The translations under genes were made by a program, and so were the position numbers. Below the pieces are notes generated by a model. That model was not told the DNA's origin. It saw only the letters and a program-made list of their open reading frames with translations, and did no database searches. From an uncultured Acidimicrobiaceae bacterium (GTDB lineage: Bacteria; Actinomycetota; Acidimicrobiia; Acidimicrobiales; Bog-793): a DNA stretch of 64,000 bases. This document shows, piece by piece, positions 1 through 64,000 of the stretch. The stretch lies in the NCBI GenBank assembly GCA_963841155.1, contig CAWJBM010000002.1:247454-311453 (forward strand), read 5' to 3'. Within the stretch, counting starts at the first letter, position 1, and the number at the start of each line of letters is the position of its first letter.

Positions 1-2567
1 TTCGTGAGGCCCGTCACCTTGCAGGACAGCGCGCCGGTTGTCGAGCAGGTCCTGGCGCCTGGCGCAGAGGTGACGAGGTAGGAGGCAACTGCGCCACCGC
101 CGGGCGCGGGCGCCCGCCAAGAGACGATCGCGGAGGCGTTACCTGGCGTCGCGAAGACCGATGTGGGTGACCAGGGGAGGCCGACGTGGACGGGCGCGGA
201 GTTGGCGGAGGCAGGGCTATCGCCCTGCTCGTCAAGAGCCACGACGGCAAAGGTGTAACTCCTGCCGTTGGTGAGGCCCCTCACGGTGCAGGTGAGCGGG
301 CCCGAGGACCAGGTACAGGTCTTGGCGCCCGGCGACGAGGTCACCGTGTAGCTCGTCACGCCTGAGCCCGCGTAGGCGGGGGCGGACCAGGTGACGATGG
401 CGCTCGCGTTCGCGCTCACAGCGCTGACCCCGAGCGGCGACGACGGGGGGCCAACAGGCCTTCCGAGCTTCGCAAGCGACGCAGGAGAGGTGCCTTCGGC
501 GTTCTTGGCCACCACGGTCACGGTGTAGGTGACGCCGTTGCTGAGGCCCGTGATCTGGCAGGAGAACGCAGGCGTCGAACAACTGTGGTGTCCTGGCGAC
601 ACGGTGGCGGTGTAGTCGTCGACCGGGTAACCGTTGCCGGCAGCCGGTGACCACGAGATGACGAGGCTCTTGTTCTGGTCGTAAACGGAGACCCCAGTCG
701 GAACCGATGGCGTGCCAATGAGGACTGCATTCGACTTCGCCGACGAGGCCCCGGACCCGACCCGGTTGGTCGCGACGACGGTGAAGCTGTAGCGCGACCC
801 GAGCGTAAGTGGGGCGACCGTGCAGGACAGCGATGCGGTCCGACACGACGCTCCTCCGGGCGAGGCGGTCGCGGTGTAGGCGGTGACAGGAGCACCACCG
901 TTGTTGGCCGGCGCTCGCCACGCGACGGTGGCTGACCGGTTGCCAGCGACGGCGCTCACCTTGAGCGGCTGGCCTGGGTCCATTGCCGGGATGACGGTGT
1001 TCGACTCGAGCGAGGGAGCGGACGCGCCGTAGGCATTCCGCGACTTCACCGTGAAGGTGTAGGAGTTGCCGTTGGTGAGACCCGTCGCCGTGCAGGACAG
1101 CGCGCCGGTGGTCGAGCAACTCTGGTCGCCCGGCGAAGCGGTAGCCATGTAGCCCGTGATCGCCGAGCCGCCGTTCGAGGTGGGTGCCAACCAGGAGACG
1201 ACCGCGCTCGCAGGTCGAGCAGCAGCGATCACCTTGCTCGGTGGAGACGGGGGCCCCTTCGGGATGACCGCGTTCGACGGGCTGCTCGCCTGTCCAGCAC
1301 CGGCGGCGTTGGCGGCCTGCACCGTGAAGGTGTACGTGGCGCCGTTGGTGAGGCCGGTCACTGTGCAGGACAGCGCACCGGTGGTCGAGCAACTCTGGCC
1401 GCCCGGCGCGGCGGTCGCCGTGTAGGCCGTGATCGCCGAGCCGGTGTCGTAGGCCGGCTGCCACGACACCGTAGCGCTGCCGTCACCGGCTGCTGCGGTC
1501 ACCGCTGATGGAGCTCCCGGAGGGCCGTAAGGTGTCACCGAGACAGGAGGAGAGGGGGACGAGTTCCCCACCGAGTTGGTGGCCGTGACGGTCACCGAAT
1601 ACGTGGTCCCATTGCTGAGACCCGTGATCGTGCACGAGGTGCCACCGGTGCTGCACGAAGGCCCACCGCCGGAGGTGGCCGCCGTGTAGGAGTTGATCGG
1701 AGAACCCCCGTCGTTTGGTACCGACCACGAGATCGTGGCCGAACCGTTGCCAGGAGACGCCGACAGAATGCTAGGCGGGGAGGGTACCGCGGCGGAAGAC
1801 GCACCCCAGAGCGGAGCGGAGGGAGCGGCTTCGTCCTCGTCTGGCTGGCCGGTCATCTCCGGCTCGTCGTACTGCCAAGCGGCATGCTGGGCAGCGCATG
1901 GCGGCCAGGCGGCATCCGACCAGCTCGGCGCGCTTCCCGGACCCGATGGCTTGGTCCCAAAGAGCGGCTCGTACTCACTGGTGTACAACTCAGTATTACC
2001 GACAGCGCTGTCAGCCGCGACGGCGGCGCAGTACGCGCCAGAGAATTGTCCGTTGACAGGGTTGCCGTAGAGTCCCGGTGCGTAGCCCCCGGCCGACACT
2101 GCGCTGAACCACGCCTCGACGAACGCGGCGTCGATAGCGGAGCCCTGTTCGACATCCTTGAAGATTGCGACGCCAGGCGGCGCGCCGAGAGCCTCCGCTG
2201 CTGCTACGGCAGCGTCGCCCTCGCTGGTTCCGTTCGATGCCCCGACGGTGTTGTTCGGGTCCAGGGTGTGGTCTTGCACAAGCAACAGCAGATCGATTCC
2301 CTGTGAGAGATCCCACTGCGCCTGAGAAGCAGTAATCGCCGAAAACGAGTAGGTGTAGATGTACTGGCCCCAGAACGCTGGTACCGCTCCGCCAGTATCA
2401 CCCTCGATTGTCCCGAGTTCGGACTGAGCAGACGACGCCGAATCGACCCCCCACAACTGACCGCCGGGCGTGGTGAGCGACGATGCACTCGCCGCAATCA
2501 TCGGCTGGATCAGCTGTGCCAGAACGAATGCCGCGGTGGCCAACGCGCAACGCAGGACCACGAACAT
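1..2567 (-). CDS. Secreted multidomain protein: DUF1906/Rv2525c-like glycoside-hydrolase-like N-domain followed by 7 fibronectin type III repeats; 3' end runs off the window
   Basis: Absent from the ORF track because there is no stop in the window. My minus-strand translation from ATG 2567-2565 (SD GGGAGG 6 nt upstream) stays open for 855 codons down to position 3. It begins MFVVLRCALATAAFVLAQ (signal-like). Next comes WGVDSAS..FWGQYIYTY..AIFKDVEQG (DUF1906-like). Then 7 units carry the FN3 signature, e.g. SCSTTGALSCTVTGLTNGATYTFTV. Listed ORF 232..1464(-) is an out-of-frame shadow. Confidence 0.8.
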   Translation of the reverse strand, partial: MFVVLRCALATAAFVLAQLIQPMIAASASSLTTPGGQLWGVDSASSAQSELGTIEGDTGGAVPAFWGQYIYTYSFSAITASQAQWDLSQGIDLLLLVQDHTLDPNNTVGASNGTSEGDAAVAAAEALGAPPGVAIFKDVEQGSAIDAAFVEAWFSAVSAGGYAPGLYGNPVNGQFSGAYCAAVAADSAVGNTELYTSEYEPLFGTKPSGPGSAPSWSDAAWPPCAAQHAAWQYDEPEMTGQPDEDEAAPSAPLWGASSAAVPSPPSILSASPGNGSATISWSVPNDGGSPINSYTAATSGGGPSCSTGGTSCTITGLSNGTTYSVTVTATNSVGNSSPSPPVSVTPYGPPGAPSAVTAAAGDGSATVSWQPAYDTGSAITAYTATAAPGGQSCSTTGALSCTVTGLTNGATYTFTVQAANAAGAGQASSPSNAVIPKGPPSPPSKVIAAARPASAVVSWLAPTSNGGSAITGYMATASPGDQSCSTTGALSCTATGLTNGNSYTFTVKSRNAYGASAPSLESNTVIPAMDPGQPLKVSAVAGNRSATVAWRAPANNGGAPVTAYTATASPGGASCRTASLSCTVAPLTLGSRYSFTVVATNRVGSGASSAKSNAVLIGTPSVPTGVSVYDQNKSLVISWSPAAGNGYPVDDYTATVSPGHHSCSTPAFSCQITGLSNGVTYTVTVVAKNAEGTSPASLAKLGRPVGPPSSPLGVSAVSANASAIVTWSAPAYAGSGVTSYTVTSSPGAKTCTWSSGPLTCTVRGLTNGRSYTFAVVALDEQGDSPASANSAPVHVGLPWSPTSVFATPGNASAIVSWRAPAPGGGAVASYLVTSAPGARTCSTTGALSCKVTGLT

Positions 2568-2919
2568 CTTCCCCCTCCCAGTCGCGGCAGCTCGGAAGAA
2601 TCCCCGCAGTCCGCCGAGAACACCGTGCACCGACAACGCCGTCATTAGTCGGAACCTCACACGCATGGCGCCTCGCAATCGGCAGACATCTTGTCACAAG
2701 AGAGAGCGCAATACCGACGGACGTCGCCCGAACAGGGGAACGGATCAGCTGCGCAGGAATCACAGGGTCGTCAGATGCTCGGGTCGTCTGATTCCCTTGC
2801 TACTGGTTTGCTACTCAACTGGGGGCCACTGGCAAGACTGGGGACTACGGGGTGGACTGGCGGCCCAACCTGAGCTGCCCATACGGACAGGACCACACTT
2901 GCTGGACGTCCGGGACCGC

Positions 2920-2966
2920 ACTACGGATCAGAAGGTTGGGGATTCGAGTTCCTCCGAGCGCGCTGA
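2920..2966 (+). repeat. tRNA-Arg(ACG)-like 3' half (anticodon loop to discriminator); left att-type direct repeat
   Basis: Sequence ACTACGGATCAGAAGGTTGGGGATTCGAGTTCCTCCGAGCGCGCTGA. It reads as anticodon loop CTACGGA, stem strand TCAGA, variable AGGTT, T-arm GGGGA/TTCGAGT/TCCTC, acceptor strand CGAGCGC and discriminator G. No D-arm or 5' acceptor (GCGCTCG) lies upstream, so this is not an intact tRNA. It is 46/47 identical to 24814..24860. Confidence 0.75.
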
Positions 2967-3079
2967 CCAGGGATTATGTACGGCGAGAGAATCTAATTAG
3001 GGTGGCACAGCGCAGGCTAAGCGTCTAATATGTACCCTCAGGCAGGGCCGTTAGTGGCCCTGACCAGGAGGGTCGGGCA

Positions 3080-4006
3080 ATGAGTAAGGCGCTTGACATC
3101 GAGGGGCTGGACACGATCGAAGCCGTGCTTCCGGACTTCTCACTCTCGCTGCGAGCACGCAACCGCTCGCCTCGCACGGTCCAGAGCTACTGCGAGGCCG
3201 CGAGGCTGTTCGACACCTACTTGACCGAACGTGGCATGCCGCGGAACCTTCGGAACATCGGTCGCGAACATGTCGAGGCATTCATTGACGACCAGTTGAC
3301 TCGGCGCAGTCACGCGTCGGCCGCTGTCCGCTTTCGCTCGCTTCAGCAATTCTTCCGCTGGGCGAAGGAAGACGGACAGATCACCGCGTCGCCGATGGCG
3401 AACATGTCGCCGCCGTCCGTCACCGCTCCCCCGGTCCCGGTCGTGAAGGACGACCACTTCAGGCTCTTGCTCAAGACCTGCGAGGGCAAGACGTTCGAGG
3501 ACTACCGCGACGCCGCGATCCTGTCACTGCTCTTTGACACTGGCGCTCGGCTGAGTGAGATCACCAACCTCCGACTCTCAGACGTGGACAACGGCGAGAT
3601 GCCGCAGATTCGTGTCATAGGCAAGGGTCGACGCGCTCGGTCGGTTGACTACGGCGTCAAGACTCGCAAGGCACTTCGCAACTACGAGAAGGCGAGATCA
3701 CTGCATCCGCTCGCAAACCTCGATTGGCTGTGGCTCGGCAGTCGCGGCAAGCAACTCACGCAATCGGGCATCGCTCAGATGTTGCGCCGTCGTTGCCGCG
3801 CGGCTGGCATCCCCGAACTTCACCCGCACATGTTCAGACACAGCTTTGCTCATTCGTGGCTCGCCAGCGGTCGCGAAGAGGGCGACCTGATGCGACTCGC
3901 CGGCTGGTCGTCCCGTGACATGTTGCAGCGCTACGGTGCCAGTGCCGCCGTTGAGCGTGCACACGACGCCTACCGCCGTGGTGGCTCGCCGGTAGACCGC
4001 CTGTAG
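3080..4006 (+). CDS. int: Tyrosine recombinase / phage-type integrase (XerC/D-like)
   Basis: 308 aa. Catalytic motifs: ARLSEITNLRLSDVD (Arg), HPHMFRHSFAHSW (H-x-x-R), LAGWSSRDMLQRYGA (Tyr). It starts 113 bp downstream of the tRNA-half repeat. Confidence 0.9.
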   Translation: MSKALDIEGLDTIEAVLPDFSLSLRARNRSPRTVQSYCEAARLFDTYLTERGMPRNLRNIGREHVEAFIDDQLTRRSHASAAVRFRSLQQFFRWAKEDGQITASPMANMSPPSVTAPPVPVVKDDHFRLLLKTCEGKTFEDYRDAAILSLLFDTGARLSEITNLRLSDVDNGEMPQIRVIGKGRRARSVDYGVKTRKALRNYEKARSLHPLANLDWLWLGSRGKQLTQSGIAQMLRRRCRAAGIPELHPHMFRHSFAHSWLASGREEGDLMRLAGWSSRDMLQRYGASAAVERAHDAYRRGGSPVDRL

Positions 4007-4346
4007 GCAGCTGGGGTGCCCATGTCAGACCTTGTCAGTCCAGGGTTTTGTTCGTGAAGGACATGCTCAACGTCGACTGGGTCGAGGTCCCGGGCGGTGT
4101 GCTTATCCGAGGCACCACCCGGCAGACGAGGCCGACGATGTTGTCTGTCGTCACGCCGACTAAGGCCTCCCCTGTTCCTACTTTGCCAAGGAGTTGCTAT
4201 TGGGCCGAACGGTGATCGGCGACCTGTCGTCGTCGCGGCCGAGCACATCACCAACGTGGGAGCTGGCAATGGCCAATGGCGAGTGCTCGTTACTACCGAG
4301 GCGATTCGCGGGTAAACCATACCCTTGTCGCTAGACGTCCCTACGC

Positions 4347-4388
4347 AGCCTGTTCCGCAGGTTCTGGGTTCGAGTCCCAGGGGGCCGC
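4347..4388 (+). other. Second tRNA-like 3' fragment (variable-arm hairpin + T-arm + acceptor strand), no 5' half
   Basis: AGCCTGTTCCGCAGGTT forms a hairpin. It is followed by CTGGG-TTCGAGT-CCCAG (canonical T-arm) and GGGGCCG + C. I could not fold an anticodon arm, D-arm or complementary 5' acceptor from the 90 nt upstream. Confidence 0.5.
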
Positions 4389-4511
4389 ACGAAAGCCCCG
4401 ATCACGGCGGTTTCGGGCATGGTACAAAGCCTCCGTTCCGGGTCCGGGGAGCCAATCTGGGAGCCAGTTGAGACCCGCTGCCCCTCTCTCTGGCCAGCAC
4501 GAAACGCCAGC

Positions 4512-5409
4512 TCACACCGCGATCGTGTCCTGGCGCGCCCGGGTGCAGGCGACGTACAGCTTCCGATGGGTGTCGTCCTCGACAGAAAGTCCTGCTTGCA
4601 GCGCTGCCTCTTCACTGGCCGCAAGCCGCACGGCGACAGTCTCCCACTCGCGTCCTTTCGCCTGGTGGGCAGTAAGTCCTGGAACCGGTCGGCCAGCTCG
4701 CAGAAGCCGCTTCGAGACTTCTGCGAGCCGCCCTGTGTGGGCAGGGTGAGCGCGCCGCATCACGCGAGGGGAAACCTCACGCATCACTTTTGTGAGCGCC
4801 TCGTATGAGCGTTTCAACGATTGGGGGTCCTTTACCCGGAGCAGGTCCACAACCTCCTGGAGGTCGGTCTCTAGCTGCCTCGGTAGTTCGGGATCGGCAA
4901 TGGCGAGAGCCGTAAGCGCTTCGCGCAAATAAGTCGCGTCCTCGTTGAAGATATGCCGAGTGATGTGGTTCAGGAGAAGCGTGGCGGCCGCTTCTTCGAC
5001 CCCCCCTTTGAAGGTGTGGAACGCGAGGGGCAAGACCTCGGGACCCACTTCCCACAGCGGTTTCCAGAAGAGGCTGAGCACGACGTCTGTCCGCTCATGC
5101 CAGGCGTCGTCAGTCGACAAAGTCACCGACTGGCCTGCTCGTAGGCGGTCGGCGAGATCTTCCTGCTTCTTGGTCCGCCATCGGAAGGAGCGCGTGAGCG
5201 GCATTGTCTGAAACTGTGCGCGCCTAAGAAGCTCATGGACTCTTTCGGGTCTGGCTCCACGGAAGAGGTAAAGCGCCTGCCAGGGGTCTCCTACCAGCGT
5301 CACGGAGATACCGCCGGAGAGGGCAAGCTCGATCACCTGCAGGTCAAGGTCGTTCGCGTCAAAGATCTCATCGACGATGAGGGACCGTGTGGTCTCAGCG
5401 AGTCGGTTA
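4512..5409 (-). pseudogene. UvrD/PcrA-like superfamily-1 helicase, C-terminal part only, truncated at the IS1380 end
   Basis: The reading frame is open up to the IS boundary: ..SLIVDEIFDANDLDLQ (motif II-like DExx), GDPWQALYLFRGA (motif III), TAHQAKGREWETV (motif V), YVACTRAR (motif VI). No Walker A region is present anywhere nearby. Confidence 0.8.
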
Positions 5410-7085
5410 CTAACCTCGATTATTCGCGCGATAGCGGCATGAAGCTGCCAGTATCCGCGTAAAAGGCCTCCTCAACTGGGAGAATGGCTGTGTTCCAAAG
5501 CAGCTCTCCAACCCAGGAGGAGGCCTCCTTGAAGGTGCATCGTAGCCGCTCGGTCCGCCGGGTCGAGGTAACCACCGACGGGCGCAACCTCGTCTCGCAC
5601 GCGGGCACCGCGTTGTTGTGCGAACTGGCCGATCGCACAGGGTTGACACACGGGTTGTCCGAGGCGATGGCCGACTGCGGCATCTCGTGGAACACCCACG
5701 ACCCGGGCGTCGTGCTCACTCACCTCGCCGTCGCCATCGCGGATGGGGCCGACTGCCTCAAAGACATCGACGCACTTCGCAAGCAGTCCGAGCTGTTCGG
5801 AGAGGTCGCGTCGATCTCGACCGCGTGGAGGGCGGTGAAGGCCACGGCGTCGCTCGAGCTGCGCCAGATCCCAAGGGCCGTGGCAAAGTCACGGGAGATC
5901 GTCTGGGCCGCGGCACCGCCGGGCGACATCACGATCGACTTCGACGCCACGCTCGTCACCGCGTTCTCCGACAAGCAGGACGCTCGCCCGACGTACAAGC
6001 ACGGTTATGGCTTTTACCCGCTCGGCGCCTGGTGCGACACGACCGTAGAGCCGCTCGGGGCGATGCTCCGTCCGGGTAACGCCGGCTCGAACGACGCCGA
6101 CGATCACCTCGAGTTGTTGGACCAGGTGATCGCCGCCCTCCCGCCGGAGTACCAGGTAGGTCACCAGCCCGGCGACGACCCGAGCCTTGTCCGACATCAC
6201 ATCCTTGTGAGGGCCGACTCGGCCGGGGCGAGCCACGACTTTGTCTCTGGCCTTGTGGAAGCCAACATCGAGTACTCGATCGGCCACCCGGTCGACTCAG
6301 GCGTGCGAGAGGCCTTGTTGTTGTTCCAAGAAGAGGACTGGGTCGGAGCGCTCGAGGCGGACGGGACCGACCGGGACGGTGCATGGGTGGCCGAGCTCAC
6401 AGATCTCATGGACTTGTCGGCCTGGGGTGAGGACGCACGGCTCATCTGCCGGCGAGAACGCCCTCACCCAGGGGCCCAGCTCAGCTTGTTCGACACCTCG
6501 GAGGGTTTTAGGCACACGTGTTTCATCACGAACGCGAATGCCTTGAACATCGACGCCGCTGCACTCGAGCTTCGTCACCGCGGCCATGCCCGCGTCGAGG
6601 ACCGGGTCCGGTGCTGGAAGGACTGCGGGTTACAGAACCTGCCGTTCGCGAGCTTCACCCAGAACCTCGCCTGGGTGGCCACCAGTCTCATCGCCGGGGC
6701 GCTTATCGCCTGGGCGCAGATGACCTGCCTCGACGGCGAGCTCGCAAAGGCCGAGCCGAAGACGATCCGCTACCGGCTGTTGCACGTCGCCGCCGTCCTC
6801 GTGCGCCGTGGGCACCGGCTCATCTTGCGCCTGGACGAGACATGGCCGTGGGCAGCACCGCTCAGGCGAGCATTCCTGAAGTTGCGGACCGCGTTCCCCT
6901 GACGAACAGGGTCCCGGCGCCCGACCCGGCCACGGTGAGTCTCCCGAGGGCGTGACATCCGACAAGAGCACGAAACTCTGACTCGTCGCGCCCTGCCACG
7001 ACCGGGCGCCCTCACCGTCACCCCATCGTCACGACTCGACCGCTCGCCGTCAGCTTCCCGAGGCAAGATGAATTCTCGAGGTTAG
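5410..7085 (+). mobile_element. IS1380-family insertion sequence, copy 1
   Basis: Terminal inverted repeats are CTAACCTCGAT.. (left) and ..CTCGAGGTTAG (right). The ends were also delimited by alignment to copy 2 (20973..22651). There is no matching flanking direct repeat. The left flank is helicase coding sequence and the right flank is an rve-transposase remnant. Confidence 0.8.
5484..6902 (+). CDS. IS1380-family DDE transposase
   Basis: 472 aa. The N-terminus ..VTTDGRNLVSHAGTALLCELADRTGLT..HDPGVVLTHLAVAIADGADCLKDIDALR..ELFG.VAS..TAWR is the typical IS1380 architecture. Confidence 0.85.
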   Translation: MAVFQSSSPTQEEASLKVHRSRSVRRVEVTTDGRNLVSHAGTALLCELADRTGLTHGLSEAMADCGISWNTHDPGVVLTHLAVAIADGADCLKDIDALRKQSELFGEVASISTAWRAVKATASLELRQIPRAVAKSREIVWAAAPPGDITIDFDATLVTAFSDKQDARPTYKHGYGFYPLGAWCDTTVEPLGAMLRPGNAGSNDADDHLELLDQVIAALPPEYQVGHQPGDDPSLVRHHILVRADSAGASHDFVSGLVEANIEYSIGHPVDSGVREALLLFQEEDWVGALEADGTDRDGAWVAELTDLMDLSAWGEDARLICRRERPHPGAQLSLFDTSEGFRHTCFITNANALNIDAAALELRHRGHARVEDRVRCWKDCGLQNLPFASFTQNLAWVATSLIAGALIAWAQMTCLDGELAKAEPKTIRYRLLHVAAVLVRRGHRLILRLDETWPWAAPLRRAFLKLRTAFP

Positions 7086-7232
7086 GAGCACCGTCCGCGT
7101 CGCGGCCTGGATCAGAAGGCGCTGGGGACCTTGGGGCTTGTGCCGGACCCGATCGATGAGCCCGACTTGACGCCGTTACGACGAACCGAGATCCTCGACG
7201 GCCTCATTCATGAGTACCGCCTCTTGGCGTGA
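7086..7232 (+). pseudogene. C-terminal remnant of an rve (IS481/IS3-type integrase-core) transposase
   Basis: In-frame from the IS1380 boundary: EHRPRRGLDQKALG...LRRTEILDGLIHEYRLLA*. This matches the classic ..YN.HRPH..L....RR..LGGLIHEY..AA* tail. Confidence 0.65.
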
Positions 7233-7388
7233 CCTGGTCGGATCGATTCTCGGCAGGCACAGGTATCGATGAACCTCGCCAACGCAGATGACGCCCCAGG
7301 AATCTTGACAACCCACCCCGCCAGCGCGAAACTGCACTTCAGGGGTACCTCCTCTCATTCACACCCTTTCTCAGCGACGGAGGGCGCT

Positions 7389-8422
7389 ATGCCCATTTCG
7401 CGACTTGTGAGGCGCTTTCCTCGGCGGTCCCTCGCTATCACCGCGGCCCCGTTGTGTACTGCGCTTGCACTTCTTTCTCTAGTCCTGGCTCCCGCGCATG
7501 CGTTCGCCTCCGACAGTCCGGGCAATTACTACTATGGTGCAGATAGTGGCAATCCCACAGCGCTGGGGACCGGACCCTATACGATGCCAACGGTGGGCGG
7601 AACGTTTGGAGTATACGTGGCTGAGGACGGACCTGGTCTGATATGCAGGGATGTGCAAGTTACAAGTATAGACTGATTAGCAATACTGATGTGACGGCCG
7701 CTAATTGGGAGTTCACCTCCCTGTACGGCTCAGTAGGTGAGCCGTGGCCCGAAGGCGCCGCCATGTATTGGTATATGGCTGGTCCTGGAGCCGACCCTGA
7801 GTACAATCCGAGCACGTACACCCTTGCTGAAGCGACAGCCTGGGGGAAAGAGCAGGCCGAAGCCGCGAACAGCTGGTGGCTGGCTCATGGACCCGGGATC
7901 ACTTCGGGCGTAGTGTTTATGGATATAGAGGGTGGCTATACCGCTGATGGAGTAAACTACGCGAACGGGTGGAATGAATGGGTGTACAGTTCTGGTACCG
8001 ATTGCGGAGAGATCATCTCTAGTGAGGATATACCGCCCGCCATCGATCGCGGGGTTGTGAATGGTTTTGGAACCTGTATCGACGGGCAGACCTTGACTTC
8101 CGCCGTCTACTCATCTCCCGATTACTGGGCAGAAACGTTCGGCACGTGCAGCAGCTCTAATCGTCCTGCCTGTCTTACTGAGACTCCCGAATGGACATCG
8201 GAGGGCGACTCGGGTTGTGCACTACCCGGTCCACATGGATGGGCTCAGGCTGCTGGTGTCTGTGGTGCGGAATCGGGCACGTTTTTCGGTGATGTTGGCA
8301 GCACTTACCAGCTCGGATGGCAATGGTGTGAAGCCAGTAGTCTTGACGACTATTGCAACCTCAACAATCAGCAGGACGCCGATTTCGATCAGTCCGATGC
8401 CTCCAACTGGCCGCTTGGCTGA
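7389..8422 (+). pseudogene. Secreted DUF1906-like (glycoside-hydrolase-like) protein, frameshifted
   Basis: ORF 7269..7676 supplies SD GGAGGG, ATG 7389 and a signal peptide (..ALALLSLVLAPAHAFA). ORF 7643..8422 supplies the rest. The two overlap in different frames between 7625 and 7676, so one shift there would join them. The region is visibly AT-richer than its surroundings. Confidence 0.6.
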
Positions 8423-8457
8423 TGAAGAGACTTAGCAGAATGGGGAGCTGAGAGTCC

Positions 8458-9204
8458 GTGATGGCGAGACGTGGCTACAGGAAATATCGGGGTCTGATGG
8501 TTGTCGGACTGCTGGTTTTGTCATTGATAGTGATAGTGGTGGCGCTTGGTGCGCCGGCCAGAGGCGTGTTGGCGCGAGTTCAAGCTTCGTCGCTTCGTAA
8601 TCATGCGGCTCGAGAACCGGCGGGCCGTACCGCGTCTCGGTCTAGGTCCAGGGAGGTCGCTGACGCGTCCGATCCCGTGTGTGCCGCGGGTCAGCTGGCT
8701 TTGTCGAGTCAACTTTACCAAGTGGGTATGCCGGGTGCCTTTGAGATCTATTCGATAACAAACGTGGGAGTCACGCCATGTAGCTTGGTGGGCGCGCCGA
8801 TCTTCGCCGCTAAGAATGCTGACGGACAGGCGGTCGAAGCCGACTCCGAGACTTTTAGCAATGCGGCGGGTGGCGCGGTGGAGAGCAGTGTAGCGGGCGA
8901 CCCAGTGGATCTTTCGCCGGGGGCGAGCGGTTCTTTCGCGGTGTGGTGGCAGAATTGCTCAGACCCCGTTCCCAGTTCCGGGTTGACGTTGCAAAACGTA
9001 ACCACGATTTGGACGTTCTCCGGTCAGGAGGCTGGGATCACTCGAGTCATGCCGAATGCCACGGTTAGCTGCCCGAATGTGGTTCTCGTGGCTTCTGAGA
9101 TTGAGCCTGGAGTCATGTCGAGTCCGCCTTGGTTGCCAGCGCCTTCAGCTGGGTTGCCGCCGGGAGGTGTTGCTCCGACCGAAGGTTCGCTGAGGAGCAA
9201 CTGA
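8458..9204 (+). CDS. Membrane-anchored secreted protein, DUF4232-like
   Basis: N-terminal TM segment (MVVGLLVLSLIVIVVAL). Then C..GQLAL....GMPGAFEIYSITNVGVTPCSLVG.P, a paired-Cys pattern typical of DUF4232. Confidence 0.55.
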   Translation: MMARRGYRKYRGLMVVGLLVLSLIVIVVALGAPARGVLARVQASSLRNHAAREPAGRTASRSRSREVADASDPVCAAGQLALSSQLYQVGMPGAFEIYSITNVGVTPCSLVGAPIFAAKNADGQAVEADSETFSNAAGGAVESSVAGDPVDLSPGASGSFAVWWQNCSDPVPSSGLTLQNVTTIWTFSGQEAGITRVMPNATVSCPNVVLVASEIEPGVMSSPPWLPAPSAGLPPGGVAPTEGSLRSN

Positions 9205-9226
9205 CGCACGCTGAGTGGGCCTTCCT

Positions 9227-9242
9227 GTACGCGCGTGCGTAC
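9227..9242 (+). terminator. Possible hairpin terminator after 8458..9204
   Basis: GTACGC-GCGT-GCGTAC is a perfect 6-bp stem followed by TTAT. The U-tract is weak. Confidence 0.3.
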
Positions 9243-9366
9243 TTATCGCAGTTGGCTACCTGCCCAGCTTGACAGGTGGCTGTAGCAATGAGAGCCGGGT
9301 GAACAAGTGTTGAGCCGATATCGGAGTCTGGCCGGATTTATAGGGGCGAGAAAAAGCCGATCCTCA

Positions 9367-10452
9367 ATGTGGACCCCACCTAGCGGACCGATCGGTACTG
9401 GAGTGTGGGTTCCCGTCGGCGCCGCTCTTCTCATTATGTTCTCTTCCTGCACGAGCGCGTTGCCGCACGGATCCCGCACTACAACACGACATGCACCCCG
9501 ACCGTCGGTCGAGATCACGGGATTCCGCTGGAGCCAGGTTCAAACGAAAAGTGCTCCGCCGCCACGGGTCATGGCGCAGATGGCCTACGATACCGCTAGC
9601 GCTCAGCTGATCTTGGTCGGCGGCGAGCGCCAGGTCGAGACCCAATCTACGCCGATCATAAAGGCCACAGCCCTCGACGACACCTGGGTTCTCTTGGGAA
9701 CCACCTGGATTCGCCTTCACCCCATCACTTCGCCTCCAAAGGAACCGCTTACCGCCGCGTACGATCCCGCCAACAGGCAACTGATCCTCATCGCGGCGCC
9801 TCTGCGCACTCGGGCCGGGCGAGTGCTCCCTTCTACCACGTGGACGTGGAGAGGACGGACCTGGTCGAGGCTTGCTGGAATGACGCCGAACCCGGGCACG
9901 AACGGCGAGGACATGGCATACGACTCGGCCACGCGTCAGCTCGTGTTCGTCGGTGGAGGCACCTGGGTGTTGAGAGACTCAAAGTGGCGTCGCGTGTCGG
10001 TTCTGCAACCAATGATTACGGCCATTGCGTTCGACCCATTGAGCGACAGACTCGTGGGCGGCTCAAGTCAGAGCGAGCGCATGTGGTGGTGGGACGGGCG
10101 GCAGTGGAGGGAGTACGCAGAGCCGCCAAGCTTGGAGCTGAATCCCGTGTACAACCCGGAGCCGTCGGCCAACTGGGTCACAGACACTGCGGTCAACGAA
10201 ATCTTCGTCGAGGGCGACTGCGGCTTCACGCCAAGCGGCAAGCAGGCATACGCTTGTACCTGGAGCGGTGATGTCTGGGTCCCGATTCTCACGGCGTCCA
10301 CTCCTGCGATTGACAATCCCGAGAACTTCTCTCTTGCCTACGATCCGCCACTCCACGCCGTTGTCGCCTTTGGAGGTGACCAAGGAGTGCGAACCCCTGC
10401 CGGTGACTGGATCGTTGGAGGCAGTCAGACCTGGTTTCTGACCCATGGCTAG
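9367..10452 (+). CDS. Kelch-like beta-propeller lipoprotein candidate
   Basis: Lipobox-like LLIMFSSC. Repeated units of the form ..MAYD.A..QL.LVGG....DTW.L.G..W.. (Kelch-type). Confidence 0.6.
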   Translation: MWTPPSGPIGTGVWVPVGAALLIMFSSCTSALPHGSRTTTRHAPRPSVEITGFRWSQVQTKSAPPPRVMAQMAYDTASAQLILVGGERQVETQSTPIIKATALDDTWVLLGTTWIRLHPITSPPKEPLTAAYDPANRQLILIAAPLRTRAGRVLPSTTWTWRGRTWSRLAGMTPNPGTNGEDMAYDSATRQLVFVGGGTWVLRDSKWRRVSVLQPMITAIAFDPLSDRLVGGSSQSERMWWWDGRQWREYAEPPSLELNPVYNPEPSANWVTDTAVNEIFVEGDCGFTPSGKQAYACTWSGDVWVPILTASTPAIDNPENFSLAYDPPLHAVVAFGGDQGVRTPAGDWIVGGSQTWFLTHG

Positions 10453-10659
10453 GTGTAGGGCACCAGTATTCCGATCGCTCATCGGAGCGCCAGATGCAGG
10501 TCGGCTTCGGGAAGAGCGCCCCGGATTGTCTTTGAAAGTGGCGCGCGACCCACCAGCGATTGCGCTGTCGTCATCCGGTCGTCCAATTGAGAAGGCCAAT
10601 GCCGGGTGACCGCAAACGGAGCGACCAGAGGTGTGGACAATTCGGCCAGCGAGAAGCTC

Positions 10660-10870
10660 GACTACGCGGCGGCTTGGTACTCGTGGATGATCCCACCCAG
10701 CACGTCGCGACGGCCGATGTCGCTGAACGATGAGGCAGCAGAGGTCACTGCGCTGAGTGGTGCGGGCACTTGGAGTCGAAGGCCGAGGTGAGGCCGATGC
10801 TGGTTGTAATGCCGGACGTAGTCGCGAAGGACGGCTTCGAGATGGGGACGGCCGAGAACGAGCGTGTTGG
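10660..10870 (-). pseudogene. C-terminal remnant of a second rve-type transposase
   Basis: Minus-strand translation: ..TLVLGRPHLEAVLRDYVRHYNQHRPHLGL...RRDVLGGIIHEYQAAA*. The upstream limit is ambiguous because it abuts or overlaps the IS256 remnant. Confidence 0.65.
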
Positions 10871-11344
10871 GTGCATAAATCCGCCAACATCCTCGATGCC
10901 CTGCCCAAATCCATCCAGCCGCTCGCGAGGAAGATGCTCGCCAAGGTGAGAGACGCCGAGGACCGTGAACATGCCCGAGACGCCGCCAAGGCCTTCGACA
11001 ACGAGTTCCATGCCAAGTGGCCGAAGGCCGCCGAAAAGCTCCGCGACGACCTCGAGCCGTTGTTGTGCTTCTTCGACTTCCCCGCCGAGCACTGGGTGCA
11101 CCTGAAGACCTCGAACCCGATCGAGTCGACCTTTTCGACCGTGAGGCTCAGGACAAAAGTGACCAAGGGCCCGGGCTCGCGAGCTGCCGGGCTCGCCATG
11201 GCCTTCAAGCTCATCGAGGCCGCAGAGGACCGCTGGCGTTACGTCAACGGTGCCGCGCTCGTCGCTCTCGTGCGCGCAGGTGCAACGTTCCGAAAGAGGG
11301 TATTGGTCGAGACCGTTGCGAAACAGGAGGAGGTCGCCGCGTGA
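10853..11344 (+). pseudogene. IS256-family (Mutator-type) transposase, C-terminal fragment
   Basis: ..RACWVHKSANILDALPKS..EFHAKWPKAAEKLRDDLEPLLCFFDFPAEHWVHLKTSNPIESTFSTVRLRTKVTKG.. is the conserved IS256 C-terminal half. The N-terminal half is absent. Confidence 0.8.
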
Positions 11345-11776
11345 TCAGCGGGTCGGGCCGATCCACAACTTTTGACTATTCCTCTCAGCCAACGCTCCGA
11401 GACCTGTACGGTCGTGGTCCGACTGCCACTTTTGCAAGGTCTCCGGCGGGTAGTCGTGAGGTCTGATGCGATCGACGAGGTCGTGGTGGGGCTTGCAGAG
11501 CAGCACCACGTTTGCGTAGGCGGCTCGTTTCTCATCTGACATATTGGGGTCGTACCGAGCGGAGTTCGGCTTCGCACCCCGGATGTGCGAGATGTGCACG
11601 TTGACGACCGGGACACCCTCCGCGAACTCGATCACCGGTCGATGGCATCCGGGGTAGTAGCAGGTGCCCTGCGAGAGGGCGAAGAGCGCTTTCTCCGTTC
11701 CGCTTCTGTAGTCACGGGGCCCGGGCATCGGCAAGCAGTCTACGGAAACCCTGTGACTGCCTTGCCTCGTGCTCAT
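11345..11776 (-). CDS. HNH endonuclease
   Basis: 143 aa. CYYPGCHRP....VHISHIRGAKPNS.RYD....NVVLLCKPHHDLVD is a His-Me finger pattern. Confidence 0.75.
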   Translation of the reverse strand: MSTRQGSHRVSVDCLPMPGPRDYRSGTEKALFALSQGTCYYPGCHRPVIEFAEGVPVVNVHISHIRGAKPNSARYDPNMSDEKRAAYANVVLLCKPHHDLVDRIRPHDYPPETLQKWQSDHDRTGLGALAERNSQKLWIGPTR

Positions 11777-12183
11777 GCCGGTTTACGACACGGACGCCAC
11801 AGGTCAGGTGATCTGGGTGCTTCCGCTGGTAACTACGATGCAGGCGCTCAAGCGCGTAATCGGCGTGATGAGTGGGTGGCCGTGCAGGGCAGGGGGCTCG
11901 GCTCTCGGCGCGCCGCTCGAAGCACTCTCAAACCCCTCACCGGGCGTCGTCGATCCCGATATCACACGTCAGCGTCGGGGCATTCTCCTCGGACAAGGGC
12001 ATAAAGTTGATCGATCCGTGCACTGACCTCGTGGTTCGAGAATCATCCCATCATCTCCCACAGTAACCGCGAGCACGCCGCGCGTCTGGAGGAAGGAGAA
12101 CTTGACTCGGACGCAGCACGCTAGTACAACCCCGAGAGGAGGCAGAAGATGTCACAGGGATAAGCGCGCTATAACTTTGGTTG

Positions 12184-12210
12184 CCCTCGCCCTCTGGGCG
12201 GGGGTTTTTT
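12184..12210 (+). terminator. Rho-independent terminator
   Basis: CCCTCGCCC-TCT-GGGCGGGGG forms 9 bp with one G-U pair, followed by TTTTTT. A 4-codon mini-ORF (ATG 12149, MSQG*) with SD GAGGAGG sits 20 nt upstream. Confidence 0.7.
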
Positions 12211-12234
12211 GTATGTGTGTCGGAGGAATTGACG

Positions 12235-13102
12235 TTGGCAGACACGAGCGATGAGCGTCGTTTGTGGTCAGTTGTGAACGTGATCACTAACCTCGGAGAC
12301 ATATGCCGACTTGCCTTACTGATTGGACCGCCTCTGTTCTTCGGTTTGAGTTGGTCACGCGGAGTGTGGGCCCATCACCCACTTGTGCGGTACGTCGAAG
12401 TCAGCTCCTTGCTACCTGTCGGTCTCATTGTCGGAGTCACCGTGGTGCACCCGTGGCTCTCTCAGTTTCTCGTGCGAAGACAATCCTCGCTCGAGGATGT
12501 GCGATTTGAGGTTCACGCCCGGTTCAGAAACGGTAAACGTGTACCCACCGAATGGACGCAAGTCAGAGAGTTGAGAGTTGCGAGCTCTGAAGGAGGGAGT
12601 CGACGAAATAAACATCTTCTATGGTTATGGCGATAGCTCCCGGGATGTCAAAATCGACGTCATGAATGGCGGGCGTGTCGCAGAACAATGGCAGGCGGGA
12701 GACGGCCGCTGGTACGCGCAGATTCGATTTCCACAGAGCCTGCGGAAGCATGAACGACACACAATACGGCTGGGTTATCAACTACCAGAGCAAGCGCCAG
12801 AGTGTCCTCCTTATTGCACTGTGACTGCCGCTGAGCTCATCAGGAACCTCGTGATAGAAGTGGACTTCGGTACTAGGAATGCAGTACCGGAATCTATAAA
12901 GAGCGCCTATTGGGTGAGCGATGTGAGTAGCATCCGTTGCATTGATGGCGCGCTACATGCGGACAAGAATGGAGTAGTGCGATACCGCAATCGGCGCACG
13001 AAGCCTGGACACCGTTACGGCATTGTATGGGATTGGGGAGATCCCCGGTCCGCAACAGCCCCTGCACAAGAAGGGACCGGCGTAGCGAGCCGGAACGCGT
13101 AG
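12235..13102 (+). pseudogene. Hypothetical 2-TM membrane protein with soluble C-domain, apparently frameshifted near 12575
   Basis: TTG 12235 lies 7 nt after GGAGGA. The frame of ORF 12181..12636 ends at 12636, and ORF 12578..13102 continues in the +1 frame. AT-richer patch. No family recognised. Confidence 0.4.
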
Positions 13103-13390
13103 AGGAATCTCGAGTGAGGAGCTGCGAACGGCTTTTGAGAACCGCCAGGCAGCCGCGCTTGCCTCTTTGCTTGCCGAAGCGGAAGACGTTGATCGGGCGA
13201 CGCTAATCGTCGAGCGACTCCTCGAGAGACTTTTGCACTGACTTCCACAGTACCGACAGATGATGCCCGTTAACTCCTTCAACCGCCCCTCGTATAAACG
13301 GCTGGACGTCCACGGTGCGGCGAGTGCAACAAGATCAAGGGGCGCTCAGCCACCTCGTCAACGAGGTCCCGGCAGCGTATTGGTGCCAGA

Positions 13391-13447
13391 CCGGAGTTTG
13401 GCGCGACTTTCGCGTCGTTCCAGGTAGATGAGGTCGCGGAAGAGACG
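13391..13447 (-). mobile_element. Terminal 57 bp of an IS1634/IS4-like remnant (copy A), separated from the rest by the IS21 insertion
   Basis: The reverse complement continues the alignment of 19608..20095 with copy B (33040..33531) through ..CATCTACCTGG.ACGAC..GAAA..CGCGCCAAACTCCGG. Both copies lose similarity at that point, which marks the IS end. Confidence 0.7.
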
Positions 13448-13609
13448 TGTCAACGGCCAGTTTGTGGTACCCACTGGTGGCCAGCAAAAGTACCCACCCC
13501 TCTTGGTGCTTTGCTTTGACGATCGCGGTTCATTTCCTTGATTCAGATCGTCTGTGCCGGCGAGCGGCCAACCCTTCGATCTCGGGCTGACCGCAACACC
13601 AGCGAGCTC

Positions 13610-14098
13610 TCAGATGCTGTCGCTCACCTCCTTTGCAGCCGTCTCCGTCGTCGGCGCTCCACGCGGCAGTTTCGCCCCGGCAGATCGCTGGCGTGCCTCT
13701 TTCATGCGGAACGACTCGCCGTCGGTGACAACGACGATTCCGTGATGCAGGAGTCGGTCGAGCATGCTGACCGCCGTCGTGTGCTCGGGCAGGAACCGGC
13801 CCCACTGGTCGAAGGGCCAGTGGCTGCCGATCCCGAGCGAGACGCGCTCGTAGGCCGCTGCCACGAACCGGAACAGCAGCTGTGCACCGGCGTCATCGAG
13901 CGGGGCGAAGCCAAGCTCGTCGACGATCACGGCGTCCGCACGGAGGATCTGCTCGATCACCTTGCCGACGGAGTTGTCTGCGAGCCCTCGATACAGCGTC
14001 TCGACGAGCTCGGCCGCGGTGAAGTAGCGCACCCGCTTTCCCGCTTCGACGGCGGCATGGCCGAGGGCGATGAGGATGTGGCTCTTGCCGGTGCCGGC
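13610..14098 (-). pseudogene. istB: istB, C-terminal part (from the Walker A motif onward)
   Basis: Begins AGTGKSHILIALGHAAVEAGKRVRYFTAAELV..AVIVDELGF.. (Walker A and B of the IstB AAA+ helper). Confidence 0.85.
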
Positions 14099-14423
14099 AG
14101 AGATAGCGACAGACTGCAACATCTTCGGCAATCACTGCCGTGCGAGGTACGCGTCACGGCGCCTACGCACCCGTTGTTCGGCCGCCTGCTTCGAGCATCG
14201 GGGTTCAGGCGGCGCAGCGGCGTGCTGCTGCTCGTGGTGGATCTTCCCGATGGAACGCCGGGCACGATTCGCGCCGACGCCACCAACGCGTTCGTGGATG
14301 CGGTCGCCGATGTCCCTTTGACGGTCCTTTCGGTCGAAGGAATGCGCCAGCTCCGCCGGCTGACCGCCGCGCTGGTGATTGCCTGGTCGCGTGATCGTCG
14401 TGTCCGGAAGGACCGAGGCGGGA

Positions 14424-14660
14424 ATGCGTGACGCTTCTGACCGGCGTGCGAGGGAGGCGTTCTCGTGCGAATCGTGCGGGCGGTTCATCGTCACGGCCGT
14501 CGAAGGCCTGTTCCGCAACTCTCGGGTGGGGTCTAGAACCCGCTTCTGCTCGCCGAGCTGTCGACAGGCCGCCTATCGCCGCCGTCGTGCCGGCGTCGAC
14601 GAGAACGCGCCTCGCCAGCGCAAGGGCGGACGAGGGCGACGCCTCGGCGAGCGGCCGTGA
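14424..14660 (+). CDS. Small zinc-ribbon-like protein
   Basis: MRDASDRRAREAFSCESCGRF....RFCSPSCRQAAYRRRRAG, a C-x2-C ... FCS-x2-CRQAAYRRR motif. The ATG overlaps the stop of an upstream open frame. Confidence 0.5.
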   Translation: MRDASDRRAREAFSCESCGRFIVTAVEGLFRNSRVGSRTRFCSPSCRQAAYRRRRAGVDENAPRQRKGGRGRRLGERP

Positions 14661-14827
14661 TCTCCCGAGTTCTCGCATGAGACGTCGGGTCAGAGCCAGT
14701 TGGCAGAGCGGCGATGACGTGTCTGGCGTCGATGCCAGGTGTCATCTCGCCGCCGACGGCGGTCCGCGACCCTCCCCAGACGCGCAAATAGGCTCGACCG
14801 ACCCTGTACGCGCCAACGAACTGGGAG

Positions 14828-15013
14828 GTGAGCCTTTTGCGAAGGCTCAGGATAGCCGCGCCCACTCAGCTGCCCCTGGATCTCGACGGGGTGGCCCCGA
14901 CACCGACACAGCGGTGGTCGATGTTGCCCGAGACCGCACGCGAGCGCGTGCTCGTGCTGCTCGCCCGCCTCATCGCCCGCGGGGTGCTCGACAAGGAGGA
15001 CTCCGATGAGTGA
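14828..15013 (+). CDS. Small accessory ORF overlapping the recombinase start
   Basis: 61 codons with a GC3-rich coding look. Its stop TGA 15011-15013 overlaps the recombinase ATG 15006 (ATGAGTGA). The start codon is uncertain. Confidence 0.45.
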   Translation: MSLLRRLRIAAPTQLPLDLDGVAPTPTQRWSMLPETARERVLVLLARLIARGVLDKEDSDE

Positions 15014-17336
15014 CCTGTTGTCCAAGCTGACGCCGGGCCACCTCGGCCGCGACGCCTACATCTACGTGCGCCAGTCGACCCTCACCCAGGTCCGCGAGCA
15101 CACCGAGAGCCTCGAGCGCCAGTACGAGCTCGCCGATCGCGCCATGAACCTCGGCTGGCAGCCGCGCCAGGTGGTCATCGTTGACGAGGACCTCGGTCGT
15201 TCAGGCGCCGAGGCGACCGCCCGGGAGGGCTTCAAGGGACTCGTCGCCGACGTCGGTCTCGGGAAGGTGGGGATCATCTTCGGGATCGAGGTCTCCCGCC
15301 TCGCCCGCAACAACGCCGACTGGTACCAGCTCCTCGATCTGTGCGCCATGACCGACACGCTGATCGCCGATGGGGACGGGCTCTATCACCCGGCCGACTT
15401 CAACGACCGGTTGGTGCTCGGGCTGAAAGGGACGATGTCAGAGGCTGAGCTCCATCTCATCCGTCACCGGCTCACGGCCGGGCTGCGGCACAAGGCGGCC
15501 AAAGGTGAGCTCCGCCAGGGGGTGCCCGTCGGTTACTGCTACGACGCCGATGGCCGTATCGTGATGGACCCCGACGAGTCCGTGAGAGCGGCGATCGCGA
15601 GCGTGTTCCGGCTCTTCGACGAGGTCGGCACCGCCAGGCAGGTGATGTTGGTGATGCAGTCCGACGGGCTGCTCGTGCCTCGACGGCCGACGGCCTCGCG
15701 CCGGGTCACCTGGGCCCGGGCCAGCTACCCGTCGATCCACGACTTCCTTACCAATCCCACCTACGCCGGCGCGTTCGTGTTCGGCCGCACCCGCACCGAG
15801 AAGCGGCTCGACGAGAACGGTCGCCTTGTCGTGCGCACGCGTCAGGTGCCCCGCTCGGAGTGGGAGGTTCTGATCCCCGACCACCACGCCGGCTATGTCT
15901 CCTTCGAGCGCTACGAGGCGATCCAGGACGAGCTGCGCGCCAACTGGCACCCGCCGAGAGGCGAAGGGGGCGGTCCCGCCCGCGAGGGCACGGCGTTGCT
16001 GCAGGGCCGTCTGCGGTGCGGTCGGTGCGGGCGGATGATGCAGACCGGCTACTCGGGGGCGAAGGGCAACTGCCCGCGCTATGTTTGCGGACGGGCGCGC
16101 ATGCTCTATGGGAGCGAAGGGTTCTGCCAAAGCCTCGGTGGCAGGCGCCTGGAGCAGCGCGTGCTCGACGAAGTCTTCGCCGTTCTCGAGCCGGCGGCCT
16201 TGGCAGCGACGGCCAAAGCGCTCGAGGAGGCGGAAGCCCTTCACGCCAAGCGCCTTTCGGCTTTCGAACTCGCGGTGGAGCGTGCTCGCTTCGAGGCCGA
16301 TCGGGCTCGCCGCCAGTTCGACGCTGTCGAGCCAGAGAACCGGCTCGTCGCCCGCACGCTCGAGGCCGCCTACGAGCAGGCGCTCGTGGCGCAGCGACAA
16401 GCCGAGGCGGATCTCAGCGTCCAGCGTTCTCGTCAGCCGACGAGACTGACGAGTGAGGAGCTCGCCTGGGTCGCCCGGGCAGGAGCCGACCTGCGTGCGG
16501 TCTTCGACGCTCCGACGACCACGTACCGGGAACAGAAGCAGCTGCTCCGGGCGGTCGTGGCAGAGGTCGTCGTGACGGTGCGAAAGGACGATCGTGAGGC
16601 CGACCTGCGCATCATCTGGGAGGGCGGTGCGACGACGGAGTTCGTGATGACGCTCACCAAGATCGGTGGTCACTTCCGCACGACCGACGAGGACACCGTC
16701 GATCTCGTGCGCCGCCTGGCCGCCCGCTACGACGATGCCACCATCGCCGTCATCCTCGCTCGCCAGCATCGCCGCACTGCCAGCGGGCTCACGTTCACCA
16801 AGACCCGCGTGGCGAGCCTCCGGGTGTCCAGGCAGATCGCCGTCTTTCGACCCGAGAGTGTCACACCCACCGACGATGATGTCGTCGTGGTCGGAGTCGG
16901 CCGAGCAGAGCAGATCCTCAGGGTCTCCAGGTCCACGATCTACCGGTGGCTGCGCGACGGGTTCATTGCCGGCGAGCAGCTGACCGCAGGGAGTCCCTGG
17001 CACCTCCGCATCGATGCCGCCATGCGGGCCAAGGTGGTTGCTGAGGTTCCCGAGGGTTGGGTCGACCTGGACCGGGCGGCAATCGCGCTCGGCGTGGCCC
17101 GCCAGACGGTGCTCGACCGCATCCGTCGTGGTGAGCTTCGAGCGGTTCACGTCAATCGGGGCCGCCGCCGAGGCCTCGCCATCGAGATCGCACCGCAGGG
17201 ATCAACGAGGCTCTTCGAGAACGCGCCGGTTGGGGGGCCGAACCGAGTATCAAACGGTCCAGATGGGACCATGCGAGCAGGCAAAGCCATCAGGTCAGGC
17301 CGAAAACACCAGCAACCGCTGGGGTCTTTGGGCTGA
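15006..17336 (+). CDS. Large serine recombinase
   Basis: 776 aa. N-terminal resolvase domain AYIYVRQSTLTQ..SLERQ (catalytic Ser), recombinase domain, Cys-rich zinc-ribbon (CGRCGR...CPRYVC), coiled-coil, and a C-terminal HTH-like repeat (STIYRWLRDG; ARQTVLDRIRRGEL). Confidence 0.9.
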   Translation: MSDLLSKLTPGHLGRDAYIYVRQSTLTQVREHTESLERQYELADRAMNLGWQPRQVVIVDEDLGRSGAEATAREGFKGLVADVGLGKVGIIFGIEVSRLARNNADWYQLLDLCAMTDTLIADGDGLYHPADFNDRLVLGLKGTMSEAELHLIRHRLTAGLRHKAAKGELRQGVPVGYCYDADGRIVMDPDESVRAAIASVFRLFDEVGTARQVMLVMQSDGLLVPRRPTASRRVTWARASYPSIHDFLTNPTYAGAFVFGRTRTEKRLDENGRLVVRTRQVPRSEWEVLIPDHHAGYVSFERYEAIQDELRANWHPPRGEGGGPAREGTALLQGRLRCGRCGRMMQTGYSGAKGNCPRYVCGRARMLYGSEGFCQSLGGRRLEQRVLDEVFAVLEPAALAATAKALEEAEALHAKRLSAFELAVERARFEADRARRQFDAVEPENRLVARTLEAAYEQALVAQRQAEADLSVQRSRQPTRLTSEELAWVARAGADLRAVFDAPTTTYREQKQLLRAVVAEVVVTVRKDDREADLRIIWEGGATTEFVMTLTKIGGHFRTTDEDTVDLVRRLAARYDDATIAVILARQHRRTASGLTFTKTRVASLRVSRQIAVFRPESVTPTDDDVVVVGVGRAEQILRVSRSTIYRWLRDGFIAGEQLTAGSPWHLRIDAAMRAKVVAEVPEGWVDLDRAAIALGVARQTVLDRIRRGELRAVHVNRGRRRGLAIEIAPQGSTRLFENAPVGGPNRVSNGPDGTMRAGKAIRSGRKHQQPLGSLG

Positions 17337-17387
17337 CCTGGACCGAATGATCAAGTCGATGAAAGGAAAGCGCAGTGTCAACCATGT

Positions 17388-17728
17388 CCGGCCGGCCCCA
17401 CAAGGCACGGGTTCTCCCGGGCATCGATCCACTCGAGCGATGCCAGGTAGTCAAAGGTCCCCCGTGGGATCGAGGAAGCGTGCACGTCGAAGTCCTCGAG
17501 CGACTTCGAGACGGGAAAGCGTGCTTGTTTCAACCTCGCCATCGCGTTGGAGGCGTCCCTGCTCTCGATCTCGGCTTCGACGAGGGTCCGCAGCAGCTCC
17601 ACCGGCGCCCAGCGCTGGGTCTTGGCGACGGCGAGGACATCGGGCCCGATGCGGCGCATGGTGGCGAGCTTGAGACGCCGCAGGCCTGCCACGAGATCGG
17701 CGGGCAGCTCGGCCGGCGGGGCGCTCAT
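17388..17728 (-). pseudogene. istB: istB, N-terminal part
   Basis: MSAPPAELPADLVAGLRRLKLATMRR...FDYLASLEWIDARENPCLVGPAG, then runs into the cassette. The ATG overlaps the stop of the upstream small ORF (ATGA). Confidence 0.85.
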
Positions 17729-17988
17729 GAGGTGGTCTCCATGAGCCGGCGGGCGAAGTGCAAAAGTGCCGAGCGAAGCTCGCACACGCCGTAGCCGGGG
17801 GCATATGCCTGCATGGCCGCGTGCATGAGTCGGGGCTCGGCCTTCAACCAGCCGGCCACGAACTCGAGCATCTCGGCGCACTCGTATCTCTCCTCGGGTG
17901 CGAGCACCTTCGAGCTTTCGGGGCCATCGACATGCTCGACGCCCTCCTCGTTCGGATCAAGCCCGGAGCTTCCCTGCGGCGGGGTCAT
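17725..17988 (-). CDS. Hypothetical 87-aa protein encoded between istA and istB
   Basis: GC3-rich codon usage. Its ATG 17988 overlaps the istA stop (ATGA) and its stop overlaps the istB ATG 17728 (ATGA). No family recognised. Confidence 0.6.
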   Translation of the reverse strand: MTPPQGSSGLDPNEEGVEHVDGPESSKVLAPEERYECAEMLEFVAGWLKAEPRLMHAAMQAYAPGYGVCELRSALLHFARRLMETTS

Positions 17989-19445
17989 CGGAGCTCTCCG
18001 AAGCCGTAGGCGGACAGGGGCCTGGTGGGAACTTCGGGGAAGGCGGCACTGAGCGGCTCGCCGACCGCCTGCAGGCGGGGCACACCCGCGCCGGCATCGA
18101 GGATGGAGCGCACATCGGCGAGGGAAAAGCGCGAGTAGGTGGTCGCCCGCTCGAGTGCACAGATAAGCGCGTCGCGTCCGTAGGCGCTCTCGAGGGCCAC
18201 GATGGCCCCGAGCTCGCCGCCGAGCTTGCTCGCACCGCCCGCCGCCGCGGCCTTCAAGAACGCCATGCCCACCTCGCCGAGACCGACCATGGCGTGCTCG
18301 GCCGCGGTACGAGGCCGGGGCGCCCGCTGCGGTAGAGGCCGCGGACCGCCATAGTGGTCGTCGTTGATGGACGTCTCACCCGGTGCCACGAGATCGTGCA
18401 AGGCCATCTCGACGCCGAGATGCACGACGGCGAGCTTGCCGCCGGCGACCTCCACCTCGACCTGCTTTCCGATGAGGCGCATCGGGACCGAGTAACGGGC
18501 CGAGCCGAAGCGCACGCAGCTGAGCTTGTCCACCTTTCGGATGACCGCCTTTGCGACGCGGGGGCGCAGCGACGGCAACGGGGAGAACAGCGGTGCTTCG
18601 ACCCTGAGCCGCTCGGTGGGAATCGCACAGATCTCCGAGTGCTCGACGCAGTTGACCTCCTCGCACCACGCGGCCGCGGCGACATTGGCCGAGGCGAGGT
18701 CGAAGAACGGGACCTGCGGGACCATGAGGTCGGCCTTGGCGTAGCCCACGAGGTTCTCGACCAGTCCCTTCGACTCCGGGTCGTTGGCCTCGCAGAAATC
18801 CGGCCGGAAGCGATAGTGGGCGGCGAAGCGGACGTAGGCCGGTGTCGCCACGACGAGGTTGGCCACCACGCCTGCTTTGAGGCAACCCATGCGATCGGCC
18901 AGCACCACCTTCGGCACCCCGCCCAGGAGCTCGAAGCAATCGATCAGCATCGAAAGCGTCGTGTCGGAGCGCTCGTTGTCCGAAAAGCGCACAAAGCGCC
19001 ACCGGCTCCAGGCCGACACCGCACAGAACACGTGCAGGCCGAACTCCGAGCCCCAGTCGATGACGAGTGTCTCGCCCGGGCTCCAGATCGCCGGGCGCCG
19101 TCCCCGGTGGTGCTCGTCGCGCCAGTCGCTCTTTGTCCTGGCGACAAGACGTCGGAAGTTGCGGGCCGAGCCGGTGTAGCCGGCGGCGCGTGCCTCGGGC
19201 AGGAGACGCTTGGCCGAGATGCGCCCGCTCGTCTTTCTCACCTTGGTGGCCACGATGCCCGCGACGACGTCGTAGTTCCTCTTGCGCTCGGCCGCCTTGT
19301 CTTGAGTCGCGTCCCGTTCTTCGCGTTTGAGCACTGCACGCTTCACGGTCCGGTGCGTCGTGTTGCAGATTGCTGCGGCGCCCCGGTAGCTGCCCACCTC
19401 TCGGTAGGCGGCGATGATGTCCATTGTCTGCCTCACTGATTTCAT
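17985..19445 (-). CDS. istA: IS21-family transposase IstA
   Basis: MKSVRQTMDIIAAYREVGSYRGAA.. (HTH) followed by an rve-type core ..VIDWGSEFGLHVFCAVSAWSRWRFVRF... I chose ATG 19445; the listed ORF extends further 5'. Confidence 0.9.
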   Translation of the reverse strand: MKSVRQTMDIIAAYREVGSYRGAAAICNTTHRTVKRAVLKREERDATQDKAAERKRNYDVVAGIVATKVRKTSGRISAKRLLPEARAAGYTGSARNFRRLVARTKSDWRDEHHRGRRPAIWSPGETLVIDWGSEFGLHVFCAVSAWSRWRFVRFSDNERSDTTLSMLIDCFELLGGVPKVVLADRMGCLKAGVVANLVVATPAYVRFAAHYRFRPDFCEANDPESKGLVENLVGYAKADLMVPQVPFFDLASANVAAAAWCEEVNCVEHSEICAIPTERLRVEAPLFSPLPSLRPRVAKAVIRKVDKLSCVRFGSARYSVPMRLIGKQVEVEVAGGKLAVVHLGVEMALHDLVAPGETSINDDHYGGPRPLPQRAPRPRTAAEHAMVGLGEVGMAFLKAAAAGGASKLGGELGAIVALESAYGRDALICALERATTYSRFSLADVRSILDAGAGVPRLQAVGEPLSAAFPEVPTRPLSAYGFGELR

Positions 19446-19607
19446 GGTTCTGTCCTCCGGTCGGAGCGGTGTTTGGTTGGCACCGCCACCGTGTCCGGCC
19501 GGAGGGCACGAACGGTGGATGTTCAGTGAGGGGTGGGTACCTCTACATGGCCACGAGTGGGTACCTCGTCCTGGCCACACGCGGGTACTTTTTCATGGCC
19601 ACGGACA

Positions 19608-20095
19608 AGACGTGTCCCCCTACGCGTGAGCTGAACGCCCTGGTCAGGCGATTTCGGCCTTGGACCAGGTCGAGGTGTCGACGGAGAGGGCCCGGAGCAC
19701 CTTGGCCTAGAGGGCGCTGCGCCGGTTCACGAGCTTGATCTGGCAGTCGCCGGCGGAGATGTGCTGTAACCGGACCTCTTTCAACACCGAGAGGGCCCGC
19801 CGTGGCGTCATCGACTGGAAGGCCAGGTTGGGATCGGTCAGCTTCGCGTTCACGAGGTCTTGTGCCATGACGGCCTCGATGGTGGCCGCTAGCACGCAGA
19901 GCGCCACGTGTCCGCGCACCCGGGCCTCGGTCCAGTGGAACATCGGCCGCAGCGACAAGAAGTCCCTCATCACCCGGAAGCGGCGTTCGATTGACTGCAG
20001 GCTCTTGTAGTAGCGCAGCACCTGGGCGGCAGAGGCCTCTGAAGTCGTCAGCGATGTCGTGATGACGAGGCGCCCGAAAGGAACAGGTCAGGAAC
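19608..20095 (-). pseudogene. IS1634/IS4-like transposase 3' remnant (copy A)
   Basis: ORF 19707..20021: LRYYKSLQSIERRFRVMRDFLSLRPMFHWTEARVRGHVALCVLAATIEAV... is the C-terminal DDE-E region. DNA-level homologue of 33040..33531 in inverted orientation. The right limit is approximate. Confidence 0.7.
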
Positions 20096-20232
20096 TGGGG
20101 GGTTGAGTACAGGCGGCAACACGGCCTGTAGGGCAACGGTGCCCTCACACAGCACGGAGCCCCGGGAACGAGCCTGCACCGTCCCGTACGTGTGGCAGGG
20201 TAGTCACCGCCTAGAGACCAGGAGAGTCGGCG

Positions 20233-20679
20233 ATGGATGTGATATGGCGGCCTGAACAGGATGGAGATGTGATCCCGGCGCTCGCGCTCCTAATGGAGCT
20301 CTTGCGGGAGCTGGCAAACGCCGGTGAGGAGCTTACTGAGGCCGGCTTGCCGGTCGCTCACTCAAAGGCCATCGAGGAGCGAGCTGCTGGCACGGCCGCG
20401 AGAAGCGCTGATTTTGGTGAGACCGTCTACGCGGCCCACAGCGCCGCTGCTGTTCAGCGCTTCGCGGCGACAGATCACCTGCGACAGTTCGCCAAAATGT
20501 TCCAGACTGCGCCAGTTCCTGTCTACTCGCACCTATGTGTCGAGAGGTCGTCGCTTGAGACAGCGGCGCTCAGTTACTGGTTCACAGAGCCTGGAATAGG
20601 AGCCGATGCCAGGGTACGTAGTGCGTCCAAGCCTCGCCAGCTGCTCATCGCTGGCACCACCCAGCATGTCCGAAATTAG
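20233..20679 (+). CDS. Hypothetical protein
   Basis: 148-aa ORF, helical-looking, no recognisable motif. The coding strand is not certain. Confidence 0.3.
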   Translation: MDVIWRPEQDGDVIPALALLMELLRELANAGEELTEAGLPVAHSKAIEERAAGTAARSADFGETVYAAHSAAAVQRFAATDHLRQFAKMFQTAPVPVYSHLCVERSSLETAALSYWFTEPGIGADARVRSASKPRQLLIAGTTQHVRN

Positions 20680-20972
20680 CGTGCCCGTGTAAGGCAGCGA
20701 GATGCCATCGACGGACGTCGTCTTTTCGTTCGCGATCAGCCGCCACCCGAACGAGGCGGCATCCGCTCGGACTCGCGGCACAACGTGATCTCGAGGGCCC
20801 CGCCAGCCGTGACGAGCTCGTGCACGCAAAAGCCGCGTGTTCGCGAATACGCGGCCTATCGATTACGCGTCGTTACCGGTAGGGCCTCCATCCGGGCAGG
20901 TCAGACGTTTGTGTCACACTCCGCCGGTACGATTTCAGCATGGATGAGGTAAAGGACGAGGCGACCACTCGC

Positions 20973-22651
20973 CTATTAGCCTCAAAAATCCGTGCGACCC
21001 CGGGAAACTGACGGCGAACGGTCGAGCCGTGACGATGGGGTGACAGTGAGGGCGCTTGGCCGTGGCAGGGCGCGACGAGTCAGAGCTTCGTGCTCTTGTC
21101 AGATGTCACGCCCTCGGGAGACTCACCGTTGTCGGGTCGGGCGCCGGGACCCGGGTTGTTATGGGAACGCGGTCCGCAGCCTGAGAAATGCTCGCCTGAG
21201 CGCTGCTGCCCACGGCCATGTCTCGTCTAGGCGCAAGATGAGCCGGTGCCCACGACGCACGAGGACGGCGGCAACGTGCAACAGCCGGTAGCGGAGCGTC
21301 TTCGGCTCGGCCTCTTTGAGCTCGCCATCCAGGCAGGTCATCTGCGCCCAGGAAAGCAGCGCCCCGGCGACGAGACTCGTGGCCACCCAGGCGAGGTTCT
21401 GGGTGAAGCTCGCGAACGGCAGGTTCTGTAACCCGCAGTCTTTCCAGCACCGGACCCTGTCTTCGACGCGGGCATGGCCGCGTTGGCGAAGCTCGAGTGC
21501 AGCGGCGTCGATGTTCAAGGCATTCGCGTTCGTGATGAAACACGTGTGCCGGAAGCCCTCCGAGGTGTCGAACAAGCTGAGCTGGGCCCCTGGATGAGGA
21601 CGCTCTCGCCGGCAGATGAGCCGTGCATCTTCACCCCAGGTGGACAAGTCCATGGGATCTGTGAGCTCTGCCACCCATGCACCGTCGCGGACGGTCCCGT
21701 CCACCTCGATGGCTTCGACCCAGTCCTCTTCTTGGAACAACAACAAGGCCTCCCTGACACCTGAGTCGACAGGGTGCCCGATCGAGTACTCGATGTTTGC
21801 CTCCGTGAGGCCGGAGACAAAGTCGTGGGTCGCCCCAGCCGAGTCGGCCCTCACGAGAATGTGATGTCGCACCAGGCCGGGGTCGTCACCGGGCTCGTGA
21901 CCTACCTGGTACTCCGGCGGGAGAGCGGCGATCGCCTGGTCCAACAGCTCGAGGTGATCATCGGCGTCGTTCGAGCCGGCGTTGCCCGGACGCAGCATCA
22001 ACGCGAGAGGCTCTCCGGTCGTGTCGCACCAGGCGCCGAGGGGATGAAATCCATAGCCATGCTTGTACGTCGGGGCAGCATCCTGTTTCTCCGAGTGAAC
22101 ATCAACAAGCGTGGCGTCGAAGTCGATCGTGATGTCACCTTGTGGCGCCTCGGCCCAGACGATCTCCCGTGTCTTTGCCACGGCCCCTCTGATCGCGCGC
22201 AGCTCTGGAGCGGTCGTGGCCTTCACCGCTCTCCAGGCGGTCGTCACCGACGCGACCTCTCCAAACAGCTCGGACTGTTTCCGAAGCGCGTCGATGTCTT
22301 TGAGGCAGTCGGCTCCGTCGGCAATGGCGATGGCGAGATGGGTGAGGACCACGCCAGGATCGTGGGTGTTCCACAAGATGCCGCAGTCGGCCATCGCCTC
22401 GGACAACCCGTGTGTCAGCCCAGTGCGATCGGCCAGCTCCGACAGCATCGCGGTGCCGGCGTGCGAGACGAGATTGCGGCCGTCGGTGGTGACCTCGGCC
22501 TGACGGACCGAGCGGCTACGATGCACCTTCAAGGAGGCCTCCTCCTGGGTTGTTTGACTGCTTAGGAACACAGTCATTCTCCCAGTTGAGGAGGCCTTTT
22601 ACGCGGATACTGGCAGTCTCATGCCGCTATCGCGCGAAAAATCGAGGTTAG
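20973..22651 (-). mobile_element. IS1380-family insertion sequence, copy 2 (inverted relative to copy 1)
   Basis: Aligns to copy 1 end to end. The outer end is ..ATCGAGGTTAG and the inner end is a degenerate CTATTAGCCTC... No flanking direct repeat. Confidence 0.8.
21159..22577 (-). CDS. IS1380-family DDE transposase
   Basis: 472 aa, collinear with 5484..6902. Roughly nine-tenths identical by eye, with substitutions scattered throughout. Confidence 0.85.
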   Translation of the reverse strand: MTVFLSSQTTQEEASLKVHRSRSVRQAEVTTDGRNLVSHAGTAMLSELADRTGLTHGLSEAMADCGILWNTHDPGVVLTHLAIAIADGADCLKDIDALRKQSELFGEVASVTTAWRAVKATTAPELRAIRGAVAKTREIVWAEAPQGDITIDFDATLVDVHSEKQDAAPTYKHGYGFHPLGAWCDTTGEPLALMLRPGNAGSNDADDHLELLDQAIAALPPEYQVGHEPGDDPGLVRHHILVRADSAGATHDFVSGLTEANIEYSIGHPVDSGVREALLLFQEEDWVEAIEVDGTVRDGAWVAELTDPMDLSTWGEDARLICRRERPHPGAQLSLFDTSEGFRHTCFITNANALNIDAAALELRQRGHARVEDRVRCWKDCGLQNLPFASFTQNLAWVATSLVAGALLSWAQMTCLDGELKEAEPKTLRYRLLHVAAVLVRRGHRLILRLDETWPWAAALRRAFLRLRTAFP

Positions 22652-22729
22652 GTAGAGGCTCGTCACCGTCTGACACCTTGTCGGCGCCGGTCTCGTTCGC
22701 AACCAACACCACGACGCTCAAGGAGACCA

Positions 22730-22945
22730 ATGGCCAATACCGACGCCCTGCCGCAGCTCCTCACCATCGACCAGCTCGCCGAGCGGCTCGGTGTGAGCGT
22801 CCGCCACATCCGCCGGCTCATCGCCGAACGACGGGTGCCCTACCTGAAGGTCGGTTGGTTCATCAGATTCGACCCGGCCGAGATCGCCGCCTGGCTCGAC
22901 GGTGCTCGGCACCCAGAACACCTCGACCACGGGCGACGGGTCTGA
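22730..22945 (+). CDS. Excisionase-family helix-turn-helix DNA-binding protein
   Basis: 71 aa. LLTIDQLAERLGVSVRHIRRLIAERRVPYLKVGWFIRFDPAEIAAWL is an HTH_17/Xis-type pattern. Confidence 0.75.
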   Translation: MANTDALPQLLTIDQLAERLGVSVRHIRRLIAERRVPYLKVGWFIRFDPAEIAAWLDGARHPEHLDHGRRV

Positions 22946-23029
22946 CCTTCAGAAGATCGTGACGACCGTCGGCCGAGTCTATACTCGAAGTTGGCGTAAA
23001 TACACGTAGAACGTGAATAAGGGACCAGC

Positions 23030-23809
23030 ATGGCGACTGATCGAAGTCTGAGGCTTCTGGACAAGCTTGCTAGCGAGGGGCGTACAGCCTTCACGGCGTC
23101 TGAGATCCAGGACGCCCTGGAGCTGTCGCCGCAGGCGACGTCCAACGTGCTGGGTCGACTCGTCGAGGCCGGCTTCATCGATCGCGTCAGCTCTGGACGC
23201 TACGCCATCCGTCAAATCGGGGCCCTCGGTACCGCGGCTGTTTGGGACGACCTCGGCTCTGCCGTCGCGGCCGTCTTCGCCGGTCACCCCCATCGGATCG
23301 GTTATTTGACCGCCCTGGATCATCACGGCCTCCTGATCCGGCCGGTGAGGGCGATCCAGGTCGCGAGTGCCTATCGACCCCGCTCGAAGGCCCTTGCCGG
23401 CAGACCGCTCAGAGTGATTCGCGAGAACCCGTTGACGGTACTCGCTGGTACCGAGCCGCTGGGCCCATCCCGGGTGGCCACCGTGGAGAGGGCTCTCCTT
23501 GATGCCGCGTCACGGCCAAGACTGGTCAGCGGCGCCTCGCGAGTTGCCGAGTCCCTAGCGGCCGTCATGGCTACAGAGGGACTTGTAAAGTTGGCTCATG
23601 CGGTGGGTGCCGAGGCCGGATACCGGCGGATCGGCTCGATCAGCACCGCGCTGTCGCTCCCCGTCGGTCATGGGCTTGAACCTGAGCCGTGGCGAACTCT
23701 TGTGGACCTGGATACCACTGCCCAGCATGAGCATGGATGGGTCGACAGAACCTGGGGCGTCGCCTGGCCCTACCCCGTCTCCCAGCTCGAGGCGGTGGTC
23801 TCCTCGTGA
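23030..23809 (+). CDS. abiEi: AbiEi-family antitoxin / transcriptional regulator
   Basis: 259 aa. N-terminal wHTH (FTASEIQDALELSPQATSNVLGRLVEAGFIDRV) plus a C-terminal AbiEi-type domain. Its stop overlaps the downstream GTG (GTGA). Confidence 0.75.
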   Translation: MATDRSLRLLDKLASEGRTAFTASEIQDALELSPQATSNVLGRLVEAGFIDRVSSGRYAIRQIGALGTAAVWDDLGSAVAAVFAGHPHRIGYLTALDHHGLLIRPVRAIQVASAYRPRSKALAGRPLRVIRENPLTVLAGTEPLGPSRVATVERALLDAASRPRLVSGASRVAESLAAVMATEGLVKLAHAVGAEAGYRRIGSISTALSLPVGHGLEPEPWRTLVDLDTTAQHEHGWVDRTWGVAWPYPVSQLEAVVSS

Positions 23810-24624
23810 TCGCCAAAGGCGTCATCACCAGACGCGCCAACGAGGAACAGCTCTCGGCCCAGACGATCGAACGTGACTACATCCTCGCTCATCTGTGTGC
23901 CGAAATCGGCTCCATCGGGGAACCGAGGCTCGTTTTCAAGGGTGGGACGTTGCTTCGCCTCTGTTACTTCTCCGGTTGCCGGTACTCGGCTGATCTCGAC
24001 TTCTCGGCCGTGGATGGCCTCTCCAACAACGAGGCGCTCGGCATCGTCGCGACTGCAGCGGTGTCCTGCAAAATTCGCACCGAGCTTCCGATGCTCGAGG
24101 TCTCGGACGGGGATAGTGCAACGGTGTGGGTGACCTACACGGGTCCCCTCGGATCGAGGCCTCGCAGGCTCAAGCTCGACGTGTCCGATACTGAGCTGGT
24201 CGAGTCCCATCGTCGGCTCGACATACAGCACCTATGGGCCGACCTTCCCGAGAACGCCGGCATCGAGGGTTACAGCCTCCGCGACGTCGCGGCCGAGAAG
24301 ATCCGCTGCATTGCCGAGCGGCTTCAGTGCCGAGATCTGTACGACCTCCACGAGCTGCTCGACGGCGGACACGTCGATCCTCTCGAAGCCTGGCATCTGT
24401 ACCTCGACAAGGCGGCTAACGACGTGTTGAGGAGTCGACAGCGAACGCCGCCGGCGAAGTGGTTCGCCACCTTCGAGCGGCGCATGGATGCCTACCGGGA
24501 CCGGTGGGAGAGCGAACTGAGCGACTACATCTCGGTAGATCTTCCGACCTTCGGCGATGTTGAGCGACGAAGCCGCCGCTACCTCGCGCCAGTGCTTGCC
24601 GCGGCACGAGATCTTGCAGAGTGA
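23806..24624 (+). CDS. abiEii: AbiEii/AbiGii-family nucleotidyltransferase toxin (DUF1814)
   Basis: IERDYILAHL...LVFKGGTLLRLCYFSGCRYSADLDFS... is the hallmark FKGGT..L...R.S.DLDF. GTG 23806 was chosen from the GTGA overlap with abiEi. Confidence 0.8.
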   Translation: MIAKGVITRRANEEQLSAQTIERDYILAHLCAEIGSIGEPRLVFKGGTLLRLCYFSGCRYSADLDFSAVDGLSNNEALGIVATAAVSCKIRTELPMLEVSDGDSATVWVTYTGPLGSRPRRLKLDVSDTELVESHRRLDIQHLWADLPENAGIEGYSLRDVAAEKIRCIAERLQCRDLYDLHELLDGGHVDPLEAWHLYLDKAANDVLRSRQRTPPAKWFATFERRMDAYRDRWESELSDYISVDLPTFGDVERRSRRYLAPVLAAARDLAE

Positions 24625-24813
24625 CGGGAGCGGGCGCTGAAAAAGGCCCGCCCGTGAGAACCGCCGTGAGAACCATAGCTCCGCCAAAGCCGGAAAAAGG
24701 AGGTGACGGGCGGTTGTCGGCGGTCGTGTCGGTTCGGATGAAGTCACTGGTAGAGGGCACTATTGGTAACGAATTGCCACGACCGGTTTCCAAAGGAAAA
24801 TGCCCCGGGCAGA

Positions 24814-24860
24814 ACTACGGATCAGAAGGTTGGAGATTCGAGTTCCTCCGAGCGCGCTGA
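24814..24860 (+). repeat. tRNA-Arg(ACG)-like 3' half, right att-type direct repeat
   Basis: Matches 2920..2966 at 46/47 positions. The single difference (A at 24834) breaks a T-stem pair. No tRNA 5' half lies upstream. Confidence 0.75.
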
Positions 24861-25059
24861 GCTAGTCGAAGTGGACACCTAACGTATCTCGCCGGAAGCA
24901 CGGGGTGGCCCTGCTCTGGCAGCCAAGCTGGCAGCCGAGCCGATCGACGCAGATCGACTGACAGCTAGCTCAAGCAGGGACACTGTCGGTCACGACGATC
25001 GCTTCAGGAGTCTGTTGCAGGTGCCGGCGGGACTGAAGGACTGGCTGCTGCACGAGAGC

Positions 25060-25275
25060 ATGGCCGTCATGTCGCACTTGGACCGGATCACGAGCGATCA
25101 GGCCATTTGCCACGGCAGGCCTGCCTTTCGCGGCTTGCGGTATCCGGTCGAGTCGCTTCTCGAGCTTCTAGCGTCCGGAATGACGACCGAAGAGATCCTC
25201 ATCGACTTCCCTGACCTCGAGCGAAATGACATCCTGGCCGCGCTCGAGTTCGCCGCCGTGGCCTTCGCCAGATAG
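25060..25275 (+). CDS. DUF433 domain protein (antitoxin-like)
   Basis: ICHGRPAFRGLRYPVESLLELLASGMTTEEILIDFPDLERNDILAALEFAA matches the DUF433 pattern. No partner PIN/DUF5615 gene follows it. Confidence 0.7.
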   Translation: MAVMSHLDRITSDQAICHGRPAFRGLRYPVESLLELLASGMTTEEILIDFPDLERNDILAALEFAAVAFAR

Positions 25276-25280
25276 AGCCG

Positions 25281-25838
25281 CTACGAGCCTGAGCACTCGA
25301 CAGGGCGGCCCGGAAAGCCGGGGGTCTTGTGCGGACTTGTGTAGTGCGGCAAGCTCACCGAGACGCTGAAAGTGTCGTAGGCCTCGCGGCCGAGCCATTC
25401 CGCATACCGCACCGTTACGACAACGTTGGCCACATCCAAGGCAGGGCCAGGCCAAATGCTGGGGAGACTCACGCTGACAAGTGGTGCGCTCGAGTCCTGG
25501 TTCAGATCTTGGAGGGCGTCGTCCCAGGCGGCGCTGGCCACGCATAGGGTCATCGTTTGACTGCGGAAGATGTCGGGCACGTAGTAGTTGCCGTCCTCCG
25601 TCCCCATGTACCTGAGGGGTGCCGCGACCACGGCCGCTTGCATCCCCTCTGACACGGCTCGCTCGACTCGTTGCTGCACCTTGTCGCGGATACTGCTGTT
25701 GATGGCGACGTCGGCAATCCAGCCAGCCAGGACAAGAGCCACTATCGCCACGATGCCTAAAAGCCAACCCCGCGTGCGCCTTCGTCGTCCGACTGGGGCG
25801 GTTGTTAGCTCTGCGAGCGTCGGTGCCGGTCCAGCCAT
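25281..25838 (-). CDS. Single-pass membrane protein, hypothetical; separated from its SD by the ISL3
   Basis: 185 aa with a TM segment WLLGIVAIVALVLAGWI. Its ATG lies inside the left copy of the ISL3 target duplication. Confidence 0.6.
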   Translation of the reverse strand: MAGPAPTLAELTTAPVGRRRRTRGWLLGIVAIVALVLAGWIADVAINSSIRDKVQQRVERAVSEGMQAAVVAAPLRYMGTEDGNYYVPDIFRSQTMTLCVASAAWDDALQDLNQDSSAPLVSVSLPSIWPGPALDVANVVVTVRYAEWLGREAYDTFSVSVSLPHYTSPHKTPGFPGRPVECSGS

Positions 25839-25842
25839 TGCG

Positions 25843-27279
25843 GGCTCTTCTCAATGAACTGGGGCGCGTGAACAACTGACCGCGCTCCGATAGGTATCCA
25901 CCGGCGCGGCCAGGGGCCCCGCCATTCTCGTGGTTGTTCGACGACCGAGAGAACTGGAGGACCCCTGACAATGGGCGACGGTACCGAATTCGATGACGCG
26001 CTGTTGGGACTGCGCGGGTTCCGGGTGGTGGCGGTGACCGAAGACGGCGATGAGCTGCTCGTCGGCGTCGAGACGATCCGCCGGGCGGCCGGGTGTCCGA
26101 GCTGTGGCGTGATCGCCAGAACCAAGGACCGCCTCCGGGTGATCATCAGAGACCTGCCGGCCTTCGACCGGCGCGTGCGCCTCGTGTGGTCCAAGCGACG
26201 GTTCTCTTGCCCGGAGCCGGACTGCCCGGTCCAGACCTGGACCGAACACTGCGACGAGCTCCCCGACCGCCGCGTGCTGTCCGCGCGTGCGGGACGTGAG
26301 TGCACGCGAGCGGTTGGCGAAGAAGCGCGTTCAGTCGCCTCGCTCGCACGTTGGCTCGGTGTCTCCTGGGCGACGGTGATGACGGCCGTGCGCGACTACG
26401 GGACACCGCTTGTGGACGACCCGGGCCGGGTCGAGGAGGTGAGCTCGCTCGGCATCGACGAGACGGCGTTTCTGAAGGCGAACGCCGAGCACCCGACGAT
26501 GTACGTCACCGGTCTTGTCGACCTCGAGCAACGAGTGCTCATCGACATGATCGAGGGAAACCGGGCGATCGACGTCTCGCGTTGGCTCTCGAGCAAGGAC
26601 GAGGCCTTCCTGGCCGGCATTACGACCGTCGCCTGCGACCTGCACGAGGGCTACCGGTCCGGGCTGCACCCGCATCTCGACCATGCCCGCCAGGTGGCCG
26701 ATCCGTTCCACGTGGTGGCAGCCGCGAACCGCTGCGTCGATGAGGTGCGCCGCAGGGTGCAAAACGAGCTGTTGGGACATCGCGGTCGAAAGGATGACCC
26801 GCTCTACAAGATCCGCCGGGTGCTGCTCACCGGTTCGGAGCGCCTCAACCAGAGAGGCGTAGACCGCATGGCTCTTGGTCTTCGTCTCGGCGATCCCGAC
26901 GACGAAGTCCTCGGAGCGTGGCTCGCCAAGGAGTACCTGCGCGACGTCTATCTCACCGCTGATCCGAACGAGGCCGCAGTGCTCTTGGACCGGGTGATCG
27001 CAGGTTGCCTCGCGGATGAGGTCGATGAGATCGTCTCTCTCGGCAACACCTTGAAGCACTGGCGCACCCAGATCCTCGCTCACCATCTCACCGGCGCTTC
27101 GAACGGGCCGACCGAGGCGATGAACCTGCTCGTCAAGAAGATCAAGCGTTGCGGGCACGGCTTCAAGAGTTTTAGGAACTACCGCCTACGCGTCCTTTTG
27201 CACTGCGGTGGGATCCAATGGAAGGCTCATCCGGCTACGACAATGCGGGCCCGCTCACCCCAGTTGGTCGCGTAGAGCC
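25843..27279 (+). mobile_element. ISL3-family insertion sequence with 8-bp target duplication
   Basis: IRs are GGCTCTTCTCAATGAACTGGGG.. and ..CCCCAGTTGGTCGCGTAGAGCC. A direct repeat CCATTGCG is present at 25835-25842 and 27280-27287. Confidence 0.9.
25971..27275 (+). CDS. ISL3-family transposase
   Basis: 434 aa. Zinc-finger CPSCG...FSCPEPDC, then ..LGIDETAF..., ..VACDLHEGYR.., ..DPFHVV.., ..SNGPTEAMNLLVKKIKRCGHGFKSFRNYRLRVLL. Confidence 0.9.
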   Translation: MGDGTEFDDALLGLRGFRVVAVTEDGDELLVGVETIRRAAGCPSCGVIARTKDRLRVIIRDLPAFDRRVRLVWSKRRFSCPEPDCPVQTWTEHCDELPDRRVLSARAGRECTRAVGEEARSVASLARWLGVSWATVMTAVRDYGTPLVDDPGRVEEVSSLGIDETAFLKANAEHPTMYVTGLVDLEQRVLIDMIEGNRAIDVSRWLSSKDEAFLAGITTVACDLHEGYRSGLHPHLDHARQVADPFHVVAAANRCVDEVRRRVQNELLGHRGRKDDPLYKIRRVLLTGSERLNQRGVDRMALGLRLGDPDDEVLGAWLAKEYLRDVYLTADPNEAAVLLDRVIAGCLADEVDEIVSLGNTLKHWRTQILAHHLTGASNGPTEAMNLLVKKIKRCGHGFKSFRNYRLRVLLHCGGIQWKAHPATTMRARSPQLVA

Positions 27280-27280
27280 C

Positions 27281-27295
27281 CATTGCGTGCCTCCT
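27281..27295 (-). promoter_or_regulatory. Orphaned Shine-Dalgarno plus duplicated ATG of the 25281..25838 gene
   Basis: The minus strand reads AGGAGG-CACGCA-ATG. The ATG belongs to the right copy of the ISL3 target duplication. Confidence 0.7.
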
Positions 27296-27562
27296 GCTTG
27301 CTTCAGGCAGTGTAGTGAGCCCCGACTTGTGGTCTTGAACCCTATCCCCAACTACGCCCCGTAGGGCTTGAGCTCGTCACGGCTGCTGGGCCTTGAACAA
27401 CGGGGCAAGGAAATCGGAGCGATATGTGCGCAGGATCGCTCTGCTCCGGCGAGTGCACCGCCGCCGTTTTGGGCGCCTCCCGACGGCGGGCTTGGCACCC
27501 ATGCCGAGCGCGATACCAATCGTTGTGTGCATCGGTTCGTCTGCATCGGTTCGGGTCGCGTC

Positions 27563-28735
27563 TCAAGTCTCGTCGGAGCGGCGCCTGACGATGTATTGCT
27601 GGAAACCCGGGATCGAGAACGCGAGCAGCCCGTGCTCGGGCGCATGAACGATACCCTTGCGGATCAGAGCGTCGCGCGTGGGCGAGACCGCAGAGAGCTC
27701 GCGATTGAGCACCCGAGCGACGCCGCCGGAACGTACTCGGTCGCCTTCGGCGTCCATGAGATCCGACATGGCGAACAGGTACGTGCGCTCGGCCTCCGTC
27801 GCGCCTTCGAAGCGGACGCCGTAGATTCCAGCTTCGATCTGGCGTTGCGCGACGGGCTCGCCTGCCACCGCGTCCGCGAGGGTGATCGTCTGGATGGCAC
27901 CGGCGCGTGCTGCCGCCTCCCAGGCCTCGAACGCGTAGAGCTGGAGGAAGTACGGATACCCAGCAGCAACAGCGACGACCTTGGCGAGCGCGTCATCGTC
28001 CCAACCCACAGCCTCTGCCGCTGCCGGCTCGAGGACGGCGACGCGCGCCTCTTGGTCGTGCAGGTTGTCCGTGGGCTCGTAGCGGAACCGCTCGGTGTAG
28101 GTCGCGGCCTTGGCGATGTAAGAGGGTAGGTGTGGCAACCCCGCGCCGATGAAGGCGAAGGGCAGCCGGTCGCGCAGGTCCTGGGCGACGTGCACGAGCG
28201 CGCCCAGGCTGGCAAGCGAGATGGCCTGCAACTCGTCGACGATGAGCGCGACGCCAAGCCCGTCCTCGCGGGCGGCGCCCGCCAGCGTGGCAAGCACCAT
28301 GGCGAGGTCGTTGTATGTCGGTACGGGCCGGTTGCTGGCTACATTGGCGCCGCTTCCGAGCACCTGTAAGCCGCCGCCGCGGCGCAGCAGCTGGCGCACG
28401 CGGCGCGTCAGCTTGGCGCCAGGGCGGAGGTGGGCGGCGAAGCGCTCGGCGACGACACCGAGCGCCTTGTCGACGGCCAGGCCGCGACGCAACTCGAGGT
28501 ACGGTGCGTACCAGCCGGCGCGGGCCAGACGATCGGCGATCTCTTTCAGCAGGACAGTCTTGCCGACGCCACGCAGGCCCAGGTAGATGAGACCGTTTGC
28601 CGCATACCCCGATTCGAGCTGGCTGCGCACGCTCTCGGCGAGAGCGAGTTGGTCGGATCGCCCGACGAGAGCGCGCGGTCGGTCGCCGGCTCCGGGCGTG
28701 TATGGATTCGGCTGGATTGCGGCTCGAGTATTCAT
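27563..28735 (-). CDS. AAA+ ATPase (Orc1/Cdc6- or archaeal-ATPase-like) with C-terminal winged-helix-like region
   Basis: LVGRSDQL....LIYLGLRGVGKTVLLKEI (Walker A), ALIVDELQ (Walker B). I chose ATG 28735 (MNTRAAIQPNPYTPG); the listed ORF starts 84 nt earlier. Confidence 0.7.
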   Translation of the reverse strand: MNTRAAIQPNPYTPGAGDRPRALVGRSDQLALAESVRSQLESGYAANGLIYLGLRGVGKTVLLKEIADRLARAGWYAPYLELRRGLAVDKALGVVAERFAAHLRPGAKLTRRVRQLLRRGGGLQVLGSGANVASNRPVPTYNDLAMVLATLAGAAREDGLGVALIVDELQAISLASLGALVHVAQDLRDRLPFAFIGAGLPHLPSYIAKAATYTERFRYEPTDNLHDQEARVAVLEPAAAEAVGWDDDALAKVVAVAAGYPYFLQLYAFEAWEAAARAGAIQTITLADAVAGEPVAQRQIEAGIYGVRFEGATEAERTYLFAMSDLMDAEGDRVRSGGVARVLNRELSAVSPTRDALIRKGIVHAPEHGLLAFSIPGFQQYIVRRRSDET

Positions 28736-28757
28736 ACGTCGATAAGTATAGCTAGTT

Positions 28758-28779
28758 CCTATACTATAGGACCTATAGG
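28758..28779. promoter_or_regulatory. AT-rich palindrome cluster upstream of the ATPase gene (operator candidate)
   Basis: CCTATA-C-TATAGG is immediately followed by A-CCTATAGG (self-complementary). It lies in an unusually AT-rich stretch, 23-44 nt upstream of ATG 28735. Confidence 0.4.
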
Positions 28780-29113
28780 CAGCAAGCGCGGTAGCAGGCG
28801 ACCTGGCTGAAGAAACCACTTAGCGGGTACCGGCGACCGCAGACCGTTCCAGCCGGGACGAAACAGCGGACCCATGTGCCATTGACTCTGTGCGCCCCAA
28901 CGTCGATCAGGTGCCGCCCAGCAGACCTTGACGGGCCTTATGGCCTCGGTGGGACCGTGACTACGGCTCACTGGACGACCTGGGCTAGATCATGCCGTCG
29001 ACACGAGGGACAAGGTCCGTTGTGGGACGGGAGGTGGAGCTACGTTGCGATGACCGACACTAGCCGGTAGCGGCGTTTAGACCTGGAGCGTCCGCGTTTG
29101 CTAGACCGAAATC

Positions 29114-30247
29114 ATGCGATTGGGAATACCGAGCGAGACAACGCCCGGCGAGCGCCGGGTCGCGCTCGTCCCCAGCGTCGTCCCAAGGATCACTGCCCTG
29201 GGCCCGAGCGTCGCCATGCAAGCCGGCGCCGGTGCCGCCTCACTGTTCGCCGACGAAGCCTACCTGGCCGCGGGCGTCACGCTGCTGGACGCCCCGACGC
29301 TGTTGAGCACATCCGGGTTCATCTGCAAGGTGCAGCCTCCGAGGTTGGAAGAGGTGGGCCTCATGAGCGAAGGCTCCGGCGTCGTGAGCTATCTCCAGCC
29401 CACTGCCGACCTCGAGCTCATCCGCGCGCTGGTGGACCACCGGATCTCCGCGTTCAGCCTCGACCTGCTGCCTCGGATAACCCGGGCGCAGTCGATGGAC
29501 GTGCTCTCGTCCCAGGCACTGGTCTCGGGCTACCGCGCAGTGCTGTTAGCAGCTGAGCAGCTCCCGAAGTTCTTCCCTCTCTACATGACCGCGGCCGGCA
29601 CGGTGCCGCCCGCCAAGGTGCTCGTGCTCGGTGCCGGCGTCGCCGGGCTGCAGGCGATCGCGACCGCACGCCGCCTCGGCGCGAACGTCCGCGCATACGA
29701 CGTCCGATCAGCAGCGCGCACGGAGGTGAAGAGCCTCGGTGCCGCTTTCGTCGAGCTTGATCTCGAGGCCCAGGAGGGTGAAGGCGGCTACGCCCGGGAG
29801 CAGTCCGAGGACTTCCTGCGCCGCCAGCGTGAGCTCATCGGCAAGGAGGTCGCTGCCGCCGACGTCGTGATCACGACCGCGGCGATCCCCGGCCGCAAGG
29901 CACCGGTGCTGGTCACCGGGGAGATGGTGCACCAGATGGCACTGGGCAGCGTCATCGTCGACCTTGCAGCCGAGACGGGCGGCAACTGCGAGCTCAGCCG
30001 CCCGGGAGAGGATCTCGATGAAGGCGGCGTCACGATCATCGGCGTGAAGAACCTCCCGAGCTCGATGCCCCTGCACGCGAGCTTCCTCTATTCCCGCAAC
30101 ATCGCCGAATTCCTGACGGTGATCGTGAAGGAGGGGGAGTTCGCCCCGGACTTCGACGACGAGATCGTCGCCGGCACGTGCGTCACCCATGCGGGCGAGG
30201 TCCGCCATGCTCCCACCCGCGAACTGCTCGAAGGAGGGACCCAATGA
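29114..30247 (+). CDS. pntAA: NAD(P) transhydrogenase subunit alpha part 1
   Basis: MRLGIPSETTPGERRVALVPSVV.., Rossmann motif VLVLGAGVAGLQAIATARRLGA. ATGA overlap with the next gene. Confidence 0.9.
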   Translation: MRLGIPSETTPGERRVALVPSVVPRITALGPSVAMQAGAGAASLFADEAYLAAGVTLLDAPTLLSTSGFICKVQPPRLEEVGLMSEGSGVVSYLQPTADLELIRALVDHRISAFSLDLLPRITRAQSMDVLSSQALVSGYRAVLLAAEQLPKFFPLYMTAAGTVPPAKVLVLGAGVAGLQAIATARRLGANVRAYDVRSAARTEVKSLGAAFVELDLEAQEGEGGYAREQSEDFLRRQRELIGKEVAAADVVITTAAIPGRKAPVLVTGEMVHQMALGSVIVDLAAETGGNCELSRPGEDLDEGGVTIIGVKNLPSSMPLHASFLYSRNIAEFLTVIVKEGEFAPDFDDEIVAGTCVTHAGEVRHAPTRELLEGGTQ

Positions 30248-30606
30248 TCGCCGTCGCAGCTGGCGGGGACATCCTCTCGCTCATCACCGTGTTCGTGCTT
30301 GCGGCCTTCGTGGGTTTCGAGGTCATCGCCAAGGTACCGAGCACGCTGCATACGCCGCTGATGTCCGGTACCAACGCGATCCACGGCGTCGTGCTCGTCG
30401 GCGCGATGCTCGTCCTCGGCACGGTGCACGGCACCGGGGAGCTGGTACTCGGGTTCGCCGCCGTGGTGCTGGCCACCTTGAACGTCGTCGGTGGCTTCGT
30501 GGTGACCGACCGGATGCTCGAGATGTTCAAGGTCCGCAAGCCGCCCAAAGTCTCGACGGAAGCGGCCGGCGCGGCCGCGCCTAGCACCGAGGGGGACCCG
30601 AAGTGA
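30244..30606 (+). CDS. pntAB: NAD(P) transhydrogenase subunit alpha part 2 (membrane)
   Basis: 120 aa, hydrophobic. ..FVGFEVIAKVPSTLHTPLMSGTNAIHGVVLVGA.. is conserved PntAB sequence. Confidence 0.85.
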   Translation: MIAVAAGGDILSLITVFVLAAFVGFEVIAKVPSTLHTPLMSGTNAIHGVVLVGAMLVLGTVHGTGELVLGFAAVVLATLNVVGGFVVTDRMLEMFKVRKPPKVSTEAAGAAAPSTEGDPK

Positions 30607-31988
30607 GCCTCGGTACGGGCATCCGCCTCGCCGACTTGATCGCGGCGATCTGCTTCATCCTCGCGCTACGCGGCCTTACGGGGCCCAAGACCGCCCGCTA
30701 CGGGAACCTCCTCGGCGCCGTTGGCATGGCCCTCGCCATTGCGATCACCTTCGCTACCAACGGCTTGCACCACTTCCTGTTGATCGCCGTAGCAATGCTC
30801 GTCGGTGCGGCCATCGCGGTACCCGCGGCACGCCTGGTCAAGATGACCGCGATGCCGCAGATGGTGGCGGCCTTCAACGGTGTCGGCGGTGGCGCGGCCG
30901 CGCTGATCGCCCTCTCCAAGTTCCTCACTGCCCCGACCGGCTCACTCGCCGTCTACCAGGTCGTCGAGGTCCTCCTCGGCGTGGTCATCGGCTGCGTCTC
31001 GTTCTCCGGAAGCTGCATCGCCTTCGCGAAGCTCCAAGAGCTCATGACCGGCAGGGCCATCACCTACCCTGGCCAGCAGGTCTGGAACGCCATCGTGGGC
31101 GTGGGCATACTCGGGCTGGCGATCACGCTTTGCGTCAGCTCAACCAGCTGGCTCATCGTGATCGTTCTCGGCCTCGCTTTGATATTCGGTGTCGCGTTCG
31201 TCCTGCCCATCGGCGGCGCGGACGTGCCCGTCCTGATCTCGTTGCTGAACTCGTTCACTGGTCTGGCTGTCGCGGCGAGCGGCTTCGTGCTCCACTCGGT
31301 CGTGCTCGTCGTTGCGGGTACCCTCGTCGGCGCCTCGGGCACGCTCCTCACCCAGAAGATGAGCCAGGCGATGGGACGCTCGCTCCCGAACATCCTGTTC
31401 AGCGCTTTCGGTTCGGTCATCACGGCCACCGGTGGCGCCGAGGGCGACACGACCCGCAGCGTCCGGTCCGCGAGCGCCGAGGATGTGGCCATCCTGCTCG
31501 CGTATGCGAACAAGGTGATCATCGTCCCCGGCTACGGGCTCGCCGTCGCCCAGGCTCAGCACACGATCCGCGAGCTTGCCGACCTGCTCGAGTCGCGTGG
31601 CGTCGAGGTCATCTACGCCATCCACCCAGTCGCGGGCCGCATGCCGGGCCACATGAATGTCCTGCTCGCGGAGGCCAACGTCCCCTACGAGCAGTTGAAG
31701 GAAATGGACGAGGCGAACCCGGAGTTCCAGTCCGCCGACGTGGCGTTGGTGGTCGGCGCCAACGACGTCGTCAACCCGGCAGCCAAGAACAACCCGGGGA
31801 GCCCCATCTACGGTATGCCGATCCTCGCCGTCGACGAAGCCCGCAACATCGTGTTCATGAAGCGCTCGATGCGCCCCGGCTTTGCCGGCATCGACAACGA
31901 ACTTCTCTTCGACCCGAAGACCACGATGTTGTTCGGTGACGCCAAGGACTCGCTGACGAAGGTCGTGGCCGCGGTCAAGGCGCTCTGA
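30603..31988 (+). CDS. pntB: NAD(P) transhydrogenase subunit beta
   Basis: 461 aa. Multi-TM N-half and NADP(H)-binding C-half ..IIVPGYGLAVAQAQH..HPVAGRMPGHMNVLLAEA..VVGANDVVNPAA.. GTGA overlap with pntAB. Confidence 0.9.
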   Translation: MSLGTGIRLADLIAAICFILALRGLTGPKTARYGNLLGAVGMALAIAITFATNGLHHFLLIAVAMLVGAAIAVPAARLVKMTAMPQMVAAFNGVGGGAAALIALSKFLTAPTGSLAVYQVVEVLLGVVIGCVSFSGSCIAFAKLQELMTGRAITYPGQQVWNAIVGVGILGLAITLCVSSTSWLIVIVLGLALIFGVAFVLPIGGADVPVLISLLNSFTGLAVAASGFVLHSVVLVVAGTLVGASGTLLTQKMSQAMGRSLPNILFSAFGSVITATGGAEGDTTRSVRSASAEDVAILLAYANKVIIVPGYGLAVAQAQHTIRELADLLESRGVEVIYAIHPVAGRMPGHMNVLLAEANVPYEQLKEMDEANPEFQSADVALVVGANDVVNPAAKNNPGSPIYGMPILAVDEARNIVFMKRSMRPGFAGIDNELLFDPKTTMLFGDAKDSLTKVVAAVKAL

Positions 31989-32269
31989 CCGTCCGCCTGT
32001 AACGGCGCCAGCCGGTGCCCGGAGAACCCACTCACCTCGACCGTCATCATCGCTACGACACCCTCAGGCACGACTGATCACGAGACTCTTTCGGTGATTT
32101 CGAGACGACCGTCCACCACACTAGACGTAGCTTGTTCGAGGCTGAGTAGTGGTGGCTCGTCTCGGGAGTGACTTGTGGCTGCCCGGCGTGGGTCGCACGG
32201 AGATTGCTGCGGCCGTCGAGCCCTCCTCTTGATCATTCGATGCATTGACTGAATCAGCCCCCAACTGTC

Positions 32270-33531
32270 ATGACCAACGTTTGCGGCAGTACCAGGCTCT
32301 CCGTTACGACCTCACATCGAGCTACTTCTAGACGGTCGCCATCGGACGTAGGGTCTTTCCCTCCCTCGTCTTCGGCTACAGCCGCGATCACCGGGGCGAC
32401 CGGCCGCAGATCATGATCGGCCTGCTCGTGACCTCCGACGGCATCCCGATCGCCCATCACGTCTTCTCGGACAACACGGCCGATGTCTTGATACCTCCGG
32501 GCGTGACGGAGTACCTGAAGTCATGCTTCGTCGTCGGCCAGATCGCCCTTGTCGCGGACCGGGGCCTCATCTCAGGAGACAACCTGGCCCTGGTCGTCGC
32601 GCACGGCTTCGACCACGTGCTGGCCACTCGCCTTCACCACGACGGCGTTAGAGCCGTGCTCGAGATGGCGAACGTGCCGAGTTCGTCGTGAGAAGCGGTC
32701 CCCGAGGCGCTGACCTTGTGTGCCGATCTCACCCATCAGGATCGGCGCTTTGTGGTCGTGTTCTCTCCCGTGCGCTGTTTCCGGGACCGGTATCGTCACC
32801 TCGCCCTGTGCGCCCGCATCGAAGACGGACTCATCGCCATCGAAGAGAGAGTTCGGGCGGGAAAGCTCGCCGACCCGGCCAACACCGGCGCCGCGGCCGA
32901 CCGTGTCCTTTCCTCCTCGCCGGTCGGGTGCTGCTTTGCCGTCACGATCCGGAAGGGCTTCTTATCCTGGGACTTCGACCAAGAAGCGCGCAGATACGAC
33001 GAGGGGCACCTGTGCGGGCGCTTTGTCATCACGGCATCGCTGACGACTTCGCAGGCCTCTGCCGCGCAGGCGCTGCGCTACTACGAGCCTGCAGTCAGTC
33101 GAACGTCGCTTCAGGGTGATGGAGGACTGCTTGTCGCTGCGGCCGATGTTCAACTGGACCAAGGCCCGGGTGCGCGGACACGTGGCACTCTGCGTGCTGG
33201 CGGCCACCATCGAGGCCGTCATGGCACAAGTCCTCGTGACGCGAAGCTGGCCGATCCAGTCCTGGCCTTGCAGTCGATGACGCCAAGGCGGGCCGTTTCG
33301 GTGTTGAAAGAGGTCCGGTTACAGCACATCTCCGCCCACGACAAGCAGATCAAGCTCGTGAACCGGCAGTGCCCTCCAGGCCAAGGTGCTCCGGGCCCTT
33401 GCCGTCGACACCTCAACCTGGTCCGAGGCCGAAATCGGCTGAGCTGGGCGAACAGGCCCCGCGTAGGGGGAACACGTATCGTCCGCGACCCCATCTACCT
33501 GGGACGACAGGAAACTCGCGCCAAACTCCGG
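32270..33531 (+). pseudogene. IS1634/IS4-like transposase remnant (copy B) with in-frame stop and frameshifts
   Basis: ..YDLTSSYF* then ..QIMIGLLVTSDGIPIAHHVFSDNTADV..ALVADRGLIS. (compare the full-length 49937..51685). The C-terminal region is readable only by switching frames. The terminus ..CGCGCCAAACTCCGG is shared with copy A. The left limit is approximate. Confidence 0.7.
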
Positions 33532-33670
33532 CCCGCGAAGCAGAAGGTCTTTCAGTCCGGGACTTTAGGCCCTACGCACGGTCACGAATCGAGCGCAACA
33601 TCAAGGTGAGCACAAATGGAGGGGAGTGACCCACGGAAGACACCCGTTGTTCGAATCGCGGAGGCGCGTT

Positions 33671-34720
33671 ATGTCGGCGTTCGTGACTGCCAGTCGTGTG
33701 GACACCGGGCAAGATTCACTGCCCGTTGTTGGTGACGACGGCTTTTTCGGTGTCCGTTTCGAGTCGATCGGCGGGCTCGGTGCCCACCTCGCCGGTCGGA
33801 TCCTCGCCGAAGCCTGTGTTTTGGGGCAGGGCTTCAATGGCGCGCACTTCTCCTCGTACGGCTCAGAGAAGAAGGGCACGCCGGTAAAGTCGTTCGTCCG
33901 TATCTGCCCGGGTGATCGGGAGGTGCGGACGAGTAGCCCGATCGAGAGCCCCCAGGTGGTTGCTGTCTTCCACGAAGCCCTGGTGGGCTCACTCGACGTT
34001 GCCGCCGGCTTGCCCGCGACAGGCACCCTGATCATGAACAGTCGTAAGACTCCGGAGGAGATTCGGGACCTGCTCGGTCTGAGCTCCGGAACGGTAGCTG
34101 TGGTCGACGCCCTCGGCATCGCGCTCGAGGAGAAGACGCGCATAAACACCGCCATGCTCGGCGCCGTCGCCCGCGCATGTCCCTTCCTCGACCCCGAGGC
34201 GATAAAGAATTCGATCCGTCAGAGCCTGTCGGCCCGGTACGCCTCCTTGGTGGAAGCCAACCTTCGCACCTTTGACCGCGGCTATAGCGAACTGCGGAGC
34301 ATCACTTGGCCTGCCGCTCCTGGCGACACCGGGCGGCCGGTACAGCGGGCCGCGCCTGCATTCGGCTACCTCGACGCGACGATCGGCGGTGCGATCCTCG
34401 ACGCGGGCAACAGCATCCGCAAGAACCTGACCACGTCGCGGCAGGGCTTCCTGCCCGATTACGACCCGGCCACGTGCGTGCACTGCGGGATCTGCGACAT
34501 CGTCTGTCCCGATCTCTGTTTCGCCTGGTCTAACGACCCCGACAACGAGCCCGCAGTGCGCCTGCTCGGCATCGATTACCACTATTGCAAGGGCTGCTTG
34601 AAGTGCGTTGACGCCTGCCCGACGGGCTCGCTCACCGAGATTCGCGAAGAAGACGGCTGGGCGGAGGAGCATCGAGTCCCGCTCTTCGCCTGGCTCGAGA
34701 CCAAGAAGGGAGCTGCGTGA
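33671..34720 (+). CDS. 2-oxoacid:ferredoxin oxidoreductase, fused gamma + delta (4Fe-4S ferredoxin) subunit
   Basis: Gamma domain: VRFESIGGLGAHLAGRILAEA..FSSYGSEKKGTPV. Delta domain: CVHCGICDIVCPD...YCKGCLKCVDACP. The start is uncertain (ATG 33671 or GTG 33626). Confidence 0.8.
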   Translation: MSAFVTASRVDTGQDSLPVVGDDGFFGVRFESIGGLGAHLAGRILAEACVLGQGFNGAHFSSYGSEKKGTPVKSFVRICPGDREVRTSSPIESPQVVAVFHEALVGSLDVAAGLPATGTLIMNSRKTPEEIRDLLGLSSGTVAVVDALGIALEEKTRINTAMLGAVARACPFLDPEAIKNSIRQSLSARYASLVEANLRTFDRGYSELRSITWPAAPGDTGRPVQRAAPAFGYLDATIGGAILDAGNSIRKNLTTSRQGFLPDYDPATCVHCGICDIVCPDLCFAWSNDPDNEPAVRLLGIDYHYCKGCLKCVDACPTGSLTEIREEDGWAEEHRVPLFAWLETKKGAA

Positions 34721-37011
34721 TGGTCGTCGCAACGCCCACACTGGAGCCGATTACCGGGTCCCGCCAGGTTGTCGGGTTTCGCACCGGCAACGAGATGGCT
34801 GCGATCTCCGCTAAGCAGATCAACTTCCACCTGATGGGGTACTTCCCGATCACCCCCTCGACAGAGGTAGCCGAACTGGTTGACGAGATGAAGGCCGCCG
34901 GCGAGCACGACATCGTGATGGTGGCCGCCGACGGCGAGCACTCAGCAGGTGGGATCTGCTTCGGGGCCGCGGCGGGAGGCGGCCGCGTCTTCAACGCGAC
35001 GAGCGCGCAGGGCCTGCTGTTCCAGCTCGAGGAGCTACCTGTGCAATCGGGGTCGCGCTATCCGATGCTGCTCGACCTCGCGACCCGGACGGTGAGCGGG
35101 CCGCTTGACATCCGTGGCGATCACTCGGACGTGTACTTCGCCTTGAACGCGGGCTGGCTGATCTTCATGGCTCGCGACCCACAGGCCGTCTACGACCTAA
35201 ACCTCATCGCCTTGCGTGTCGCCGAGCGGGCTGACGTCCGCCTACCGGCGATCGTGGCTTTCGACGGCTTCTTCACGAGCCACCAAAAGCGCCGAGTCTT
35301 CACCTTTGCGGAGGACTTCACGGTTCAGGAGTGGCTGGGCCCCGTGGCCGAGCCGGTGAAGGCACTCGACCCGCGGCATCCCGTGACGATCGGTCCGTAC
35401 ATGAACGACCCCGATCTGATCAACAACAAGTACCAGCTCGAGCGGGCCATGGACGCCGCGATGGCTGCGATCCCGGAGGTTGTCGCTGAGTACGAGGCCT
35501 TGAGCGGCCGGCGCTACGACCCGGTCGACCTCTATCGCATGGAGGACGCCGAGGTCGCCGTTCTCCTGATCAACTCGGCGGCGCAGACCGCAAAGGACGT
35601 GGTCGACCGGCTTCGCTCCCAGGGAATCCGAGCCGGTGTGCTCAGCCCCAACCTGATCCGGCCCTTCCCCGCAGACACCATCCGTGACGCCCTGCGAGGC
35701 GTAAAGGCGGTTCTCATCGGAGAGCGCGCCAGCTCCTACGGAGCACACGGCGCCAACATCACTCACGAGGTGAAGTCCGCTCTCAAGGACGACCCAGAGA
35801 ACCACACCCTCTGCCTGAGCCGCGTCTACGGTCTCGGTGGCCGTGATTTCTATGCGGAGGACGCCGAGGCGTTCTTCCGCCTCACGCTGCAAGCGGTCGA
35901 GAGTGGCACCGTCGACGTGCCGTTTGACTACTACGGCGTGGAACCGGGCGATCCCGAGAAGTCTCGGCCACTGAACGGCACGCCGCCGCTCACTCGCGAG
36001 GAGGTGACGAGCGGGCTGCTCCAGATAAGGCCACGCCCAGACGGCAGGCTGGATGTGGAAGCACCGCCCTATTGGGAGCTCGCGACCAAGCCCAAGCGAG
36101 TCACCCCGGGCCACGGCGCCTGCCCCGGCTGTGGCATATTTCCGGCGCTCGACCAGTTCCTGCGTGGTATCGAGGGCGACGTCGTCGTGCTGTACCAGAC
36201 AGGCTGCGCGATGGTCGTCAGCACCGGTTACCCATTCACGTCACACCGGGTCACGTACCTGCACAACCTGTTCCAGAACGGCGCAGCCGCGCTGAGTGGA
36301 CTCGTCGAGGTGTTCCACGAGCGGGTACGCCGCGGTGAGCTGCCCGCTGACACGGACATCACGTTCCTGATGGTCACCGGGGACGGCGGCATGGACATCG
36401 GCATGGGTGCGGCTATCGGTGCCGCACTTCGCGTGCACGGGATGATCATGATCGAGTACGACAACCAGGGTTACATGAACACGGGCAGCCAGCTCAGCTA
36501 CTCGACGCCCCTCGGACACATGACATCGACAAGTCATGTCGGTCCCGGAGAGCAGGGCAAGGCCTTCCACCACAAGGACACCCCGCAGATCATGGCGGCG
36601 ACCAACATCCCGTACGTCTTCACGGGCGTGGAGGGCTATCCGGACGATCTCGTCGCCAAGGCGGCGAAGGCCCAGTGGTACTCGCATCACGTGGGCACGG
36701 TCTACGGCAAGGTGCTGATCACCTGCCCACTCAATTGGAAGGTCGAGGACCGCGTAGGCGTCGAGATTTCACAGGCGGCAGTGGACTCCTGCTTCTTCCC
36801 TCTCTACGAGATCGAGCGCGGCGTCACTCACATCACCTACGACCCGGAGCCCATCGGGCGGCGGACGCCCGTCGCCGATTGGCTGAAGCTGATGGGGAAG
36901 ACGAAGCACCTCTGCCAGGCTGGCAACGAGGCGACGCTCGCCGCGATTGAGGCCGAGATCCAGCGTCGCTGGCTGCGGCTCAAGGCGATGAATGACAACC
37001 CTCTCCTCTGA
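34717..37011 (+). CDS. 2-oxoacid:ferredoxin oxidoreductase, fused alpha + beta (TPP-binding) subunit
   Basis: Alpha domain: YFPITPSTEVAE...GGRVFNATSAQGL. Beta domain: GHGACPGCG...VTGDGGMDIGMGAAIGA...YDNQGYMNTGSQ. ATGA-type overlap with the upstream gene. Confidence 0.85.
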   Translation: MMVVATPTLEPITGSRQVVGFRTGNEMAAISAKQINFHLMGYFPITPSTEVAELVDEMKAAGEHDIVMVAADGEHSAGGICFGAAAGGGRVFNATSAQGLLFQLEELPVQSGSRYPMLLDLATRTVSGPLDIRGDHSDVYFALNAGWLIFMARDPQAVYDLNLIALRVAERADVRLPAIVAFDGFFTSHQKRRVFTFAEDFTVQEWLGPVAEPVKALDPRHPVTIGPYMNDPDLINNKYQLERAMDAAMAAIPEVVAEYEALSGRRYDPVDLYRMEDAEVAVLLINSAAQTAKDVVDRLRSQGIRAGVLSPNLIRPFPADTIRDALRGVKAVLIGERASSYGAHGANITHEVKSALKDDPENHTLCLSRVYGLGGRDFYAEDAEAFFRLTLQAVESGTVDVPFDYYGVEPGDPEKSRPLNGTPPLTREEVTSGLLQIRPRPDGRLDVEAPPYWELATKPKRVTPGHGACPGCGIFPALDQFLRGIEGDVVVLYQTGCAMVVSTGYPFTSHRVTYLHNLFQNGAAALSGLVEVFHERVRRGELPADTDITFLMVTGDGGMDIGMGAAIGAALRVHGMIMIEYDNQGYMNTGSQLSYSTPLGHMTSTSHVGPGEQGKAFHHKDTPQIMAATNIPYVFTGVEGYPDDLVAKAAKAQWYSHHVGTVYGKVLITCPLNWKVEDRVGVEISQAAVDSCFFPLYEIERGVTHITYDPEPIGRRTPVADWLKLMGKTKHLCQAGNEATLAAIEAEIQRRWLRLKAMNDNPLL

Positions 37012-37017
37012 AAATGG

Positions 37018-37860
37018 ATGGCTATGGACACGACTGCACGGATCATCGAAAAGCAAGATTTGACGGGGATAACCAAGCTGTTCGTCGTGCACGCTCCGCT
37101 CGTAGCGCGAAACGCTGCTCCCGGCCAGTTCATTATTCTCCGAGTCACCGAGACTGGTGAACGGATCCCCATCAGTCTCACGGACTTCGACCGGGACACC
37201 GGGACGGTCACGATCGTCGTCCAGCAGGTCGGTCGTACGAGCGCTCTCGTCAACGCTTTGGACCTGGGTGACGATTTCCTGGACTTCGTCGGTCCGCTCG
37301 GTGACCCAGTGCCACTTCCCGAGGACGGTCACGCAGTGCTCATCGGCGGTGGGTTCGGTACGGGCGCGCTGTTCCCGTTGGCGCGCGAGCTGCGCAAGCG
37401 AGGCGTGAGGGTTTCGTCCATCATCGGCGCTCGGACACGCTCCCTGTTGATCCTCACTGAAATGCTGTCAAGGCAGAGCGACGAGTTGCACGTGTGCACC
37501 GACGACGGCTCAGTCGGCTACCACGGCTTCGTTACCGGCCGCTTGGAGGAGCTCATGGACGCCGGAGCGGGATTCACGCACTGTTTCGCTGTCGGCCCGA
37601 TGCCGATGATGCGCGCCGTCGCGACCACTACGCAAGAGCGCGGCCTGCCCGCCATGGTCTCGCTCGATCCGCTCATGGTCGACGGGACGGGCATGTGCGG
37701 CGGTTGTCGCGTGAGTGTTGGCGGCAAGTCGCTCTTTGCCTGCGTGGACGGCCCCTTCTTCGACGCGCACCAAGTCGACTTCGACGTGGCGGACGATCGT
37801 TTGAGGATCTACAGGGAGCAGGAAAAGGTTGCCTGTGAGCTGACAGGACTGGAGAGGTAG
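37018..37860 (+). CDS. nfnA: PyrK-like FAD/NAD(P)-binding [2Fe-2S] protein (NfnA-type subunit)
   Basis: 280 aa. ..GQFIILRVTETGERIPISL.., ..LIGGGFGTGALFPLA.., C-terminal GTGMCGGCRV....ACVDGP. Confidence 0.75.
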   Translation: MAMDTTARIIEKQDLTGITKLFVVHAPLVARNAAPGQFIILRVTETGERIPISLTDFDRDTGTVTIVVQQVGRTSALVNALDLGDDFLDFVGPLGDPVPLPEDGHAVLIGGGFGTGALFPLARELRKRGVRVSSIIGARTRSLLILTEMLSRQSDELHVCTDDGSVGYHGFVTGRLEELMDAGAGFTHCFAVGPMPMMRAVATTTQERGLPAMVSLDPLMVDGTGMCGGCRVSVGGKSLFACVDGPFFDAHQVDFDVADDRLRIYREQEKVACELTGLER

Positions 37861-37865
37861 GCGAC

Positions 37866-39608
37866 ATGCCCATCGTGTATCCACACAAGACGGAGATGCC
37901 CGTCCGAGACCCTCAAGCGCGGCGACGGAGTTGGGACGAGGTCGCCGAGGGCTACACGGTGGAGCGCGCGATCGCCGAGGCCCGTCGCTGTCTCAACTGC
38001 CAGGACCCCGTCTGCGAGCTTGGGTGCCCTGTCAACGTGCCGATACGGGAATTCGTACGCTGCGTCGCCATAGGGGACTTTGACGGAGCCGCCAGCGCGA
38101 TCCGCCGGCGCAACCTGCTACCGGCGATCTGCGGACGCGTGTGTCCGGTCGAGCATCAGTGCGAGGCCCGCTGCGTCCTGTTTCCCCACCAGGATCCTGT
38201 GGGAATTGGCCGGTTGGAGCGGTTTGCTGCCGACTGGGTCCGTGAGCACGGCAACGGTGGCGAGAGCGCTGCACAGCGGGTGTGGCGGGAACAGAAGGTT
38301 GCGATCGTCGGATCCGGTCCGGCTGGACTCACAGTAGCCAGCGACCTCGCTCAGCTCGGCTACCCGGTCTCGATCTTCGAGGCTCTGCACGCCTTCGGCG
38401 GCGTGCTCCGTTACGGGATTCCTCAGTATCGTCTGCCGAAGGAGATCGTCGACGAAGACGTCGAGCACCTCAAGGCGCTCGGCGTGGAGTTCGTGCGCGA
38501 CGTGATCATCGGCAAAACCGTCACCATCGACCAGCTCTTCGACGAGCTCGGTTACTCGGCCATATTCGTAGGTACAGGTGCTGGTTCGCCCATTTTCATG
38601 AACATTCCCGGGGAGAACCTGAAGGGCATCTACTCGGCCAACGAGTTTCTGACGCGTGTCAACCTGATGAAGGCGTACGCGTTCCCCGAGTACGACACGC
38701 CCGTCTACAGGCCGAGGCGAGCCGCAGTGATCGGTGCCGGCGACACCGCGATGGATGCAGTGCGGTGCTCGATCCGCCTCGGCGCAGAAGAGGGCCACAT
38801 CGTATACCGCCGTTCGGAGAACGAGAAAGGTGCACGAGCAGAGGATTTCGAGCGGGCGCGCGATGAGGGCGTGATCTTCGACTGGCTCACGCTTCCCCAG
38901 CGTTACCTTGGTGACGAGAACAACTGGGTACGGGGCCTCGAGTGCATTCGCACCGAGCTCGGTGAACCCGATGAATCGGGTCGCCGCCGCCCGGTTCCCG
39001 TGCCGGGTTCAGAGTTCGTTATAGAGGCCGACCTCGTCGTCATAGCCCTCGGCACGAACCCGAACCCACTCGTGCCGCATTCGACCCACGGTCTCGATGT
39101 CGACTCTCACGGATGCATCATCGCCGACCCGGAAACGGGTGCCACGAGCCGCGAGGGCCTGTTCGCCGGTGGCGACATCGTGACCGGCGCCGCCACCGTG
39201 ATCCTGGCAATGGGGGCAGGCCGCAAGGCCGCGACCGCCATCCATGAATACCTGCAAGAACAACACACAGAGAAAGTAGCGGCGCGAGGCGAAGCTGCCC
39301 AGGCTCAGGTCCAGACAAGCGACGATGCCGTGGCTTCTCGACTGGATGTCTCATTCGCCGAACATGAGGTCGAGGAACGCCACCGAGGCTACGGGGACGG
39401 GACCGTATGGGCACGCGACTACGCAACCGCCAATGAGCTGCGCGGCTTCGTGGAGAGCTTCCGACGCCGAACCGATAGCGCCTCGGAGATAGTCAAGAAC
39501 GGGCTAGAGCACATGAGCGTTGAAGGCTCCTCCGACTTCGAAGGTCCGTACTGGGAAGGATTCCTCGAAGGAGCCGAAGAGGTGTTCATAGAGGGGACCG
39601 GCAGTTGA
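37866..39608 (+). CDS. nfnB: GltD/NfnB-type NADPH-dependent oxidoreductase with an unassigned ~115-aa C-terminal extension
   Basis: CLNCQDPVCELGCPV...CGRVCPVEHQCE (two Fe-S motifs), VAIVGSGPAGL, GGVLRYGIPQYRLPK, VIGAGDTAMD, GGDIVTGAATV. The usual family end (..AIHEYL) is followed by about 115 acidic residues. Confidence 0.8.
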   Translation: MPIVYPHKTEMPVRDPQARRRSWDEVAEGYTVERAIAEARRCLNCQDPVCELGCPVNVPIREFVRCVAIGDFDGAASAIRRRNLLPAICGRVCPVEHQCEARCVLFPHQDPVGIGRLERFAADWVREHGNGGESAAQRVWREQKVAIVGSGPAGLTVASDLAQLGYPVSIFEALHAFGGVLRYGIPQYRLPKEIVDEDVEHLKALGVEFVRDVIIGKTVTIDQLFDELGYSAIFVGTGAGSPIFMNIPGENLKGIYSANEFLTRVNLMKAYAFPEYDTPVYRPRRAAVIGAGDTAMDAVRCSIRLGAEEGHIVYRRSENEKGARAEDFERARDEGVIFDWLTLPQRYLGDENNWVRGLECIRTELGEPDESGRRRPVPVPGSEFVIEADLVVIALGTNPNPLVPHSTHGLDVDSHGCIIADPETGATSREGLFAGGDIVTGAATVILAMGAGRKAATAIHEYLQEQHTEKVAARGEAAQAQVQTSDDAVASRLDVSFAEHEVEERHRGYGDGTVWARDYATANELRGFVESFRRRTDSASEIVKNGLEHMSVEGSSDFEGPYWEGFLEGAEEVFIEGTGS

Positions 39609-39972
39609 ACACCTGAAGCTCCCTGTTTGTCAGCCTTCTACTCCATACCACGAACCTTCCTTCCGGTAGGGTGGCGATGGCCCTGCGCACCGAGTTCGCC
39701 TCGGCGGGTCCGGCCGTTGCGACAGGCTCAGAGAAACCAAAGGGTCACCGGGTTCGGCCCACATACCGGCGATGCTGTCATGATTCCTCCATGTCAATAG
39801 AGTTCGGGCGCACTGCGGAGGACTATGCACGCCACCGGGCAGGCCTTCCGCCGTCGCTGTTCGAGCGACTCAGCACCTTTGGCGTCGGACTCCGCAGCCA
39901 AGATCTTGGACGCGTCCACAACGGGTCGTCCTGCTGCCTCCAGAGACGCTCAGCCCGCTCCCCGGACACGGA

Positions 39973-40767
39973 CTACGCTCCGTCGGTCTTGCGGTACACC
40001 GAGACGTGTCGCGCGCTTGCCGAGTCGAAGCTCCGCCGGTCGTAGTCGCCGAACCTTTCAGTCAGCTGCAGCCCTGCCACGAGCGCCATCGCATCGAGCT
40101 CTGCGGGCCAGGCGTAGCGGAGGACGACTGGATACAACCGGACTCCGCCCTCCCACAACACGACGTGGCTGGCGGTTATGGTCTGCGAGACGGGATCGTG
40201 TCGCGATACGTCGAGCATCACCGAGTCGGTGTCGACTTTCATGACGCTCGTCGCCTGATTGTTCCGAAACCGCCCGAGGTCCGGGACGAACGCCTCCATG
40301 ACGAACACCCCGTGATCCTCAAGGTGGTTTGAGACGTTCCCCAGGCAGCGGATCTGCTCGGCTTGGCTCGGCAGTGCGAAGAAGGTCGTGAACGGGACGT
40401 AGATCAGCGCGAACTTGCCCTCCACGTCGACATCGGCGAAGTCGCCCATCGTGACCGGGATCCCGTCACCGCCTGGCTTGGTTCGGAGCTTGCCCACCAT
40501 CTCCTCGGACACGTCGATTCCCGAGACGTCGACACCCCTCGCAGCGAGCGGGAGCGCTACTCGTCCGGTGCCGATTCCGAGCTCAAGAGCGCGCCCACCG
40601 TTGGCGAGCTGAGCGAGCAGCTCGACAGCGGCGGACGGGTCCATCTGGTTGAGGTACAAGTCGTCATAGACATCTGCGATGCGGTCGCCGTAGGTCGAGG
40701 GTCGATAGCTCACCCCGCAAGTGAACCACGAGCTCTGCCCCAGCACCAGGACCTGGCCGATCTGCAC
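39973..40767 (-). CDS. Class I SAM-dependent methyltransferase
   Basis: ..YGDRIADVYDDLY...RALELGIGTGRVALPLAARGVDVSGIDVSEEMV... is motif I. The start is uncertain (GTG 40767 chosen; the listed ORF is open to 41049). Confidence 0.75.
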   Translation of the reverse strand: MQIGQVLVLGQSSWFTCGVSYRPSTYGDRIADVYDDLYLNQMDPSAAVELLAQLANGGRALELGIGTGRVALPLAARGVDVSGIDVSEEMVGKLRTKPGGDGIPVTMGDFADVDVEGKFALIYVPFTTFFALPSQAEQIRCLGNVSNHLEDHGVFVMEAFVPDLGRFRNNQATSVMKVDTDSVMLDVSRHDPVSQTITASHVVLWEGGVRLYPVVLRYAWPAELDAMALVAGLQLTERFGDYDRRSFDSASARHVSVYRKTDGA

Positions 40768-41378
40768 GTCGTCGCGTCCATGGCCGCGCCTGACCCCGCC
40801 GCCCTCCTCAGGCTCGGCAGAGCGGACCCGTAGTCGTCGATACGCTCTTCGATTCGGGGTCGTTCCGGCGCCGTATCCGCACAGACGGACCGAGATCTCA
40901 CGGCCCGCCGTGAGTGGCAAGAGGCCGCTCGCGGTCGCCGGAGCGAGGTGGGGCTCGCGTCGGAGGACCGACGGCGAGAATCTCCGACTTGTAGCAGGAC
41001 GTCCGCGGTGGGTGAATACCCACGTTGGGAGAACGGGATACGGACTCAATCCGCAGGAAGGTCGCTAAGACGAAGGGAGGCAATGTGCAGGAAGCAGAGT
41101 TCACGCTCCATCTTCGTGATCAGTGTCACACCAACGAAGATCCAGGTCGATGGGTTCGGGTGACGTTCTCGGCGAGTACAGGTGGGTTGCCCCAACGGCG
41201 CCTCGTCCCTCTCCCCTGACCTCGCGCCCTGGACCTCCACCCCGGTCTGTCTTCCTCCCTCTGTGCCCGTCGGTCGCCGGTCGACCAGGCGAATACCGTC
41301 GAGCTTCCGGCCGCAGATCCTATGAGGAAGTTAAGTCTAAGTGGGTTCGTGATCCCTCTTGGGAGACCACTTGGGTGA

Positions 41379-42869
41379 CTACTTCGTTAGCTTCTCGAGG
41401 GTCGCGCAGCTGCCTGCAACCACATCGCGCACAGCTACGCCGTTCAGTAGCTCACGGTACGGCCGGAGGAACTGCGGATCCGACCAGTCCCACACCCGCG
41501 ACGGCCTGCTATCGACCGGCACCGGGTTGGCGCTCCAGCAGAACCCGCCACGGAGCACCCCTCCGGTGGCATTGACGAACCCGCCCCAGCAGAGGAGGGC
41601 GAGCATCATCGCTGCCACGGCAACACGGGCGACCCCGGAAACGGCACGAGTCGCTGCACTGCTCTGCTTCAACAAGAAGGACAAGGCTGGAGCGGAGAGT
41701 ACCGTCAGGAAGGGCAGCGTGTCGATCATGAGACGGGGTCCATACGTGGCACCGCCAGTCGACTCGTAGGCCGAGATCGTCAACCAGTGACCGACGACTG
41801 CGACGCACATGAGCACGTCAATGTCTGTCAACCGCCGGGCTCGGATGCGAGCTGCGACGCCAAAGCCGGCGAGAAACACGATCGGGTCGTATATGAGCAG
41901 TCCCCGCGACGGCGAGATCAAGTTCATGAACAACGAGTTCCAGAATGTGAACGGGCCCAGTTGTTCCAAACGGCTCGGAACGTAGTACGGCGGAAGCGCC
42001 TGCCCGTACTGGTTGAGCGACACGGCTACGAAGGGAACCGCACACACGGCAATACCCACGAGCACGAAGGGAAGAGCCGTCCGCTTTCGCCACACCAGCC
42101 AGCCAACGACCAGCACGACAATGATCGCGTTCGTCGGCCTTGTGAGAAAGGCCATAGCGAGAAAGACGCCGAGCAGGAAGGGCCACACGCGGCTCTTGTC
42201 GATCCTTTGAATCGCGAGCAACACCGCCGCGAGGAAGAGCATCGAAGTCGTCTGTTGCCAGAGAGCTCGCGATCCCACCGACCAGGCGCTCGTGCAGAAG
42301 GCGAAGACCAAAGCAGCGAGCACGGCGACCGACGGGCGACTCCACGGAGAATCCAGCGCGCTCACAATCCGCCTGATCATGACAGCTGTGATCGCGACGA
42401 GGAGACTTGCAGTCGCGACCTCCAGTGGCCAGGTCCGGTTCGGGCTGCTGATTGAAAGCAGGGCTGGGTTGTGCCCGGTAAGAGAGTAGAGAACATCGGC
42501 CGGGATCGCGAACAGCATCGTGGGCCAGGGGAAGAAAGGCAGAATGTGGCCGGCGTGCTTGACCATGTCGTAGTGGTTTGTGAGCTCGGTCACCCGCGGG
42601 TACTGCTCGAGATGAAGGTTCAAGTGGTGGAGGAACTGCCAAGCGGTGACGACCGAGAGCCGTGAGTCGCCTGTCTGGGGTGTGGGGCTGAGTGACTGCA
42701 CGACAAACACAACCGCCGCGATCATCAGGTCCCAGCGCCAGAGCCCGTGCTGTCGTGGGGATGGCCTTTGGTGGCGGCGGCGACCGCGCGATTCGTCCAC
42801 CTGCGCCGCGTCGATTACATCACCAGACTTGGCCGCCTCGACATGGGTGTCGATCTCGGACTGCTCCAT
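41379..42869 (-). CDS. Polytopic membrane protein, GT-C (ArnT/PMT-like) glycosyltransferase candidate
   Basis: 496 aa with about 10 or more hydrophobic segments and large loops. The assignment rests on architecture only. Confidence 0.45.
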   Translation of the reverse strand: MEQSEIDTHVEAAKSGDVIDAAQVDESRGRRRHQRPSPRQHGLWRWDLMIAAVVFVVQSLSPTPQTGDSRLSVVTAWQFLHHLNLHLEQYPRVTELTNHYDMVKHAGHILPFFPWPTMLFAIPADVLYSLTGHNPALLSISSPNRTWPLEVATASLLVAITAVMIRRIVSALDSPWSRPSVAVLAALVFAFCTSAWSVGSRALWQQTTSMLFLAAVLLAIQRIDKSRVWPFLLGVFLAMAFLTRPTNAIIVVLVVGWLVWRKRTALPFVLVGIAVCAVPFVAVSLNQYGQALPPYYVPSRLEQLGPFTFWNSLFMNLISPSRGLLIYDPIVFLAGFGVAARIRARRLTDIDVLMCVAVVGHWLTISAYESTGGATYGPRLMIDTLPFLTVLSAPALSFLLKQSSAATRAVSGVARVAVAAMMLALLCWGGFVNATGGVLRGGFCWSANPVPVDSRPSRVWDWSDPQFLRPYRELLNGVAVRDVVAGSCATLEKLTK

Positions 42870-43583
42870 GCTGGCATCAACCTAGCAGTTGATCTCGATG
42901 TGGCCACGTCCGACAGTTCCCGCACGATTGCAAGGGAAAGCCGGGTGGCCGCTGGCAGGCTTGCCGTCCCCGACAACCGGCCGGCGTCCTCAGCCGGCCG
43001 TCGACGGCGTAGGTGTCAGCCCGGCCGGCCACAGCCCCCTGCCCCTGGCCTTCACCACGGTGCGGCGTTCGGTGAAGAACCGCGTCAGCTCCCGCAGCCG
43101 GGTACCTGCCCTGAGTCGCGCCGTTCGTGGTCGGCCTTGACCGCCGCACAGGCTGCCTCATGACCGTCAGGCTGGTTCGAGCGCGCCCGCTGCCGTGGCT
43201 TGGACCTCAACCAAGCCTGCCGTGCTCAGAGCGCCCAGCCACCTCGCCCGGACGACGGAAGCTGAGAACAGGCCTTGACGAGTGCGTCTGTTCTTGGAGG
43301 ATCCTCGCGATCGCTACGAATGCTGGCACGGTGGCCCCAATCACCCATTGGCAAAGGGAATGGAGTCACGGCGTTGTGGACAGATCGTCAGACAGGAAAT
43401 CGACTGGTACCGTGCCACGGGAGGCGATACCGCTGTCAAGGTCCATCGAGTGGTACCGGCCATGTCGTCGACTCAGCAACTGAACCCGTCTGCGTCGGTG
43501 CCGAGCATCTGGCGAAATGTGCGCCGCCCGCGAACGAACCGCTGTCTGCCCCGGTGCACCGCCGGTAGAACGCGGCCGTCGCT

Positions 43584-45278
43584 ATGATCATCGCTGTGCA
43601 CGCCCGACGATTGTCCTTCCTCGTCGGCGCTGTCGCCCTCGTGGTCGTGCTCGTTGTGACCCTCGTGTCCCTGGGTGTCGGCACCAACAACTCGACGACG
43701 CGGAGCGGCAAGTCGACCAGCACCACTACGTCCGGCTCGACCAAGACGAAGCCCGCAGGGGCCCAGCCCAACCCGGCGCACAGCCACACGTTTCTCGGCC
43801 CCTACGGGGTCGAGGCGTCGTGGGTGATCGCCGAGAACAAGCTGCCGGGCACGACGGACTGGCAGATCCGGGACGAGCCGAGTAGGGGCTCGATCGCGGG
43901 TTTCTCGAACAAAACGTATGCCGCGGCAGGCAACCACGTGACCCTGTATGTGAGCAGCACGGCTCCGCGCTTTCACGTAGAGGCCTACCGGATGGGCTAC
44001 TACGGGGGAAAGGGAGGCCGCCTCGTCTGGAGATCGGCTGAGGTGACAGGGCGCGACCAGCCGAACTGCCCGCTGACGCAGGGGGTCAACATGGTGGCAT
44101 GCGACAACTGGAAGCCATCGCTCAGGTTTCGGGTTACCTCGGCCTTCCTCCCCGGCGAGTACCTCTTGAAGCTCGTCGGCAGCGACAGCGCCCAAAGCTA
44201 CGTCCTGTTGACGGTGTGGGACCCCTCGAGCCACGCGGCCTACCTGTTCAAGGGGGACGTGTACACCGAGGAGGCCTGGAACACCTACGGCGGCTACGAC
44301 TTCTACCAGGGGCTCGGGAACTGCGCGCCCACATACCCCGTGTGCAACCGGGCGCGAGTCGTCTCGTTCGACCGGCCCATAGCCACCGGAGACGGTGCCT
44401 CCGACTTCCTCGGCAATGAGTACCCGCTGTTGAGCCTCATGGAAGCACATGGCCTCGACGTCACTTACGCCGACGACATCACCGTGGAGCAGCACCCCTC
44501 TATTCTCCTCCAGCATCGGGCGCTGCTTTCGCTCGGCCACGACGAGTGCTGGTCCCTCGCCGAGCGCCTCGCCGCCGACCGGGCGCAGGACCACGGCGTG
44601 AACATGATCTTCTTCGGGGCGAGCGCCGTGCTTCGCCACGTGCGCCTACAGGCGTCGCCGTTCGGGCCCGACCGCGAGCTGGTCGACTACCGCGACTCCA
44701 GCGAGGACCCGCTCAACGGCAAGGGGAACCCACTCGAGGTCACCGGCAACACCTGGTTCAACCCGCCGACGGACTGGCCAGAGAGCGGCTTCACCGGCGA
44801 GATGTACGCCGGCTTCCTCGAACCCGACTCTCCAAGCGCGCCGTTCGTCGTCGAGGATGCGAACGCCTGGATCTTCAAGGGAACAGGGCTGCACGACGGC
44901 TCCGCGGTTCCGGGTGTCATCAATACCGACTTCGACCATGTGGCCCCGTCATGGCCCATGCCATCTGATCTTCAGGTGCTCGGTCACTCGCCGATCCCGT
45001 TGTCCGAGGTGCAGACGGACCTTGGGCAGTGGGGGACGTACACGTACTCGGACGCGACGTACTACACGACTGCTTCCAGCAAGGCCGGGGTCTTCGATAG
45101 CGGCAACAACAACTGGATCTTCTCCCTGCGCCCTTGTCCGGCGAGCGCGGTCATGTGCTCGGCAGGGGTCATGCAGAAGATCACGGGCAACCTACTCTGG
45201 CTTTTCGGCCAGGGCCCGGCCGGCCGCCTCGTTCCGTCGGTGACAAACTGGCGCCAGGTGGTCCCCGCCGGCTCGTGA
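43584..45278 (+). CDS. N,N-dimethylformamidase beta-subunit-like family protein, membrane-anchored
   Basis: TM anchor, then ENKLPGTTDWQI..FHVEAYRMGYYGGKGGRLVW...VVSFDRP...LSLGHDECWS...GVNMIFFGASA... The order and motifs are typical of this family. Confidence 0.65.
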   Translation: MIIAVHARRLSFLVGAVALVVVLVVTLVSLGVGTNNSTTRSGKSTSTTTSGSTKTKPAGAQPNPAHSHTFLGPYGVEASWVIAENKLPGTTDWQIRDEPSRGSIAGFSNKTYAAAGNHVTLYVSSTAPRFHVEAYRMGYYGGKGGRLVWRSAEVTGRDQPNCPLTQGVNMVACDNWKPSLRFRVTSAFLPGEYLLKLVGSDSAQSYVLLTVWDPSSHAAYLFKGDVYTEEAWNTYGGYDFYQGLGNCAPTYPVCNRARVVSFDRPIATGDGASDFLGNEYPLLSLMEAHGLDVTYADDITVEQHPSILLQHRALLSLGHDECWSLAERLAADRAQDHGVNMIFFGASAVLRHVRLQASPFGPDRELVDYRDSSEDPLNGKGNPLEVTGNTWFNPPTDWPESGFTGEMYAGFLEPDSPSAPFVVEDANAWIFKGTGLHDGSAVPGVINTDFDHVAPSWPMPSDLQVLGHSPIPLSEVQTDLGQWGTYTYSDATYYTTASSKAGVFDSGNNNWIFSLRPCPASAVMCSAGVMQKITGNLLWLFGQGPAGRLVPSVTNWRQVVPAGS

Positions 45279-45532
45279 ATTAGGCCGGGGTTACTTGCCG
45301 GGTCTCGTCAGCAAACACCGCCATACAGTGCGTGATGTGATGGCTCGGCAAAGAGCGCTGTCACCGGGTGACTTCGTTGCAACATCGACGCAGCGATCGC
45401 TGCCGCACCATAGGCCCGGTTCCAAGGCGACGGTCCGGGAGCACCGAGCCAGACGCCTGTCCATGCAGGTCCTAGCGGCGGGATCGAGCTTCTGGAGTCC
45501 GACTGAGCTCAGAGCGGTTCAGGTCTGCGAGC

Positions 45533-46306
45533 TCAGTCGGTCGCAGCGCCGGTAGCGCCATCGTCGTGGTGTCTGGCCGGAACGGGGAGGGCTGCGCCGT
45601 CGGCACTTCGCTCTGTCGCCTCCTCCAGGATGGCAGTTGTCGCGGTGGCGCCGAATCTCGTGACTCCGATGGCGACGAACTCGAGCAGCCGGTCCAGCGT
45701 GCGAACTCCGCCTGCGGCTTTGATCTGTACTTTCGGAGACGTGGCCTCGACCATGAGCAGCAGATCGTGCGCCGTCGCACCTCCGGGAGCAAAGCCGGTC
45801 GAGGTCTTGATGAACTCGGCGCCGGCACGTTCGCTGAGCCGGCTGCCCTCGACGATCTGCTCGTCGCTTAGATAGGCGTTCTCGAGGATCACCTTGGCCA
45901 GGCCGTGCGCTGAGTGGGTGGCCTGGACGATCTGGGCGATCTCATCCTCAACATAGTCGTGCTTCCCGCCGCGCAGTGCCCCGATGTTGATGACCATGTC
46001 GATTTCGCGTGCGCCGTCATAGAGCGCTTGGCAGGTCTCGAAGAGCTTGCTCTCCGTCGTAGAGTGCCCGTGCGGGAAGCCCACGACCGTCCCGACGGCC
46101 ACACTCGTGCCCGCGAGCAGGCGGGCGGCAAATGCAACGTCGGCCGGTCTCACGCACACCGACCACGTGCCGTGTTGGGCGGCGAGCGCGCAACCGCGGC
46201 GAACATCGTCATCGGTGAGCTCGGGGCGCAGAAGCGAGTGATCGATGAGCGCTGCAATTTCGCGCACCGTTAACTGGGTCGGGATGACCCTGGTAGAGGT
46301 GCTCAT
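45533..46306 (-). CDS. deoC: Deoxyribose-phosphate aldolase
   Basis: ..IDHSLLRPE...VCV.P..V.....VGTVVGFPHG....EIDMVINIG....KVILE...FIKTSTGF (Schiff-base Lys)...IKAAGGVR. Confidence 0.9.
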   Translation of the reverse strand: MSTSTRVIPTQLTVREIAALIDHSLLRPELTDDDVRRGCALAAQHGTWSVCVRPADVAFAARLLAGTSVAVGTVVGFPHGHSTTESKLFETCQALYDGAREIDMVINIGALRGGKHDYVEDEIAQIVQATHSAHGLAKVILENAYLSDEQIVEGSRLSERAGAEFIKTSTGFAPGGATAHDLLLMVEATSPKVQIKAAGGVRTLDRLLEFVAIGVTRFGATATTAILEEATERSADGAALPVPARHHDDGATGAATD

Positions 46307-46597
46307 TGGAGCGGGCCCTTTCACGTGAAGTAACTCACACACCTCAGCTCAGAAGAACTGCGACTCGGTCATATACAGTAGCCGGGCCGCCGCATGATTG
46401 TTCAACATCGGTCATTGACGCGACCGCGTGTGTCGGGGGGTCGAAAGACGCGAAAACGGGCTCTTCGCGTCGGAGCAGGGAGATTCAGTCGAGACCGGTC
46501 GCAGCCGGGTCCGCCTCACGCCCCTCGCAGACGGAGGGCGGATTCCGAGTCTTCGGTGCACACGGCATCGACGCCTCTGGCGCAAGCGTCGGTCAGC

Positions 46598-46879
46598 TCA
46601 CCGTCTGTCTTCGCGTCTCCCGAGCAATCCCCGGTCGTGGAGTCGTCCGATATCGATTTTCGAAAGCAGGACGCTTTGGATGTGCACGGCGTCGAACCGG
46701 CCCCCGATCGCTGTCTCGGTGACGATCTGCTCGTACAGATGATCGTTCATCCACGGGCAGTGCTCCGGTGAAAAGAGTCCGAAGCGAGCTGTGGCCAGTT
46801 CCAAGCGGAGCCGCGCGAGGACGACGAGATGGGAGCCGGTGAACTCCACCCGCTCGACGACGTTGTTGACTACCGTCAC
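46598..46879 (-). CDS. Hypothetical protein; coding signal extends upstream to the TAG of the preceding gene
   Basis: The listed GTG start is at 46879. The same frame is open and GC3-rich for 34 more codons, up to the TAG at 46982-46984, with no canonical start in between. Confidence 0.35.
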   Translation of the reverse strand: MTVVNNVVERVEFTGSHLVVLARLRLELATARFGLFSPEHCPWMNDHLYEQIVTETAIGGRFDAVHIQSVLLSKIDIGRLHDRGLLGRREDRR

Positions 46880-46981
46880 CGAACCCCAGAGATAGGTGTA
46901 GGCGGCCCTGGCGTTGATGGTGCCGTTGTTGACGATCGTGGCACCGTTCGAAACTACTTGTCGATCACGCTGCGCAAGCCA

Positions 46982-48202
46982 CTAGGCGTGCGCTGAGAAA
47001 TGCTCGATGATCATCCGAATGCCCGACCCATTACGGTTGGATCCTTCGCCCACCGCCCAGCAGTCCTTCGCTAACGGACAGGCCACGCCGCTGAGCATCT
47101 GAAAGCCATACAACGGACTGGGGCTTGTTTCCCTCAACCAACGGGACCCGTTCCACCCCTCGGTGAGCACCAGCGCCTCGTCCTCCCCCCAGCCGCGTGA
47201 GCCGACCGCCTGGCACGCGGTCAGAGCGGCACATGCGACCGCCTCGAGCTCGGGGTAATTGGCGGCGCCTCCCAGCGGGCTGCGGACGAAGGTGAACGAG
47301 TTCCCGTTCCAGCGCTCGACGAGGGGGCGGATCGGAATGATGCCGGAGCCTTTCGTCACGGTCTGGCCGACGGCCCAGCAACTCGTGGGAGTATTCCCCG
47401 GCCGACAGTCGACGCCCTCTAGAGAGCCGCCGCCCGGGAGCTCGCCGGCAACTGCGACGCGCGACCAGGCGTGGCCATTCCACCGCTCGGCCAGGACCTG
47501 GCCTGCACCATGCTTTGGCGTAGCGAAGCCAACCATCAGACAATCCTCTTCGGTCGCGCAGGCCACCCCCTTCACTTGGACGAACGACGCCGAAAGCGGT
47601 ACCGAACTGACGTAATGCCAGGCACCGCCGACGAGCCGGAACGCAATGGCGCTGCGGGAGTCGCTCGACGATCCGACCGCCCAGCACTCGCCGTCGGAGG
47701 ATTCACAGGTCACCGCGGACAGCTCCCCCTGCGGCGCCGGCGTGTCGACGACCGTCCAGCCAGTGTGAGCGCTGTAGTGCTCGAGGAGGTTCCCCGGATG
47801 CGAGCCGCTGCGCATGCCGACGGCCCAGCAGTTCGTGGCCGACAGGCAGCTGACTCCGGAGAGCTCGTCCAGCGTGCCCCGTTGAGCGGGGGCTGCAGGA
47901 ACCGGCGTCCAGTGATCGGTGACGTAGTGCTCGATGAGGGCAGGTCCGGAGTCCGACGAGGACGACTTGAAGCGATTGCCGACGGCCCAACAGTCGGTGG
48001 CGATTGGGCAGGTCACCGCGACGAGCGAAGTGATCGACGCGCTGGGCACGCTTGGCGTGCTGGCCGACCAGGCCGGCCCGGCCTCTGGGCGAACGGGACC
48101 GGCGACCGCCGGAGCCGACAACAAGAGTCCTCCGCCGAGAAGGCTGGCGGAGACGAGGGCAAGGGCACGAAAACACGACGTGATATGCATGCTGTCAAAC
48201 AT
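46982..48202 (-). CDS. Secreted protein with 7 tandem C..CWAVG repeats (beta-propeller-like)
   Basis: Signal peptide MFDSMHITSCFRALALVSASLLGGGLLLSAPAVA. Seven units of the form L.[AG]V.C.....C[WLQ][AM]VG....(L/I).E.W.G..W (ATDCWAVG, ATNCWAVG, DGECWAVG, EEDCLMVG, PTSCWAVG, LTACQAVG, AKDCWAVG). Confidence 0.7.
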   Translation of the reverse strand: MFDSMHITSCFRALALVSASLLGGGLLLSAPAVAGPVRPEAGPAWSASTPSVPSASITSLVAVTCPIATDCWAVGNRFKSSSSDSGPALIEHYVTDHWTPVPAAPAQRGTLDELSGVSCLSATNCWAVGMRSGSHPGNLLEHYSAHTGWTVVDTPAPQGELSAVTCESSDGECWAVGSSSDSRSAIAFRLVGGAWHYVSSVPLSASFVQVKGVACATEEDCLMVGFATPKHGAGQVLAERWNGHAWSRVAVAGELPGGGSLEGVDCRPGNTPTSCWAVGQTVTKGSGIIPIRPLVERWNGNSFTFVRSPLGGAANYPELEAVACAALTACQAVGSRGWGEDEALVLTEGWNGSRWLRETSPSPLYGFQMLSGVACPLAKDCWAVGEGSNRNGSGIRMIIEHFSAHA

Positions 48203-49200
48203 AGAGTTACGGCAGGAGTCCTCCAAGTGCCTCTTGTCGCGCGGTTCGGACGTGCCTGGCGCTTGATCGGGCACAAAGGCGGGTTGGGCTCAACAGACGG
48301 CCGCTTCACTAGGCTCCCCAACCTCACGTGGGTTTGCCCCACGGCGCCACGTCTCTGTCTTGTGACCCGCCTCCGAGCGCGCCGGCGACGGGCCATGGCA
48401 AGGGGCGCGCTTGAGCTTCTGCAGTCGGGTCAAAGAGGCTCAGGTCGACGCCGGAAGCCGCGCTGACTGCTCCGAACGGCTATTGCCTCTTTGTCCACCA
48501 GCGGGGTGTCTCGCGACGCTCTTTGCACGTCAGGCCGGCGACTGCTGTTCGCGTGTGCCCGCCGATGTGACAAAGCGGGCGGATCTTCCGGCGCCCCAGG
48601 CAGCGTCGTTCGACGAACAATTCGTCGTCACCTGATGACGGTGAGGGTCTCCCCGGCCGAGGTCGAGCTCCCGAGGTTCGTGCTTCCCCGTAGGCGGCGG
48701 CGCAGCAGCAGGCGCCCGCCCGTGAGCTTCCTGGCCGAGAGCGTGCACGGTCTCCCCTGCCCGACGAGAGCTTGACCTTGAACAGCGCTGTCGTGGACTG
48801 CCTCACCATCCGCGGCGCGTGCGCCGGAGTCTTAGCGCCGGAGTCGACGGTCGCTCAGGGTCCGGCGCCGAGTTGGCTCCTCGTCCAAGCCGAGTCGCGC
48901 AAGCCATCGAACATGGGGTCGCCTCCTGCTAGGTGCTAACCCCCTGCGCGGTCGCCGGTGAGGCGACGCCACGGAGTCAACCGACCTTCACGATCGGCAC
49001 TCGGTGCGAATCGACCCTCGTCACGATCGTCACTCCCTCCGCGCACTTCGCCTCGCTGGCAACCTCCGCGTGCCGGTGAAGATCCGGCCTGCAGCGGTCC
49101 CCGCACGGGGCTCGGCTAAGCGGCCGAAGGTCCTGGCCTGCGGCCGGATGGCTGCAGAGCGTTCTCCAGTGGCCGCGGGACAGGTCCGGCTCGATGAAGC

Positions 49201-49623
49201 TCAGACGCGCTTGTCGGTCGCCGAGTCGGTCAGACCGTCGAAGTACCGGTCGAGCACCTGCCCGAATGCTGGTTCGCCGGGCGCAGCCCGCAGGAACAAG
49301 GTCATTGACGAGCGCAACTTCTGCGCGTCGATGCCACCAAAGATCTGCTCCGCGGTCCCAGCCTGGGCCTCCAGAACGATGCCCGCGCATTCGATCAGCC
49401 GCGCGCCCAGCACGGGATGGCGAAGATACGCCTTCGCCTCCTCCAGCGACGAGATCGCGAATCTTCTCGACATCGGGCTTTGCCCGAGGCCGGCGATCTG
49501 CGGAAAGACGAACCACATCCAGTGGCCTGTCTTGTGGCCGCGTCGCAACGACTCGACGGCGTGGTCGTAGATGCCTTCGTTCTGCGCGGCAACGAAACGC
49601 TCGAGGTTGTACGGGTCGTCCAT
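49201..49623 (-). CDS. DUF1810 family protein
   Basis: MDDPYNLERFVAAQ...Y..A..EL..G.K.GHWMWFVFPQI.GLG.S..S..FAI.SLEEA.AYL.HP.LG.RL. Confidence 0.65.
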   Translation of the reverse strand: MDDPYNLERFVAAQNEGIYDHAVESLRRGHKTGHWMWFVFPQIAGLGQSPMSRRFAISSLEEAKAYLRHPVLGARLIECAGIVLEAQAGTAEQIFGGIDAQKLRSSMTLFLRAAPGEPAFGQVLDRYFDGLTDSATDKRV

Positions 49624-49638
49624 CGTCAGCTCCTGTTT

Positions 49639-49734
49639 CTAGGCGATCAGAGCGAGGACGTGGTCGCGCCCGATTGTCCTTGCAGCCAGGCGCTCCCCGT
49701 TGGCGCGCCGTGCGAGGGCGCCCTCGGCGATCAT
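49639..49734 (-). pseudogene. 31-codon N-terminal remnant of a second AbiEii-like toxin
   Basis: MIAEGALARRANGERLAARTIGRDHVLALIA* aligns with the start of 23806..24624 (VIAKGVITRRANEEQLSAQTIERDYILAHL). Confidence 0.45.
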
Positions 49735-49936
49735 GAAGCGACCAACCCGATGAGCGGCTCGCAGCACGTGCCGGTCGGCGCGGCGGCTCCTGAGGACCCG
49801 GGCACACGACTCCGATCCCCGAGCTCGGAGCCGCTCGAAGCCCTCACGTCGATTTCGGGCTGAAGTTCCCCTCGGCGTCTCAGCAGAGTCCGGCCACAAC
49901 CTGGTCTTTCGCGTCGGCGAAAGGCCGAAGTACTGA

Positions 49937-51685
49937 CTACGCGTAGCCGAGGCGATGCGGGACACCGAGCAGCTCGAAGGCTCGGCGCTGGATAGGGGTC
50001 GGTGTGGTGATCACCGTGAAGACGGGCAGATCGGTCTTGAGCGGCTGGACTCTGTTGGCGGCGATCGTGGCCAGGTCCTCGAGCAAGGTGGCGAAGCAGT
50101 GGACCGGCTCGTTGTGCACGGTGCGCTTGGTGCGGACCTTTCTCACTGCTCTCTCCGGGCGCAACGCGGGGGCGAGCGGGCTCGTGCGTTGCGCCTCGGC
50201 GCCCTGGTGGTGGTCGTCCTTGAGGAGCATCGGTGCGAGTCGGCGCTCCATGTGCCAGGTGATGTAGTAGGAGAGCATGCGCAGGAACACGTGAGCGCGG
50301 ATGCGCTCTTCGCTCCGGTGGCGGATCGGGCGGATGTCGAGGTCGGTGTCGAACCCCCGGAAGACCCGCTCGACTTTCTCCAGGGCCTTGTAGGAGGAAA
50401 CCACCTCATCTTTGCCGAACGCTTCTTCGCCAAGGCTCGTGCGCAGCACGTAGACCCCGTCGAGAGCGGCCTCGGCGGCGATCTTCGCCTCGTCGCGGTT
50501 GAACGAGAAGACGTCGTCATCGATCTCGAGAACGAAGTGCTTGCCCATCTTGTGGTGGTTAATGACTTTGCCGACCCGCAGTGCGATCTTGTCCTTGCCC
50601 CGTAACGGCCGGCTCTGGCGTCGCACGGCTGCGGCGATGGTGGCCAGCTCGGCCTCGGTAGAAGTAAGCAGCGACTCTCGCTTCCTGGCCCGCTGTTCAG
50701 CGAGCAGCGGGTTCTTGCTGGCGACGAGGCGTTCTCCCGGGTAGTCGGCGTGCGCGATCTCGAAAAGGTCGGAGGTGTCGAACAAGGAGAGCTGGATGGC
50801 ACCAGATTCGACCAGGGCCTTGATCTGCGGTGGGCGCAGTGCGGCGATGAACTCGAGCTGTGCGGGGATGACGCCGTCTTGGTGGCGGGCCTTGGTCAGC
50901 ATCCCCCGGTCGCCCACCAGGGCGACACGCGAGAGGGAGAAGCGCTCTCTCAGCTTTTGCACCTGGGAGGCGACCGTGGCGGAGTCGCCGGTGTTGGCCT
51001 TGAAGACCTCGACGGCCACGGGGATGCCCTCTTTGGTGGCCAGCAAGCCGTAGACGATCTGGAGCCGGCCGCGCGCACCGTCTTTCGCATGGCCGAGCGC
51101 ACCGAGCAGCCAGGTCCTGCCCTCAAAGGCGGCCGAGGAGACATCATGGAGCAGGAGCGTGCCGTCTTTGAGGTGCCGGGCGGCCAGGGCGTCCTCGATC
51201 GCCGCCTGACGAGGTCCCAGCCAGTCCATGGCCGCGTAGAGGTCGTCCTCGTCGACGCCGGTCAGAGAGAGCACCTCGCCGAGCGAGCTCGAGACCGTCT
51301 CGGCCCGCAGCCCGCGCGCCAAGGCGAACTCCGAGGGCGCCTCGATCACCTGGGCCACGACCATCGCGACCACCAGGTCACGCGAGCGTGAGGGGACATG
51401 GTCGATGAGCTCTTCGAGGCCCAGGTTCTTCAGCGTCCCCAGCACCGCGGCGACCTGACCGTGGGGAAGGCTGCGGATGACGTCGAAGCTCCCCGGGAGG
51501 CTGGCTGTGATCGCACGCCCCTTGAGCACGGCTGCGAGCGCGTCGACCTTCTCCTCGGGCCAGCGCGAGAGGTTGGCCAGCGTCCGGTTCTTGACCTTGC
51601 CCCCCTCGCGGTAGCTTTCCCGCAGCAGGATCGCCGGTGGTGAACCCCGGTTAGGCACCTTGGCGATGTACATGTCGACCATCAT
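49937..51685 (-). CDS. IS1634-family transposase (full length); IS ends not resolved
   Basis: 582 aa. MYIAKVPNRGSPPAILLRESYREGGKVKNRTLANLSRWP..., ..ALVGDRGMLT.., C-terminal ..YKALEKVERVFRGFDTDLDIRPIRH... An AT-richer 5' UTR lies at 51686-51760. Confidence 0.85.
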   Translation of the reverse strand: MMVDMYIAKVPNRGSPPAILLRESYREGGKVKNRTLANLSRWPEEKVDALAAVLKGRAITASLPGSFDVIRSLPHGQVAAVLGTLKNLGLEELIDHVPSRSRDLVVAMVVAQVIEAPSEFALARGLRAETVSSSLGEVLSLTGVDEDDLYAAMDWLGPRQAAIEDALAARHLKDGTLLLHDVSSAAFEGRTWLLGALGHAKDGARGRLQIVYGLLATKEGIPVAVEVFKANTGDSATVASQVQKLRERFSLSRVALVGDRGMLTKARHQDGVIPAQLEFIAALRPPQIKALVESGAIQLSLFDTSDLFEIAHADYPGERLVASKNPLLAEQRARKRESLLTSTEAELATIAAAVRRQSRPLRGKDKIALRVGKVINHHKMGKHFVLEIDDDVFSFNRDEAKIAAEAALDGVYVLRTSLGEEAFGKDEVVSSYKALEKVERVFRGFDTDLDIRPIRHRSEERIRAHVFLRMLSYYITWHMERRLAPMLLKDDHHQGAEAQRTSPLAPALRPERAVRKVRTKRTVHNEPVHCFATLLEDLATIAANRVQPLKTDLPVFTVITTPTPIQRRAFELLGVPHRLGYA

Positions 51686-51881
51686 GCTGTATCTCTGTAG
51701 TCCATATCAAGTAGTACAAGAGTTCTCCTGACATCGGCTCATCTTTCACATGACTACGCTGCTGCCGCCTTGAGGGCGCAGAGTCCCTGCTAATGATCGT
51801 GCGATAGTGTCTGAGCCGAGGCGATCAGAGGGGACTGCGGGCTAGAAAGGGGGCGGTAGTCCTACAAGCCAGGGAGGCAGC

Positions 51882-54800
51882 GTGGACGTCAGCCAGTGGG
51901 TTTGTGTCGATGGCAACGAGGCCGCTGCCCGTGTCGCCTACGCCCTTTCGGAAGTGATCGCGATCTACCCCATCACACCGGCGTCGCCGATGGCCGAGTA
52001 CGCCGACGACTGGGCAACGGCGGGCAAAGAGAACCTCTGGGGCCAAGTGCCTGACGTGATCGAGATGCAGTCGGAAGCCGGCGCGGCGGGCACCCTCCAC
52101 GGTGCCCTGCAAAAGGGAGCCTTGGCCACGACGTTCACCGCGTCACAAGGCCTGCTCTTGATGGTGCCCAACATGTTCAAGATCGCCGGAGAGCTGACTC
52201 CTGCGGTGGTCCACGTCGCTGCCCGCACCGTCGCGACTCATGCCCTGTCGATCTTCGGAGACCACTCCGATGTGATGCATGCCCGGACGACGGGTTGGGC
52301 CATGCTGGCAGCCAGCTCGGTCCAGGAGGCCCACGACTTCGCACTGGTCGCCCACGCTGCCACCTTGCGGGCGCGCGTGCCGTTCCTCCACTTCTTCGAC
52401 GGATTCCGGACCTCCCATGAGCTGGCGAAGATCGCCCTGCTCTCGACCGAGGACATAGCCGCGCTCATCGACACCGACGCCCTGATCGAGTTCCGCCTCC
52501 GGGGAATGAACCCCGACACGCCCGACGTGCGGGGCACTGCACAGAACCCGGACGTGTTCTTCCAAGCTCGCGAGGCATGCAATCCCTATCACCTCGCCGT
52601 GCCTGGGATCGTGCAGGAAACGATGGACTCTCTCGGCGAGAGAACCGGACGCTCGTACCGCCTTGTCGAGTATCACGGCGCTCCCGACGCCGAACGGGTC
52701 ATCGTGCTCATGGGATCGGGCGTCGGCGCGGCGCGCGAGGCGGTCGACGCTCTCGTCGAGGATGGGGAGCGGGCAGGGATGGTGACCATTCGCCTCTACA
52801 GACCCTTCCCGGCTGAGCAGTTCGTATCCGCCCTTCCGCCGAGCGTGCGCTCGGTCGCCGTGCTCGACCGGACCAAGGAGCCCGGTGCCGTCGGTGAACC
52901 TCTTTACCTCGACGTTCGCGCCGCGGTGGACGAAGCAATGGACAGCCCTCGGCCAGCCTTCAGCCAAGCGCCGCGGGTCATCGGAGGCCGATACGGCCTG
53001 TCTTCCAAGGAATTCACGCCGGCCATGGCCAAGGCCGCTCTCGACGAGCTGACGAGCGATTGGCCCAGGCGCCACTTCACAGTCGGCATCTTCGACGACG
53101 TGACCTCACTGAGCCTTCCCTGGGACCGGGATTTCCGCCCGGCCAGGCCCGCCAACGAGGTCCAGGCCGTCTTCTTCGGACTGGGATCGGACGGTACCGT
53201 CGGCGCCAACAAGAACAGCGCCAAGATCATCGTCGACGCCACCGACGACTTCGTGCAGGGCTACTTCGTGTACGACTCGAAGAAGTCGGGCGCCATGACC
53301 GCTTCGCACCTGCGATTCGGGCCGGAGCCCATCAACTCGACCTATCTCATAACCCACGCCGACTTCGTCGCCTGCCATCAATTCGGCCTTCTCAGCCGAG
53401 TGGACATCCTCGACGTCGCCAGAGACGGAGCGACCTTCCTGCTCAACAGCCCTTACGGACCCCTCGAGGTGTGGGACCAGCTACCGGGCAAGGTGCAGCG
53501 CCAGCTGCAGGACAAGCACATTCAGTTCTGGGTGGTCGACGCAAACAAGGTCGCGGCCGAGGCCCAGCTCGGCAGCCGGATCAACACGGTGATGCAGCCT
53601 TGTTTCTTCGCTCTTTCGGGGATATTGACGGCCGAAAAGGCGGTGGAGGAGATCAAGGCCTCGATCACCAAGGCCTACGGCAAGCGGGGTCGCACCATCG
53701 TGGACCGCAACTTCGCCGCCGTCGACGCGGCGCTGGCCGGCCTGGCTCAGGTGGAGATACCCGAAGAGACTGCCGCCTCCGGATCGATCGGCATCACTAT
53801 CCCCGAGTCCGCCCCGGACTTCGTCCGGCATGTCACCTCGATGCTCATGGACGGCCAGGGCGACCTCTTGCCCGTGTCGGCGCTTCCGGCGGACGGCCGC
53901 TTTCCCTCAGGGACGACTCGCTACGAGAAGCGGGCCATCGCAGTGGACATGCCGATATGGGACCCGGACGTTTGCATCGACTGCGGCAAGTGCACGATCG
54001 TCTGCCCCCACGCAGTCATCCGCATGAAGGTGTTCGCTCCAGAAGCGCTCGCCGGGGCTCCCGACGGGTTCTTGTCCAAGCCTTTCCGTTCCAAGGATCT
54101 GGCCGGTCACCACATGGTCATCCAGGTGGCTCCTGACGACTGCACCGGTTGCGGCGTATGTGTCGACGTGTGCCCGGCGAAGTCCAAGACGGAGGCCAGG
54201 CACAAGTCCATCAACATGGAACCTGCGATCGCTCACCGCGACCGGCTGCGGACTCACTGGGACTTCTTCCTGTCCATCCCGGAGCTGGACCGCTCCCTGC
54301 TGCCCCACGACTCGGTGAAGGGTTCCCAAGCTCTTCAGCCACTGTTCGAATTCTCCGGTGCGTGTGACGGTTGCGGGGAGACCCCGTACTTGAAGCTGGC
54401 CAGCCAGTTGTTCGGGGACCGCATGCTTGTGGCCAATGCCACGGGCTGCTCGTCGATCTACGGCGGCAACCTGCCGACGACGCCGTGGGCCATGAACCCC
54501 GAAGGGCGCGGGCCGGCTTGGGCCAACTCACTGTTCGAGGACAACGCCGAGTTCGGCCTCGGCATCCGGCTCGGTCTCGAGGCCCAGCAACGCAGGGCTC
54601 AAGCCCTGCTCCGCTCCCTCGCCGGGGCGGTGGGTGAGGATCTGGCCACCTCGATCCTGGATGCCGTCCAGGACCAGGAGGAGGCTGTGTTCGCGCAACG
54701 GGAACGTGTCGCCCGGCTGAACGAGGAGCTGCGCCGCCTGGCCGCTTCCGGCGACGACGCTGTTGGCCCACCCGCCCGCCACTTGCTCACATTGACCAGT

Positions 54801-55535
54801 GCCTTGGTCCGTAAGAGCGTGTGGATCGTCGGTGGTGACGGCTGGGCCTATGACATCGGCTTCGGCGGGCTCGACCATGTCCTGTCCTCGGGCCGCGATG
54901 TCAACATCCTCGTGCTCGACACCGAGGTCTACTCGAACACCGGCGGCCAGGCGTCAAAGGCCACTCAACGCGGGGCAATTGCCAAGTTCGCGGCGGCAGG
55001 AAAAGAGTCGCCCAAGAAGGACCTCGGTGCGGTGGCGCGCTCGTACGGCAACGTGTACGTCGCCCAGATCTCCATGGGGGCCAACGACCTGCAAGCAACC
55101 AAGGCACTGCTCGAGGCCGACGCCTACCCCGGCCCCTCGCTGGTGATCGCCTATTCGACTTGCATTGCCCACGGCATCGACATGACCAAGTCGATGACGC
55201 ACCAAAAGGACGCCGTCCGGTCGGGCTACTGGCCCTTGTACCGGTTCCATCCACCGCTGGCGGAGCCAGGTCAGCCCTTCCAGCTCGACTCCAAGGCGCC
55301 GTCGATCCCGCTGGCCGACTTCGCCGCCACCGAGGCCCGCTATGCCATGCTGGCCCGGACCTACCCGCAGCAGGCGGCTCGCCTGGCACCGCTGGCACAG
55401 GCCGACGTGGCCGAGCGGTGGCGGTACTACGAGCAGCTGGCCGAAGTGCAGCGCACCGTTCCCCAGGCCGCGTCCGACGTCGAACCCGATGTCGACTCCG
55501 ATGCCGGATACCGCTACGACGAGGAGGTCGACTAA
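51882..55535 (+). CDS. por: Pyruvate:ferredoxin (flavodoxin) oxidoreductase, single-polypeptide NifJ/YdbK type
   Basis: 1217 aa. DGNEAAARVAYALSEVIAIYPITPASPMAE.., two ferredoxin motifs (CIDCGKCTIVCP, CTGCGVCVDVCP), TPP domain GGDGWAYDIGFGGLDH. GTG start 6 nt after GGGAGG. Confidence 0.95.
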   Translation: MDVSQWVCVDGNEAAARVAYALSEVIAIYPITPASPMAEYADDWATAGKENLWGQVPDVIEMQSEAGAAGTLHGALQKGALATTFTASQGLLLMVPNMFKIAGELTPAVVHVAARTVATHALSIFGDHSDVMHARTTGWAMLAASSVQEAHDFALVAHAATLRARVPFLHFFDGFRTSHELAKIALLSTEDIAALIDTDALIEFRLRGMNPDTPDVRGTAQNPDVFFQAREACNPYHLAVPGIVQETMDSLGERTGRSYRLVEYHGAPDAERVIVLMGSGVGAAREAVDALVEDGERAGMVTIRLYRPFPAEQFVSALPPSVRSVAVLDRTKEPGAVGEPLYLDVRAAVDEAMDSPRPAFSQAPRVIGGRYGLSSKEFTPAMAKAALDELTSDWPRRHFTVGIFDDVTSLSLPWDRDFRPARPANEVQAVFFGLGSDGTVGANKNSAKIIVDATDDFVQGYFVYDSKKSGAMTASHLRFGPEPINSTYLITHADFVACHQFGLLSRVDILDVARDGATFLLNSPYGPLEVWDQLPGKVQRQLQDKHIQFWVVDANKVAAEAQLGSRINTVMQPCFFALSGILTAEKAVEEIKASITKAYGKRGRTIVDRNFAAVDAALAGLAQVEIPEETAASGSIGITIPESAPDFVRHVTSMLMDGQGDLLPVSALPADGRFPSGTTRYEKRAIAVDMPIWDPDVCIDCGKCTIVCPHAVIRMKVFAPEALAGAPDGFLSKPFRSKDLAGHHMVIQVAPDDCTGCGVCVDVCPAKSKTEARHKSINMEPAIAHRDRLRTHWDFFLSIPELDRSLLPHDSVKGSQALQPLFEFSGACDGCGETPYLKLASQLFGDRMLVANATGCSSIYGGNLPTTPWAMNPEGRGPAWANSLFEDNAEFGLGIRLGLEAQQRRAQALLRSLAGAVGEDLATSILDAVQDQEEAVFAQRERVARLNEELRRLAASGDDAVGPPARHLLTLTSALVRKSVWIVGGDGWAYDIGFGGLDHVLSSGRDVNILVLDTEVYSNTGGQASKATQRGAIAKFAAAGKESPKKDLGAVARSYGNVYVAQISMGANDLQATKALLEADAYPGPSLVIAYSTCIAHGIDMTKSMTHQKDAVRSGYWPLYRFHPPLAEPGQPFQLDSKAPSIPLADFAATEARYAMLARTYPQQAARLAPLAQADVAERWRYYEQLAEVQRTVPQAASDVEPDVDSDAGYRYDEEVD

Positions 55536-56581
55536 TGACCGGGCCGGACGCAGTAGACCTGAGGACGACCTACCTGGGCCTCCAGTTGTCGTCGCCGATC
55601 GTCGCCTCGGCAGGACCGCTCACACGAGACCTCGGCGGAGCCAAAGCGCTCGCCGACGCCGGGGTGGGCGCCCTTGTCCTGCCGTCACTTTTCGAGGAGG
55701 AGATCGTCACCGAGGAGGTAGGGCTGTCATTCGCCCTCGAAGCCGGGAGCGAGCATTTCGCCGAGGCACTCGACTACTTTCCCGCCGTCACCAACTTCAC
55801 CAGCACCGCAGACCTGTACCTGAAACTGCTTGAACAGACCAAGAAGGCCGTCGAGGTTCCAGTAGTCGCCAGTCTGAACGCCTCGTCCACTGGTGGCTGG
55901 GTCCGCTATGCCAACCTTCTCACCGACGCCGGCGCCGATGCCCTCGAGTTGAATGTTTACCGGGTCCCCACCGATCCGCACCTGACTGCGGCACAGGTGG
56001 AGGAGACGGACTTGGCGCTGGTGACAAACGTGTGCGCCAGCGTGTCACTGCCGGTGGCCGTGAAGTTGTCCCCGTACTACTCGGCTATGGCCGGCTTCGC
56101 GGCCAAGGTGGTGGCGGCGGGCGCCGCCGGACTGGTCCTGTTCAATCGCTTCTACCAGCCCGACCTGGACCTGGACACGATGGACGTGGTATCGAAGGTG
56201 GAATTGTCCCGGACCTGGGAGCTGCGCCTGCCGTTGCGCTGGATCGCCATCTTGCGCCCCCAGCTGGGACCGGGCACGTCACTGGCCGCGACGTCGGGGA
56301 TCCACACCGGATCTGACGTCGTCAAGGTTCTCGCAGTGGGCTCCGACGTAGCCATGATGACCTCGGCTCTGCTTCGGTTGGGCCCAACCCACGTCAACTT
56401 CGTCGAGTCCGAGTTGCGCTCCTGGCTGGCCGAGCACGACTACACCTCAGTGGCCGAGCTGCGTGGCTCGGTGTCCCAAGCGACCTCGATCGACGCGAGC
56501 GCGTTCGAACGGGCCAACTATCTCAAGACCATGCACTCTTGGACGACAGTCGACCAACATCTTGTCCCTGGACGCGATTGA
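55535..56581 (+). CDS. Dihydroorotate dehydrogenase-like protein (PFOR-associated)
   Basis: 348 aa. TTYLGLQLSSPIVASAGPLT...LVLPSLFEEE...ELNVY... is the class-1 DHOD fold pattern. Its ATG overlaps the PFOR stop (TAATG). Confidence 0.75.
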   Translation: MTGPDAVDLRTTYLGLQLSSPIVASAGPLTRDLGGAKALADAGVGALVLPSLFEEEIVTEEVGLSFALEAGSEHFAEALDYFPAVTNFTSTADLYLKLLEQTKKAVEVPVVASLNASSTGGWVRYANLLTDAGADALELNVYRVPTDPHLTAAQVEETDLALVTNVCASVSLPVAVKLSPYYSAMAGFAAKVVAAGAAGLVLFNRFYQPDLDLDTMDVVSKVELSRTWELRLPLRWIAILRPQLGPGTSLAATSGIHTGSDVVKVLAVGSDVAMMTSALLRLGPTHVNFVESELRSWLAEHDYTSVAELRGSVSQATSIDASAFERANYLKTMHSWTTVDQHLVPGRD

Positions 56582-56608
56582 CAGCCAGATGCACGCGGGA
56601 GACCCGCC

Positions 56609-57586
56609 GTGAGCTCTACGACGACGCAAAGTTCAGGAGGCCTCGGCAACCTGGTCGTCCGGCCTCTGGTCGAACGTGACCTCGACCGGGCCGACCGGAT
56701 CTTTCGCACTGCGTTCGGCACCTTCTTGGGAGCGCCTGAGCCGGAGAAGTTCTTCGGCGACGTCGACCTCGTGCGAACACGCTGGCGGGCCGATCCGGCG
56801 GCGGCTTTCGGAGCCGAGCTGGACGGCACGCTGGTCGGCTCGAACTTCCTCACGAACTGGGGCAGTGTCGGGTTTTTCGGACCCTTGACCGTGCGGCCCG
56901 AGTACTGGGACCGCGGCATAGCCCGGCGCCTCCTGGGCCCGACGATGGACCTGTTCGCCTCCTGGAAGACCCGGCACGTAGGGCTGCTGACCTTTGCCGA
57001 GAGCCCGAAGCACGTCGGCCTGTACCAAAGCTTCGGGTTCTGGCCCAGATACCTGATCGCCGCGATGTCAGCGCCGGTGGTTCCGCCGGAACGGGCAGTC
57101 TCGTACACCAGGTTCTCAGAAGCCGCCTCGCACGACCGCAGCGGCGCGACCAACGATGTTCGTGAGCTCACGTCCTCGGTCTTCGACGGCCTCGACGTCA
57201 CCCGGGAGGTCGACGCGGTTCTCGACCAGAAGCTCGGCGAGACCGTGCTGATCTACGAAGCCTCGGGTCTGCAAGCAATGGCGGTATGTCACATCGGTCC
57301 CGGGACCGAGGCCGGGAGCGGCATGTGCTACGTGAAGTTCGGAGCGGCAAAGCCCGGCCGCAAGGCGGCCGGTTCGTTCGGCCGGCTGATCGACGCGTGC
57401 CAGGACCTCGCCGCGACCGCGGGTGCCTCGGTCATCTCGGCCGGTGTGAACCTCGGGCGTGAGCATGCCTACGCCGCGCTCCGGCAAAGAGGGTTTCGAC
57501 ACACATACCAGGGCGTCTCGATGCATCGCCCGAACCAGCCCGCCTACGACAGGCCCAACTGCTACGTCATTGACGATTGGCGATGA
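56609..57586 (+). CDS. GNAT-family N-acetyltransferase
   Basis: ..VRPLVERDLDRADRIF...GTLVGSNFLTNWGSVGFFGPLTVRPEYWDRGIARRLL.. is acetyl-CoA-binding motif A. Confidence 0.7.
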   Translation: MSSTTTQSSGGLGNLVVRPLVERDLDRADRIFRTAFGTFLGAPEPEKFFGDVDLVRTRWRADPAAAFGAELDGTLVGSNFLTNWGSVGFFGPLTVRPEYWDRGIARRLLGPTMDLFASWKTRHVGLLTFAESPKHVGLYQSFGFWPRYLIAAMSAPVVPPERAVSYTRFSEAASHDRSGATNDVRELTSSVFDGLDVTREVDAVLDQKLGETVLIYEASGLQAMAVCHIGPGTEAGSGMCYVKFGAAKPGRKAAGSFGRLIDACQDLAATAGASVISAGVNLGREHAYAALRQRGFRHTYQGVSMHRPNQPAYDRPNCYVIDDWR

Positions 57587-58590
57587 CGTCGCATCCCTCA
57601 GCCGAACGGCCGGCCCTGTCCAGGTCATCTGCGGGGTCACCTGACGACTGGACGTTCCGCGTCGAGGCTCTCACCAAGCGGTTCGGCGCGCTCGCCGCCA
57701 ACGACTCCATCACGCTTCGCGTCCGGCCCGGCGAGGTCTACGGTCTGCTCGGCCCAAATGGAGCAGGCAAGTCCACGCTCGTGAAGCAGACGATCGGTCT
57801 CCTGAAGCCGACCTCCGGTCGTATCACGCTCGGTCGCTTCGACCTCGTCGCCGACCCCGATGCGGCGCGGCAACTGTGCTCCTACTTGCCACAGGTGCAG
57901 ATGCCGATCGACTCGTTCCACGTCGTTGAAGCAATCGAGCTCGCCGGCCGCATCAGGGGCGCCGGCGCGAGAGACGTCCGGGGGCGCACGGCGTCGCTTA
58001 TCGATGCACTCGACCTCGGCGAGTGGAAGGACGCTCTCGGGCACACCTTGTCCGGCGGCGTCAAGCGCCTCGTCGGGTTCTGCATGGCCATTGTCCGCCC
58101 GGGGCGCCTGGTGATCCTCGACGAGCCCACGAACGACGTCGACCCATTGCGCCGGCGCCTGCTGTGGGAGGAGATCCGCTCCCTCGGCGCGCATGGGTGT
58201 GCCGTCCTGCTGGTGACCCACAATGTGCTCGAGGCCGAGAAGTCGGTCGACCGCCTGGCGGTGATCCACAAGGGACGGCTCGTGGCAGAGGGGACGCCGT
58301 CCTCGATGAAGGCGGCCGACCGGTCGCAGCTCCGGCTGCAGTTGATGCTCACACCGGGCACGGCCACGCCCGCCCTGCCACCGTGGGCCGGTCCGGCGGT
58401 ACGCGTCGGGCACAACCTCGTCACCGCGATCGCCGAGGTCGACGCCTCCACCGCGATCTCGTGGGCAGCGGAGTTGACCAATGCCGGTGTCGCGGAGGAG
58501 TACGCGCTGAGCGCCATGACCCTGGAGGACGCGTACATCCGGCTCACCTCGCACATGTCGGGCGACGGAGACGACGACGGTGATGCCTGA
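57583..58590 (+). CDS. ABC transporter ATP-binding protein (ABC-2/DrrA-like)
   Basis: GLLGPNGAGKST (Walker A), LSGGVKRL (signature), LVILDEPT (Walker B). ATG 57583 overlaps the GNAT stop (ATGA). Confidence 0.9.
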   Translation: MTSHPSAERPALSRSSAGSPDDWTFRVEALTKRFGALAANDSITLRVRPGEVYGLLGPNGAGKSTLVKQTIGLLKPTSGRITLGRFDLVADPDAARQLCSYLPQVQMPIDSFHVVEAIELAGRIRGAGARDVRGRTASLIDALDLGEWKDALGHTLSGGVKRLVGFCMAIVRPGRLVILDEPTNDVDPLRRRLLWEEIRSLGAHGCAVLLVTHNVLEAEKSVDRLAVIHKGRLVAEGTPSSMKAADRSQLRLQLMLTPGTATPALPPWAGPAVRVGHNLVTAIAEVDASTAISWAAELTNAGVAEEYALSAMTLEDAYIRLTSHMSGDGDDDGDA

Positions 58591-59380
58591 GCTCCAGGAT
58601 GCGAGCGTCATCGTCCCGCACGGCACTGTCGAACGCGGGGCGAGGCACTGGTGGCACGACTACGCCGTGATGGTGCAATGGCATCTCGCCAGCCTGCGCG
58701 TCTGGCTGGTGACGCTAACGATCGTCCAGCTGCTGGCGGGCGTCGGGTTCGTGCTCGGAATCTCCCTGTTCTTCGTCCGGGTCCCGATGACAGCCGCCCT
58801 GTTCGTCTCGACCGGCGTGCCGGTCATCAACTTGATGACAGTCGGGTTGATCCTCGGGCCCCAGCTCGTGGCCGACCAGAAGTCCAATGGGAGCTACGAG
58901 TACCTGCGCTCGATGCCGGTCAGCCGGTCGGTGACTGCCGCCGCCTGGTACACGGTCTGCCTCATCGGCGGCGTACCGGCGATGGTCGTGTCTCTCGGAG
59001 TGGCACGGCTGCGCTACGACCTGCCGCTGCACGTCTCGCCGATGATCGTCCCAGCTGTCCTTCTCACCTCGTTCGCCGGCACGATGCTCGGCTACGCCCT
59101 CGGGCACGCCATAGGCAGCCCGATGGCGACGAGGCTGATCACCCAGCTTCTCGTCTTCGCCATCTTCGGTTTCGCTCCCATCCTCTTCCCCCTCTCCCAG
59201 ATGCCACGCTGGCTCGGCACCCTCAATTGGTGGTTCCCATTTCGTCAGATGGCCGTCGTCACACGCGCTGCCCTCACGCCGGGAGGCCATGCGGCGGTGC
59301 TGTCCGCGTACGTGGTGCTCGGCCTGTGGGCGATCGCCTGTGCAGGGCTCGCAGGGCGGGCGCTCGGACGGCGACCATGA
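58580..59380 (+). CDS. ABC-2 type transporter permease
   Basis: 266 aa with 6 hydrophobic segments. Overlaps the ATPase stop. Confidence 0.8.
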   Translation: MMPELQDASVIVPHGTVERGARHWWHDYAVMVQWHLASLRVWLVTLTIVQLLAGVGFVLGISLFFVRVPMTAALFVSTGVPVINLMTVGLILGPQLVADQKSNGSYEYLRSMPVSRSVTAAAWYTVCLIGGVPAMVVSLGVARLRYDLPLHVSPMIVPAVLLTSFAGTMLGYALGHAIGSPMATRLITQLLVFAIFGFAPILFPLSQMPRWLGTLNWWFPFRQMAVVTRAALTPGGHAAVLSAYVVLGLWAIACAGLAGRALGRRP

Positions 59381-60180
59381 CCGTCGTCGTCGCCGGAGGT
59401 CGCCCGAGGCACCTACCACAGTCCGAGCTGCGGTCGGGGACGGGCTACTGGGTTGCCAGCCTGGTCTCGATGATGCACTTCGACTACGGCCGCGTGCGCC
59501 AATGGGTGCCGATGATGATCGTCATCCAGACGATGATGGGGGCCGGCATGGCATTGCTGTACGGGTTCTTCTACCCGCATGTCACCGCCACCCGGGCCTT
59601 GTACATCACGACCGGCGCACCGACGCTGGCACTCATACCCCTCGGCTTCGTGATGCTCCCGGGTACTGTCGCCGAGCAGAAGCTCGAGGGAACCTTCGAC
59701 TACATCTGGTCACTGCCCTCACCAAGAAGCGCCCAGGCCGCGTCCACCTTCGTGCTCTACACGCTCCTCGCCCTCCCGGGTTCGGTGTTCGCCCTCCTCG
59801 TTGCGGCGTGGCGGTACCACGTGCACCTCGCGTTCTCGCCGCTCCTGGTCCCAGCGGTCCTTCTCTGCGCGCTGATGGCGATCACGGTCGGTTACGGCAT
59901 GGCACTGGCCATCTCCAACCCGATGGTGACCAACGTCGTGACGAACGCACTGATGTTCGTCGTGCTGCTGTTCTCCCCGATCGTCTACCCGGTGTCGCAG
60001 CTGCCCCGCTGGCTCGCCACTGTCCACTACTTCTTGCCCTTCTACAACATGGCCGTCGTCATCCGGGCCGGCCTCACTTCCGGCGTCGTTGCTCACGTGG
60101 CGATCTCGTTCGTCGTCCTGGCGGCGTGGACCGCCGCCGGTGGCGCGGCGACGGCGTGGGTCGTCGGCCGCCGCCGCTAG
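59377..60180 (+). CDS. ABC-2 type transporter permease (second, paralogous)
   Basis: ATG 59377 overlaps the previous stop (ATGA). It lies within listed ORF 58651..60180. Shares the ..YPVSQLPRWL...FLPFYNMAVVIRA.. motif with the first permease (..FPLSQMPRWL..WFPFRQMAVVTRA). Confidence 0.8.
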   Translation: MTVVVAGGRPRHLPQSELRSGTGYWVASLVSMMHFDYGRVRQWVPMMIVIQTMMGAGMALLYGFFYPHVTATRALYITTGAPTLALIPLGFVMLPGTVAEQKLEGTFDYIWSLPSPRSAQAASTFVLYTLLALPGSVFALLVAAWRYHVHLAFSPLLVPAVLLCALMAITVGYGMALAISNPMVTNVVTNALMFVVLLFSPIVYPVSQLPRWLATVHYFLPFYNMAVVIRAGLTSGVVAHVAISFVVLAAWTAAGGAATAWVVGRRR

Positions 60181-60283
60181 AGATCCTCTCGCTCAGGCGC
60201 TCGGAAGGCCGAAGGCGAAGCAGCTTGCCTGCAGATAGCGGCAGCTTCCAAGCCGCTGGGAGCACCGTAGCTAGTCTTGAGCT

Positions 60284-61120
60284 GTGGCATTCACGAGCGG
60301 GCAAGGCCTCACGAGCTCGGAGCTCGGCTGGACAAGGGCCGACTCGCAACGGAAGATATGGGGCCTGAGCCACACTCATCTGGCGAATGCCATAGACCGG
60401 TTCTCTAATGGCCCCGGAGAAGGACCCGACGAGTCGCCAATACGAGAAGCAGCCGCCGCGCGGACTGGCTTCGCATGGTTGGCAGAGCTCGGAGCGCGAC
60501 TCGAGTTGACACAGCCGCTGGCGACGGCGTGCGACGACTTCGTCATGGGTCTGGCTGAGGGAGACCAGGAGCGGACTATGCGCGGGTATTCGGCCGTTGA
60601 GACGATCGTCAGCCGGATTCGCGCGCAGTTCGGTTACGACGTCGGCCGGTCATGGAATCTGCAGAAGATCGATGAGGAGTTCGATCAGCTGATCGAGGCC
60701 TCGGCATTGTTGGTCGGCCGGCTCAAGCACGAGCACCCGACGGATACAGATACCAAGAACACCTACGAGTTGGCGGTCAAGATCGCCCACGGCTGGGCAC
60801 GGCTCGTCAACGGAAGTTACTTCCTCCTGTACTCGGCGCCGTACTCAGAAGCGGCAGCAAGCGTCGTCTCGGGAATGAGCGATCGCGATTGCGGGTGTGT
60901 TCAGGCTGGTGTCGAGCAGATGGTCGAGCTCGGCGCGCGGCTGTCCGAGGGGTCGACGACGATCGTCGAAGGTGGACAGCCCCGTAAGGGCGACCCGGTC
61001 AAGTTCCCCAATGCGGTGCCCGGCGGCCGCTATGTCGCCGCCGCTGACGGACGTCCCGTCGAAGGCCACTCTGACCGGTGGTCGGTCGACGTGGTCCTCT
61101 CAGACCCTCGGGACGGGTGA
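60284..61120 (+). CDS. Hypothetical protein
   Basis: 278-aa ORF with more A/T-ending codons than its neighbours. No motif recognised. Confidence 0.45.
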   Translation: MAFTSGQGLTSSELGWTRADSQRKIWGLSHTHLANAIDRFSNGPGEGPDESPIREAAAARTGFAWLAELGARLELTQPLATACDDFVMGLAEGDQERTMRGYSAVETIVSRIRAQFGYDVGRSWNLQKIDEEFDQLIEASALLVGRLKHEHPTDTDTKNTYELAVKIAHGWARLVNGSYFLLYSAPYSEAAASVVSGMSDRDCGCVQAGVEQMVELGARLSEGSTTIVEGGQPRKGDPVKFPNAVPGGRYVAAADGRPVEGHSDRWSVDVVLSDPRDG

Positions 61121-61146
61121 CCAGCGGCGCTGCCCGGTCCGGCAGG

Positions 61147-62010
61147 TCAGGTTATGTCGGAGCGCAGGGTCGTCAAGGTTCCGACGACGGCGAGCGCGAC
61201 GCCATAGATCAGAAGCATGATGGCCCCTCCCCACCAGGGCAAAAGTGGCGTGTTGCCACCCCCGAAGCTCGTCCGTGCGGCATCCTCGAGTGCCGTTGCG
61301 GCCGCGCCGGGAAGGTACTCGCCAATCGTGGGCCACACGGCCGCGACAATCGACTCCACGACCAGGGTGAAGATGAGGCCAACAACGATGGCAACGATCT
61401 GGTTCTTCAACAACGCGCCGAGACCGAGGCCATAAATGGCAAACAGGCCTGTCCCGAGCACGACTCCGGGCGCAATCCGCGACCAGTCGTGCCACATGCT
61501 GTGGGAGCTGGCGAGGTAGTAGAGGCCGTGCTTCGCGCTGCACAGTGCCTGCGACATTCCCTGGGTCACGCCTGCGGGTGCCAGGCAGGAGTGGGCCCCG
61601 AGGCCGACGAGCACCAAGCCGATGACCAGTCCCGTCAACATCGTGAGCGCGCCCAGCACGACACCAGCTCCGAAGCTGGTCCCCAGCTTGGCGATGACGA
61701 CGCGACCGCGACGCGGCTCGGCGAGGAACGTCGGGGTCACGGTCTTGTGGCGGTACTCGCCTGTGATGATGATCGCACCGAGAACAAGGGCGAGAAGCCG
61801 CGAGTTGTCGAGCACGGAGAACACGTTGGTGAACCACTGGGACGAGCCGTGCGGGACGATCCCGGCCCTGCCGCCGTGCCGGCCGCCTGGAGCGAAGGCA
61901 ACGAGGAAGCCGAACGCGACGTCGATGAACACGACGATCCCGAAGATCACGTACGTCGACCAGATCGTCCAGAGCTTGCGGACCTCGGCTCTGAGCAGCC
62001 TGGTCATCAC
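61147..62010 (-). CDS. ABC-2 type transporter permease
   Basis: 287 aa. LLRAEVRKLWTIWSTYVIFGIVVF.. and 6 TM-like segments. Overlaps the upstream ATPase gene. Confidence 0.8.
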   Translation of the reverse strand: MMTRLLRAEVRKLWTIWSTYVIFGIVVFIDVAFGFLVAFAPGGRHGGRAGIVPHGSSQWFTNVFSVLDNSRLLALVLGAIIITGEYRHKTVTPTFLAEPRRGRVVIAKLGTSFGAGVVLGALTMLTGLVIGLVLVGLGAHSCLAPAGVTQGMSQALCSAKHGLYYLASSHSMWHDWSRIAPGVVLGTGLFAIYGLGLGALLKNQIVAIVVGLIFTLVVESIVAAVWPTIGEYLPGAAATALEDAARTSFGGGNTPLLPWWGGAIMLLIYGVALAVVGTLTTLRSDIT

Positions 62011-63047
62011 TGACCGCCTATCGCGCCGGCAGAGGGCGGCGGCGTGGGCGAATCCTTTGGCGCGTCATTGAACCGGCGGTAGTCGCCCACCGGCCCCGCC
62101 GCATGTCCGACCTGCATCCCCTCACCGCCGGTCAGAGAGAAGAAGAGCGACTCGAGCGACTCGGTGGACGAGACCATCTCGTGCACTTCGATGCGGTTCT
62201 CGACCATGATCGGGCCCACTGTCTCGGGCGCAACGCCCTCACACACGACGCAGCCGTCCCGCACCGCTGCTGGAAGGCTCGCGGCTTGTAGAGCCTGAAC
62301 GAGGCGCTCGGCATCGGGCGTGCGCACCCTCACAGCCCGTTTGGTGCCGACGAGCAGGTCCGCCAGTCTCCCTTGGGCCGCGAGACGGCCGGCCGTCAGG
62401 ACGATGACGTCGTCCACGATCAGCTGCGCCTCCGACAGCAGGTGTGACGACACGATCACGATGCGGCCGCCCTCCGGCTCAGCCGCTTTCTCGGACGCGT
62501 AGAACCTGAGGAAGTCGCGAAGCCATGCGATGCCCTGCGGGTCGAGGCCGTTGGCCGGTTCGTCGAGAACGAGGATGTCGGGCTTGCCCAGCAGCGCCCG
62601 GGCGAGCTCGAGGCGCTGGCGCATGCCCATCGAGAAGCCGCCGACTCTCCGGTTCCCGGACTCGGACAAGCCCACTAGGTCGAGGCACTCCTCGACCCTG
62701 CTGAAAGGAATGCCTGCCGTCGTCGCGATCAGCTTCAGGTGGTTGCGCGCCGTGCGGGCCGGGTGGAATCCCGACGCCTCGAGCACGGCGCCGACCCGCA
62801 TCGTGGGGTGGGGCAGGTGACGGTAGCGGTGCCCGTCGATGACCACCGAGCCCGAGGTCGGAGTCACCAGTCCGAGGAGCATCCGCAGTGTCGTGGTCTT
62901 GCCGGCGCCGTTGGGCCCGAGGAACCCTGTGACCCCGCCTGGGATCGCGTCGAAGTCGAGGTGGTCGACGGCAAGGACGTCCGCGCCGAAACGCTTCGTC
63001 AGTCCCCGAGCTTGGATTGTCGGCATCTCTGGCCCGGCCTCCGTCAA
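62007..63047 (-). CDS. ABC transporter ATP-binding protein
   Basis: GFLGPNGAGKTT, FSMGMRQRL, LVLDEPANGLD. A C-terminal extension is present. Confidence 0.9.
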   Translation of the reverse strand: MTEAGPEMPTIQARGLTKRFGADVLAVDHLDFDAIPGGVTGFLGPNGAGKTTTLRMLLGLVTPTSGSVVIDGHRYRHLPHPTMRVGAVLEASGFHPARTARNHLKLIATTAGIPFSRVEECLDLVGLSESGNRRVGGFSMGMRQRLELARALLGKPDILVLDEPANGLDPQGIAWLRDFLRFYASEKAAEPEGGRIVIVSSHLLSEAQLIVDDVIVLTAGRLAAQGRLADLLVGTKRAVRVRTPDAERLVQALQAASLPAAVRDGCVVCEGVAPETVGPIMVENRIEVHEMVSSTESLESLFFSLTGGEGMQVGHAAGPVGDYRRFNDAPKDSPTPPPSAGAIGGQ

Positions 63048-63271
63048 GCTTCGTCGATCAGCATCCGCGCGAGGCGGTGCGAGGTGACCTTACTTCCGCC
63101 GACACATCAGGTTGTGCGACTGCCGCGGACAAGATTGGCCTGACCAACTGACTCGGAGCACTGAAAGCCAGGAGCTGCGGTTCCGCAAGTCCCGCTCAAC
63201 TTTGCGGCACCCGTGCCGACTAATTGAAACCAGCGAGGGTATTTTGCCGCGCTCCGAGAAGGAGGCCGCAC

Positions 63272-64000
63272 ATGTTGAGCAGACTCAAGGAATTGCGTCT
63301 TGGAAGGATCGTCCCGGTGACTGTCGTGGTCATTCTCGGGGCATCCGCTGTCGCCGCCGGAGCCACACCCGCAGCCCGCGTCTCCGCACGCCAGCACGAA
63401 GGGGGCCCGGCGATCGTCACCTCCGTGAACGGCGTCTCCACCGCGGGCACCTGCGGCGTCTCTGGCGCCACGGGCAGCTTCACGCTGGTCGGCAGGCACC
63501 AGGTCATCCTGACCGTCGACGTCACCTCGACGACGACCTTCACGGACTCCGCCGACCCGACGCCGTCATTCCTCGACGTCTGCGTCGGCAGCCAGGTCAA
63601 GGCCCTGGGCGCCCTCGCGTCCGGCGCGCTGACGGCGACCTCGGTCACGGTCGTGCCGCCACGCCCGGTCCAGGCAAAGGGGGTCGTCACCTCCGTGAAC
63701 GGCGTCTCCACCGCGGGCACCTGCGGCGTCTCTGGCGCCACGGGCAGCTTCACGCTGGTCGGCAGGCACCAGGTCATCCTGACCGTCGACGTCACCTCGA
63801 CGACGACCTTCACGGACTCCGCCGACCCGACGCCGTCATTCCTCGACGTCTGCGTCGGCAGTCGCGTGGTGGCCCTCGGCGCACTGGCGTCCGGCGCGCT
63901 GACGGCGACCTCGGTCACCGTCGTGCCGCCACGCCCGGTCCAGGCAAAGGGGGTCGTCACCTCCGTGAACGGCGTTCCCACCGCGGGCACCTGCGGCGTC
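63272..64000 (+). CDS. Secreted protein built of tandem DUF5666-like ~90-aa repeats; 3' end runs off the window
   Basis: Not in the ORF track (no stop in the window). SD GAAGGAGG, ATG 63272. MLSRLKELRLGRIVPVTVVVILGASAVAAGA (signal), then repeats of VTSVNGVSTAGTCGVSGATGSFTLVGRHQVILTVDVTSTTTFTD... Listed ORF 63220..63990(-) is its antisense shadow. Confidence 0.75.
   Translation, partial: MLSRLKELRLGRIVPVTVVVILGASAVAAGATPAARVSARQHEGGPAIVTSVNGVSTAGTCGVSGATGSFTLVGRHQVILTVDVTSTTTFTDSADPTPSFLDVCVGSQVKALGALASGALTATSVTVVPPRPVQAKGVVTSVNGVSTAGTCGVSGATGSFTLVGRHQVILTVDVTSTTTFTDSADPTPSFLDVCVGSRVVALGALASGALTATSVTVVPPRPVQAKGVVTSVNGVPTAGTCGV
63414..64000 (+). repeat. 270-bp tandem repeat, about 2.2 copies visible, continuing beyond the window
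   Basis: Units start at about 63414, 63684 and 63954. They are nearly identical except for a 30-bp patch (63591-63620 versus 63861-63890). Confidence 0.9.

Follow-up and report, generated by a model that had tools for sequence, protein, structure and literature searches.

Orphan tRNA-Arg(ACG) 3′ segments as probable attachment-site cores of a tandem array of integrative elements in peat-bog Acidimicrobiia

pSAM2 and SLP1 are examples of the actinobacterial integrative elements (AICEs). These elements reside at tRNA genes and have been surveyed as a group (PMC3218068). Target genes can accumulate ICEs, IMEs and cis-mobilizable elements (CIMEs) in tandem at their 3′ end, as described for elements related to ICESt1 of Streptococcus thermophilus and for the IME_Sag2603_tRNAlys composite (PMC5704250). 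The Dehalococcoides ssrA islands also lie in tandem, downstream of a single-copy small-RNA gene, and are bounded by a direct repeat of the 3′ end of that gene (PMC3146451). Here, we describe a locus from an uncultured acidimicrobial bacterium, analyzed as a stretch of 64,000 nucleotides (the window). We consider it very probable that two 47-nt direct repeats in the window are attachment-site (att) cores in a tandem array of integrative elements that target the local tRNA-Arg(ACG) gene of peat-bog Acidimicrobiia, and that the last unit of this array, unit 3, is most likely a fusion.

The array is a classic tandem accretion at a tRNA gene, of the ordinary kind. As in the accretions described in PMC5704250, it would reflect successive site-specific integrations at one att site by distantly related, differing integrases that share a target, and it contains chimeric internal att sites and a decayed, integrase-less unit that has kept its att copies (unit 2). 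It differs from those accretions in its host, an uncultured peat-bog member of the Acidimicrobiia, in its tRNA-Arg(ACG) target, in the loss of conjugation and relaxase genes from the units of the window, and in being known here from sequence alone. With the ssrA islands it shares multiple tandem islands, each bounded by a repeat of the gene 3′ end, integration modules at the left edge, conserved sequence beside the repeats, and integrase-less units, which were read in Dehalococcoides as cis-mobilizable (PMC3146451). However, the ssrA islands have a 20-bp tmRNA repeat and a CcrB-like serine recombinase (PMC3146451), whereas the repeat here is a 47-nt tRNA segment and the enzymes are tyrosine recombinases of several lineages. 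The array resembles AICEs in its high-GC actinobacterial host, in the combination of a tyrosine integrase with an excisionase-family (HTH_17) protein, and in an att identity segment that runs from the anticodon loop to the tRNA 3′ end; in contrast to AICEs, no FtsK/TraSA-type transfer gene or replication gene was found in the units of the window. The TrwC-type relaxase of a relative (L024, see below) points instead to mobilizable elements.

A search of the window with the 47-mer ACTACGGATCAGAAGGTTGGGGATTCGAGTTCCTCCGAGCGCGCTGA identified a left copy at 2920–2966 (no mismatches) and a right copy at 24814–24860 (one mismatch), both on the + strand. They form a direct repeat identical at 46 of 47 positions, as an earlier, sequence-only reading had stated. 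No additional copy was found in the window at up to three mismatches, and the chance expectation for the 47-mer was 0 matches in 100 shuffles. Alignment to intact genes elsewhere confirms the proposed origin in the 3′ part of tRNA-Arg(ACG) and fixes the bounds: the 47-mer has as its first base position 31, the final one in the 5′ strand of the anticodon stem, and spans the anticodon loop (CUACGGA), the variable loop, the T arm, the 3′ acceptor strand and discriminator G73 before ending with four further nucleotides (CTGA). The left copy is identical to the segment of the intact gene at all 47 positions and is the internal att site at which units 2 and 3 join, while the right copy is the last recognizable one in the window. 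Both lack a 5′ half, as had been noted: ARAGORN predicted no tRNA gene in the window, the Rfam tRNA covariance model returned nothing there at the gathering threshold (and nothing around the left copy even at E≤10), and the best matches to tRNA positions 1–30 anywhere in the window were 10–11 nt, which is chance level.

Two oddities of the T stem, also pointed out in the sequence-only reading, are real. The A53:U61 closing pair is the native state of tRNA-Arg(ACG) in the peat-bog Acidimicrobiia lineage; a 3′ half with this pair is common to 24 intact genes in Acidimicrobiia MAGs, and the intact gene reaches 65.8 bits with the Rfam tRNA model, for which the cutoff is 29. The right copy carries a G to A substitution at 24834 (tRNA position 51) that converts the G51:C63 pair to A·C, and this substitution is seen in every other assembly of the right-copy junction (L051–L053 and eight further contigs). 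Across 32 stretches of Acidimicrobiia MAGs, every occurrence of the core was either within an intact tRNA-Arg gene (24 cases) or an orphan copy. The orphans have one of three conserved arm classes upstream and often an integrase downstream, and there are several arrays of two to three core copies.

An intact tRNA-Arg(ACG) gene, predicted earlier to lie left of the window, is located 16.5 kb away at window positions −16576 to −16502, in the orientation of the array, on ERZ25039544 contig_9051. This contig comes from an assembly other than the record of the window, to which it is 99.9% identical over an overlap of 14.9 kb; we link the gene to the window because of this identity and because the GH66 and int356 proteins are both recorded on one 745,943-bp contig, presumably the source of the window. 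A tRNA-Ser(GCT) gene lies upstream of the tRNA-Arg on the same long contig and in the same orientation. The order of the array is tRNA, unit 1, orphan copy, unit 2, left copy, unit 3 and right copy, with the one tRNA and three orphan copies in a single orientation at spacings of 14,922, 4,544 and 21,894 nt. Thus, the suggestion of a tandem island array was correct, but two units, not one, separate the tRNA from the left copy.

Unit 1 (14.9 kb) consists of a disrupted e-type integrase and a sugar-uptake/GH66 operon that ends in a truncated malK. The integrase begins just after the intact tRNA-Arg and is split by a 4,745-bp mobile element, of which 99.6–99.9% identical copies exist elsewhere. 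The orphan copy that follows unit 1, the third copy of the 47-mer, is perfect, lies 1.6 kb left of the window (−1624 to −1578) and was confirmed in L115–L117. The FN3 gene is therefore bracketed by copies 4,544 bp apart, in agreement with its earlier assignment to another island. Unit 2 (4.5 kb, −1577 to 2919) contains only this gene and a solo ISL3 end, and is the integrase-less unit of the array. The N-terminal 892 of the 1253 codons of the FN3 gene lie in the window (1–2678, − strand; gene call, with a GC3 signal in the reading frame), and its secreted-type product combines an Rv2525c-like glycoside-hydrolase domain with FN3 repeats (Pfam on L001/L115). Directly 5′ of the left copy, unit 2 ends in a right arm of class b (P arm; 2782–2919, + strand; ∼140 nt), a conserved element end with two TGCTAC(T) repeats. 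In two other MAGs (L017 and L031), orphan copies have directly before them a sequence 85–86% identical to this arm, and a divergent homologue precedes the third copy (alignment A2).

Unit 3 starts with a left arm (P′; 2967–3079, + strand), CCAGGGATTATG..., which includes the integrase upstream region; the same arm stands behind an intact tRNA-Arg or an orphan copy in L013, L019, L020, L022, L030, L031 and L040. The integrase gene, int308 (3080–4006, + strand), has its ATG at 3080, 113 nt past the end of the left copy, the distance given before. It encodes a Xer-like tyrosine recombinase of 308 residues with a SAM-like N-domain (Pfam Phage_int_SAM_1) and a catalytic domain (Phage_integrase, 3.2e-26), and has no arm-binding domain. 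Judged by its sequence, the catalytic domain appears intact: the Pfam match spans profile positions 5–169 of 172, and the conserved Arg, an F-R-H-S-F motif and the terminal R-Y are retained in an alignment to a solved recombinase. An identical protein is encoded on at least 15 contigs. XerC and XerD are the best-scoring named families, and int308 shares their size and two-domain architecture. However, its scores are well under the NCBIfam equivalog cutoffs for XerC/XerD dimer-resolution recombinases (153.4 vs 335 bits for TIGR02224 and 137.8 vs 330 for TIGR02225), from which it also differs in its proximity to a tRNA-derived att site and in moving with the element between contexts. Next to int308 lies the C-terminal fragment of an SF1 (UvrD/Rep-like) helicase (4512–5336, − strand; Pfam UvrD_C_2, UvrD_C and the end of AAA_30), which lost its N-terminus at an IS1380 copy.

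IS-rich DNA of 17 kb separates this integrase end of unit 3 from its excisionase/AbiE end. Two IS1380-family elements form an inverted repeat with 88–90% identity: a left copy (5399–7084, + strand; transposase 5484–6902, Pfam DDE_Tnp_1_4, 5e-62), at which the short-read contigs of the integrase module all break, and an inverted right copy (20977–22662, − strand; transposase 21159–22577), recognized by its match to the left copy and by Pfam. Interior DNA of unknown origin (7085–13450) contains family-less ORFs, a single DUF4232 protein and the beginning of a gene into which an IS21-family element is inserted; no phage, relaxase or conjugation families were detected in this interval by Pfam and NCBIfam scans. 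The IS21-family element (13451–19614, − strand; Pfam rve/Mu-transpos_C_2 and IstB_IS21) carries istA (17985–19580), a broken istB (Pfam-matched part 13610–14131) and a nested large serine recombinase (15006–17336, + strand; Pfam Resolvase, Recombinase and Zn_ribbon_recom). The interrupted gene has an intact paralogue at 32716–33609, in which the two flanks of the element (13391–13450 and 19615–20076) are contiguous (33015–33531).

Similarity of the right-end module to L024 begins at 22649, the IS1380 boundary. The module encodes an excisionase-family DNA-binding protein of 71 residues (22730–22945, + strand; NCBIfam TIGR01764, 44.6 bits with a cutoff of 28.8; Pfam HTH_17), which is 97% identical in L024, and a type IV toxin-antitoxin pair (23030–24624, + strand; Pfam AbiEii 6e-29, MarR_2 and AbiEi) of AbiEi antitoxin (23030–23809) and AbiEii toxin (23806–24624). 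This pair is likely an addiction module of the element, and is 89–93% identical in L023 and L024, beside the same class-c arm. The class-c right arm (P arm; 24652–24813, + strand) ends in ...GGAAAATGCCCCGGGCAGA and also precedes, in conserved form, the orphan copies of L023, L024, L025 and L037. In L024, a TrwC relaxase is located beside the same xis/AbiE module; it had no tblastn match in the window, and its similarity to the SF1 helicase fragment is not significant. Relaxase (TrwC or other), T4SS and FtsK-like families were absent from the unit-3 ORFs in Pfam and NCBIfam scans. Only the SF1 helicase fragment was present, and we do not assign unit 3 IME or ICE status; nor is it a prophage by its gene content, with structural, packaging and lysis families absent from the Pfam scans, and the 43-nt core had no match in IMG/VR.

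The DNA right of the array (24861–27280, + strand) was delineated by alignment A1, Pfam, inverted repeats and a target duplication. Its flank contains GGCAGCCAAG twice and the palindrome CGATCGAC, and resembles the flank of the third copy (alignment A1). The same DNA also holds a DUF433 gene (25021–25275), a 185-residue ORF on the − strand, and an ISL3 element (25842–27280) with an 8-bp target duplication, CCATTGCG. A DUF433 gene also follows a core copy in L031, where the next copy is 1.1 kb further on.

The 21.8-kb integrase island envisaged in the sequence-only reading is indeed bracketed by the repeats, but it appears to be an IS-riddled composite (21.9 kb) rather than one intact island. 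Most likely, this decayed composite is a fusion of two neighbouring elements, with the left end derived from an int308 element and the right end, including the excisionase/AbiE module, from a different element family. Elsewhere, the int308 left arm is paired with arm class a (L013; L030/L016; L040/L028), and arm class c with a 390-residue integrase containing an arm-binding domain (L025; L039/L037) and with the TrwC relaxase; for two of these arm pairs, the two ends are known only to share one contig. Both end modules are also cut off at an IS1380 copy, where similarity to related elements stops. The argument for fusion draws on arm pairings in few other genomes, and the 21.9 kb could instead be a single element with IS insertions, in which an int308 left arm and a class-c right arm naturally go together. 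An integrase at the left end and an excisionase at the right end would be a normal layout, int308, lacking an arm-binding domain, may be indifferent to the arm present, and the int308-arm unit of L013 also contains an AbiEii gene. In view of the different pairings elsewhere and of the truncation of both modules and of the helicase gene at IS1380, we regard a single element as possible, though rather unlikely, and favor the fusion.

Comparisons between strains place the polymorphism of the array exactly at the cores. In eight other peat contigs (L002–L009), an intact tRNA directly precedes the same integrase module, which is 99.9% identical to that of the window with three shared SNPs; identity to the window begins exactly at 2920, with the tRNA 5′ half before it. 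In L003, the tRNA and the DNA before it match L118 (17027–15012) at 99.9% identity, after which the contig follows the window from 2920 onward. Thus, units 1 and 2 (19.47 kb) are jointly present or absent, with the switch within the 47-mer, and L003–L008 all switch inside the core. An intact tRNA is found at the integrase-proximal end both of the module (L002–L009) and, on contig_9051, at the head of the array. The comparison of the locus between genomes that had been proposed thus showed presence and absence for units 1 and 2 together, but among the assembled contigs yielded neither an empty site nor an excised circle for unit 3; 11 of the 11 recovered right-junction contigs share one structure.

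The integrase module occurs in two metagenome contexts, behind the tRNA and behind the FN3 unit, and short-read contigs break at every IS; both observations are compatible with an assembly chimera in which contigs of different strains were joined via the 47-nt core or the shared module. However, the stretch GH66-copy-FN3-copy-integrase is present in four assemblies, namely L001/L116 (16.4 kb), L117 (which ends just past the left copy), the long contig L115/L118 (512 kb) and the window, and the right part is reproduced in L051–L053. Additionally, the junction of class-b arm, core and int308 arm is found in an unrelated MAG (L031), and 47 nt is shorter than a k of 141, the value to which the ‘k141_’ in short-read contig names points. 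A chimera is thus very improbable. Severance of the array from its tRNA by a chromosomal rearrangement, with its breakpoint 1.9 kb to the left of the window, in malK, would agree with the truncation of malK after ∼9 codons (alignment A3), the synteny with relatives of the sugar operon that precedes the third copy, and the absence of any tRNA within 13.7 kb left of the window. It is refuted by what lies further left on the long contig, first the split integrase and beyond it the intact tRNA-Arg, which make the operon unit 1 cargo and the malK truncation an internal cargo boundary, and we give it almost no credence. Finally, the alternative offered in the sequence-only reading was a pseudo-att site. 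Such a secondary site, no more than similar to a tRNA 3′ half and unconnected to a real tRNA gene, would account for the missing 5′ half beside both copies, but is scarcely conceivable, since both match the real tRNA at 46–47 of 47 nt and all copies are full-length 3′ segments with conserved element arms beside them. Moreover, eight contigs have the identical module abutting an intact tRNA, on the long contig such a gene stands at the head of the array, and secondary-site insertion is expected to leave only the overlap region at one end rather than two full copies.

In the tandem accretion that we favor, the elements would target the single local tRNA-Arg(ACG) gene, in its segment between the anticodon loop and the 3′ end, and every element would bring its own copy of this segment. 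Strand exchange by a tyrosine recombinase would take place at or near the anticodon loop, such that the tRNA is rebuilt from the copy of the incoming element and the earlier 3′ half is displaced downstream as an orphan. Repeated integration at the rebuilt tRNA, by differing integrases acting on one target, may have produced the present order of the units.

The 47-mer ACTACGGATCAGAAGGTTGGGGATTCGAGTTCCTCCGAGCGCGCTGA lies on the + strand at window positions 2920-2966 (copy 1), and a second + strand copy at 24814-24860 (copy 2) differs by a single mismatch, G to A at 24834. No further copy with three or fewer mismatches is present in the window (0 expected by chance). The gene for a 308-residue, Xer-like tyrosine recombinase (int308) starts with an ATG at 3080, 113 nt past copy 1, confirming both the 46/47 direct repeats and the integrase position claimed by the sequence-only reading. 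ARAGORN and Rfam find no tRNA in the window, and a permissive Rfam search (E ≤ 10) around the left copy returned no tRNA and only two chance matches, in agreement with the claim that neither copy forms a functional tRNA. A 13-nt acceptor-end match at 48370-48382, considered as a possible fourth copy, has no T-arm in its context and was dismissed as a chance match.

An exact look-up of the int308 protein returned 10 contigs, and in eight of them (L002-L009) an intact tRNA-Arg(ACG) identified by ARAGORN is located directly upstream of the integrase. These eight are 99.9% identical to the window, with three shared SNPs, and the identity begins exactly at position 2920. The intact tRNA-Arg(ACG), which scores 65.8 bits against the Rfam tRNA model (cutoff 29), consists of GCGCTCGTAGCTCAATTGGACAGAGCATCTG followed by the 47-mer. 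The 47-mer thus begins at tRNA position 31, where the 5' strand of the anticodon stem has its final base, and ends with CTGA after the discriminator. The substitution in copy 2, previously described as breaking the T-stem, does so by converting G51:C63 to A·C, in a copy that has ceased to be part of a gene. The A:U pair of the T-stem, noted earlier as an oddity, is real but represents the native state of the intact tRNA of this lineage: all intact loci (L002-L009, 24 of the stretches L011-L042, and L118) have A53:U61 instead of the near-universal G53:C61. The same loci have a G50·U64 wobble and do not encode CCA.

A 16.4-kb NCBI metagenome contig (L001), 100% identical to window 1-5602, extends the locus to the left and contains a third, perfect core copy (copy 0) at -1624 to -1578, negative positions being left of the window start. 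The FN3/Rv2525c-like gene at the left end of the window is therefore bracketed by copies 0 and 1, 4,544 nt apart, and belongs to another island, as had been proposed. The upstream flank of copy 0 is a divergent homologue of an element end found upstream of other orphan cores (arm class b; alignment A2). Left of copy 0 is an SBP-permease-permease-GH66 operon, syntenic with many Acidimicrobiales contigs, whose malK is truncated after ~9 codons (L001 5007-5033, equivalent to window -1914 to -1888; alignment A3). In relatives, GH66 is followed by a full-length malK or by a markedly different set of genes, so the downstream boundary of this sugar operon is a recurrent breakpoint. The operon synteny, the malK truncation and the absence of the canonical upstream tRNA context from the window and the adjoining 6.9 kb were the basis of an interim reading, in which a rearrangement had separated the array from its tRNA; it was rejected, since an interrupted integrase and an intact tRNA are found further left.

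The exact GH66 protein (P0121) identified a 512-kb contig, ERZ25039544 contig_9051, which is 99.9% identical to window -6920 to 7944 (locus L115) and on which the operon block is adjoined on its left by the C-terminal 80 codons of an integrase gene. An exact search with a neighbouring recombinase (P0241) led to a second stretch of the same contig (L118), where ARAGORN detects an intact tRNA-Arg(ACG) at -16576 to -16502, in the same orientation as the orphans, and a tRNA-Ser(GCT) at -22344 to -22255. This tRNA-Arg, 77/77 identical to that of L002, is directly followed by the N-terminal two-thirds of the integrase; a 4,745-bp element separates them from the C-terminal part. The feature is thus a tandem array with the intact tRNA-Arg left of the window, as the sequence-only reading had suggested. 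The intact tRNA is seen on contig_9051, a separate record from the window's own; the GH66 and int356 proteins are both recorded on one 745,943-bp contig that is probably the source of the window. No further core copies occur between -13750 and 64000. A metagenome scan with the SBP protein yielded only relatives with ≤90% identity, none from the window's population; L101, L057 and L058 were among them.

The inserted 4,745-bp element (L118 9252-13996, equivalent to window -15484 to -10740) encodes a 187-aa ORF, a 356-aa tyrosine recombinase, an HTH_26 protein, and 448-aa and 297-aa ORFs. Copies with 99.6-99.9% identity are present in at least seven other genomic contexts (L119-L125). The 356-aa recombinase family is very abundant on short contigs, and its matches include Streptomyces proteins at 70-71% identity. 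In three peat contigs (L101, L057 and L058), the ROK end of the same sugar operon adjoins inverted tRNA-Arg-derived sequence. L101 has a full orphan core (485-527) preceded by an arm with GCAGCC..TTGGCA(G/T)CCAAG repeats; L057 and L058 have the same arm upstream of ROK, but after it the core stops at its 12th nucleotide (ACTACGGGTCAG). Such a structure could be a footprint of an anticodon-loop recombination with a non-tRNA partner.

The array consists of three units. Unit 1 (14.9 kb), between the tRNA gene and copy 0, contains the disrupted integrase, a neocarzinostatin-like gene, the ROK-GH15-SBP-permease-permease-GH66-malK' cargo and a class-b-like arm. Unit 2 (4.5 kb), between the perfect orphan copies 0 and 1, contains the FN3 gene and a class-b arm and is without an integrase. 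Unit 3 (21.9 kb) has an int308 left end, an IS-rich interior and an excisionase/AbiE right end, and is followed by copy 2 with its A51. The right flank, from 24861, resembles the flank of copy 0 (alignment A1) and contains DUF433 and an ISL3 element with an 8-bp duplication, beyond which are housekeeping genes such as PntAB and 2-oxoacid:ferredoxin oxidoreductases. L001/L116 and L115/L118 show the same left part, GH66 through IS1380, and L117 shows it up to copy 1; from 19.6 kb rightwards, the arrangement recurs in L051, L052 and L053.

Unit 2 also holds a solo 35-nt ISL3 terminal repeat (-1379 to -1345; L001 5542-5576), which matches the left end of the complete ISL3 (25842-27280) at 34/35 positions and is located, inverted, between copy 0 and the 3' end of the FN3 gene, suggesting an ISL3-associated deletion inside the unit. 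The window is unusually IS-rich over its 64 kb, with two IS1380 copies, IS21, ISL3 and, among the housekeeping genes, a 582-aa DDE transposase gene (49937-51685). Both window ends (1-2678 and 63220-64000) are within genes of ~270-273-nt tandem units encoding Ig/FN3-like domain repeats. Three such units at 63409-64000 share 92-96% identity, and several at 1-1700 share 63-83%.

We scanned species-representative genomes with an exact 43-nt version of the core and obtained 32 stretches, all from Acidimicrobiia MAGs, many of them sampled in peat or bog (SPRUCE, for example); IMG/VR viral contigs do not contain the core. The matches comprise 24 intact tRNA-Arg(ACG) genes, usually downstream of tRNA-Ser(GCT), and at least 11 orphan 3' halves, to which BLAST adds five near-exact orphans. 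Orphan cores do not form a dispersed repeat: every one of them follows a conserved element end, of which there are three (arm classes a, b and c). Few types of left arm, the element end downstream of the core, follow the cores, and several lead into integrase genes of different lineages: relatives of int308 (L030, L040), a 390-aa integrase with an Arm-DNA-bind_4 domain (L039, L036, L029, L025) and further types (L034, L038, L041, L028, L032). Arrays of 2-3 cores spaced 0.9-3.4 kb apart are present in L013, L015, L017, L023, L025 and L031. In L013 (2780-2885), L022 (74-175) and L031 (1066-1171), a ~107-nt block of the core and int308 left arm is immediately followed by a degenerate second copy; this block is single in the window.

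Comparison of strains supports recombination at the core. Upstream of the tRNA, L003-L008 and contig_9051 are 99.9% identical over a DDE_5 transposase gene, a DUF6788 gene and the tRNA itself; after the tRNA, L003-L008 continue as window 2920 onward. Relative to them, the window's strain has 19.47 kb extra (units 1 and 2), with the switch inside the 47-nt core. L002 also carries this integrase module at the canonical locus and lacks the DDE_5 insertion there. The search for an empty site in related genomes thus had a divided outcome, with a differently occupied site for units 1 and 2 and none for unit 3 in look-ups with AbiEii and DUF433. Unit 3 shows no presence/absence polymorphism among the 11 right-junction contigs, all of which share the arm, the A51 copy and the flank. 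Strain variants of its right end include a 674-bp deletion truncating AbiEii (L126, L128 and L129, compared to window 23937-24610), in samples that also hold the tRNA-int308 junction type, and a different IS21 copy inserted in AbiEii (L127); the copy 2 junction is unchanged in these variants.

Both ends of unit 3 are conserved in related elements elsewhere. The left end consists of the left arm, int308, which retains the catalytic motifs and scores below the XerC/XerD cutoffs, and a C-terminal fragment of an SF1 helicase, and stops at an IS1380 copy (5399-7084). The right end starts at an inverted IS1380 copy (20977-22662), is 87-92% identical to L023/L024, and consists of an excisionase-family protein (22730-22945), AbiEi/AbiEii (23030-24624) and a class-c arm. 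Between them are ORFs without assignment and an IS21-family element (13451-19614), which interrupts a gene whose paralogue is intact at 32716-33609. The IS21 element has istA (17985-19580), a broken istB and, between both genes, a 3.4-kb insert encoding a 776-aa large serine recombinase (15006-17336) with C-terminal HTH_17/excisionase-like motifs. The helicase fragment was considered as a relaxase remnant and discarded, as it has no significant similarity to the TrwC relaxase of L024.

In other genomes, the int308 left arm is paired with arm class a, and class c with the 390-aa integrase, plus TrwC relaxase in L024. Because of these pairings, unit 3 appears fairly likely to be a fusion product, with its left end from an int308 element and its right end from a mobilizable element of class c. 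The intervening sequence, one internal core among it, would have disappeared or been exchanged around the IS1380 copies. These copies may be two independent insertions or parts of a composite transposon, their ends being too imprecisely placed for target-site duplications to be read.

From this anatomy we infer the recombination chemistry. A tyrosine recombinase would pair the P-core-P' site of an element with the tRNA gene, with strand exchange at the start of the shared sequence, in the anticodon loop or close to it. The tRNA would be completed by the element-borne 3' segment, leaving the old 3' segment at the far end of the element, and later arrivals would use the rebuilt tRNA or one of the internal att sites. 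Accretion by integration at rebuilt or internal att sites is known for ICEs, IMEs and CIMEs (PMC5704250); Dehalococcoides, with its tandem islands at ssrA, provides another case (PMC3146451). Copies 0 and 1 match the gene perfectly and copy 2 has one change, which fits copy 2 being the oldest. The predicted junctions are the class-c arm, core and CCAGGGATTATG for a unit-3 circle; the class-b arm, core and GCTAGTCGAAG for loss of unit 3; and the class-b arm, core and CTGGGTAAAGTCC for a circle of units 1 and 2.

A more far-reaching reading is that the tRNA-Arg(ACG) locus of peat-bog Acidimicrobiia might serve as an integron-like exchange platform, where integrase-less units would act as cassettes shuffled by several unrelated integrases that share this one site. 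Candidates for such cassettes are the short units that lack an integrase (0.9-4.5 kb), each with a perfect 47-nt core and conserved arms of ~140 nt. If this were the case, the FN3 gene and the whole sugar operon would be exchangeable cargo rather than decaying debris; we consider it improbable. The two repeats belong to an ordinary tandem array of integrative elements at a tRNA gene, decayed and of a kind already well known, with little import beyond annotation. In genome scanning, a window with orphan tRNA halves and no 5' half close by has usually cut through an array. The locus provides a well-resolved example of tandem accretion in the peat-bog Acidimicrobiia, an uncultured lineage for which descriptions of mobile elements are scarce. 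One tRNA-Arg(ACG) site is contested by at least four integrase lineages, and metabolic cargo, comprising the GH66/ABC sugar operon and a large FN3 glycoside-hydrolase-like protein, rides in the units of the array.

Follow-up and report, generated by a model that had tools for sequence, protein, structure and literature searches.

Serine integrases move several elements that interrupt a gene and can restore it, including SPbeta (SprA) in spsM, skin (SpoIVCA) in sigK and the fdxN element (XisF), and phiRv1 integrates into REP13E12, a repeat found in M. tuberculosis. Other elements target mobile DNA: IS4321 and IS5075 insert in Tn21-family inverted repeats, and Tn5053/Tn402 are 'res hunters'. In the ICEscreen paper, serine-recombinase IMEs are reportedly found nested within ICE genes. 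TnpX, TndX and the 'multi-targeting' clade of large serine recombinases (LSRs) rely on one fixed dinucleotide (GA or TT) and on loose targets, often with a DUF4368 domain, and other LSRs converge on one conserved coding site, such as a Mg-chelatase/ComM-type gene or a prolyl isomerase (Durrant et al. 2022, PMC10083194). Neither the text nor the eight supplementary files of PMC10083194 mention IstB or IS21, and we found no prior description in the literature of an istB P-loop target for such elements.

Here we analyse a 64,000-nucleotide stretch (the window) containing a four-level nest, of which the innermost level is very probably an LSR-driven integrative element targeted to the istB P-loop. 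The cassette belongs to a widespread family of small serine-recombinase elements, apparently not described before, which insert at a single precise point, the ATP-binding-loop codons of istB (the IS21 helper gene).

Nested elements in the window

The containment proposed by a first-pass annotation (a cassette in istB, istB in an IS21-family element, and the latter in an IS1634-family remnant; Table 1) is borne out by alignments and profile matches, as are all four family labels and every junction coordinate. AGACG is indeed duplicated on both sides of the IS21 element. The proposal that the surrounding island is bounded by tRNA halves is not supported: neither ARAGORN nor Rfam gives a tRNA signal for the direct repeats of 57 nt at 2910-2966 and 24804-24860.

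Homology stops at one common point in the remnant of the window, in copy B and in a full-length relative in L009. The proximal remnant piece encodes the last ~125 residues of the transposase in a single frame (NF033559 profile positions 358-464 of 483, E = 1.5e-24). When rejoined, the two pieces are colinear with copy B as first claimed, including the distal 57 bp (33531 to 33015 on the opposite strand; 88.9% over 522 nt with 6 gaps), and copy B displays a single ATACG in place of the AGACG duplication. The IS1634-family element is old and decayed, and the IS21-family element struck it 57 bp from its end, producing the AGACG duplication.

The IS21 element extends from TGTC at 13448 to GACA at 19607, and its ends have repeated GGTACCC-type motifs. 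Without the cassette, it aligns end-to-end (19607 to 13448; 92.8% over 2871 bp) with four uninterrupted copies (L016-L019), the homology ceasing precisely at bases 13448 and 19607. This IS21 lineage is also present at one insertion site, represented on L016 and L017, with a 5-bp duplication AACGG. The IstA protein scores 192 bits against NF033546, above the 160-bit cut-off, while family searches with the 87-aa ORF product gave no match.

Table 1 Features of the nested elements, in window coordinates.
Feature	Position	Strand	Remarks
IS1634-family remnant, distal 57 bp to element terminus	13391..13447	-	Colinear with copy B 33472-33531
AGACG, left IS21 target duplication	13443..13447	.	5 bp
IS21-family element with cassette inside	13448..19607	-	6160 bp (about 2866 bp without cassette)
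istB, C-terminal part	13610..14098	-	Walker A residues AGTGKSH to stop
CCGGC, left att homology copy	14094..14098	.	Proposed crossover GC 14097-14098
LSR cassette	14099..17387	+	3289 bp (3294 bp including one CCGGC)
orfX, conserved gene body	14099..14431	+	110 aa, in frame from first cassette base
Extra ORF, zinc-finger-like motif CxxC...FCSxxC	14379..14660	+	93 aa; weak
Conserved non-coding block 5' of orfY	14775..14830	+	Alignment of 10 diverse cassettes
orfY, conserved small ORF	14828..15013	+	~61 aa, overlaps LSR start
LSR	15006..17336	+	776 aa
Cassette right end	17358..17387	+	Shine-Dalgarno AAAGGAAAG, then GTG 17375-17377, ATG 17384-17386
CCGGC, right att homology copy	17388..17392	.	Proposed crossover GC 17391-17392
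istB, N-terminal part	17393..17728	-	MSAPP...NPCLVGP
ORF between istA and istB	17725..17988	-	87 aa; gene call in uninterrupted copies too
istA transposase	17985..19445	-	486 aa, intact
AGACG, right IS21 target duplication	19608..19612	.	5 bp
IS1634-family remnant, proximal piece	19613..20095	-	Colinear with copy B; truncated ~20095
Copy B, second IS1634-family copy	32332..33531	+	Frameshifted, 5'-truncated; paralogous empty site

The cassette and its target site

The cassette splits istB into a C-terminal piece (13610-14131, minus strand; Pfam IstB_IS21 positions 101-237, E = 8.7e-37) and an N-terminal piece (17378-17881, minus strand; Pfam IstB positions 3-104). The latter reads NPCLVGPAG, crosses the right CCGGC and ends two codons inside the cassette (HG, stop), while the former reads S followed by AGTGKSH. 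Joined, the pieces recreate GPAGTGKSH, the Walker A motif present in an intact IstB to which they are 95% identical over 274 aa. Uninterrupted istB genes (empty sites, L016-L021) contain CCGGC once. As the pentamer is present at both flanks, the cassette boundary is exact only to within 5 bp, with comparison across loci revealing that CCG of the right copy derives from the cassette.

The conserved cassette ends (left ...N7-GCGACAGACTGCAAC, right GCGCAGTGTCAAC-N5) have the same motifs and spacing in 75 loci, and 99.9-100% identical cassettes are found within other flanks. The LSR is the sole recognisable mobility gene of the 3.3-kb cassette; domain and ORF searches detected no DDE or other transposase, and no recombination directionality factor was identified. 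The protein combines Resolvase, Recombinase and Zn-ribbon domains with a ~230-aa C-terminal extension containing two excisionase-type HTH motifs. Its closest solved relative is SPbeta YokA (weak, E = 6e-7), its best NCBIfam match XisF (also weak), and residues 692-722 weakly match NF033518. An identical LSR is encoded on eight contigs, with at least two left and at least two right flank types. The flanks of the short-read contigs L003-L007 may be chimeric.

orfX is conserved in every cassette inspected, and has 372 cluster representatives; its AlphaFold2 model (pLDDT 82) gave no significant match in structure comparison. orfY has the motif W..LPE..R..VL.LLARLIARGV and no Pfam match. The conserved block 5' of orfY contains a -10-like hexamer, TAGG(C/T)T, as well as the Shine-Dalgarno sequence GGAGGTG (blast match 14775-14879), and is a putative promoter. 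The 93-aa ORF is located in a ~480-bp insert particular to the window's cassette lineage, its zf-FCS match (E = 9e-4) being weak and below the Pfam cut-off.

In the integrated state orfX lacks a start of its own. Following joining of the ends, the right-end GTG and ATG are in frame with orfX, and such right-end/left-end joints are found in L102 and L103, in the order LSR stop, Shine-Dalgarno, right end, single pentamer, left end, orfX. Here the right end provides the start, and orfX is complete solely across this attP joint. In L102, the joint lies beside a chromosomal gene and a fragment of a truncated LSR, and may reflect a tandem remnant instead of a circle. A pattern scan of the metagenome contigs yielded no attP joint, the L102 and L103 joints coming from a different collection.

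A scan of genomes returned 237 LSR relatives, with 80 loci retained. Among 61 genome loci in which the two cassette ends are both present, a homologous LSR cassette is located at the same P-loop-gene codon in 52, antisense in all, with the host nearly always istB. The left junction encodes xGxGK[ST] in 55/61 and the right ...Gxx in 55/61, with both seen in the 52 loci; at each locus checked, the Lys codon was in the same register. The IstB profile matches with its C-terminal part (~110-255) on the left side of the LSR and with its N-terminal part (1-116) on the right side, on the opposite strand, the exception being a lone stray contig-edge match in L064. Pairwise identity between the C-terminal parts of the host IstBs has a median of 34%. 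The first-pass annotation did not recognise that the cassette family targets precisely this istB P-loop site.

We propose that the element leaves as a ~3294-bp circle, in which the right and left ends would surround one CCGGN pentamer to form attP. The LSR would then join attP with the antisense strand of the istB P-loop codons (G-P-x-G-x-G-K-S/T), crossover occurring at the bases complementary to positions 1 and 2 of codon x (GC in the window). Integration would be conservative and always antisense, breaking IstB within Walker A, and hence the IS should be disabled in cis; excision would regain GPAGTGKSH exactly. While integrated, the element would hitch-hike on IS21 transposition, with IstB given in trans. 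As for orfX, the right end holds the ribosome-binding site and start codon while the left end holds the gene body, so that orfX would be complete only in the circle; roles for both orfX and orfY are presumed.

At the right junction, bases c1-c3 of the pentamer track the cassette lineage (TCG and CTG variants), while at the left they track the target codon wobble. Bases c4c5 are the same at both junctions in 38/66 insertions, against 14.7 expected by chance. The proposed crossover dinucleotide thus differs between junctions in 28/66. To our knowledge, characterised serine integrases do not tolerate a crossover dinucleotide mismatch, which casts doubt either on where the crossover is placed or on how strict the enzyme is.

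Alternative accounts of the nest

The cassette could be fixed cargo of a variant IS21, having entered an ancestral istB once and spread by IS21 transposition only. Composites do move: OY970155.1 contains two IS21 copies with a cassette in istB (L031 and L032) whose identity is 99.92% over 5297 bp and whose 5-bp duplications differ (AACCA and CGCGT), showing that IS21 and cassette transpose as one unit. Orientation and position are also the same in every copy. However, cassettes at least 99.8% identical reside within IstBs only 28-41% identical, with non-homologous flanks (L036/L038, L080/L081 from Mycobacterium interjectum, L069/L072 and L077/L079), and one IS21 lineage (99.4%) carries two cassette lineages: L009 and L010 (99.3-99.5% identical to the window IS21) contain another cassette at the same site, with LSRs 73% identical. 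Close relatives without the interruption, the attP-type joints, and cassettes in non-IstB P-loop genes and in lgt further contradict this account, which is largely refuted and extremely improbable. A cut-and-paste or replicative transposon generating a 5-bp CCGGC duplication, with the serine recombinase as resolvase or passenger, would explain the exact repeat at the junctions (window, L009, L011-L014) and the single copy in the empty site. We consider this very unlikely, given that the pentamer is single in the joined form too, that the right c1-c3 go with the cassette and include T variants found in no target, that the pentamers are identical in just 26/75 loci, that the off-target insertions L050 (CC) and L076 (AC) share only c4c5, 2 bp rather than 5, and that no DDE or other transposase is encoded. 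CCGGC was hence rejected as a target duplication, and is instead ascribed to homology of two recombination sites around a 2-bp crossover. Taken together, these sequence comparisons indicate that the cassette is very probably mobile independently of IS21.

Every layer is a multicopy repeat, and several short contigs stop at repeat borders or combine flank types, as might be expected if the nest were an artefact of repeat collapse or joining in a metagenome-assembled genome. It is exceedingly improbable that this is the case: L001 (14.5 kb), a second assembly, follows 5011-17388 colinearly at 98.2% identity across the IS1634/IS21 and istB/cassette junctions, L002 spans both cassette junctions at 99.98%, and two target duplications together with copy B colinearity are hard to obtain by misjoining. 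The first-pass annotation further held that the order of events can be read from the sequence. This is true of containment, but a strict time order of the two inner layers does not follow, since the composite moves as a unit. Arrival of IS1634, then IS21, then the cassette into istB in place agrees with the containment order and with intact inner elements inside a decayed outer one (89% to copy B, truncated). Equally, the cassette may have been in istB before IS21 landed in the IS1634 remnant, and both orders fit the window equally well; L002 is broken exactly at 13448, the IS21 border, and provides no second location of the exact composite. We give insertion in place an even chance.

Relation to known systems

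Similar to SPbeta, skin, the fdxN element and phiRv1, the cassette encodes an LSR with Resolvase, Recombinase and Zn-ribbon domains, and its conservative insertion interrupts a coding sequence that would be regained exactly on excision; as with phiRv1, the target is a multicopy repeat. In contrast to these, it is only 2.8-3.3 kb, phage or developmental cargo is absent, the LSR has the C-terminal extension with two HTH motifs, and one gene is split across attP. Furthermore, the target is another mobile element's gene, at a protein-motif-coding stretch in hosts ~34% identical. In common with TnpX (Tn4451), TndX (Tn5397) and the 'multi-targeting' clade (PMC10083194), the LSR is the sole mobility enzyme, with a circular intermediate and a 2-bp crossover repeat at each end (both proposed for the cassette) and many sites per genome. 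The cassette differs in targeting one specific codon position and in its variable dinucleotide (GG, GC, GA, AC...), often unequal at the two junctions; DUF4368 was not matched in its LSR.

The IS607 family likewise comprises small elements that depend on a serine recombinase for movement, and shares a MerR/excisionase-type HTH (cf. the NF033518 match). IS607 TnpA, however, is small, its HTH is N-terminal and its target specificity is low, whereas the cassette LSR is 740-776 aa long, has Recombinase and Zn-ribbon domains as well as C-terminal HTHs, and is highly specific in its target. IS4321/IS5075 and Tn5053/Tn402 also insert preferentially at conserved features of other mobile elements, although they use DEDD or DDE chemistry and recognise DNA sites rather than a stretch encoding a protein motif. 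The convergent LSRs described by Durrant et al. also comprise divergent recombinases sharing one conserved intragenic site, and the IMEs in ICE genes are similarly nested within genes of other mobile elements. In contrast to both, the host of the cassette is an insertion sequence, which carries its guest along on transposing.

The outer nest and its surroundings

Direct reading of both borders of the IS21 element confirmed the duplication of AGACG described in the first-pass annotation; copy B, the second IS1634-family copy, carries a single ATACG at this position. The two pieces of the IS1634 remnant, previously reported as collinear with copy B, align when joined to 33531->33015 on the opposite strand, with 88.9% identity over 522 nt and 6 gaps. 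Between the AGACG copies the sequence starts with TGTCAACGGCC and ends with GGCCACGGACA; these termini form an imperfect inverted repeat in which GGTACCC-type motifs recur, and their TGTC...GACA ends agree with the 5'-TG...CA-3' ends of the IS21 family. Target duplications in this family are short (4-8 bp), and a relative lineage shows a 5-bp duplication, AACGG, at one insertion site present on two contigs (L016 and L017). Read without the cassette from 19607 to 13448, the IS21 element matches uninterrupted copies from four metagenome contigs over its full length (92.8% over 2871 bp), and the homology stops exactly at these two positions. Two separate assemblies (L001 and L002) have the same junctions, L002 breaking exactly at 13448.

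IstA (486 aa) was assigned by NF033546 (192 bits, above the 160-bit cut-off), with further matches to rve and Mu-transpos_C_2. An exact-protein look-up with IstA gave no match, and the rebuilt IstB served as query instead. A third ORF of this IS21 lineage (87 aa) is located between istA and istB, the stop and start codons overlapping; it was called as a gene in every uninterrupted relative (L016-L021) and matches no family.

On the minus strand, the IS1634 remnant encodes the last ~125 transposase residues in a single frame (positions 358-464 of 483 in NF033559, E = 1.5e-24), and copy B retains a frameshifted, 5'-truncated middle fragment (positions 153-248, E = 4.7e-24). Both score 85-87 bits, below the 100-bit whole-protein cut-off because the sequences are fragments. 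A full-length relative in the related locus L009 (568 aa, DDE_Tnp_1, 83% nucleotide identity) loses homology at the same base as 33531 and 13391, which is therefore the element terminus. The reported distance of 57 bp between the IS21 and the end of the remnant is thus correct. Only this shared terminus is defined, both window copies lacking the other end.

The two flanking IS1380 copies are inverted and 88-90% identical, and their family was confirmed by NF033539 (278 bits against a 180-bit cut-off) and by DDE_Tnp_1_4 in both. The suggestion of an island bounded by tRNA halves was not supported: neither ARAGORN nor Rfam (gathering and E-value modes) detected a tRNA in the window, and the 57-nt direct repeats concerned gave no signal. 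These repeats are 91% identical, contain a T-arm-like GGGGATTCGAGTTCCTC by eye, and look like the att sites of an integrated island, the first lying just upstream of a Xer-like tyrosine integrase. Two IS1380 copies, two IS1634 copies, IS21, an IS256-family fragment and an intact ISL3-family transposase gene make this region an IS graveyard. The ~880 bp from the point where the IS1634 remnant is truncated to the second IS1380 copy have no family match, nor does the 148-aa ORF within them. Both window ends consist of tandem ~270-273-bp repeats (96% identical at the right end), which probably encode repeated domains of large surface-type proteins. The nest itself is real but ordinary, since nested insertion sequences are routine; its innermost layer, in contrast, is not ordinary and is worth follow-up.

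Positions of the features in the window
Feature	Position	Strand	Remark
Tandem repeats, left end	1-1443		
57-nt direct repeat, first	2910-2966		
Xer-like tyrosine integrase	3080-4006		
IS1380, first copy	5399-7084		
IS256-family transposase fragment	10757-11344	+	
IS1634 remnant, first piece	13391-13447		
AGACG, left	13443-13447		
IS21 element	13448-19607	-	
istB, C-terminal piece	13610-14131	-	PF01695 positions 101-237
Putative host-derived orfX start	14075-14098		integrated state
Pentamer CCGGC, left	14094-14098	+	
Proposed crossover GC, left	14097-14098		
Cassette	14099-17387	+	
orfX	14099-14431	+	
93-aa ORF	14379-14660	+	
orfY	14828-15013	+	
LSR	15006-17336		776 aa
istB, N-terminal piece	17378-17881	-	PF01695 positions 3-104
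Pentamer CCGGC, right	17388-17392	+	
Proposed crossover GC, right	17391-17392		
87-aa ORF	17725-17988	-	between istA and istB
AGACG, right	19608-19612		
IS1634 remnant, second piece	19613-20095		
Interval before second IS1380 copy	20096-20976		
148-aa ORF	20233-20679		
IS1380, second copy	20977-22662		
57-nt direct repeat, second	24804-24860		
ISL3-family transposase	25971-27275	+	intact
IS1634 copy B	32332-33531	+	
Tandem repeats, right end	63409-64000		

Recurrence of the cassette at the istB P-loop

The Pfam IstB domain (PF01695), encoded downstream of istA, is split into two pieces by the cassette, which translate as ...NPCLVGPAG/HG-stop and ...S/AGTGKSH. The rebuilt IstB is 95% identical over its whole length to P0121, an intact 274-aa relative with the P-loop GPAGTGKSH. 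The six contigs encoding P0121 read ...GGGACCG GCCGG CACCGGCAAG..., with the pentamer present once, and the window carries it at both cassette borders. The cassette limits proposed earlier are therefore right within a 5-bp ambiguity.

A protein identical to the window LSR (large serine recombinase) occurs on 8 contigs, most of ~3.5 kb, the signature of an assembly-breaking repeat. Across these contigs, the window-type cassette (99.9-100% identical) is joined to either of two IstB C-terminal parts (AGTGKSHILIALGHAAVE or PGVGKTYLACALAHCAIR) and to either of two N-terminal parts. P0077, an LSR 73% identical to that of the window, shows the same arrangement in two further IS21 types. In L009 and L010 the P0077-type cassette has the window's own IS21 lineage as host (identity 99.3-99.5% over 2.2 kb); hence, two cassette lineages reached the same site of one IS lineage.

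A genome scan with an LSR alignment identified 237 relatives, and 80 loci were retained from these. Their sources are Acidimicrobiia, Mycobacterium interjectum, Nocardioides immobilis, Pseudonocardiales, Propionibacteriales and others, and a single genome often contains several copies. The IstB profile applied to six-frame translations places the C-terminal part left and the N-terminal part right of the LSR, on the opposite strand, with the break at profile positions 110-116 (the exception being a stray contig-edge match in L064). End motifs at a fixed distance from the pentamer are common to all cassettes: the right end reads GCGCAGTGT(C/T)AAC-N5-pentamer and the left end pentamer-N7-GCGACAGACTGCAAC. 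Their register to the Lys codon is the same in all loci checked. Among the 61 genome loci with both ends, xGxGK[ST] is encoded on the left in 55, ...Gxx on the right in 55, and both in 52. The median pairwise identity of the host IstB C-terminal parts is 34%, and cassettes at least 99.8% identical within single genomes sit in IstBs that are 28-41% identical. The non-IstB hosts, which are informative exceptions, are an AAA_22 (TniB/ExeA-like) P-loop (L092), an AAA_30 (RecD-like) P-loop (L083), lgt (L076) and a gene of no known identity (L050).

Several loci have unusual flanks or assignments. L009:4953-10470 (on a 538-kb contig, ENA ERZ25039544) contains a chimeric host gene with the full-length IS1634-like element adjoining: the IstB C-terminal part left of the cassette comes from another IS21 type (..GTGKSHLATALAAQACQ), and the N-terminal part, 87-aa ORF and istA on the right are together 99.5% identical to the window IS21. 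This chimera suggests an exchange between cassettes in different IS21 copies. Four 3.5-kb contigs (L003, L004, L006 and L007) carry the window-type cassette (99.9%) with another IstB type on the left and the window type on the right, which may reflect a genuine rearrangement or an assembly artefact at a repeat. Two non-actinobacterial bins, named Bradyrhizobium (L047) and Sericytochromatia (L075), contain cassettes on contigs of 3-4 kb; these assignments are probably binning errors and not evidence of host range.

The closed genome OY970155.1 contains two IS21-plus-cassette composites in different places, 99.92% identical over 5297 bp and each with its own 5-bp duplication (AACCA and CGCGT). 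An IS21 with broken istB has therefore still transposed and carried the cassette along, IstB presumably being supplied in trans. This qualifies the earlier view that the order of insertions can be read from the nesting: the order of containment is certain, but the order in time of the two inner events is not, since composites transpose as units.

The proposed strand exchange and the joined ends

With the pentamer bases numbered c1-c5 (plus strand), c1-c3 of the right junction are nearly always CCG, with TCG and CTG variants that track cassette lineage; those of the left junction vary with the wobble base of the host codon (CCG, CCC, CCA or CCT). Sequence past c5 belongs to the cassette at the left junction and to the host at the right one, which leaves c4c5 as the only bases that can be shared. 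Of 66 non-redundant insertions, 38 have the same c4c5 at their two junctions, compared with 14.7 expected from marginal frequencies, and in the off-target loci L050 and L076 the junctions share exactly c4c5 and nothing more. By our own count on the sequence, the arm dyad GCAGT/ACTGC centres on c4c5, and an alternative, TGTC/GACA, lies one base to the left, on c3c4. Crossover at c1c2, c2c3, c3c4 or to the right of c5 (c6-c8, CGG) was rejected, each contradicting part of the junction table. The reading of CCGGC as a 5-bp target duplication was likewise considered and rejected, on the basis of the junction pentamers, the attP-type joints and the c4c5 analysis.

Judged from the junction sequences, c4c5 is thus the best-fitting crossover, but 28 of 66 insertions have mismatched pairs, and different dinucleotides occur in near-identical cassettes. 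The att sites have conserved arms at fixed spacing, the empty site and the joint each contain a single pentamer, and the exchange maps to 2 bp, yet the dinucleotide differs between junctions in those 28 loci. The enzyme might tolerate mismatched dinucleotides, the heteroduplex being resolved either way, or another process might edit the bases. With c4c5 assigned as the shared dinucleotide, we propose GC as the window crossover, so that the element would contribute 3294 bp.

One gene is divided between the cassette ends. The orfX product (~110 aa) is conserved (RDSDRLQHLR...LPCEVRVT...HPLFGRLL...LPDGSPGTI...) and in frame from the first base of every inspected cassette. At the right end, the LSR stop codon is accompanied by a Shine-Dalgarno sequence (AAAGGAG or AAAGGAA), and the conserved motif contains a GTG; the fixed spacing places this GTG in frame with orfX when the ends are joined. 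Most database homologues of orfX start with the antisense of the host P-loop (..GLAGAG/RDSD), and two start otherwise (VSTTTD/RDGD and VLIGSG/SDGE). Through these circle-type N-termini, joints were located on contigs L102 and L103 with the predicted arrangement: the LSR 3' end and stop are followed by the Shine-Dalgarno sequence and the right end, then by a single pentamer (CCGAC or CCGGA), and finally by the left end and orfX. The joint pattern GCAGTGTYAACN{12,22}GCGACAGACTGCAAC found none in the metagenome_contigs collection, from which the samples of the later-found joints are absent. The L103 joint is compatible with a circle. In L102:637-1180 (JGI 3300073325) the joint is preceded by the last ~160 LSR codons alone, directly beside an aminotransferase gene; given this truncated fragment and its neighbour, L102 may be a decayed tandem copy or remnant, or a chimeric contig.

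In the integrated state, the antisense of the conserved istB His codon after GK(S/T) gives an ATG or GTG that is in frame with orfX and lies seven codons ahead of it (M/V-x-L-A-G-A-G/RDSD), and orfX might be translated in this state too from this putative host-derived start. A confident AlphaFold2 model (pLDDT 82) consists of a helix, a small five-strand barrel and a long helix; Foldseek against the PDB gave no significant match, only weak SH3/Tudor/KOW-like ones (all E > 0.01). orfX forms a small stand-alone family of 372 cluster representatives, for which a representative search showed no informative fusions. The small conserved orfY precedes the LSR, and upstream of orfY is a conserved block containing a -10-like hexamer and a Shine-Dalgarno sequence. 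Neither ORF has a family or fold match (for orfX, none in Pfam or NCBIfam), and both are candidate recombination directionality factors. The cassette lineage of the window has ~480 extra bp between orfX and the promoter-like block, including a 93-aa ORF with the motif CxxC...FCSxxCRxxAYRRRR and a weak zf-FCS match.

Significance and relation to known recombinases

We are evenly divided on the joint reading that these cassettes form a widespread, mainly actinomycetotal (Acidimicrobiia, Mycobacterium, Nocardioides, Pseudonocardiales, others) minimal LSR family of obligate guests of other transposable elements. They would recognise the Walker A-encoding DNA of transposition ATPases (mostly IstB, occasionally TniB/ExeA-like AAA_22 or RecD-like AAA_30), reversibly switch off and ride the host IS, have one gene expressed solely by the excised circle, and apparently not need matching central dinucleotides. 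Such mismatch tolerance, if true, would be unusual for a serine integrase. The cassette is a parasite of a parasite, targeting a protein-motif-coding sequence at codon level. As a landing pad, the istB P-loop is a conserved site that exists in many copies, moves with its own element and does no harm to the cell. Since insertion should turn IS21 off in cis, and reversibly so, the family is relevant to the search of mobile elements for safe sites and to their mutual regulation.

The specificity of the family, a defined, wobble-tolerant ~40-bp motif with possibly unequal crossover dinucleotides, is of interest for serine integrase engineering, and orfX, as a gene assembled only on excision, would be a simple sensor of element state. 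The ~3-kb contigs common in Actinomycetota metagenome assemblies are thereby explained, and istB "pseudogenes" beside a "recombinase family protein" can be correctly annotated. Cultured hosts exist: Mycobacterium interjectum ATCC 51457, with two cassettes in distinct IS21 types (L080 and L081), and Nocardioides immobilis CCTCC AB 2017083 (L054).

Convergence of LSRs on one conserved intragenic site (PMC10083194) and nesting of serine-recombinase elements in other elements (PMC9585547) are known already. The text and supplements of the largest LSR survey (PMC10083194) do not mention istB or IS21 as an LSR target, nor was a mention found by full-text searches of a literature collection that leaves out most subscription journals.

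The LSR comprises a resolvase catalytic domain (PF00239, E = 2.7e-19, its YVRQS motif invariant in 13 homologues), Recombinase (PF07508) and zinc-ribbon (PF13408) domains, both above cut-offs, and a C-terminal extension with excisionase-type HTH motifs. Gene-interrupting and LSR elements known to date include SPbeta, skin, fdxN, phiRv1, Tn4451 and Tn5397. Assignment to the IS607 family was rejected on this architecture and on an NF033518 score of 17 bits (cut-off 110 bits); the IS607 transposase is a small serine recombinase with an N-terminal MerR-like HTH, whereas the HTHs of the cassette LSR are C-terminal. The multi-targeting, TnpX-like clade was rejected in view of the missing DUF4368 match, the single codon position in 52 of 61 loci and the variable dinucleotide. 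That clade combines DUF4368 with relaxed targets and a fixed crossover dinucleotide, whereas the cassette family combines a P-loop codon target with a variable one.

Follow-up and report, generated by a model that had tools for sequence, protein, structure and literature searches.

In an uncultured Acidimicrobiaceae bacterium, the istB gene of an IS21-like insertion sequence is interrupted by a 3289-bp cassette (14099-17387; positions refer to the whole stretch of 64,000 nucleotides that was analyzed, here called the window). The cassette is very probably a small autonomous integrative element, with a large serine recombinase as its only enzyme and the DNA encoding the Walker A motif of IstB as its attachment site attB (rough probability 0.85). 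The recombinase would join both ends of the element into a circle (attP), and would then recombine attP with attB in genes for IstB-type ATPases, for which the consensus on the recombinase strand is cTTgCCggtn-CCg-NN-cggnCC. About fifty relatives from other genomes are located at the same codon of very divergent istB copies, so the element appears to belong to a widespread family of mobile DNA, essentially undescribed to date, whose members reside within other mobile elements. Carrier strains include Mycobacterium interjectum and Nocardioides immobilis.

The interrupted istB gene and its junctions

The host element has the features of the IS21 family: istA, with an rve domain, precedes istB for the AAA+ helper, the ends carry several repeats, and the target is duplicated over a short stretch (Table 1). 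Its ends are TGTC..GACA, three 24-nt terminal repeats are located at 19533-19604, and a 5-bp target duplication, AGACG, flanks the element at 13443-13447 and 19608-19612. The mechanically predicted open reading frame for istA is 531 aa long, as compared to 479 aa in the gene calls of its intact relatives.

The initial annotation of this region described a 3289-bp cassette that splits istB in its P-loop codons, with CCGGC at both junctions, and predicted that removal of the cassette and one CCGGC would leave an in-frame istB of 275 codons. All of this was confirmed. Both halves of the gene match the IstB_IS21 profile, the split falls between GPA and GTGKS in the codons for the ATP-binding (Walker A) loop, and the two CCGGC copies are 3294 bp apart. 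Joining position 14098 to 17393 in silico yields an open frame that reads ..ENPCLVGPAGTGKSHILIALGH.. and encodes, from its own ATG, a protein of 274 aa (275 codons counting the stop). The repaired IstB is 95% identical to the proteins of intact IS21 relatives (L082-L085; P0121) and shows no other lesion. The insertion interrupts and inactivates istB, and precise excision would restore it.

Empty-site istB alleles, a search for which had been suggested in the same annotation, were recovered from four metagenome samples. These intact IS21 relatives (L082-L085; 91-93% nucleotide identity) hold one copy of the core, with a single GCCGG at the insertion point. They align to the window from 19607 to 17388 and from 14098 to 13448; the alignments overlap by exactly 5 nt, and the intact copy reads GGGACCGGCCGGCACCGGCAAGAGC. 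Thus, attL and attR are present in the window and attB in the four relatives, and attP-type joints were found in two related elements (L090 and L091). Since the empty-site relatives contain one core copy and the same type of junction is present in 55 distinct pairs elsewhere, the junction is not due to chance. The left end of the element contains ACTGC (complement GCAGT), which mirrors GCAGT in the right end at an equal distance from the crossover dinucleotide.

Table 1. Features of the interrupted IS21-like element and of the integrated cassette in the window.
Feature	Position	Strand	Remarks
Host IS21-like insertion sequence	13448..19607	-	Aligns with the intact relatives L082-L085; inverted and direct repeats at the ends
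istA, host IS21 transposase	17985..19580	-	rve and Mu-transpos_C_2 domains
istB 5' part, codons 1-113, end ..ENPCLVGP	17393..17728	-	IstB_IS21 profile positions 3-104 (Pfam)
istB 3' part, TGKSHILIALGH.. through stop codon	13610..14093	-	IstB_IS21 profile positions 101-237, E 8.7e-37
attL junction block CCGGC	14094..14098		CCG 14094-14096, host (Gly codon and Ala wobble base); GC 14097-14098, inferred crossover dinucleotide
attR junction block CCGGC	17388..17392		CCG 17388-17390, element right arm; GC 17391-17392, inferred crossover dinucleotide
Element left end (attP P' arm), AGAGATAGCGACAGACTGCAACATCTTCG	14099..14127	+	Conserved in 71/81 loci
Element right end (attP P arm), ..GATGAAAGGAAAGCGCAGTGTCAACCATGTCCG	17355..17390	+	Conserved in 68/81 loci
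orfJ body (RDSDRLQHLRQSLPCEVRVT..)	14099..14431	+	Stop TGA at 14429-14431; tblastn in 73 loci
Accessory zinc-ribbon ORF, CxxC..FCSxxC, 78 aa	14424..14660	+	ATG at 14424; overlaps orfJ stop by 8 nt
61-aa ORF	14828..15013	+	Overlaps recombinase start by 8 nt (ATGAGTGA)
Large serine recombinase, 776 aa	15006..17336	+	Resolvase, Recombinase, Zn_ribbon_recom and HTH_17 domains (Pfam)

Crossover position and choice of target

We surveyed 81 loci with homologous recombinases, of which 60 contain both conserved ends and represent 55 distinct junction pairs. The left and right junctions are identical at the five block positions in 44, 53, 39, 46 and 38 of the 55 pairs, as compared to 6/55 and 10/55 just outside the block. 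On the right, the CCG that opens the block is a fixed part of the element, while on the left it changes with the wobble base of the host; the third base is variable on the left and always G on the right. The dinucleotide that completes the block is equal on both sides in 37 of the 55 pairs; 10,000 permutations averaged 12.2 and never gave as many as 37. In two copies in different targets (L048 and L049), identity is 100% over a stretch that starts one base past the left block and runs through the third base of the right block.

From these patterns, we infer that strand exchange is confined to 2 bp, which in the window is the GC in each block. These would be positions 1 and 2 of x, the variable third codon in G-P-x-G-x-G-K-S/T (NN in the attB consensus), and the remaining CCG of the 5-bp repeat would be a chance resemblance between attP and attB. 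The junction comparison and the single-copy empty site both point to a conservative 2-bp exchange in which no DNA is duplicated. The assignment of the two CCGGC copies to attL and attR in the initial annotation thus stands, but not its 5-bp exchange core, of which only the last 2 bp behave as a crossover.

The cassette is indeed flanked by a 5-bp direct repeat, and 5-bp duplications are also made by the host IS21, as would be expected if the cassette were the passenger of a DDE-type transposase acting in trans, with CCGGC as the target-site duplication and the serine recombinase as a cargo resolvase or invertase. We consider this highly improbable. The cassette has no transposase gene and no transposon-type terminal inverted repeats, co-variation between the sides is limited to the last 2 bp of the block, next to three bases that are set by the element on the right and vary with the host on the left, and the boundaries of the identical copies leave out 3 bp on the left and take them in on the right. 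Moreover, insertions share a single codon of a single motif, even in genes for proteins with identities down to 21%.

At least eight crossover dinucleotides are used in the family, and the two junctions differ in 18/55 pairs. Even the identical copies L048 and L049 have different dinucleotides (GA/GA and AC/AC, respectively). Classical large serine recombinases require identical central dinucleotides in attP and attB, whereas no fixed, identical dinucleotide was found here. The variety and the mismatched junctions require either a mismatch-tolerant exchange or later recombination between copies. The GC of the window is palindromic and cannot by itself set the orientation, yet the orientation is uniform, with every IstB match antisense to the recombinase.

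Removal of the element in silico regained an in-frame Walker A motif in 49 of the 55 junction pairs. IstB_IS21 accounts for 39 of 44 distinct C-terminal target parts, the others being relaxase-type AAA_30, AAA_22 and one non-ATPase gene, lgt. The IstB targets are 21-83% identical to IstB of the window, and genes without a Walker A motif were hit in only two of the 55 pairs (L046 and L049). It had been proposed from the window alone that attB is the P-loop motif of the IS21 helper ATPase and that the element parasitizes IS21, a view that homologous cassettes at unrelated sites with no shared core would have contradicted. The flanks of the homologs instead lie repeatedly inside istB, at the same codons and in antisense, and the 55 junction pairs thus support that proposal. 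Since the Walker A motif is the best-conserved stretch of a multicopy gene, the element can settle in very different IS21 elements; it avoids host genes and travels with its IS21 host during transposition. In more distant clades, the target is IstB in Proteobacteria, or a conserved motif of the group II intron reverse transcriptase.

Gene content and the split gene orfJ

The element is 3.3 kb in the window and about 2.8 kb in most relatives. Its genes are those for the recombinase, a 61-aa ORF, a CxxC..CxxxC ORF and a gene split between the two ends, orfJ. The first three had been listed in the initial annotation, in which orfJ was overlooked.

The recombinase has the domain order of large serine recombinases, with the catalytic domain PF00239 (E 2.7e-19) at residues 17-168, followed by PF07508 at 195-312 and the zinc ribbon PF13408 at 331-390, both over their cutoffs. 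The catalytic motif YVRQSTLTQ, with Ser24, is of the Arg-x-Ser nucleophile type, and this protein is thereby predicted to catalyze the exchange. A C-terminal extension of about 300 aa contains two excisionase-like helix-turn-helix units, at 635-655 and 691-721, the latter recognized as an NCBIfam excise domain. The best matches are weak, to XisF (the closest NCBIfam model, far below its cutoff) and SprA/YokA (PDB); relatives in the databases number at least 7998.

The right end of the element supplies the Shine-Dalgarno sequence (17362-17369) and GTG start (17375-17377) of orfJ, while the body of the gene lies at the left end, so that translation signals of its own precede it only once the two ends have been joined. 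In L046, L050 and L057, the start is ATG. The joined product is 116 aa long (about 110 aa is typical), and the frame across the joined ends is intact in 47/47 distinct products from the 60 loci with both ends. With tblastn, 73 loci gave homologs (identities of 58-70%, lowest E 1e-39), and the codon periodicity (third-position entropy of 1.2-1.3 versus 0.56-0.82) is that of a coding sequence. We infer that orfJ marks the excised state, for instance by favoring re-integration. In integrated copies, its frame is open into the antisense strand of the target, where the His codon of GK[ST]H gives an in-frame GTG or ATG that is used by gene callers; orfJ may therefore be not strictly circle-specific. 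No promoter was identified, which we counted against the preferred explanation.

The same split layout was found in proteobacterial clades in which the recombinase is only 40-48% identical. While orfJ of the window is below every Pfam threshold, proteobacterial homologs match DUF5372, a Pfam family of unknown function of which no mention was found in the literature searched (L100, E 4e-22; L099 and L094, just above the gathering score). These three occupy the place of orfJ within the element and are linked to the copy in the window by tblastn (27-40% identity).

Homologs of the 61-aa ORF were identified by tblastn in about 70 loci (45-83% identity), always just upstream of the recombinase, and the arrangement recurs in proteobacterial plasmids. 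The ORF matched no known family in Pfam or NCBIfam and is a candidate directionality or regulatory factor; orfJ is likewise a candidate recombination directionality factor. The accessory zinc-ribbon ORF, with a weak zf-FCS match below the cutoff, is carried by a minority, namely the window, L024, L030 and L033.

Mobility and relationship to other elements

Copies in different targets of one genome are 99.75-100% identical over the element alone (L015/L062, L044/L045, L048/L049 and L051/L052), which shows recent autonomous movement. Joined ends were found in the metagenome contigs L090 and L091, in which the 3' end of the recombinase gene is followed by the joint and then by orfJ, at the spacing predicted. 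In L090, only a 0.5-kb recombinase fragment, adjoining an unrelated gene, lies upstream of the joint, and this contig may be chimeric or may be what remains of a tandem. L010 and L011 are 99.92% identical across a whole 5.3-kb composite of IS21 and element, and each has its own 5-bp target duplication; both have the same unusual mismatched junction pair. By this comparison, IS21 and the element inside it have been transposed together.

It is unlikely that the copy in the window is a dead relic of a past insertion, unable to excise and leaving no more than a broken IS21 at this locus. The JGI metagenome collection was scanned twice with attP patterns and gave nothing real, and no excised form (attP) of the window's own copy was found; also, the C-terminus of its 776-aa recombinase departs from the usual form of 740-744 aa. 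However, this C-terminal variant recurs in L015, L017 and L069, all ORFs and both end motifs are intact, the repaired istB is free of further lesions, and a metagenome copy of the element with 99.7% identity has a different IstB at its left flank (L081). The intact ORFs and this second copy suggest that the element in the window is active.

Gene-interrupting elements with large serine recombinases include SPbeta (SprA) in spsM, the skin element (SpoIVCA) in sigK and the Anabaena fdxN element (XisF). Like these, the family has the same three core domains and sits in a coding sequence, which precise conservative excision restores, as predicted here from the in-silico join. The former are single-copy, usually large and prophage-derived, linked to host development and confined to one locus of one species, whereas the elements described here are 2.8-3.3 kb, cargo-free and multicopy, and recognize the DNA for a motif common to a whole gene family of another mobile element. 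In transposons moved by a large serine recombinase, such as Tn4451/Tn4453 (TnpX) and Tn5397 (TndX), the recombinase is also the sole mobility enzyme and the intermediate is circular. The joint of the Tn4451 circle reportedly creates the tnpX promoter (Lyras and Rood 2000); by the same logic, the joint here completes a coding sequence, orfJ. These transposons have resistance cargo, a fixed GA crossover and a loose choice of target, in contrast to the variable dinucleotide and the single Walker A codon targeted here, and no accessory or resistance genes were found beside orfJ, the optional zinc-ribbon ORF, the 61-aa ORF and the recombinase.

The IS607 family likewise consists of minimal elements with a serine recombinase and no target duplication. 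IS607 transposases are about 200 aa long, with a helix-turn-helix N-terminal to the catalytic domain, no recombinase and zinc-ribbon domains, and little target specificity. The 776-aa protein does not belong to this family, since it has its catalytic domain at the N-terminus and its helix-turn-helix units in the C-terminal extension. The transpos_IS607 model gave 17 bits versus a cutoff of 110, and the similarity of the C-terminal helix-turn-helix to the IS607 DNA-binding domain is faint (E 0.0025, far below the cutoff).

The XisF match, although far below its cutoff, is to the recombinase of a developmental excision element, precise removal gives an intact istB, and IstB_IS21 disruption is among the candidates for regulated gene integrity of Mageeney et al. 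(2020; PMC7192596). The element could accordingly be a switch, retained as it holds off IS21 transposition and lets istB be restored by excision, from which either the host or the IS would profit. This is unlikely: near-identical copies in different IS21 types of one genome, along with occasional ones in an AAA_22 ATPase, a relaxase-type ATPase and lgt, suggest spread and not regulation. An IS21 with the insertion can still transpose, presumably using IstB provided in trans, and sister clades target the group II intron reverse transcriptase. The switch and the parasite do not exclude each other. Elements that disrupt IstB_IS21 are named by Mageeney et al. in one sentence, which holds no targeting analysis; the statement in the initial annotation that such targeting was not known to be described was nearly right, this mention being the only hint in the literature searched. 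The TIGER entries of that study, which include M. vanbaalenii and Nmu1.4, place small integrative elements of about 4 kb within IstB (PMC7192596). In the M. vanbaalenii example, attB is ..ATCGGCCCAGCCgGCACCGGTAAGTCC, with the position GPA|GTGKS as in the window, but the element has two tyrosine integrases and ends unrelated to ours; it is thus a distinct element that occupies this site as well.

The split gene orfJ, the variable crossover dinucleotide, and the distant clades on proteobacterial IstB or the group II intron reverse transcriptase are new. Across all clades, the targets are the IstB Walker A loop in Actinomycetota and Alpha-/Betaproteobacteria, and the ..FD|xIxH motif of the group II intron reverse transcriptase in Proteobacteria. 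On balance, we lean slightly toward the view that the element in the window is a member of a large, cross-phylum superfamily of cargo-free serine-recombinase elements that would be obligate residents of other mobile elements, with the DNA for an unchangeable catalytic motif as attB in each clade, a ring-closed gene order common to all clades in which a DUF5372-type gene is completed only at the joined ends, and tolerance of non-identical crossover dinucleotides. If this is true, the large serine recombinases of these elements would be freed from the need for identical dinucleotides, otherwise regarded as absolute.

Organization of the split istB and of the cassette

The istB gene of the IS21-like insertion sequence in the window was recovered as two fragments. 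The 5' fragment ends in ..ENPCLVGPAG, from where it reads into a stop codon, and matches positions 3-104 of the IstB_IS21 profile; the 3' fragment restarts at TGKSHILIALGH and matches positions 101-237. Copies of CCGGC, here referred to as the block, are located at both junctions (14094-14098 and 17388-17392), with 3289 bp in between, and joining ..14098 to 17393.. yields a 274-aa IstB that contains GPAGTGKS. The fragments, the repeats and this product show that the initial annotation, which had described an istB split by a cassette, CCGGC at both junctions and an in-frame repair, was accurate.

Intact copies of IS21, present on at least four contigs of four metagenome samples, encode a database protein (P0121) that matches the repaired IstB along its entire length at 95% identity. 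These copies have a DNA identity of 91-93% to the window and align to it from 19607 to 17388 and from 14098 to 13448; precisely 5 nt of the intact copy, which reads GGGACCGGCCGGCACCGGCAAGAGC, are covered by both alignments. The empty site suspected at this position was thus recovered, with a single copy of the block at the insertion point of the intact relatives, and no relative without a single CCGGC was found there.

Features of the IS21-like element and of the inserted element (positions in the window)
Feature	Position	Strand	Characteristics
IS21-like insertion sequence	13448-19607	minus	TGTC..GACA termini, three 24-nt repeats at one end
Target duplication of the IS21-like element	13443-13447 and 19608-19612		AGACG, 5 bp
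IstA	17985-19580	minus	rve and Mu-transpos_C_2 domains
Recombinase	15006-17336	plus	776 aa; Resolvase, Recombinase and Zn_ribbon_recom domains; nucleophile motif YVRQSTLTQ
61-aa ORF	14828-15013	plus	8-nt overlap with recombinase start; conserved in about 70 related loci
Zinc-ribbon ORF	14424-14660	plus	restricted to four of the examined loci
orfJ, Shine-Dalgarno and GTG start	17362-17377	plus	body at 14099-14431 (plus); protein of ~110 aa

All genes of the cassette are located on the plus strand. The recombinase has a C-terminal extension of ~300 aa with two excisionase-type helix-turn-helix units, and its closest named relatives are XisF, SprA/YokA and CcrA, all of which are weak matches. The 61-aa ORF has no match in Pfam or NCBIfam, and the additional length of the window's copy is due mostly to the zinc-ribbon ORF. 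No promoter was found in a scan of positions 13900-17600; the sigma-70 consensus fits this organism poorly.

An 87-aa ORF is located between istA and istB (17725-17988, minus strand) and was gene-called in all four intact IS21 relatives (L082-L085), with no recorded Pfam match in these relatives; as a third gene, it is unusual in an element of the IS21 type. Other apparent mobile-element remnants surround the insertion sequence (10757-11344, plus; 11345-11776, minus; 19707-20021, minus). As judged by eye from the ORF translations only, these resemble the C-terminal fragment of a transposase (..PAEHWVHLKTSNPIESTFSTVRLR..), an HNH-like ORF and a second transposase fragment, which directly adjoins the IS21 end.

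Target genes and predicted position of the crossover

When a single genome per species was scanned, 80 loci were identified that encode recombinases with 56-85% identity to that of the window. They belong to Acidimicrobiia, Mycobacterium, Nocardioides, Pseudonocardiaceae and others and, together with the window, make 81 loci. In most loci, tblastn located the C-terminal part of an IstB, from residue ~112-114, upstream of the recombinase and the N-terminal part, with its end at ~116, downstream, both always antisense to the recombinase. As tblastn alone under-called the IstB flanks in divergent loci, we anchored the loci on the element end motifs and translated the repaired junctions. The left end was recognized in 71 and the right end in 68 of the 81 loci, and the 60 loci with both ends gave 55 distinct junction pairs. 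Deletion in silico of the element and one 5-bp block restored an in-frame Walker A motif in 49 of the 55 pairs, such as GP|AGTGKSH, GP|PGTGKTH, GP|VGVGKTF and GD|SGTGKSH. Related elements are thus repeatedly flanked by istB sequence at the same codon, so that this check, proposed with the initial annotation, came out in its favor.

The IstB_IS21 profile matched 39 of 44 distinct target C-terminal parts, and these 39 are 21-83% identical to that of the window. The other targets are a relaxase-type AAA_30 ATPase (L053/L078) and an AAA_22 ATPase (L060), both struck at the Walker A motif, as well as lgt (L049), which has no such motif; the element at L046, outside the set of 44 targets, is also inserted in a gene without a Walker A motif. 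These rare targets indicate that the specificity is for a DNA sequence, and that IstB is the commonest place to meet it. In one locus, L040 (DATDKW010000326.1), the left flank (about 1-75) is the reverse complement of the right flank after 3436, both of them representing the IstB 5' side, an arrangement that points to an inversion or to recombination of copies in opposite orientation. In L040, the element region also exceeds the usual length by about 560 bp.

The ends of the element are strongly conserved, with the consensus ..GA..GCGACAGACTGCAACATCTTCG at the left end and GAAAGGAA.GCGCAGTGT(C/T)AACCA...CCG at the right end. When the 55 pairs were aligned by these motifs, the bases of the left and the right junction were identical at the five block positions in 44, 53, 39, 46 and 38 pairs, as compared to 6 and 10 pairs just outside. 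The first three block bases at the right junction belong to the element (TCG in one subfamily, otherwise CCG), and only the last two are truly shared between the sides; these vary by insertion (GG, AC, GC, GA, CT, GT, TG, TC). The dinucleotides agree in 37 of the 55 pairs versus 12.2 expected, a value that was reached in none of 10,000 permutations. A crossover inside CCG was rejected, since the third block base is variable at the left junction, where it is the wobble base of a host codon, and constant for the element at the right junction. A crossover just after the block was likewise rejected, since the base that follows is subfamily-specific element sequence on the left; on the right it is host sequence. 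Two 100% identical elements (L048 and L049) share all bases from the first after the left block through the third of the right block.

Each end has an outer GCAGT motif, and both motifs lie at equal distance from the dinucleotide, which in attB is placed between CCG and CGG. Judged from the sequences, this layout would be that of a serine-recombinase site whose overlap measures 2 bp, the predicted overlap in the window being GC at 14097-98 and 17391-92. The crossover dinucleotide would then correspond to bases 1-2 of codon x in G-P-x-G-x-G-K-S/T. Of the 5-bp common core proposed for attL and attR, the shared crossover was thus retained by the 55-pair comparison, but it covers 2 bp; the remaining 3 bp reflect a resemblance of attP to attB.

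A given large serine recombinase normally works with a single central dinucleotide, and the reaction is blocked when the dinucleotides do not match. In this family, elements of identical sequence are inserted at sites with different dinucleotides (GA/GA in L048, AC/AC in L049), and the left and right dinucleotides are unequal in 18 of the 55 pairs (L005, L009, L010, L014, L018, L019, L026, L033, L036, L040, L043, L046, L047, L051, L054, L058, L062, L067). Such variation conflicts with the strict rule of the classical enzymes. Where close IstB relatives hint at the host codon, the polarity of the mismatch can be read: the left side is host-like and the right side element-like in L018, L062 and L054, and the opposite polarity, with an element-like left side and a host-like right side, is seen in L036, L010 and L026. 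Both polarities would be the expected trace of a heteroduplex overlap that was replicated once a mismatched exchange had taken place; the pattern could also stem from recombination between copies.

A gene divided between the element ends

The best-conserved frame of the left 330 bp begins at the first base after the block and has no start codon of its own. This body of orfJ gave tblastn hits in 73 loci, down to an E-value of 1e-39, with clear third-position variability. The corresponding start is found at the right end, which reads GAAAGGA, 7-8 nt, GTG, six codons and the block, with ATG in place of GTG in three loci; in typical elements, the Shine-Dalgarno sequence overlaps the stop codon of the recombinase. 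Joining of the ends in silico gave an uninterrupted ORF of 103-188 aa in 47 of 47 distinct products, because the spacing of the end motifs is constant. The gene is thus predicted to be complete, with translation signals of its own, only upon joining of the ends. That the region is a mere binding site for the recombinase was rejected, since codon periodicity extends past the first 45 nt and the protein is conserved over 100 residues.

The split layout is kept in proteobacterial clades with recombinases only 40-48% identical, in which the protein matches Pfam DUF5372. The orfJ protein is a distant relative of DUF5372, and the window's copy has no match in Pfam or NCBIfam. In an AlphaFold model (pLDDT 83), a helix is followed by a small SH3/Tudor-like barrel and then by a long helix. 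No match to this model was obtained in the PDB at an E-value of 0.001 or better, and no function is therefore assigned from the fold.

In integrated copies, the orfJ frame is open into the antisense strand of the target. The His codon of GK[ST]H provides, in antisense, an in-frame start codon seven codons before the junction (CAT to ATG, CAC to GTG), so that the target motif donates a possible start codon to orfJ. Gene callers use this M/V start (orfJ proteins P0249, P0258, P0266, P0285, P0293 and others), and a variant protein may be produced in the integrated state. From the arrangement of the gene we infer that orfJ would report the excised state. The logic resembles that of IS circles and Tn4451, which have promoters formed at the joint. 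How the integrated and excised states are told apart is under active study for serine integrases and their directionality factors, and the split orfJ is a compact candidate for this discrimination.

Mobility, wider family and significance

Within single genomes, copies in different types of IstB, and in one pair in IstB and lgt, have an element-only identity of 99.75-100% (L015/L062, L044/L045, L048/L049, L051/L052). A metagenome contig (L081) carries an element 99.7% identical to that of the window, with an identical recombinase protein and another IstB as left flank (..GVGKTY); this contig is short and may be an assembly chimera. Joined ends were located via orfJ proteins with an N-terminus encoded by the right end: in L090 and L091, from other samples, the recombinase 3' end is followed by AACCA-15 nt-GCGA(C/G)AG and orfJ, so that the two ends are joined, either in a circle or in a tandem. 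In the JGI metagenome collection, an exact attP pattern gave no hits and a relaxed pattern gave four, all of which were chance matches without a nearby recombinase. Two chromosomal sites in OY970155.1 (L010 and L011) are 99.92% identical over the whole 5.3-kb composite of IS21 and element, with separate 5-bp duplications (AACCA, CGCGT) and the same mismatched junction pair. The identity and the individual duplications show that IS21 transposed with the element inside, and hence that an IS21 with a broken istB is still mobilized, presumably with IstB supplied in trans.

The protein search returned at least 7998 related recombinases. Those 46-48% identical to that of the window are encoded on plasmids of Bradyrhizobium, Mycetohabitans, Pseudomonas putida (pDK1, pWW53) and P. 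mandelii, in elements that share the gene set, have a comparable left end (CGACAGACTAC) and interrupt genes for group II intron reverse transcriptases at a conserved ..(F)FD|xIxH motif. These reverse transcriptases are only 28-45% identical to the reference from L076. Across five plasmid loci (L092-L096: NZ_CP147709.1, NC_014124.1 pDK1, NZ_CP005961.1, NZ_CP062169.1, NZ_CP088103.1) and L076/L077, recombinase identity is 46-57%, the gene set is unchanged and a group II intron reverse transcriptase is split, near the N-terminus in L076 as in a Solirubrobacterales clade (56% identical). A proteobacterial clade of 40-42% identity (L097, Skermanella pTT6-1; L099, Bradyrhizobium betae pBbPL7HG1; L100, Paraburkholderia sabiae) splits IstB at the identical Walker A codon (GAT|GLGKSW), and the leftover 5' fragment is named merely "ATP-binding protein" in RefSeq. 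The family is distributed over soil and peat Actinomycetota, Mycobacterium, and rhizobial and Pseudomonas plasmids, with several copies per genome. Its cultured carriers include Mycobacterium interjectum ATCC 51457/DSM 44064 (L054, L055) and Nocardioides immobilis (L031).

No description of the family was found in a full-text literature search, the sole hint being one sentence and tables in a single paper (PMC7192596); the sentence counts the disruption of IstB_IS21 among the candidates for regulated gene integrity (Mageeney et al., 2020). The supplementary tables of that paper place a 3960-bp element of M. vanbaalenii (NC_008726.1, 4164723-4168682) at GPA|GTGKS of an IstB. This element encodes two tyrosine integrases and is therefore unrelated, having converged on the identical IstB site, which implies that at least two recombinase families have converged on GPA|GTGKS. 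The same table contains a 4-kb element in clpB of "Nmu1".

Taken by its sequence features, the element is probably a site-specific serine-recombinase element, unusual in its target class, gene layout and crossover tolerance. The idea that it parasitizes IS21 through istB is supported, the mechanistic steps being those predicted from sequence comparison, and the family is a clear example, and an abundant one, of a mobile element specialized on another. Its survival is tied to a single sequence that the host element cannot mutate. The family also explains many "recombinase family protein" genes adjoining truncated IstB fragments labeled "ATP-binding protein". Large serine recombinases are valued as tools for integration at specific sites; the attB of this family is short, degenerate and protein-constrained, and several crossover dinucleotides are seemingly accepted. 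For genome engineering, it would serve as a natural family in which to study how site choice and the dinucleotide rule are relaxed.
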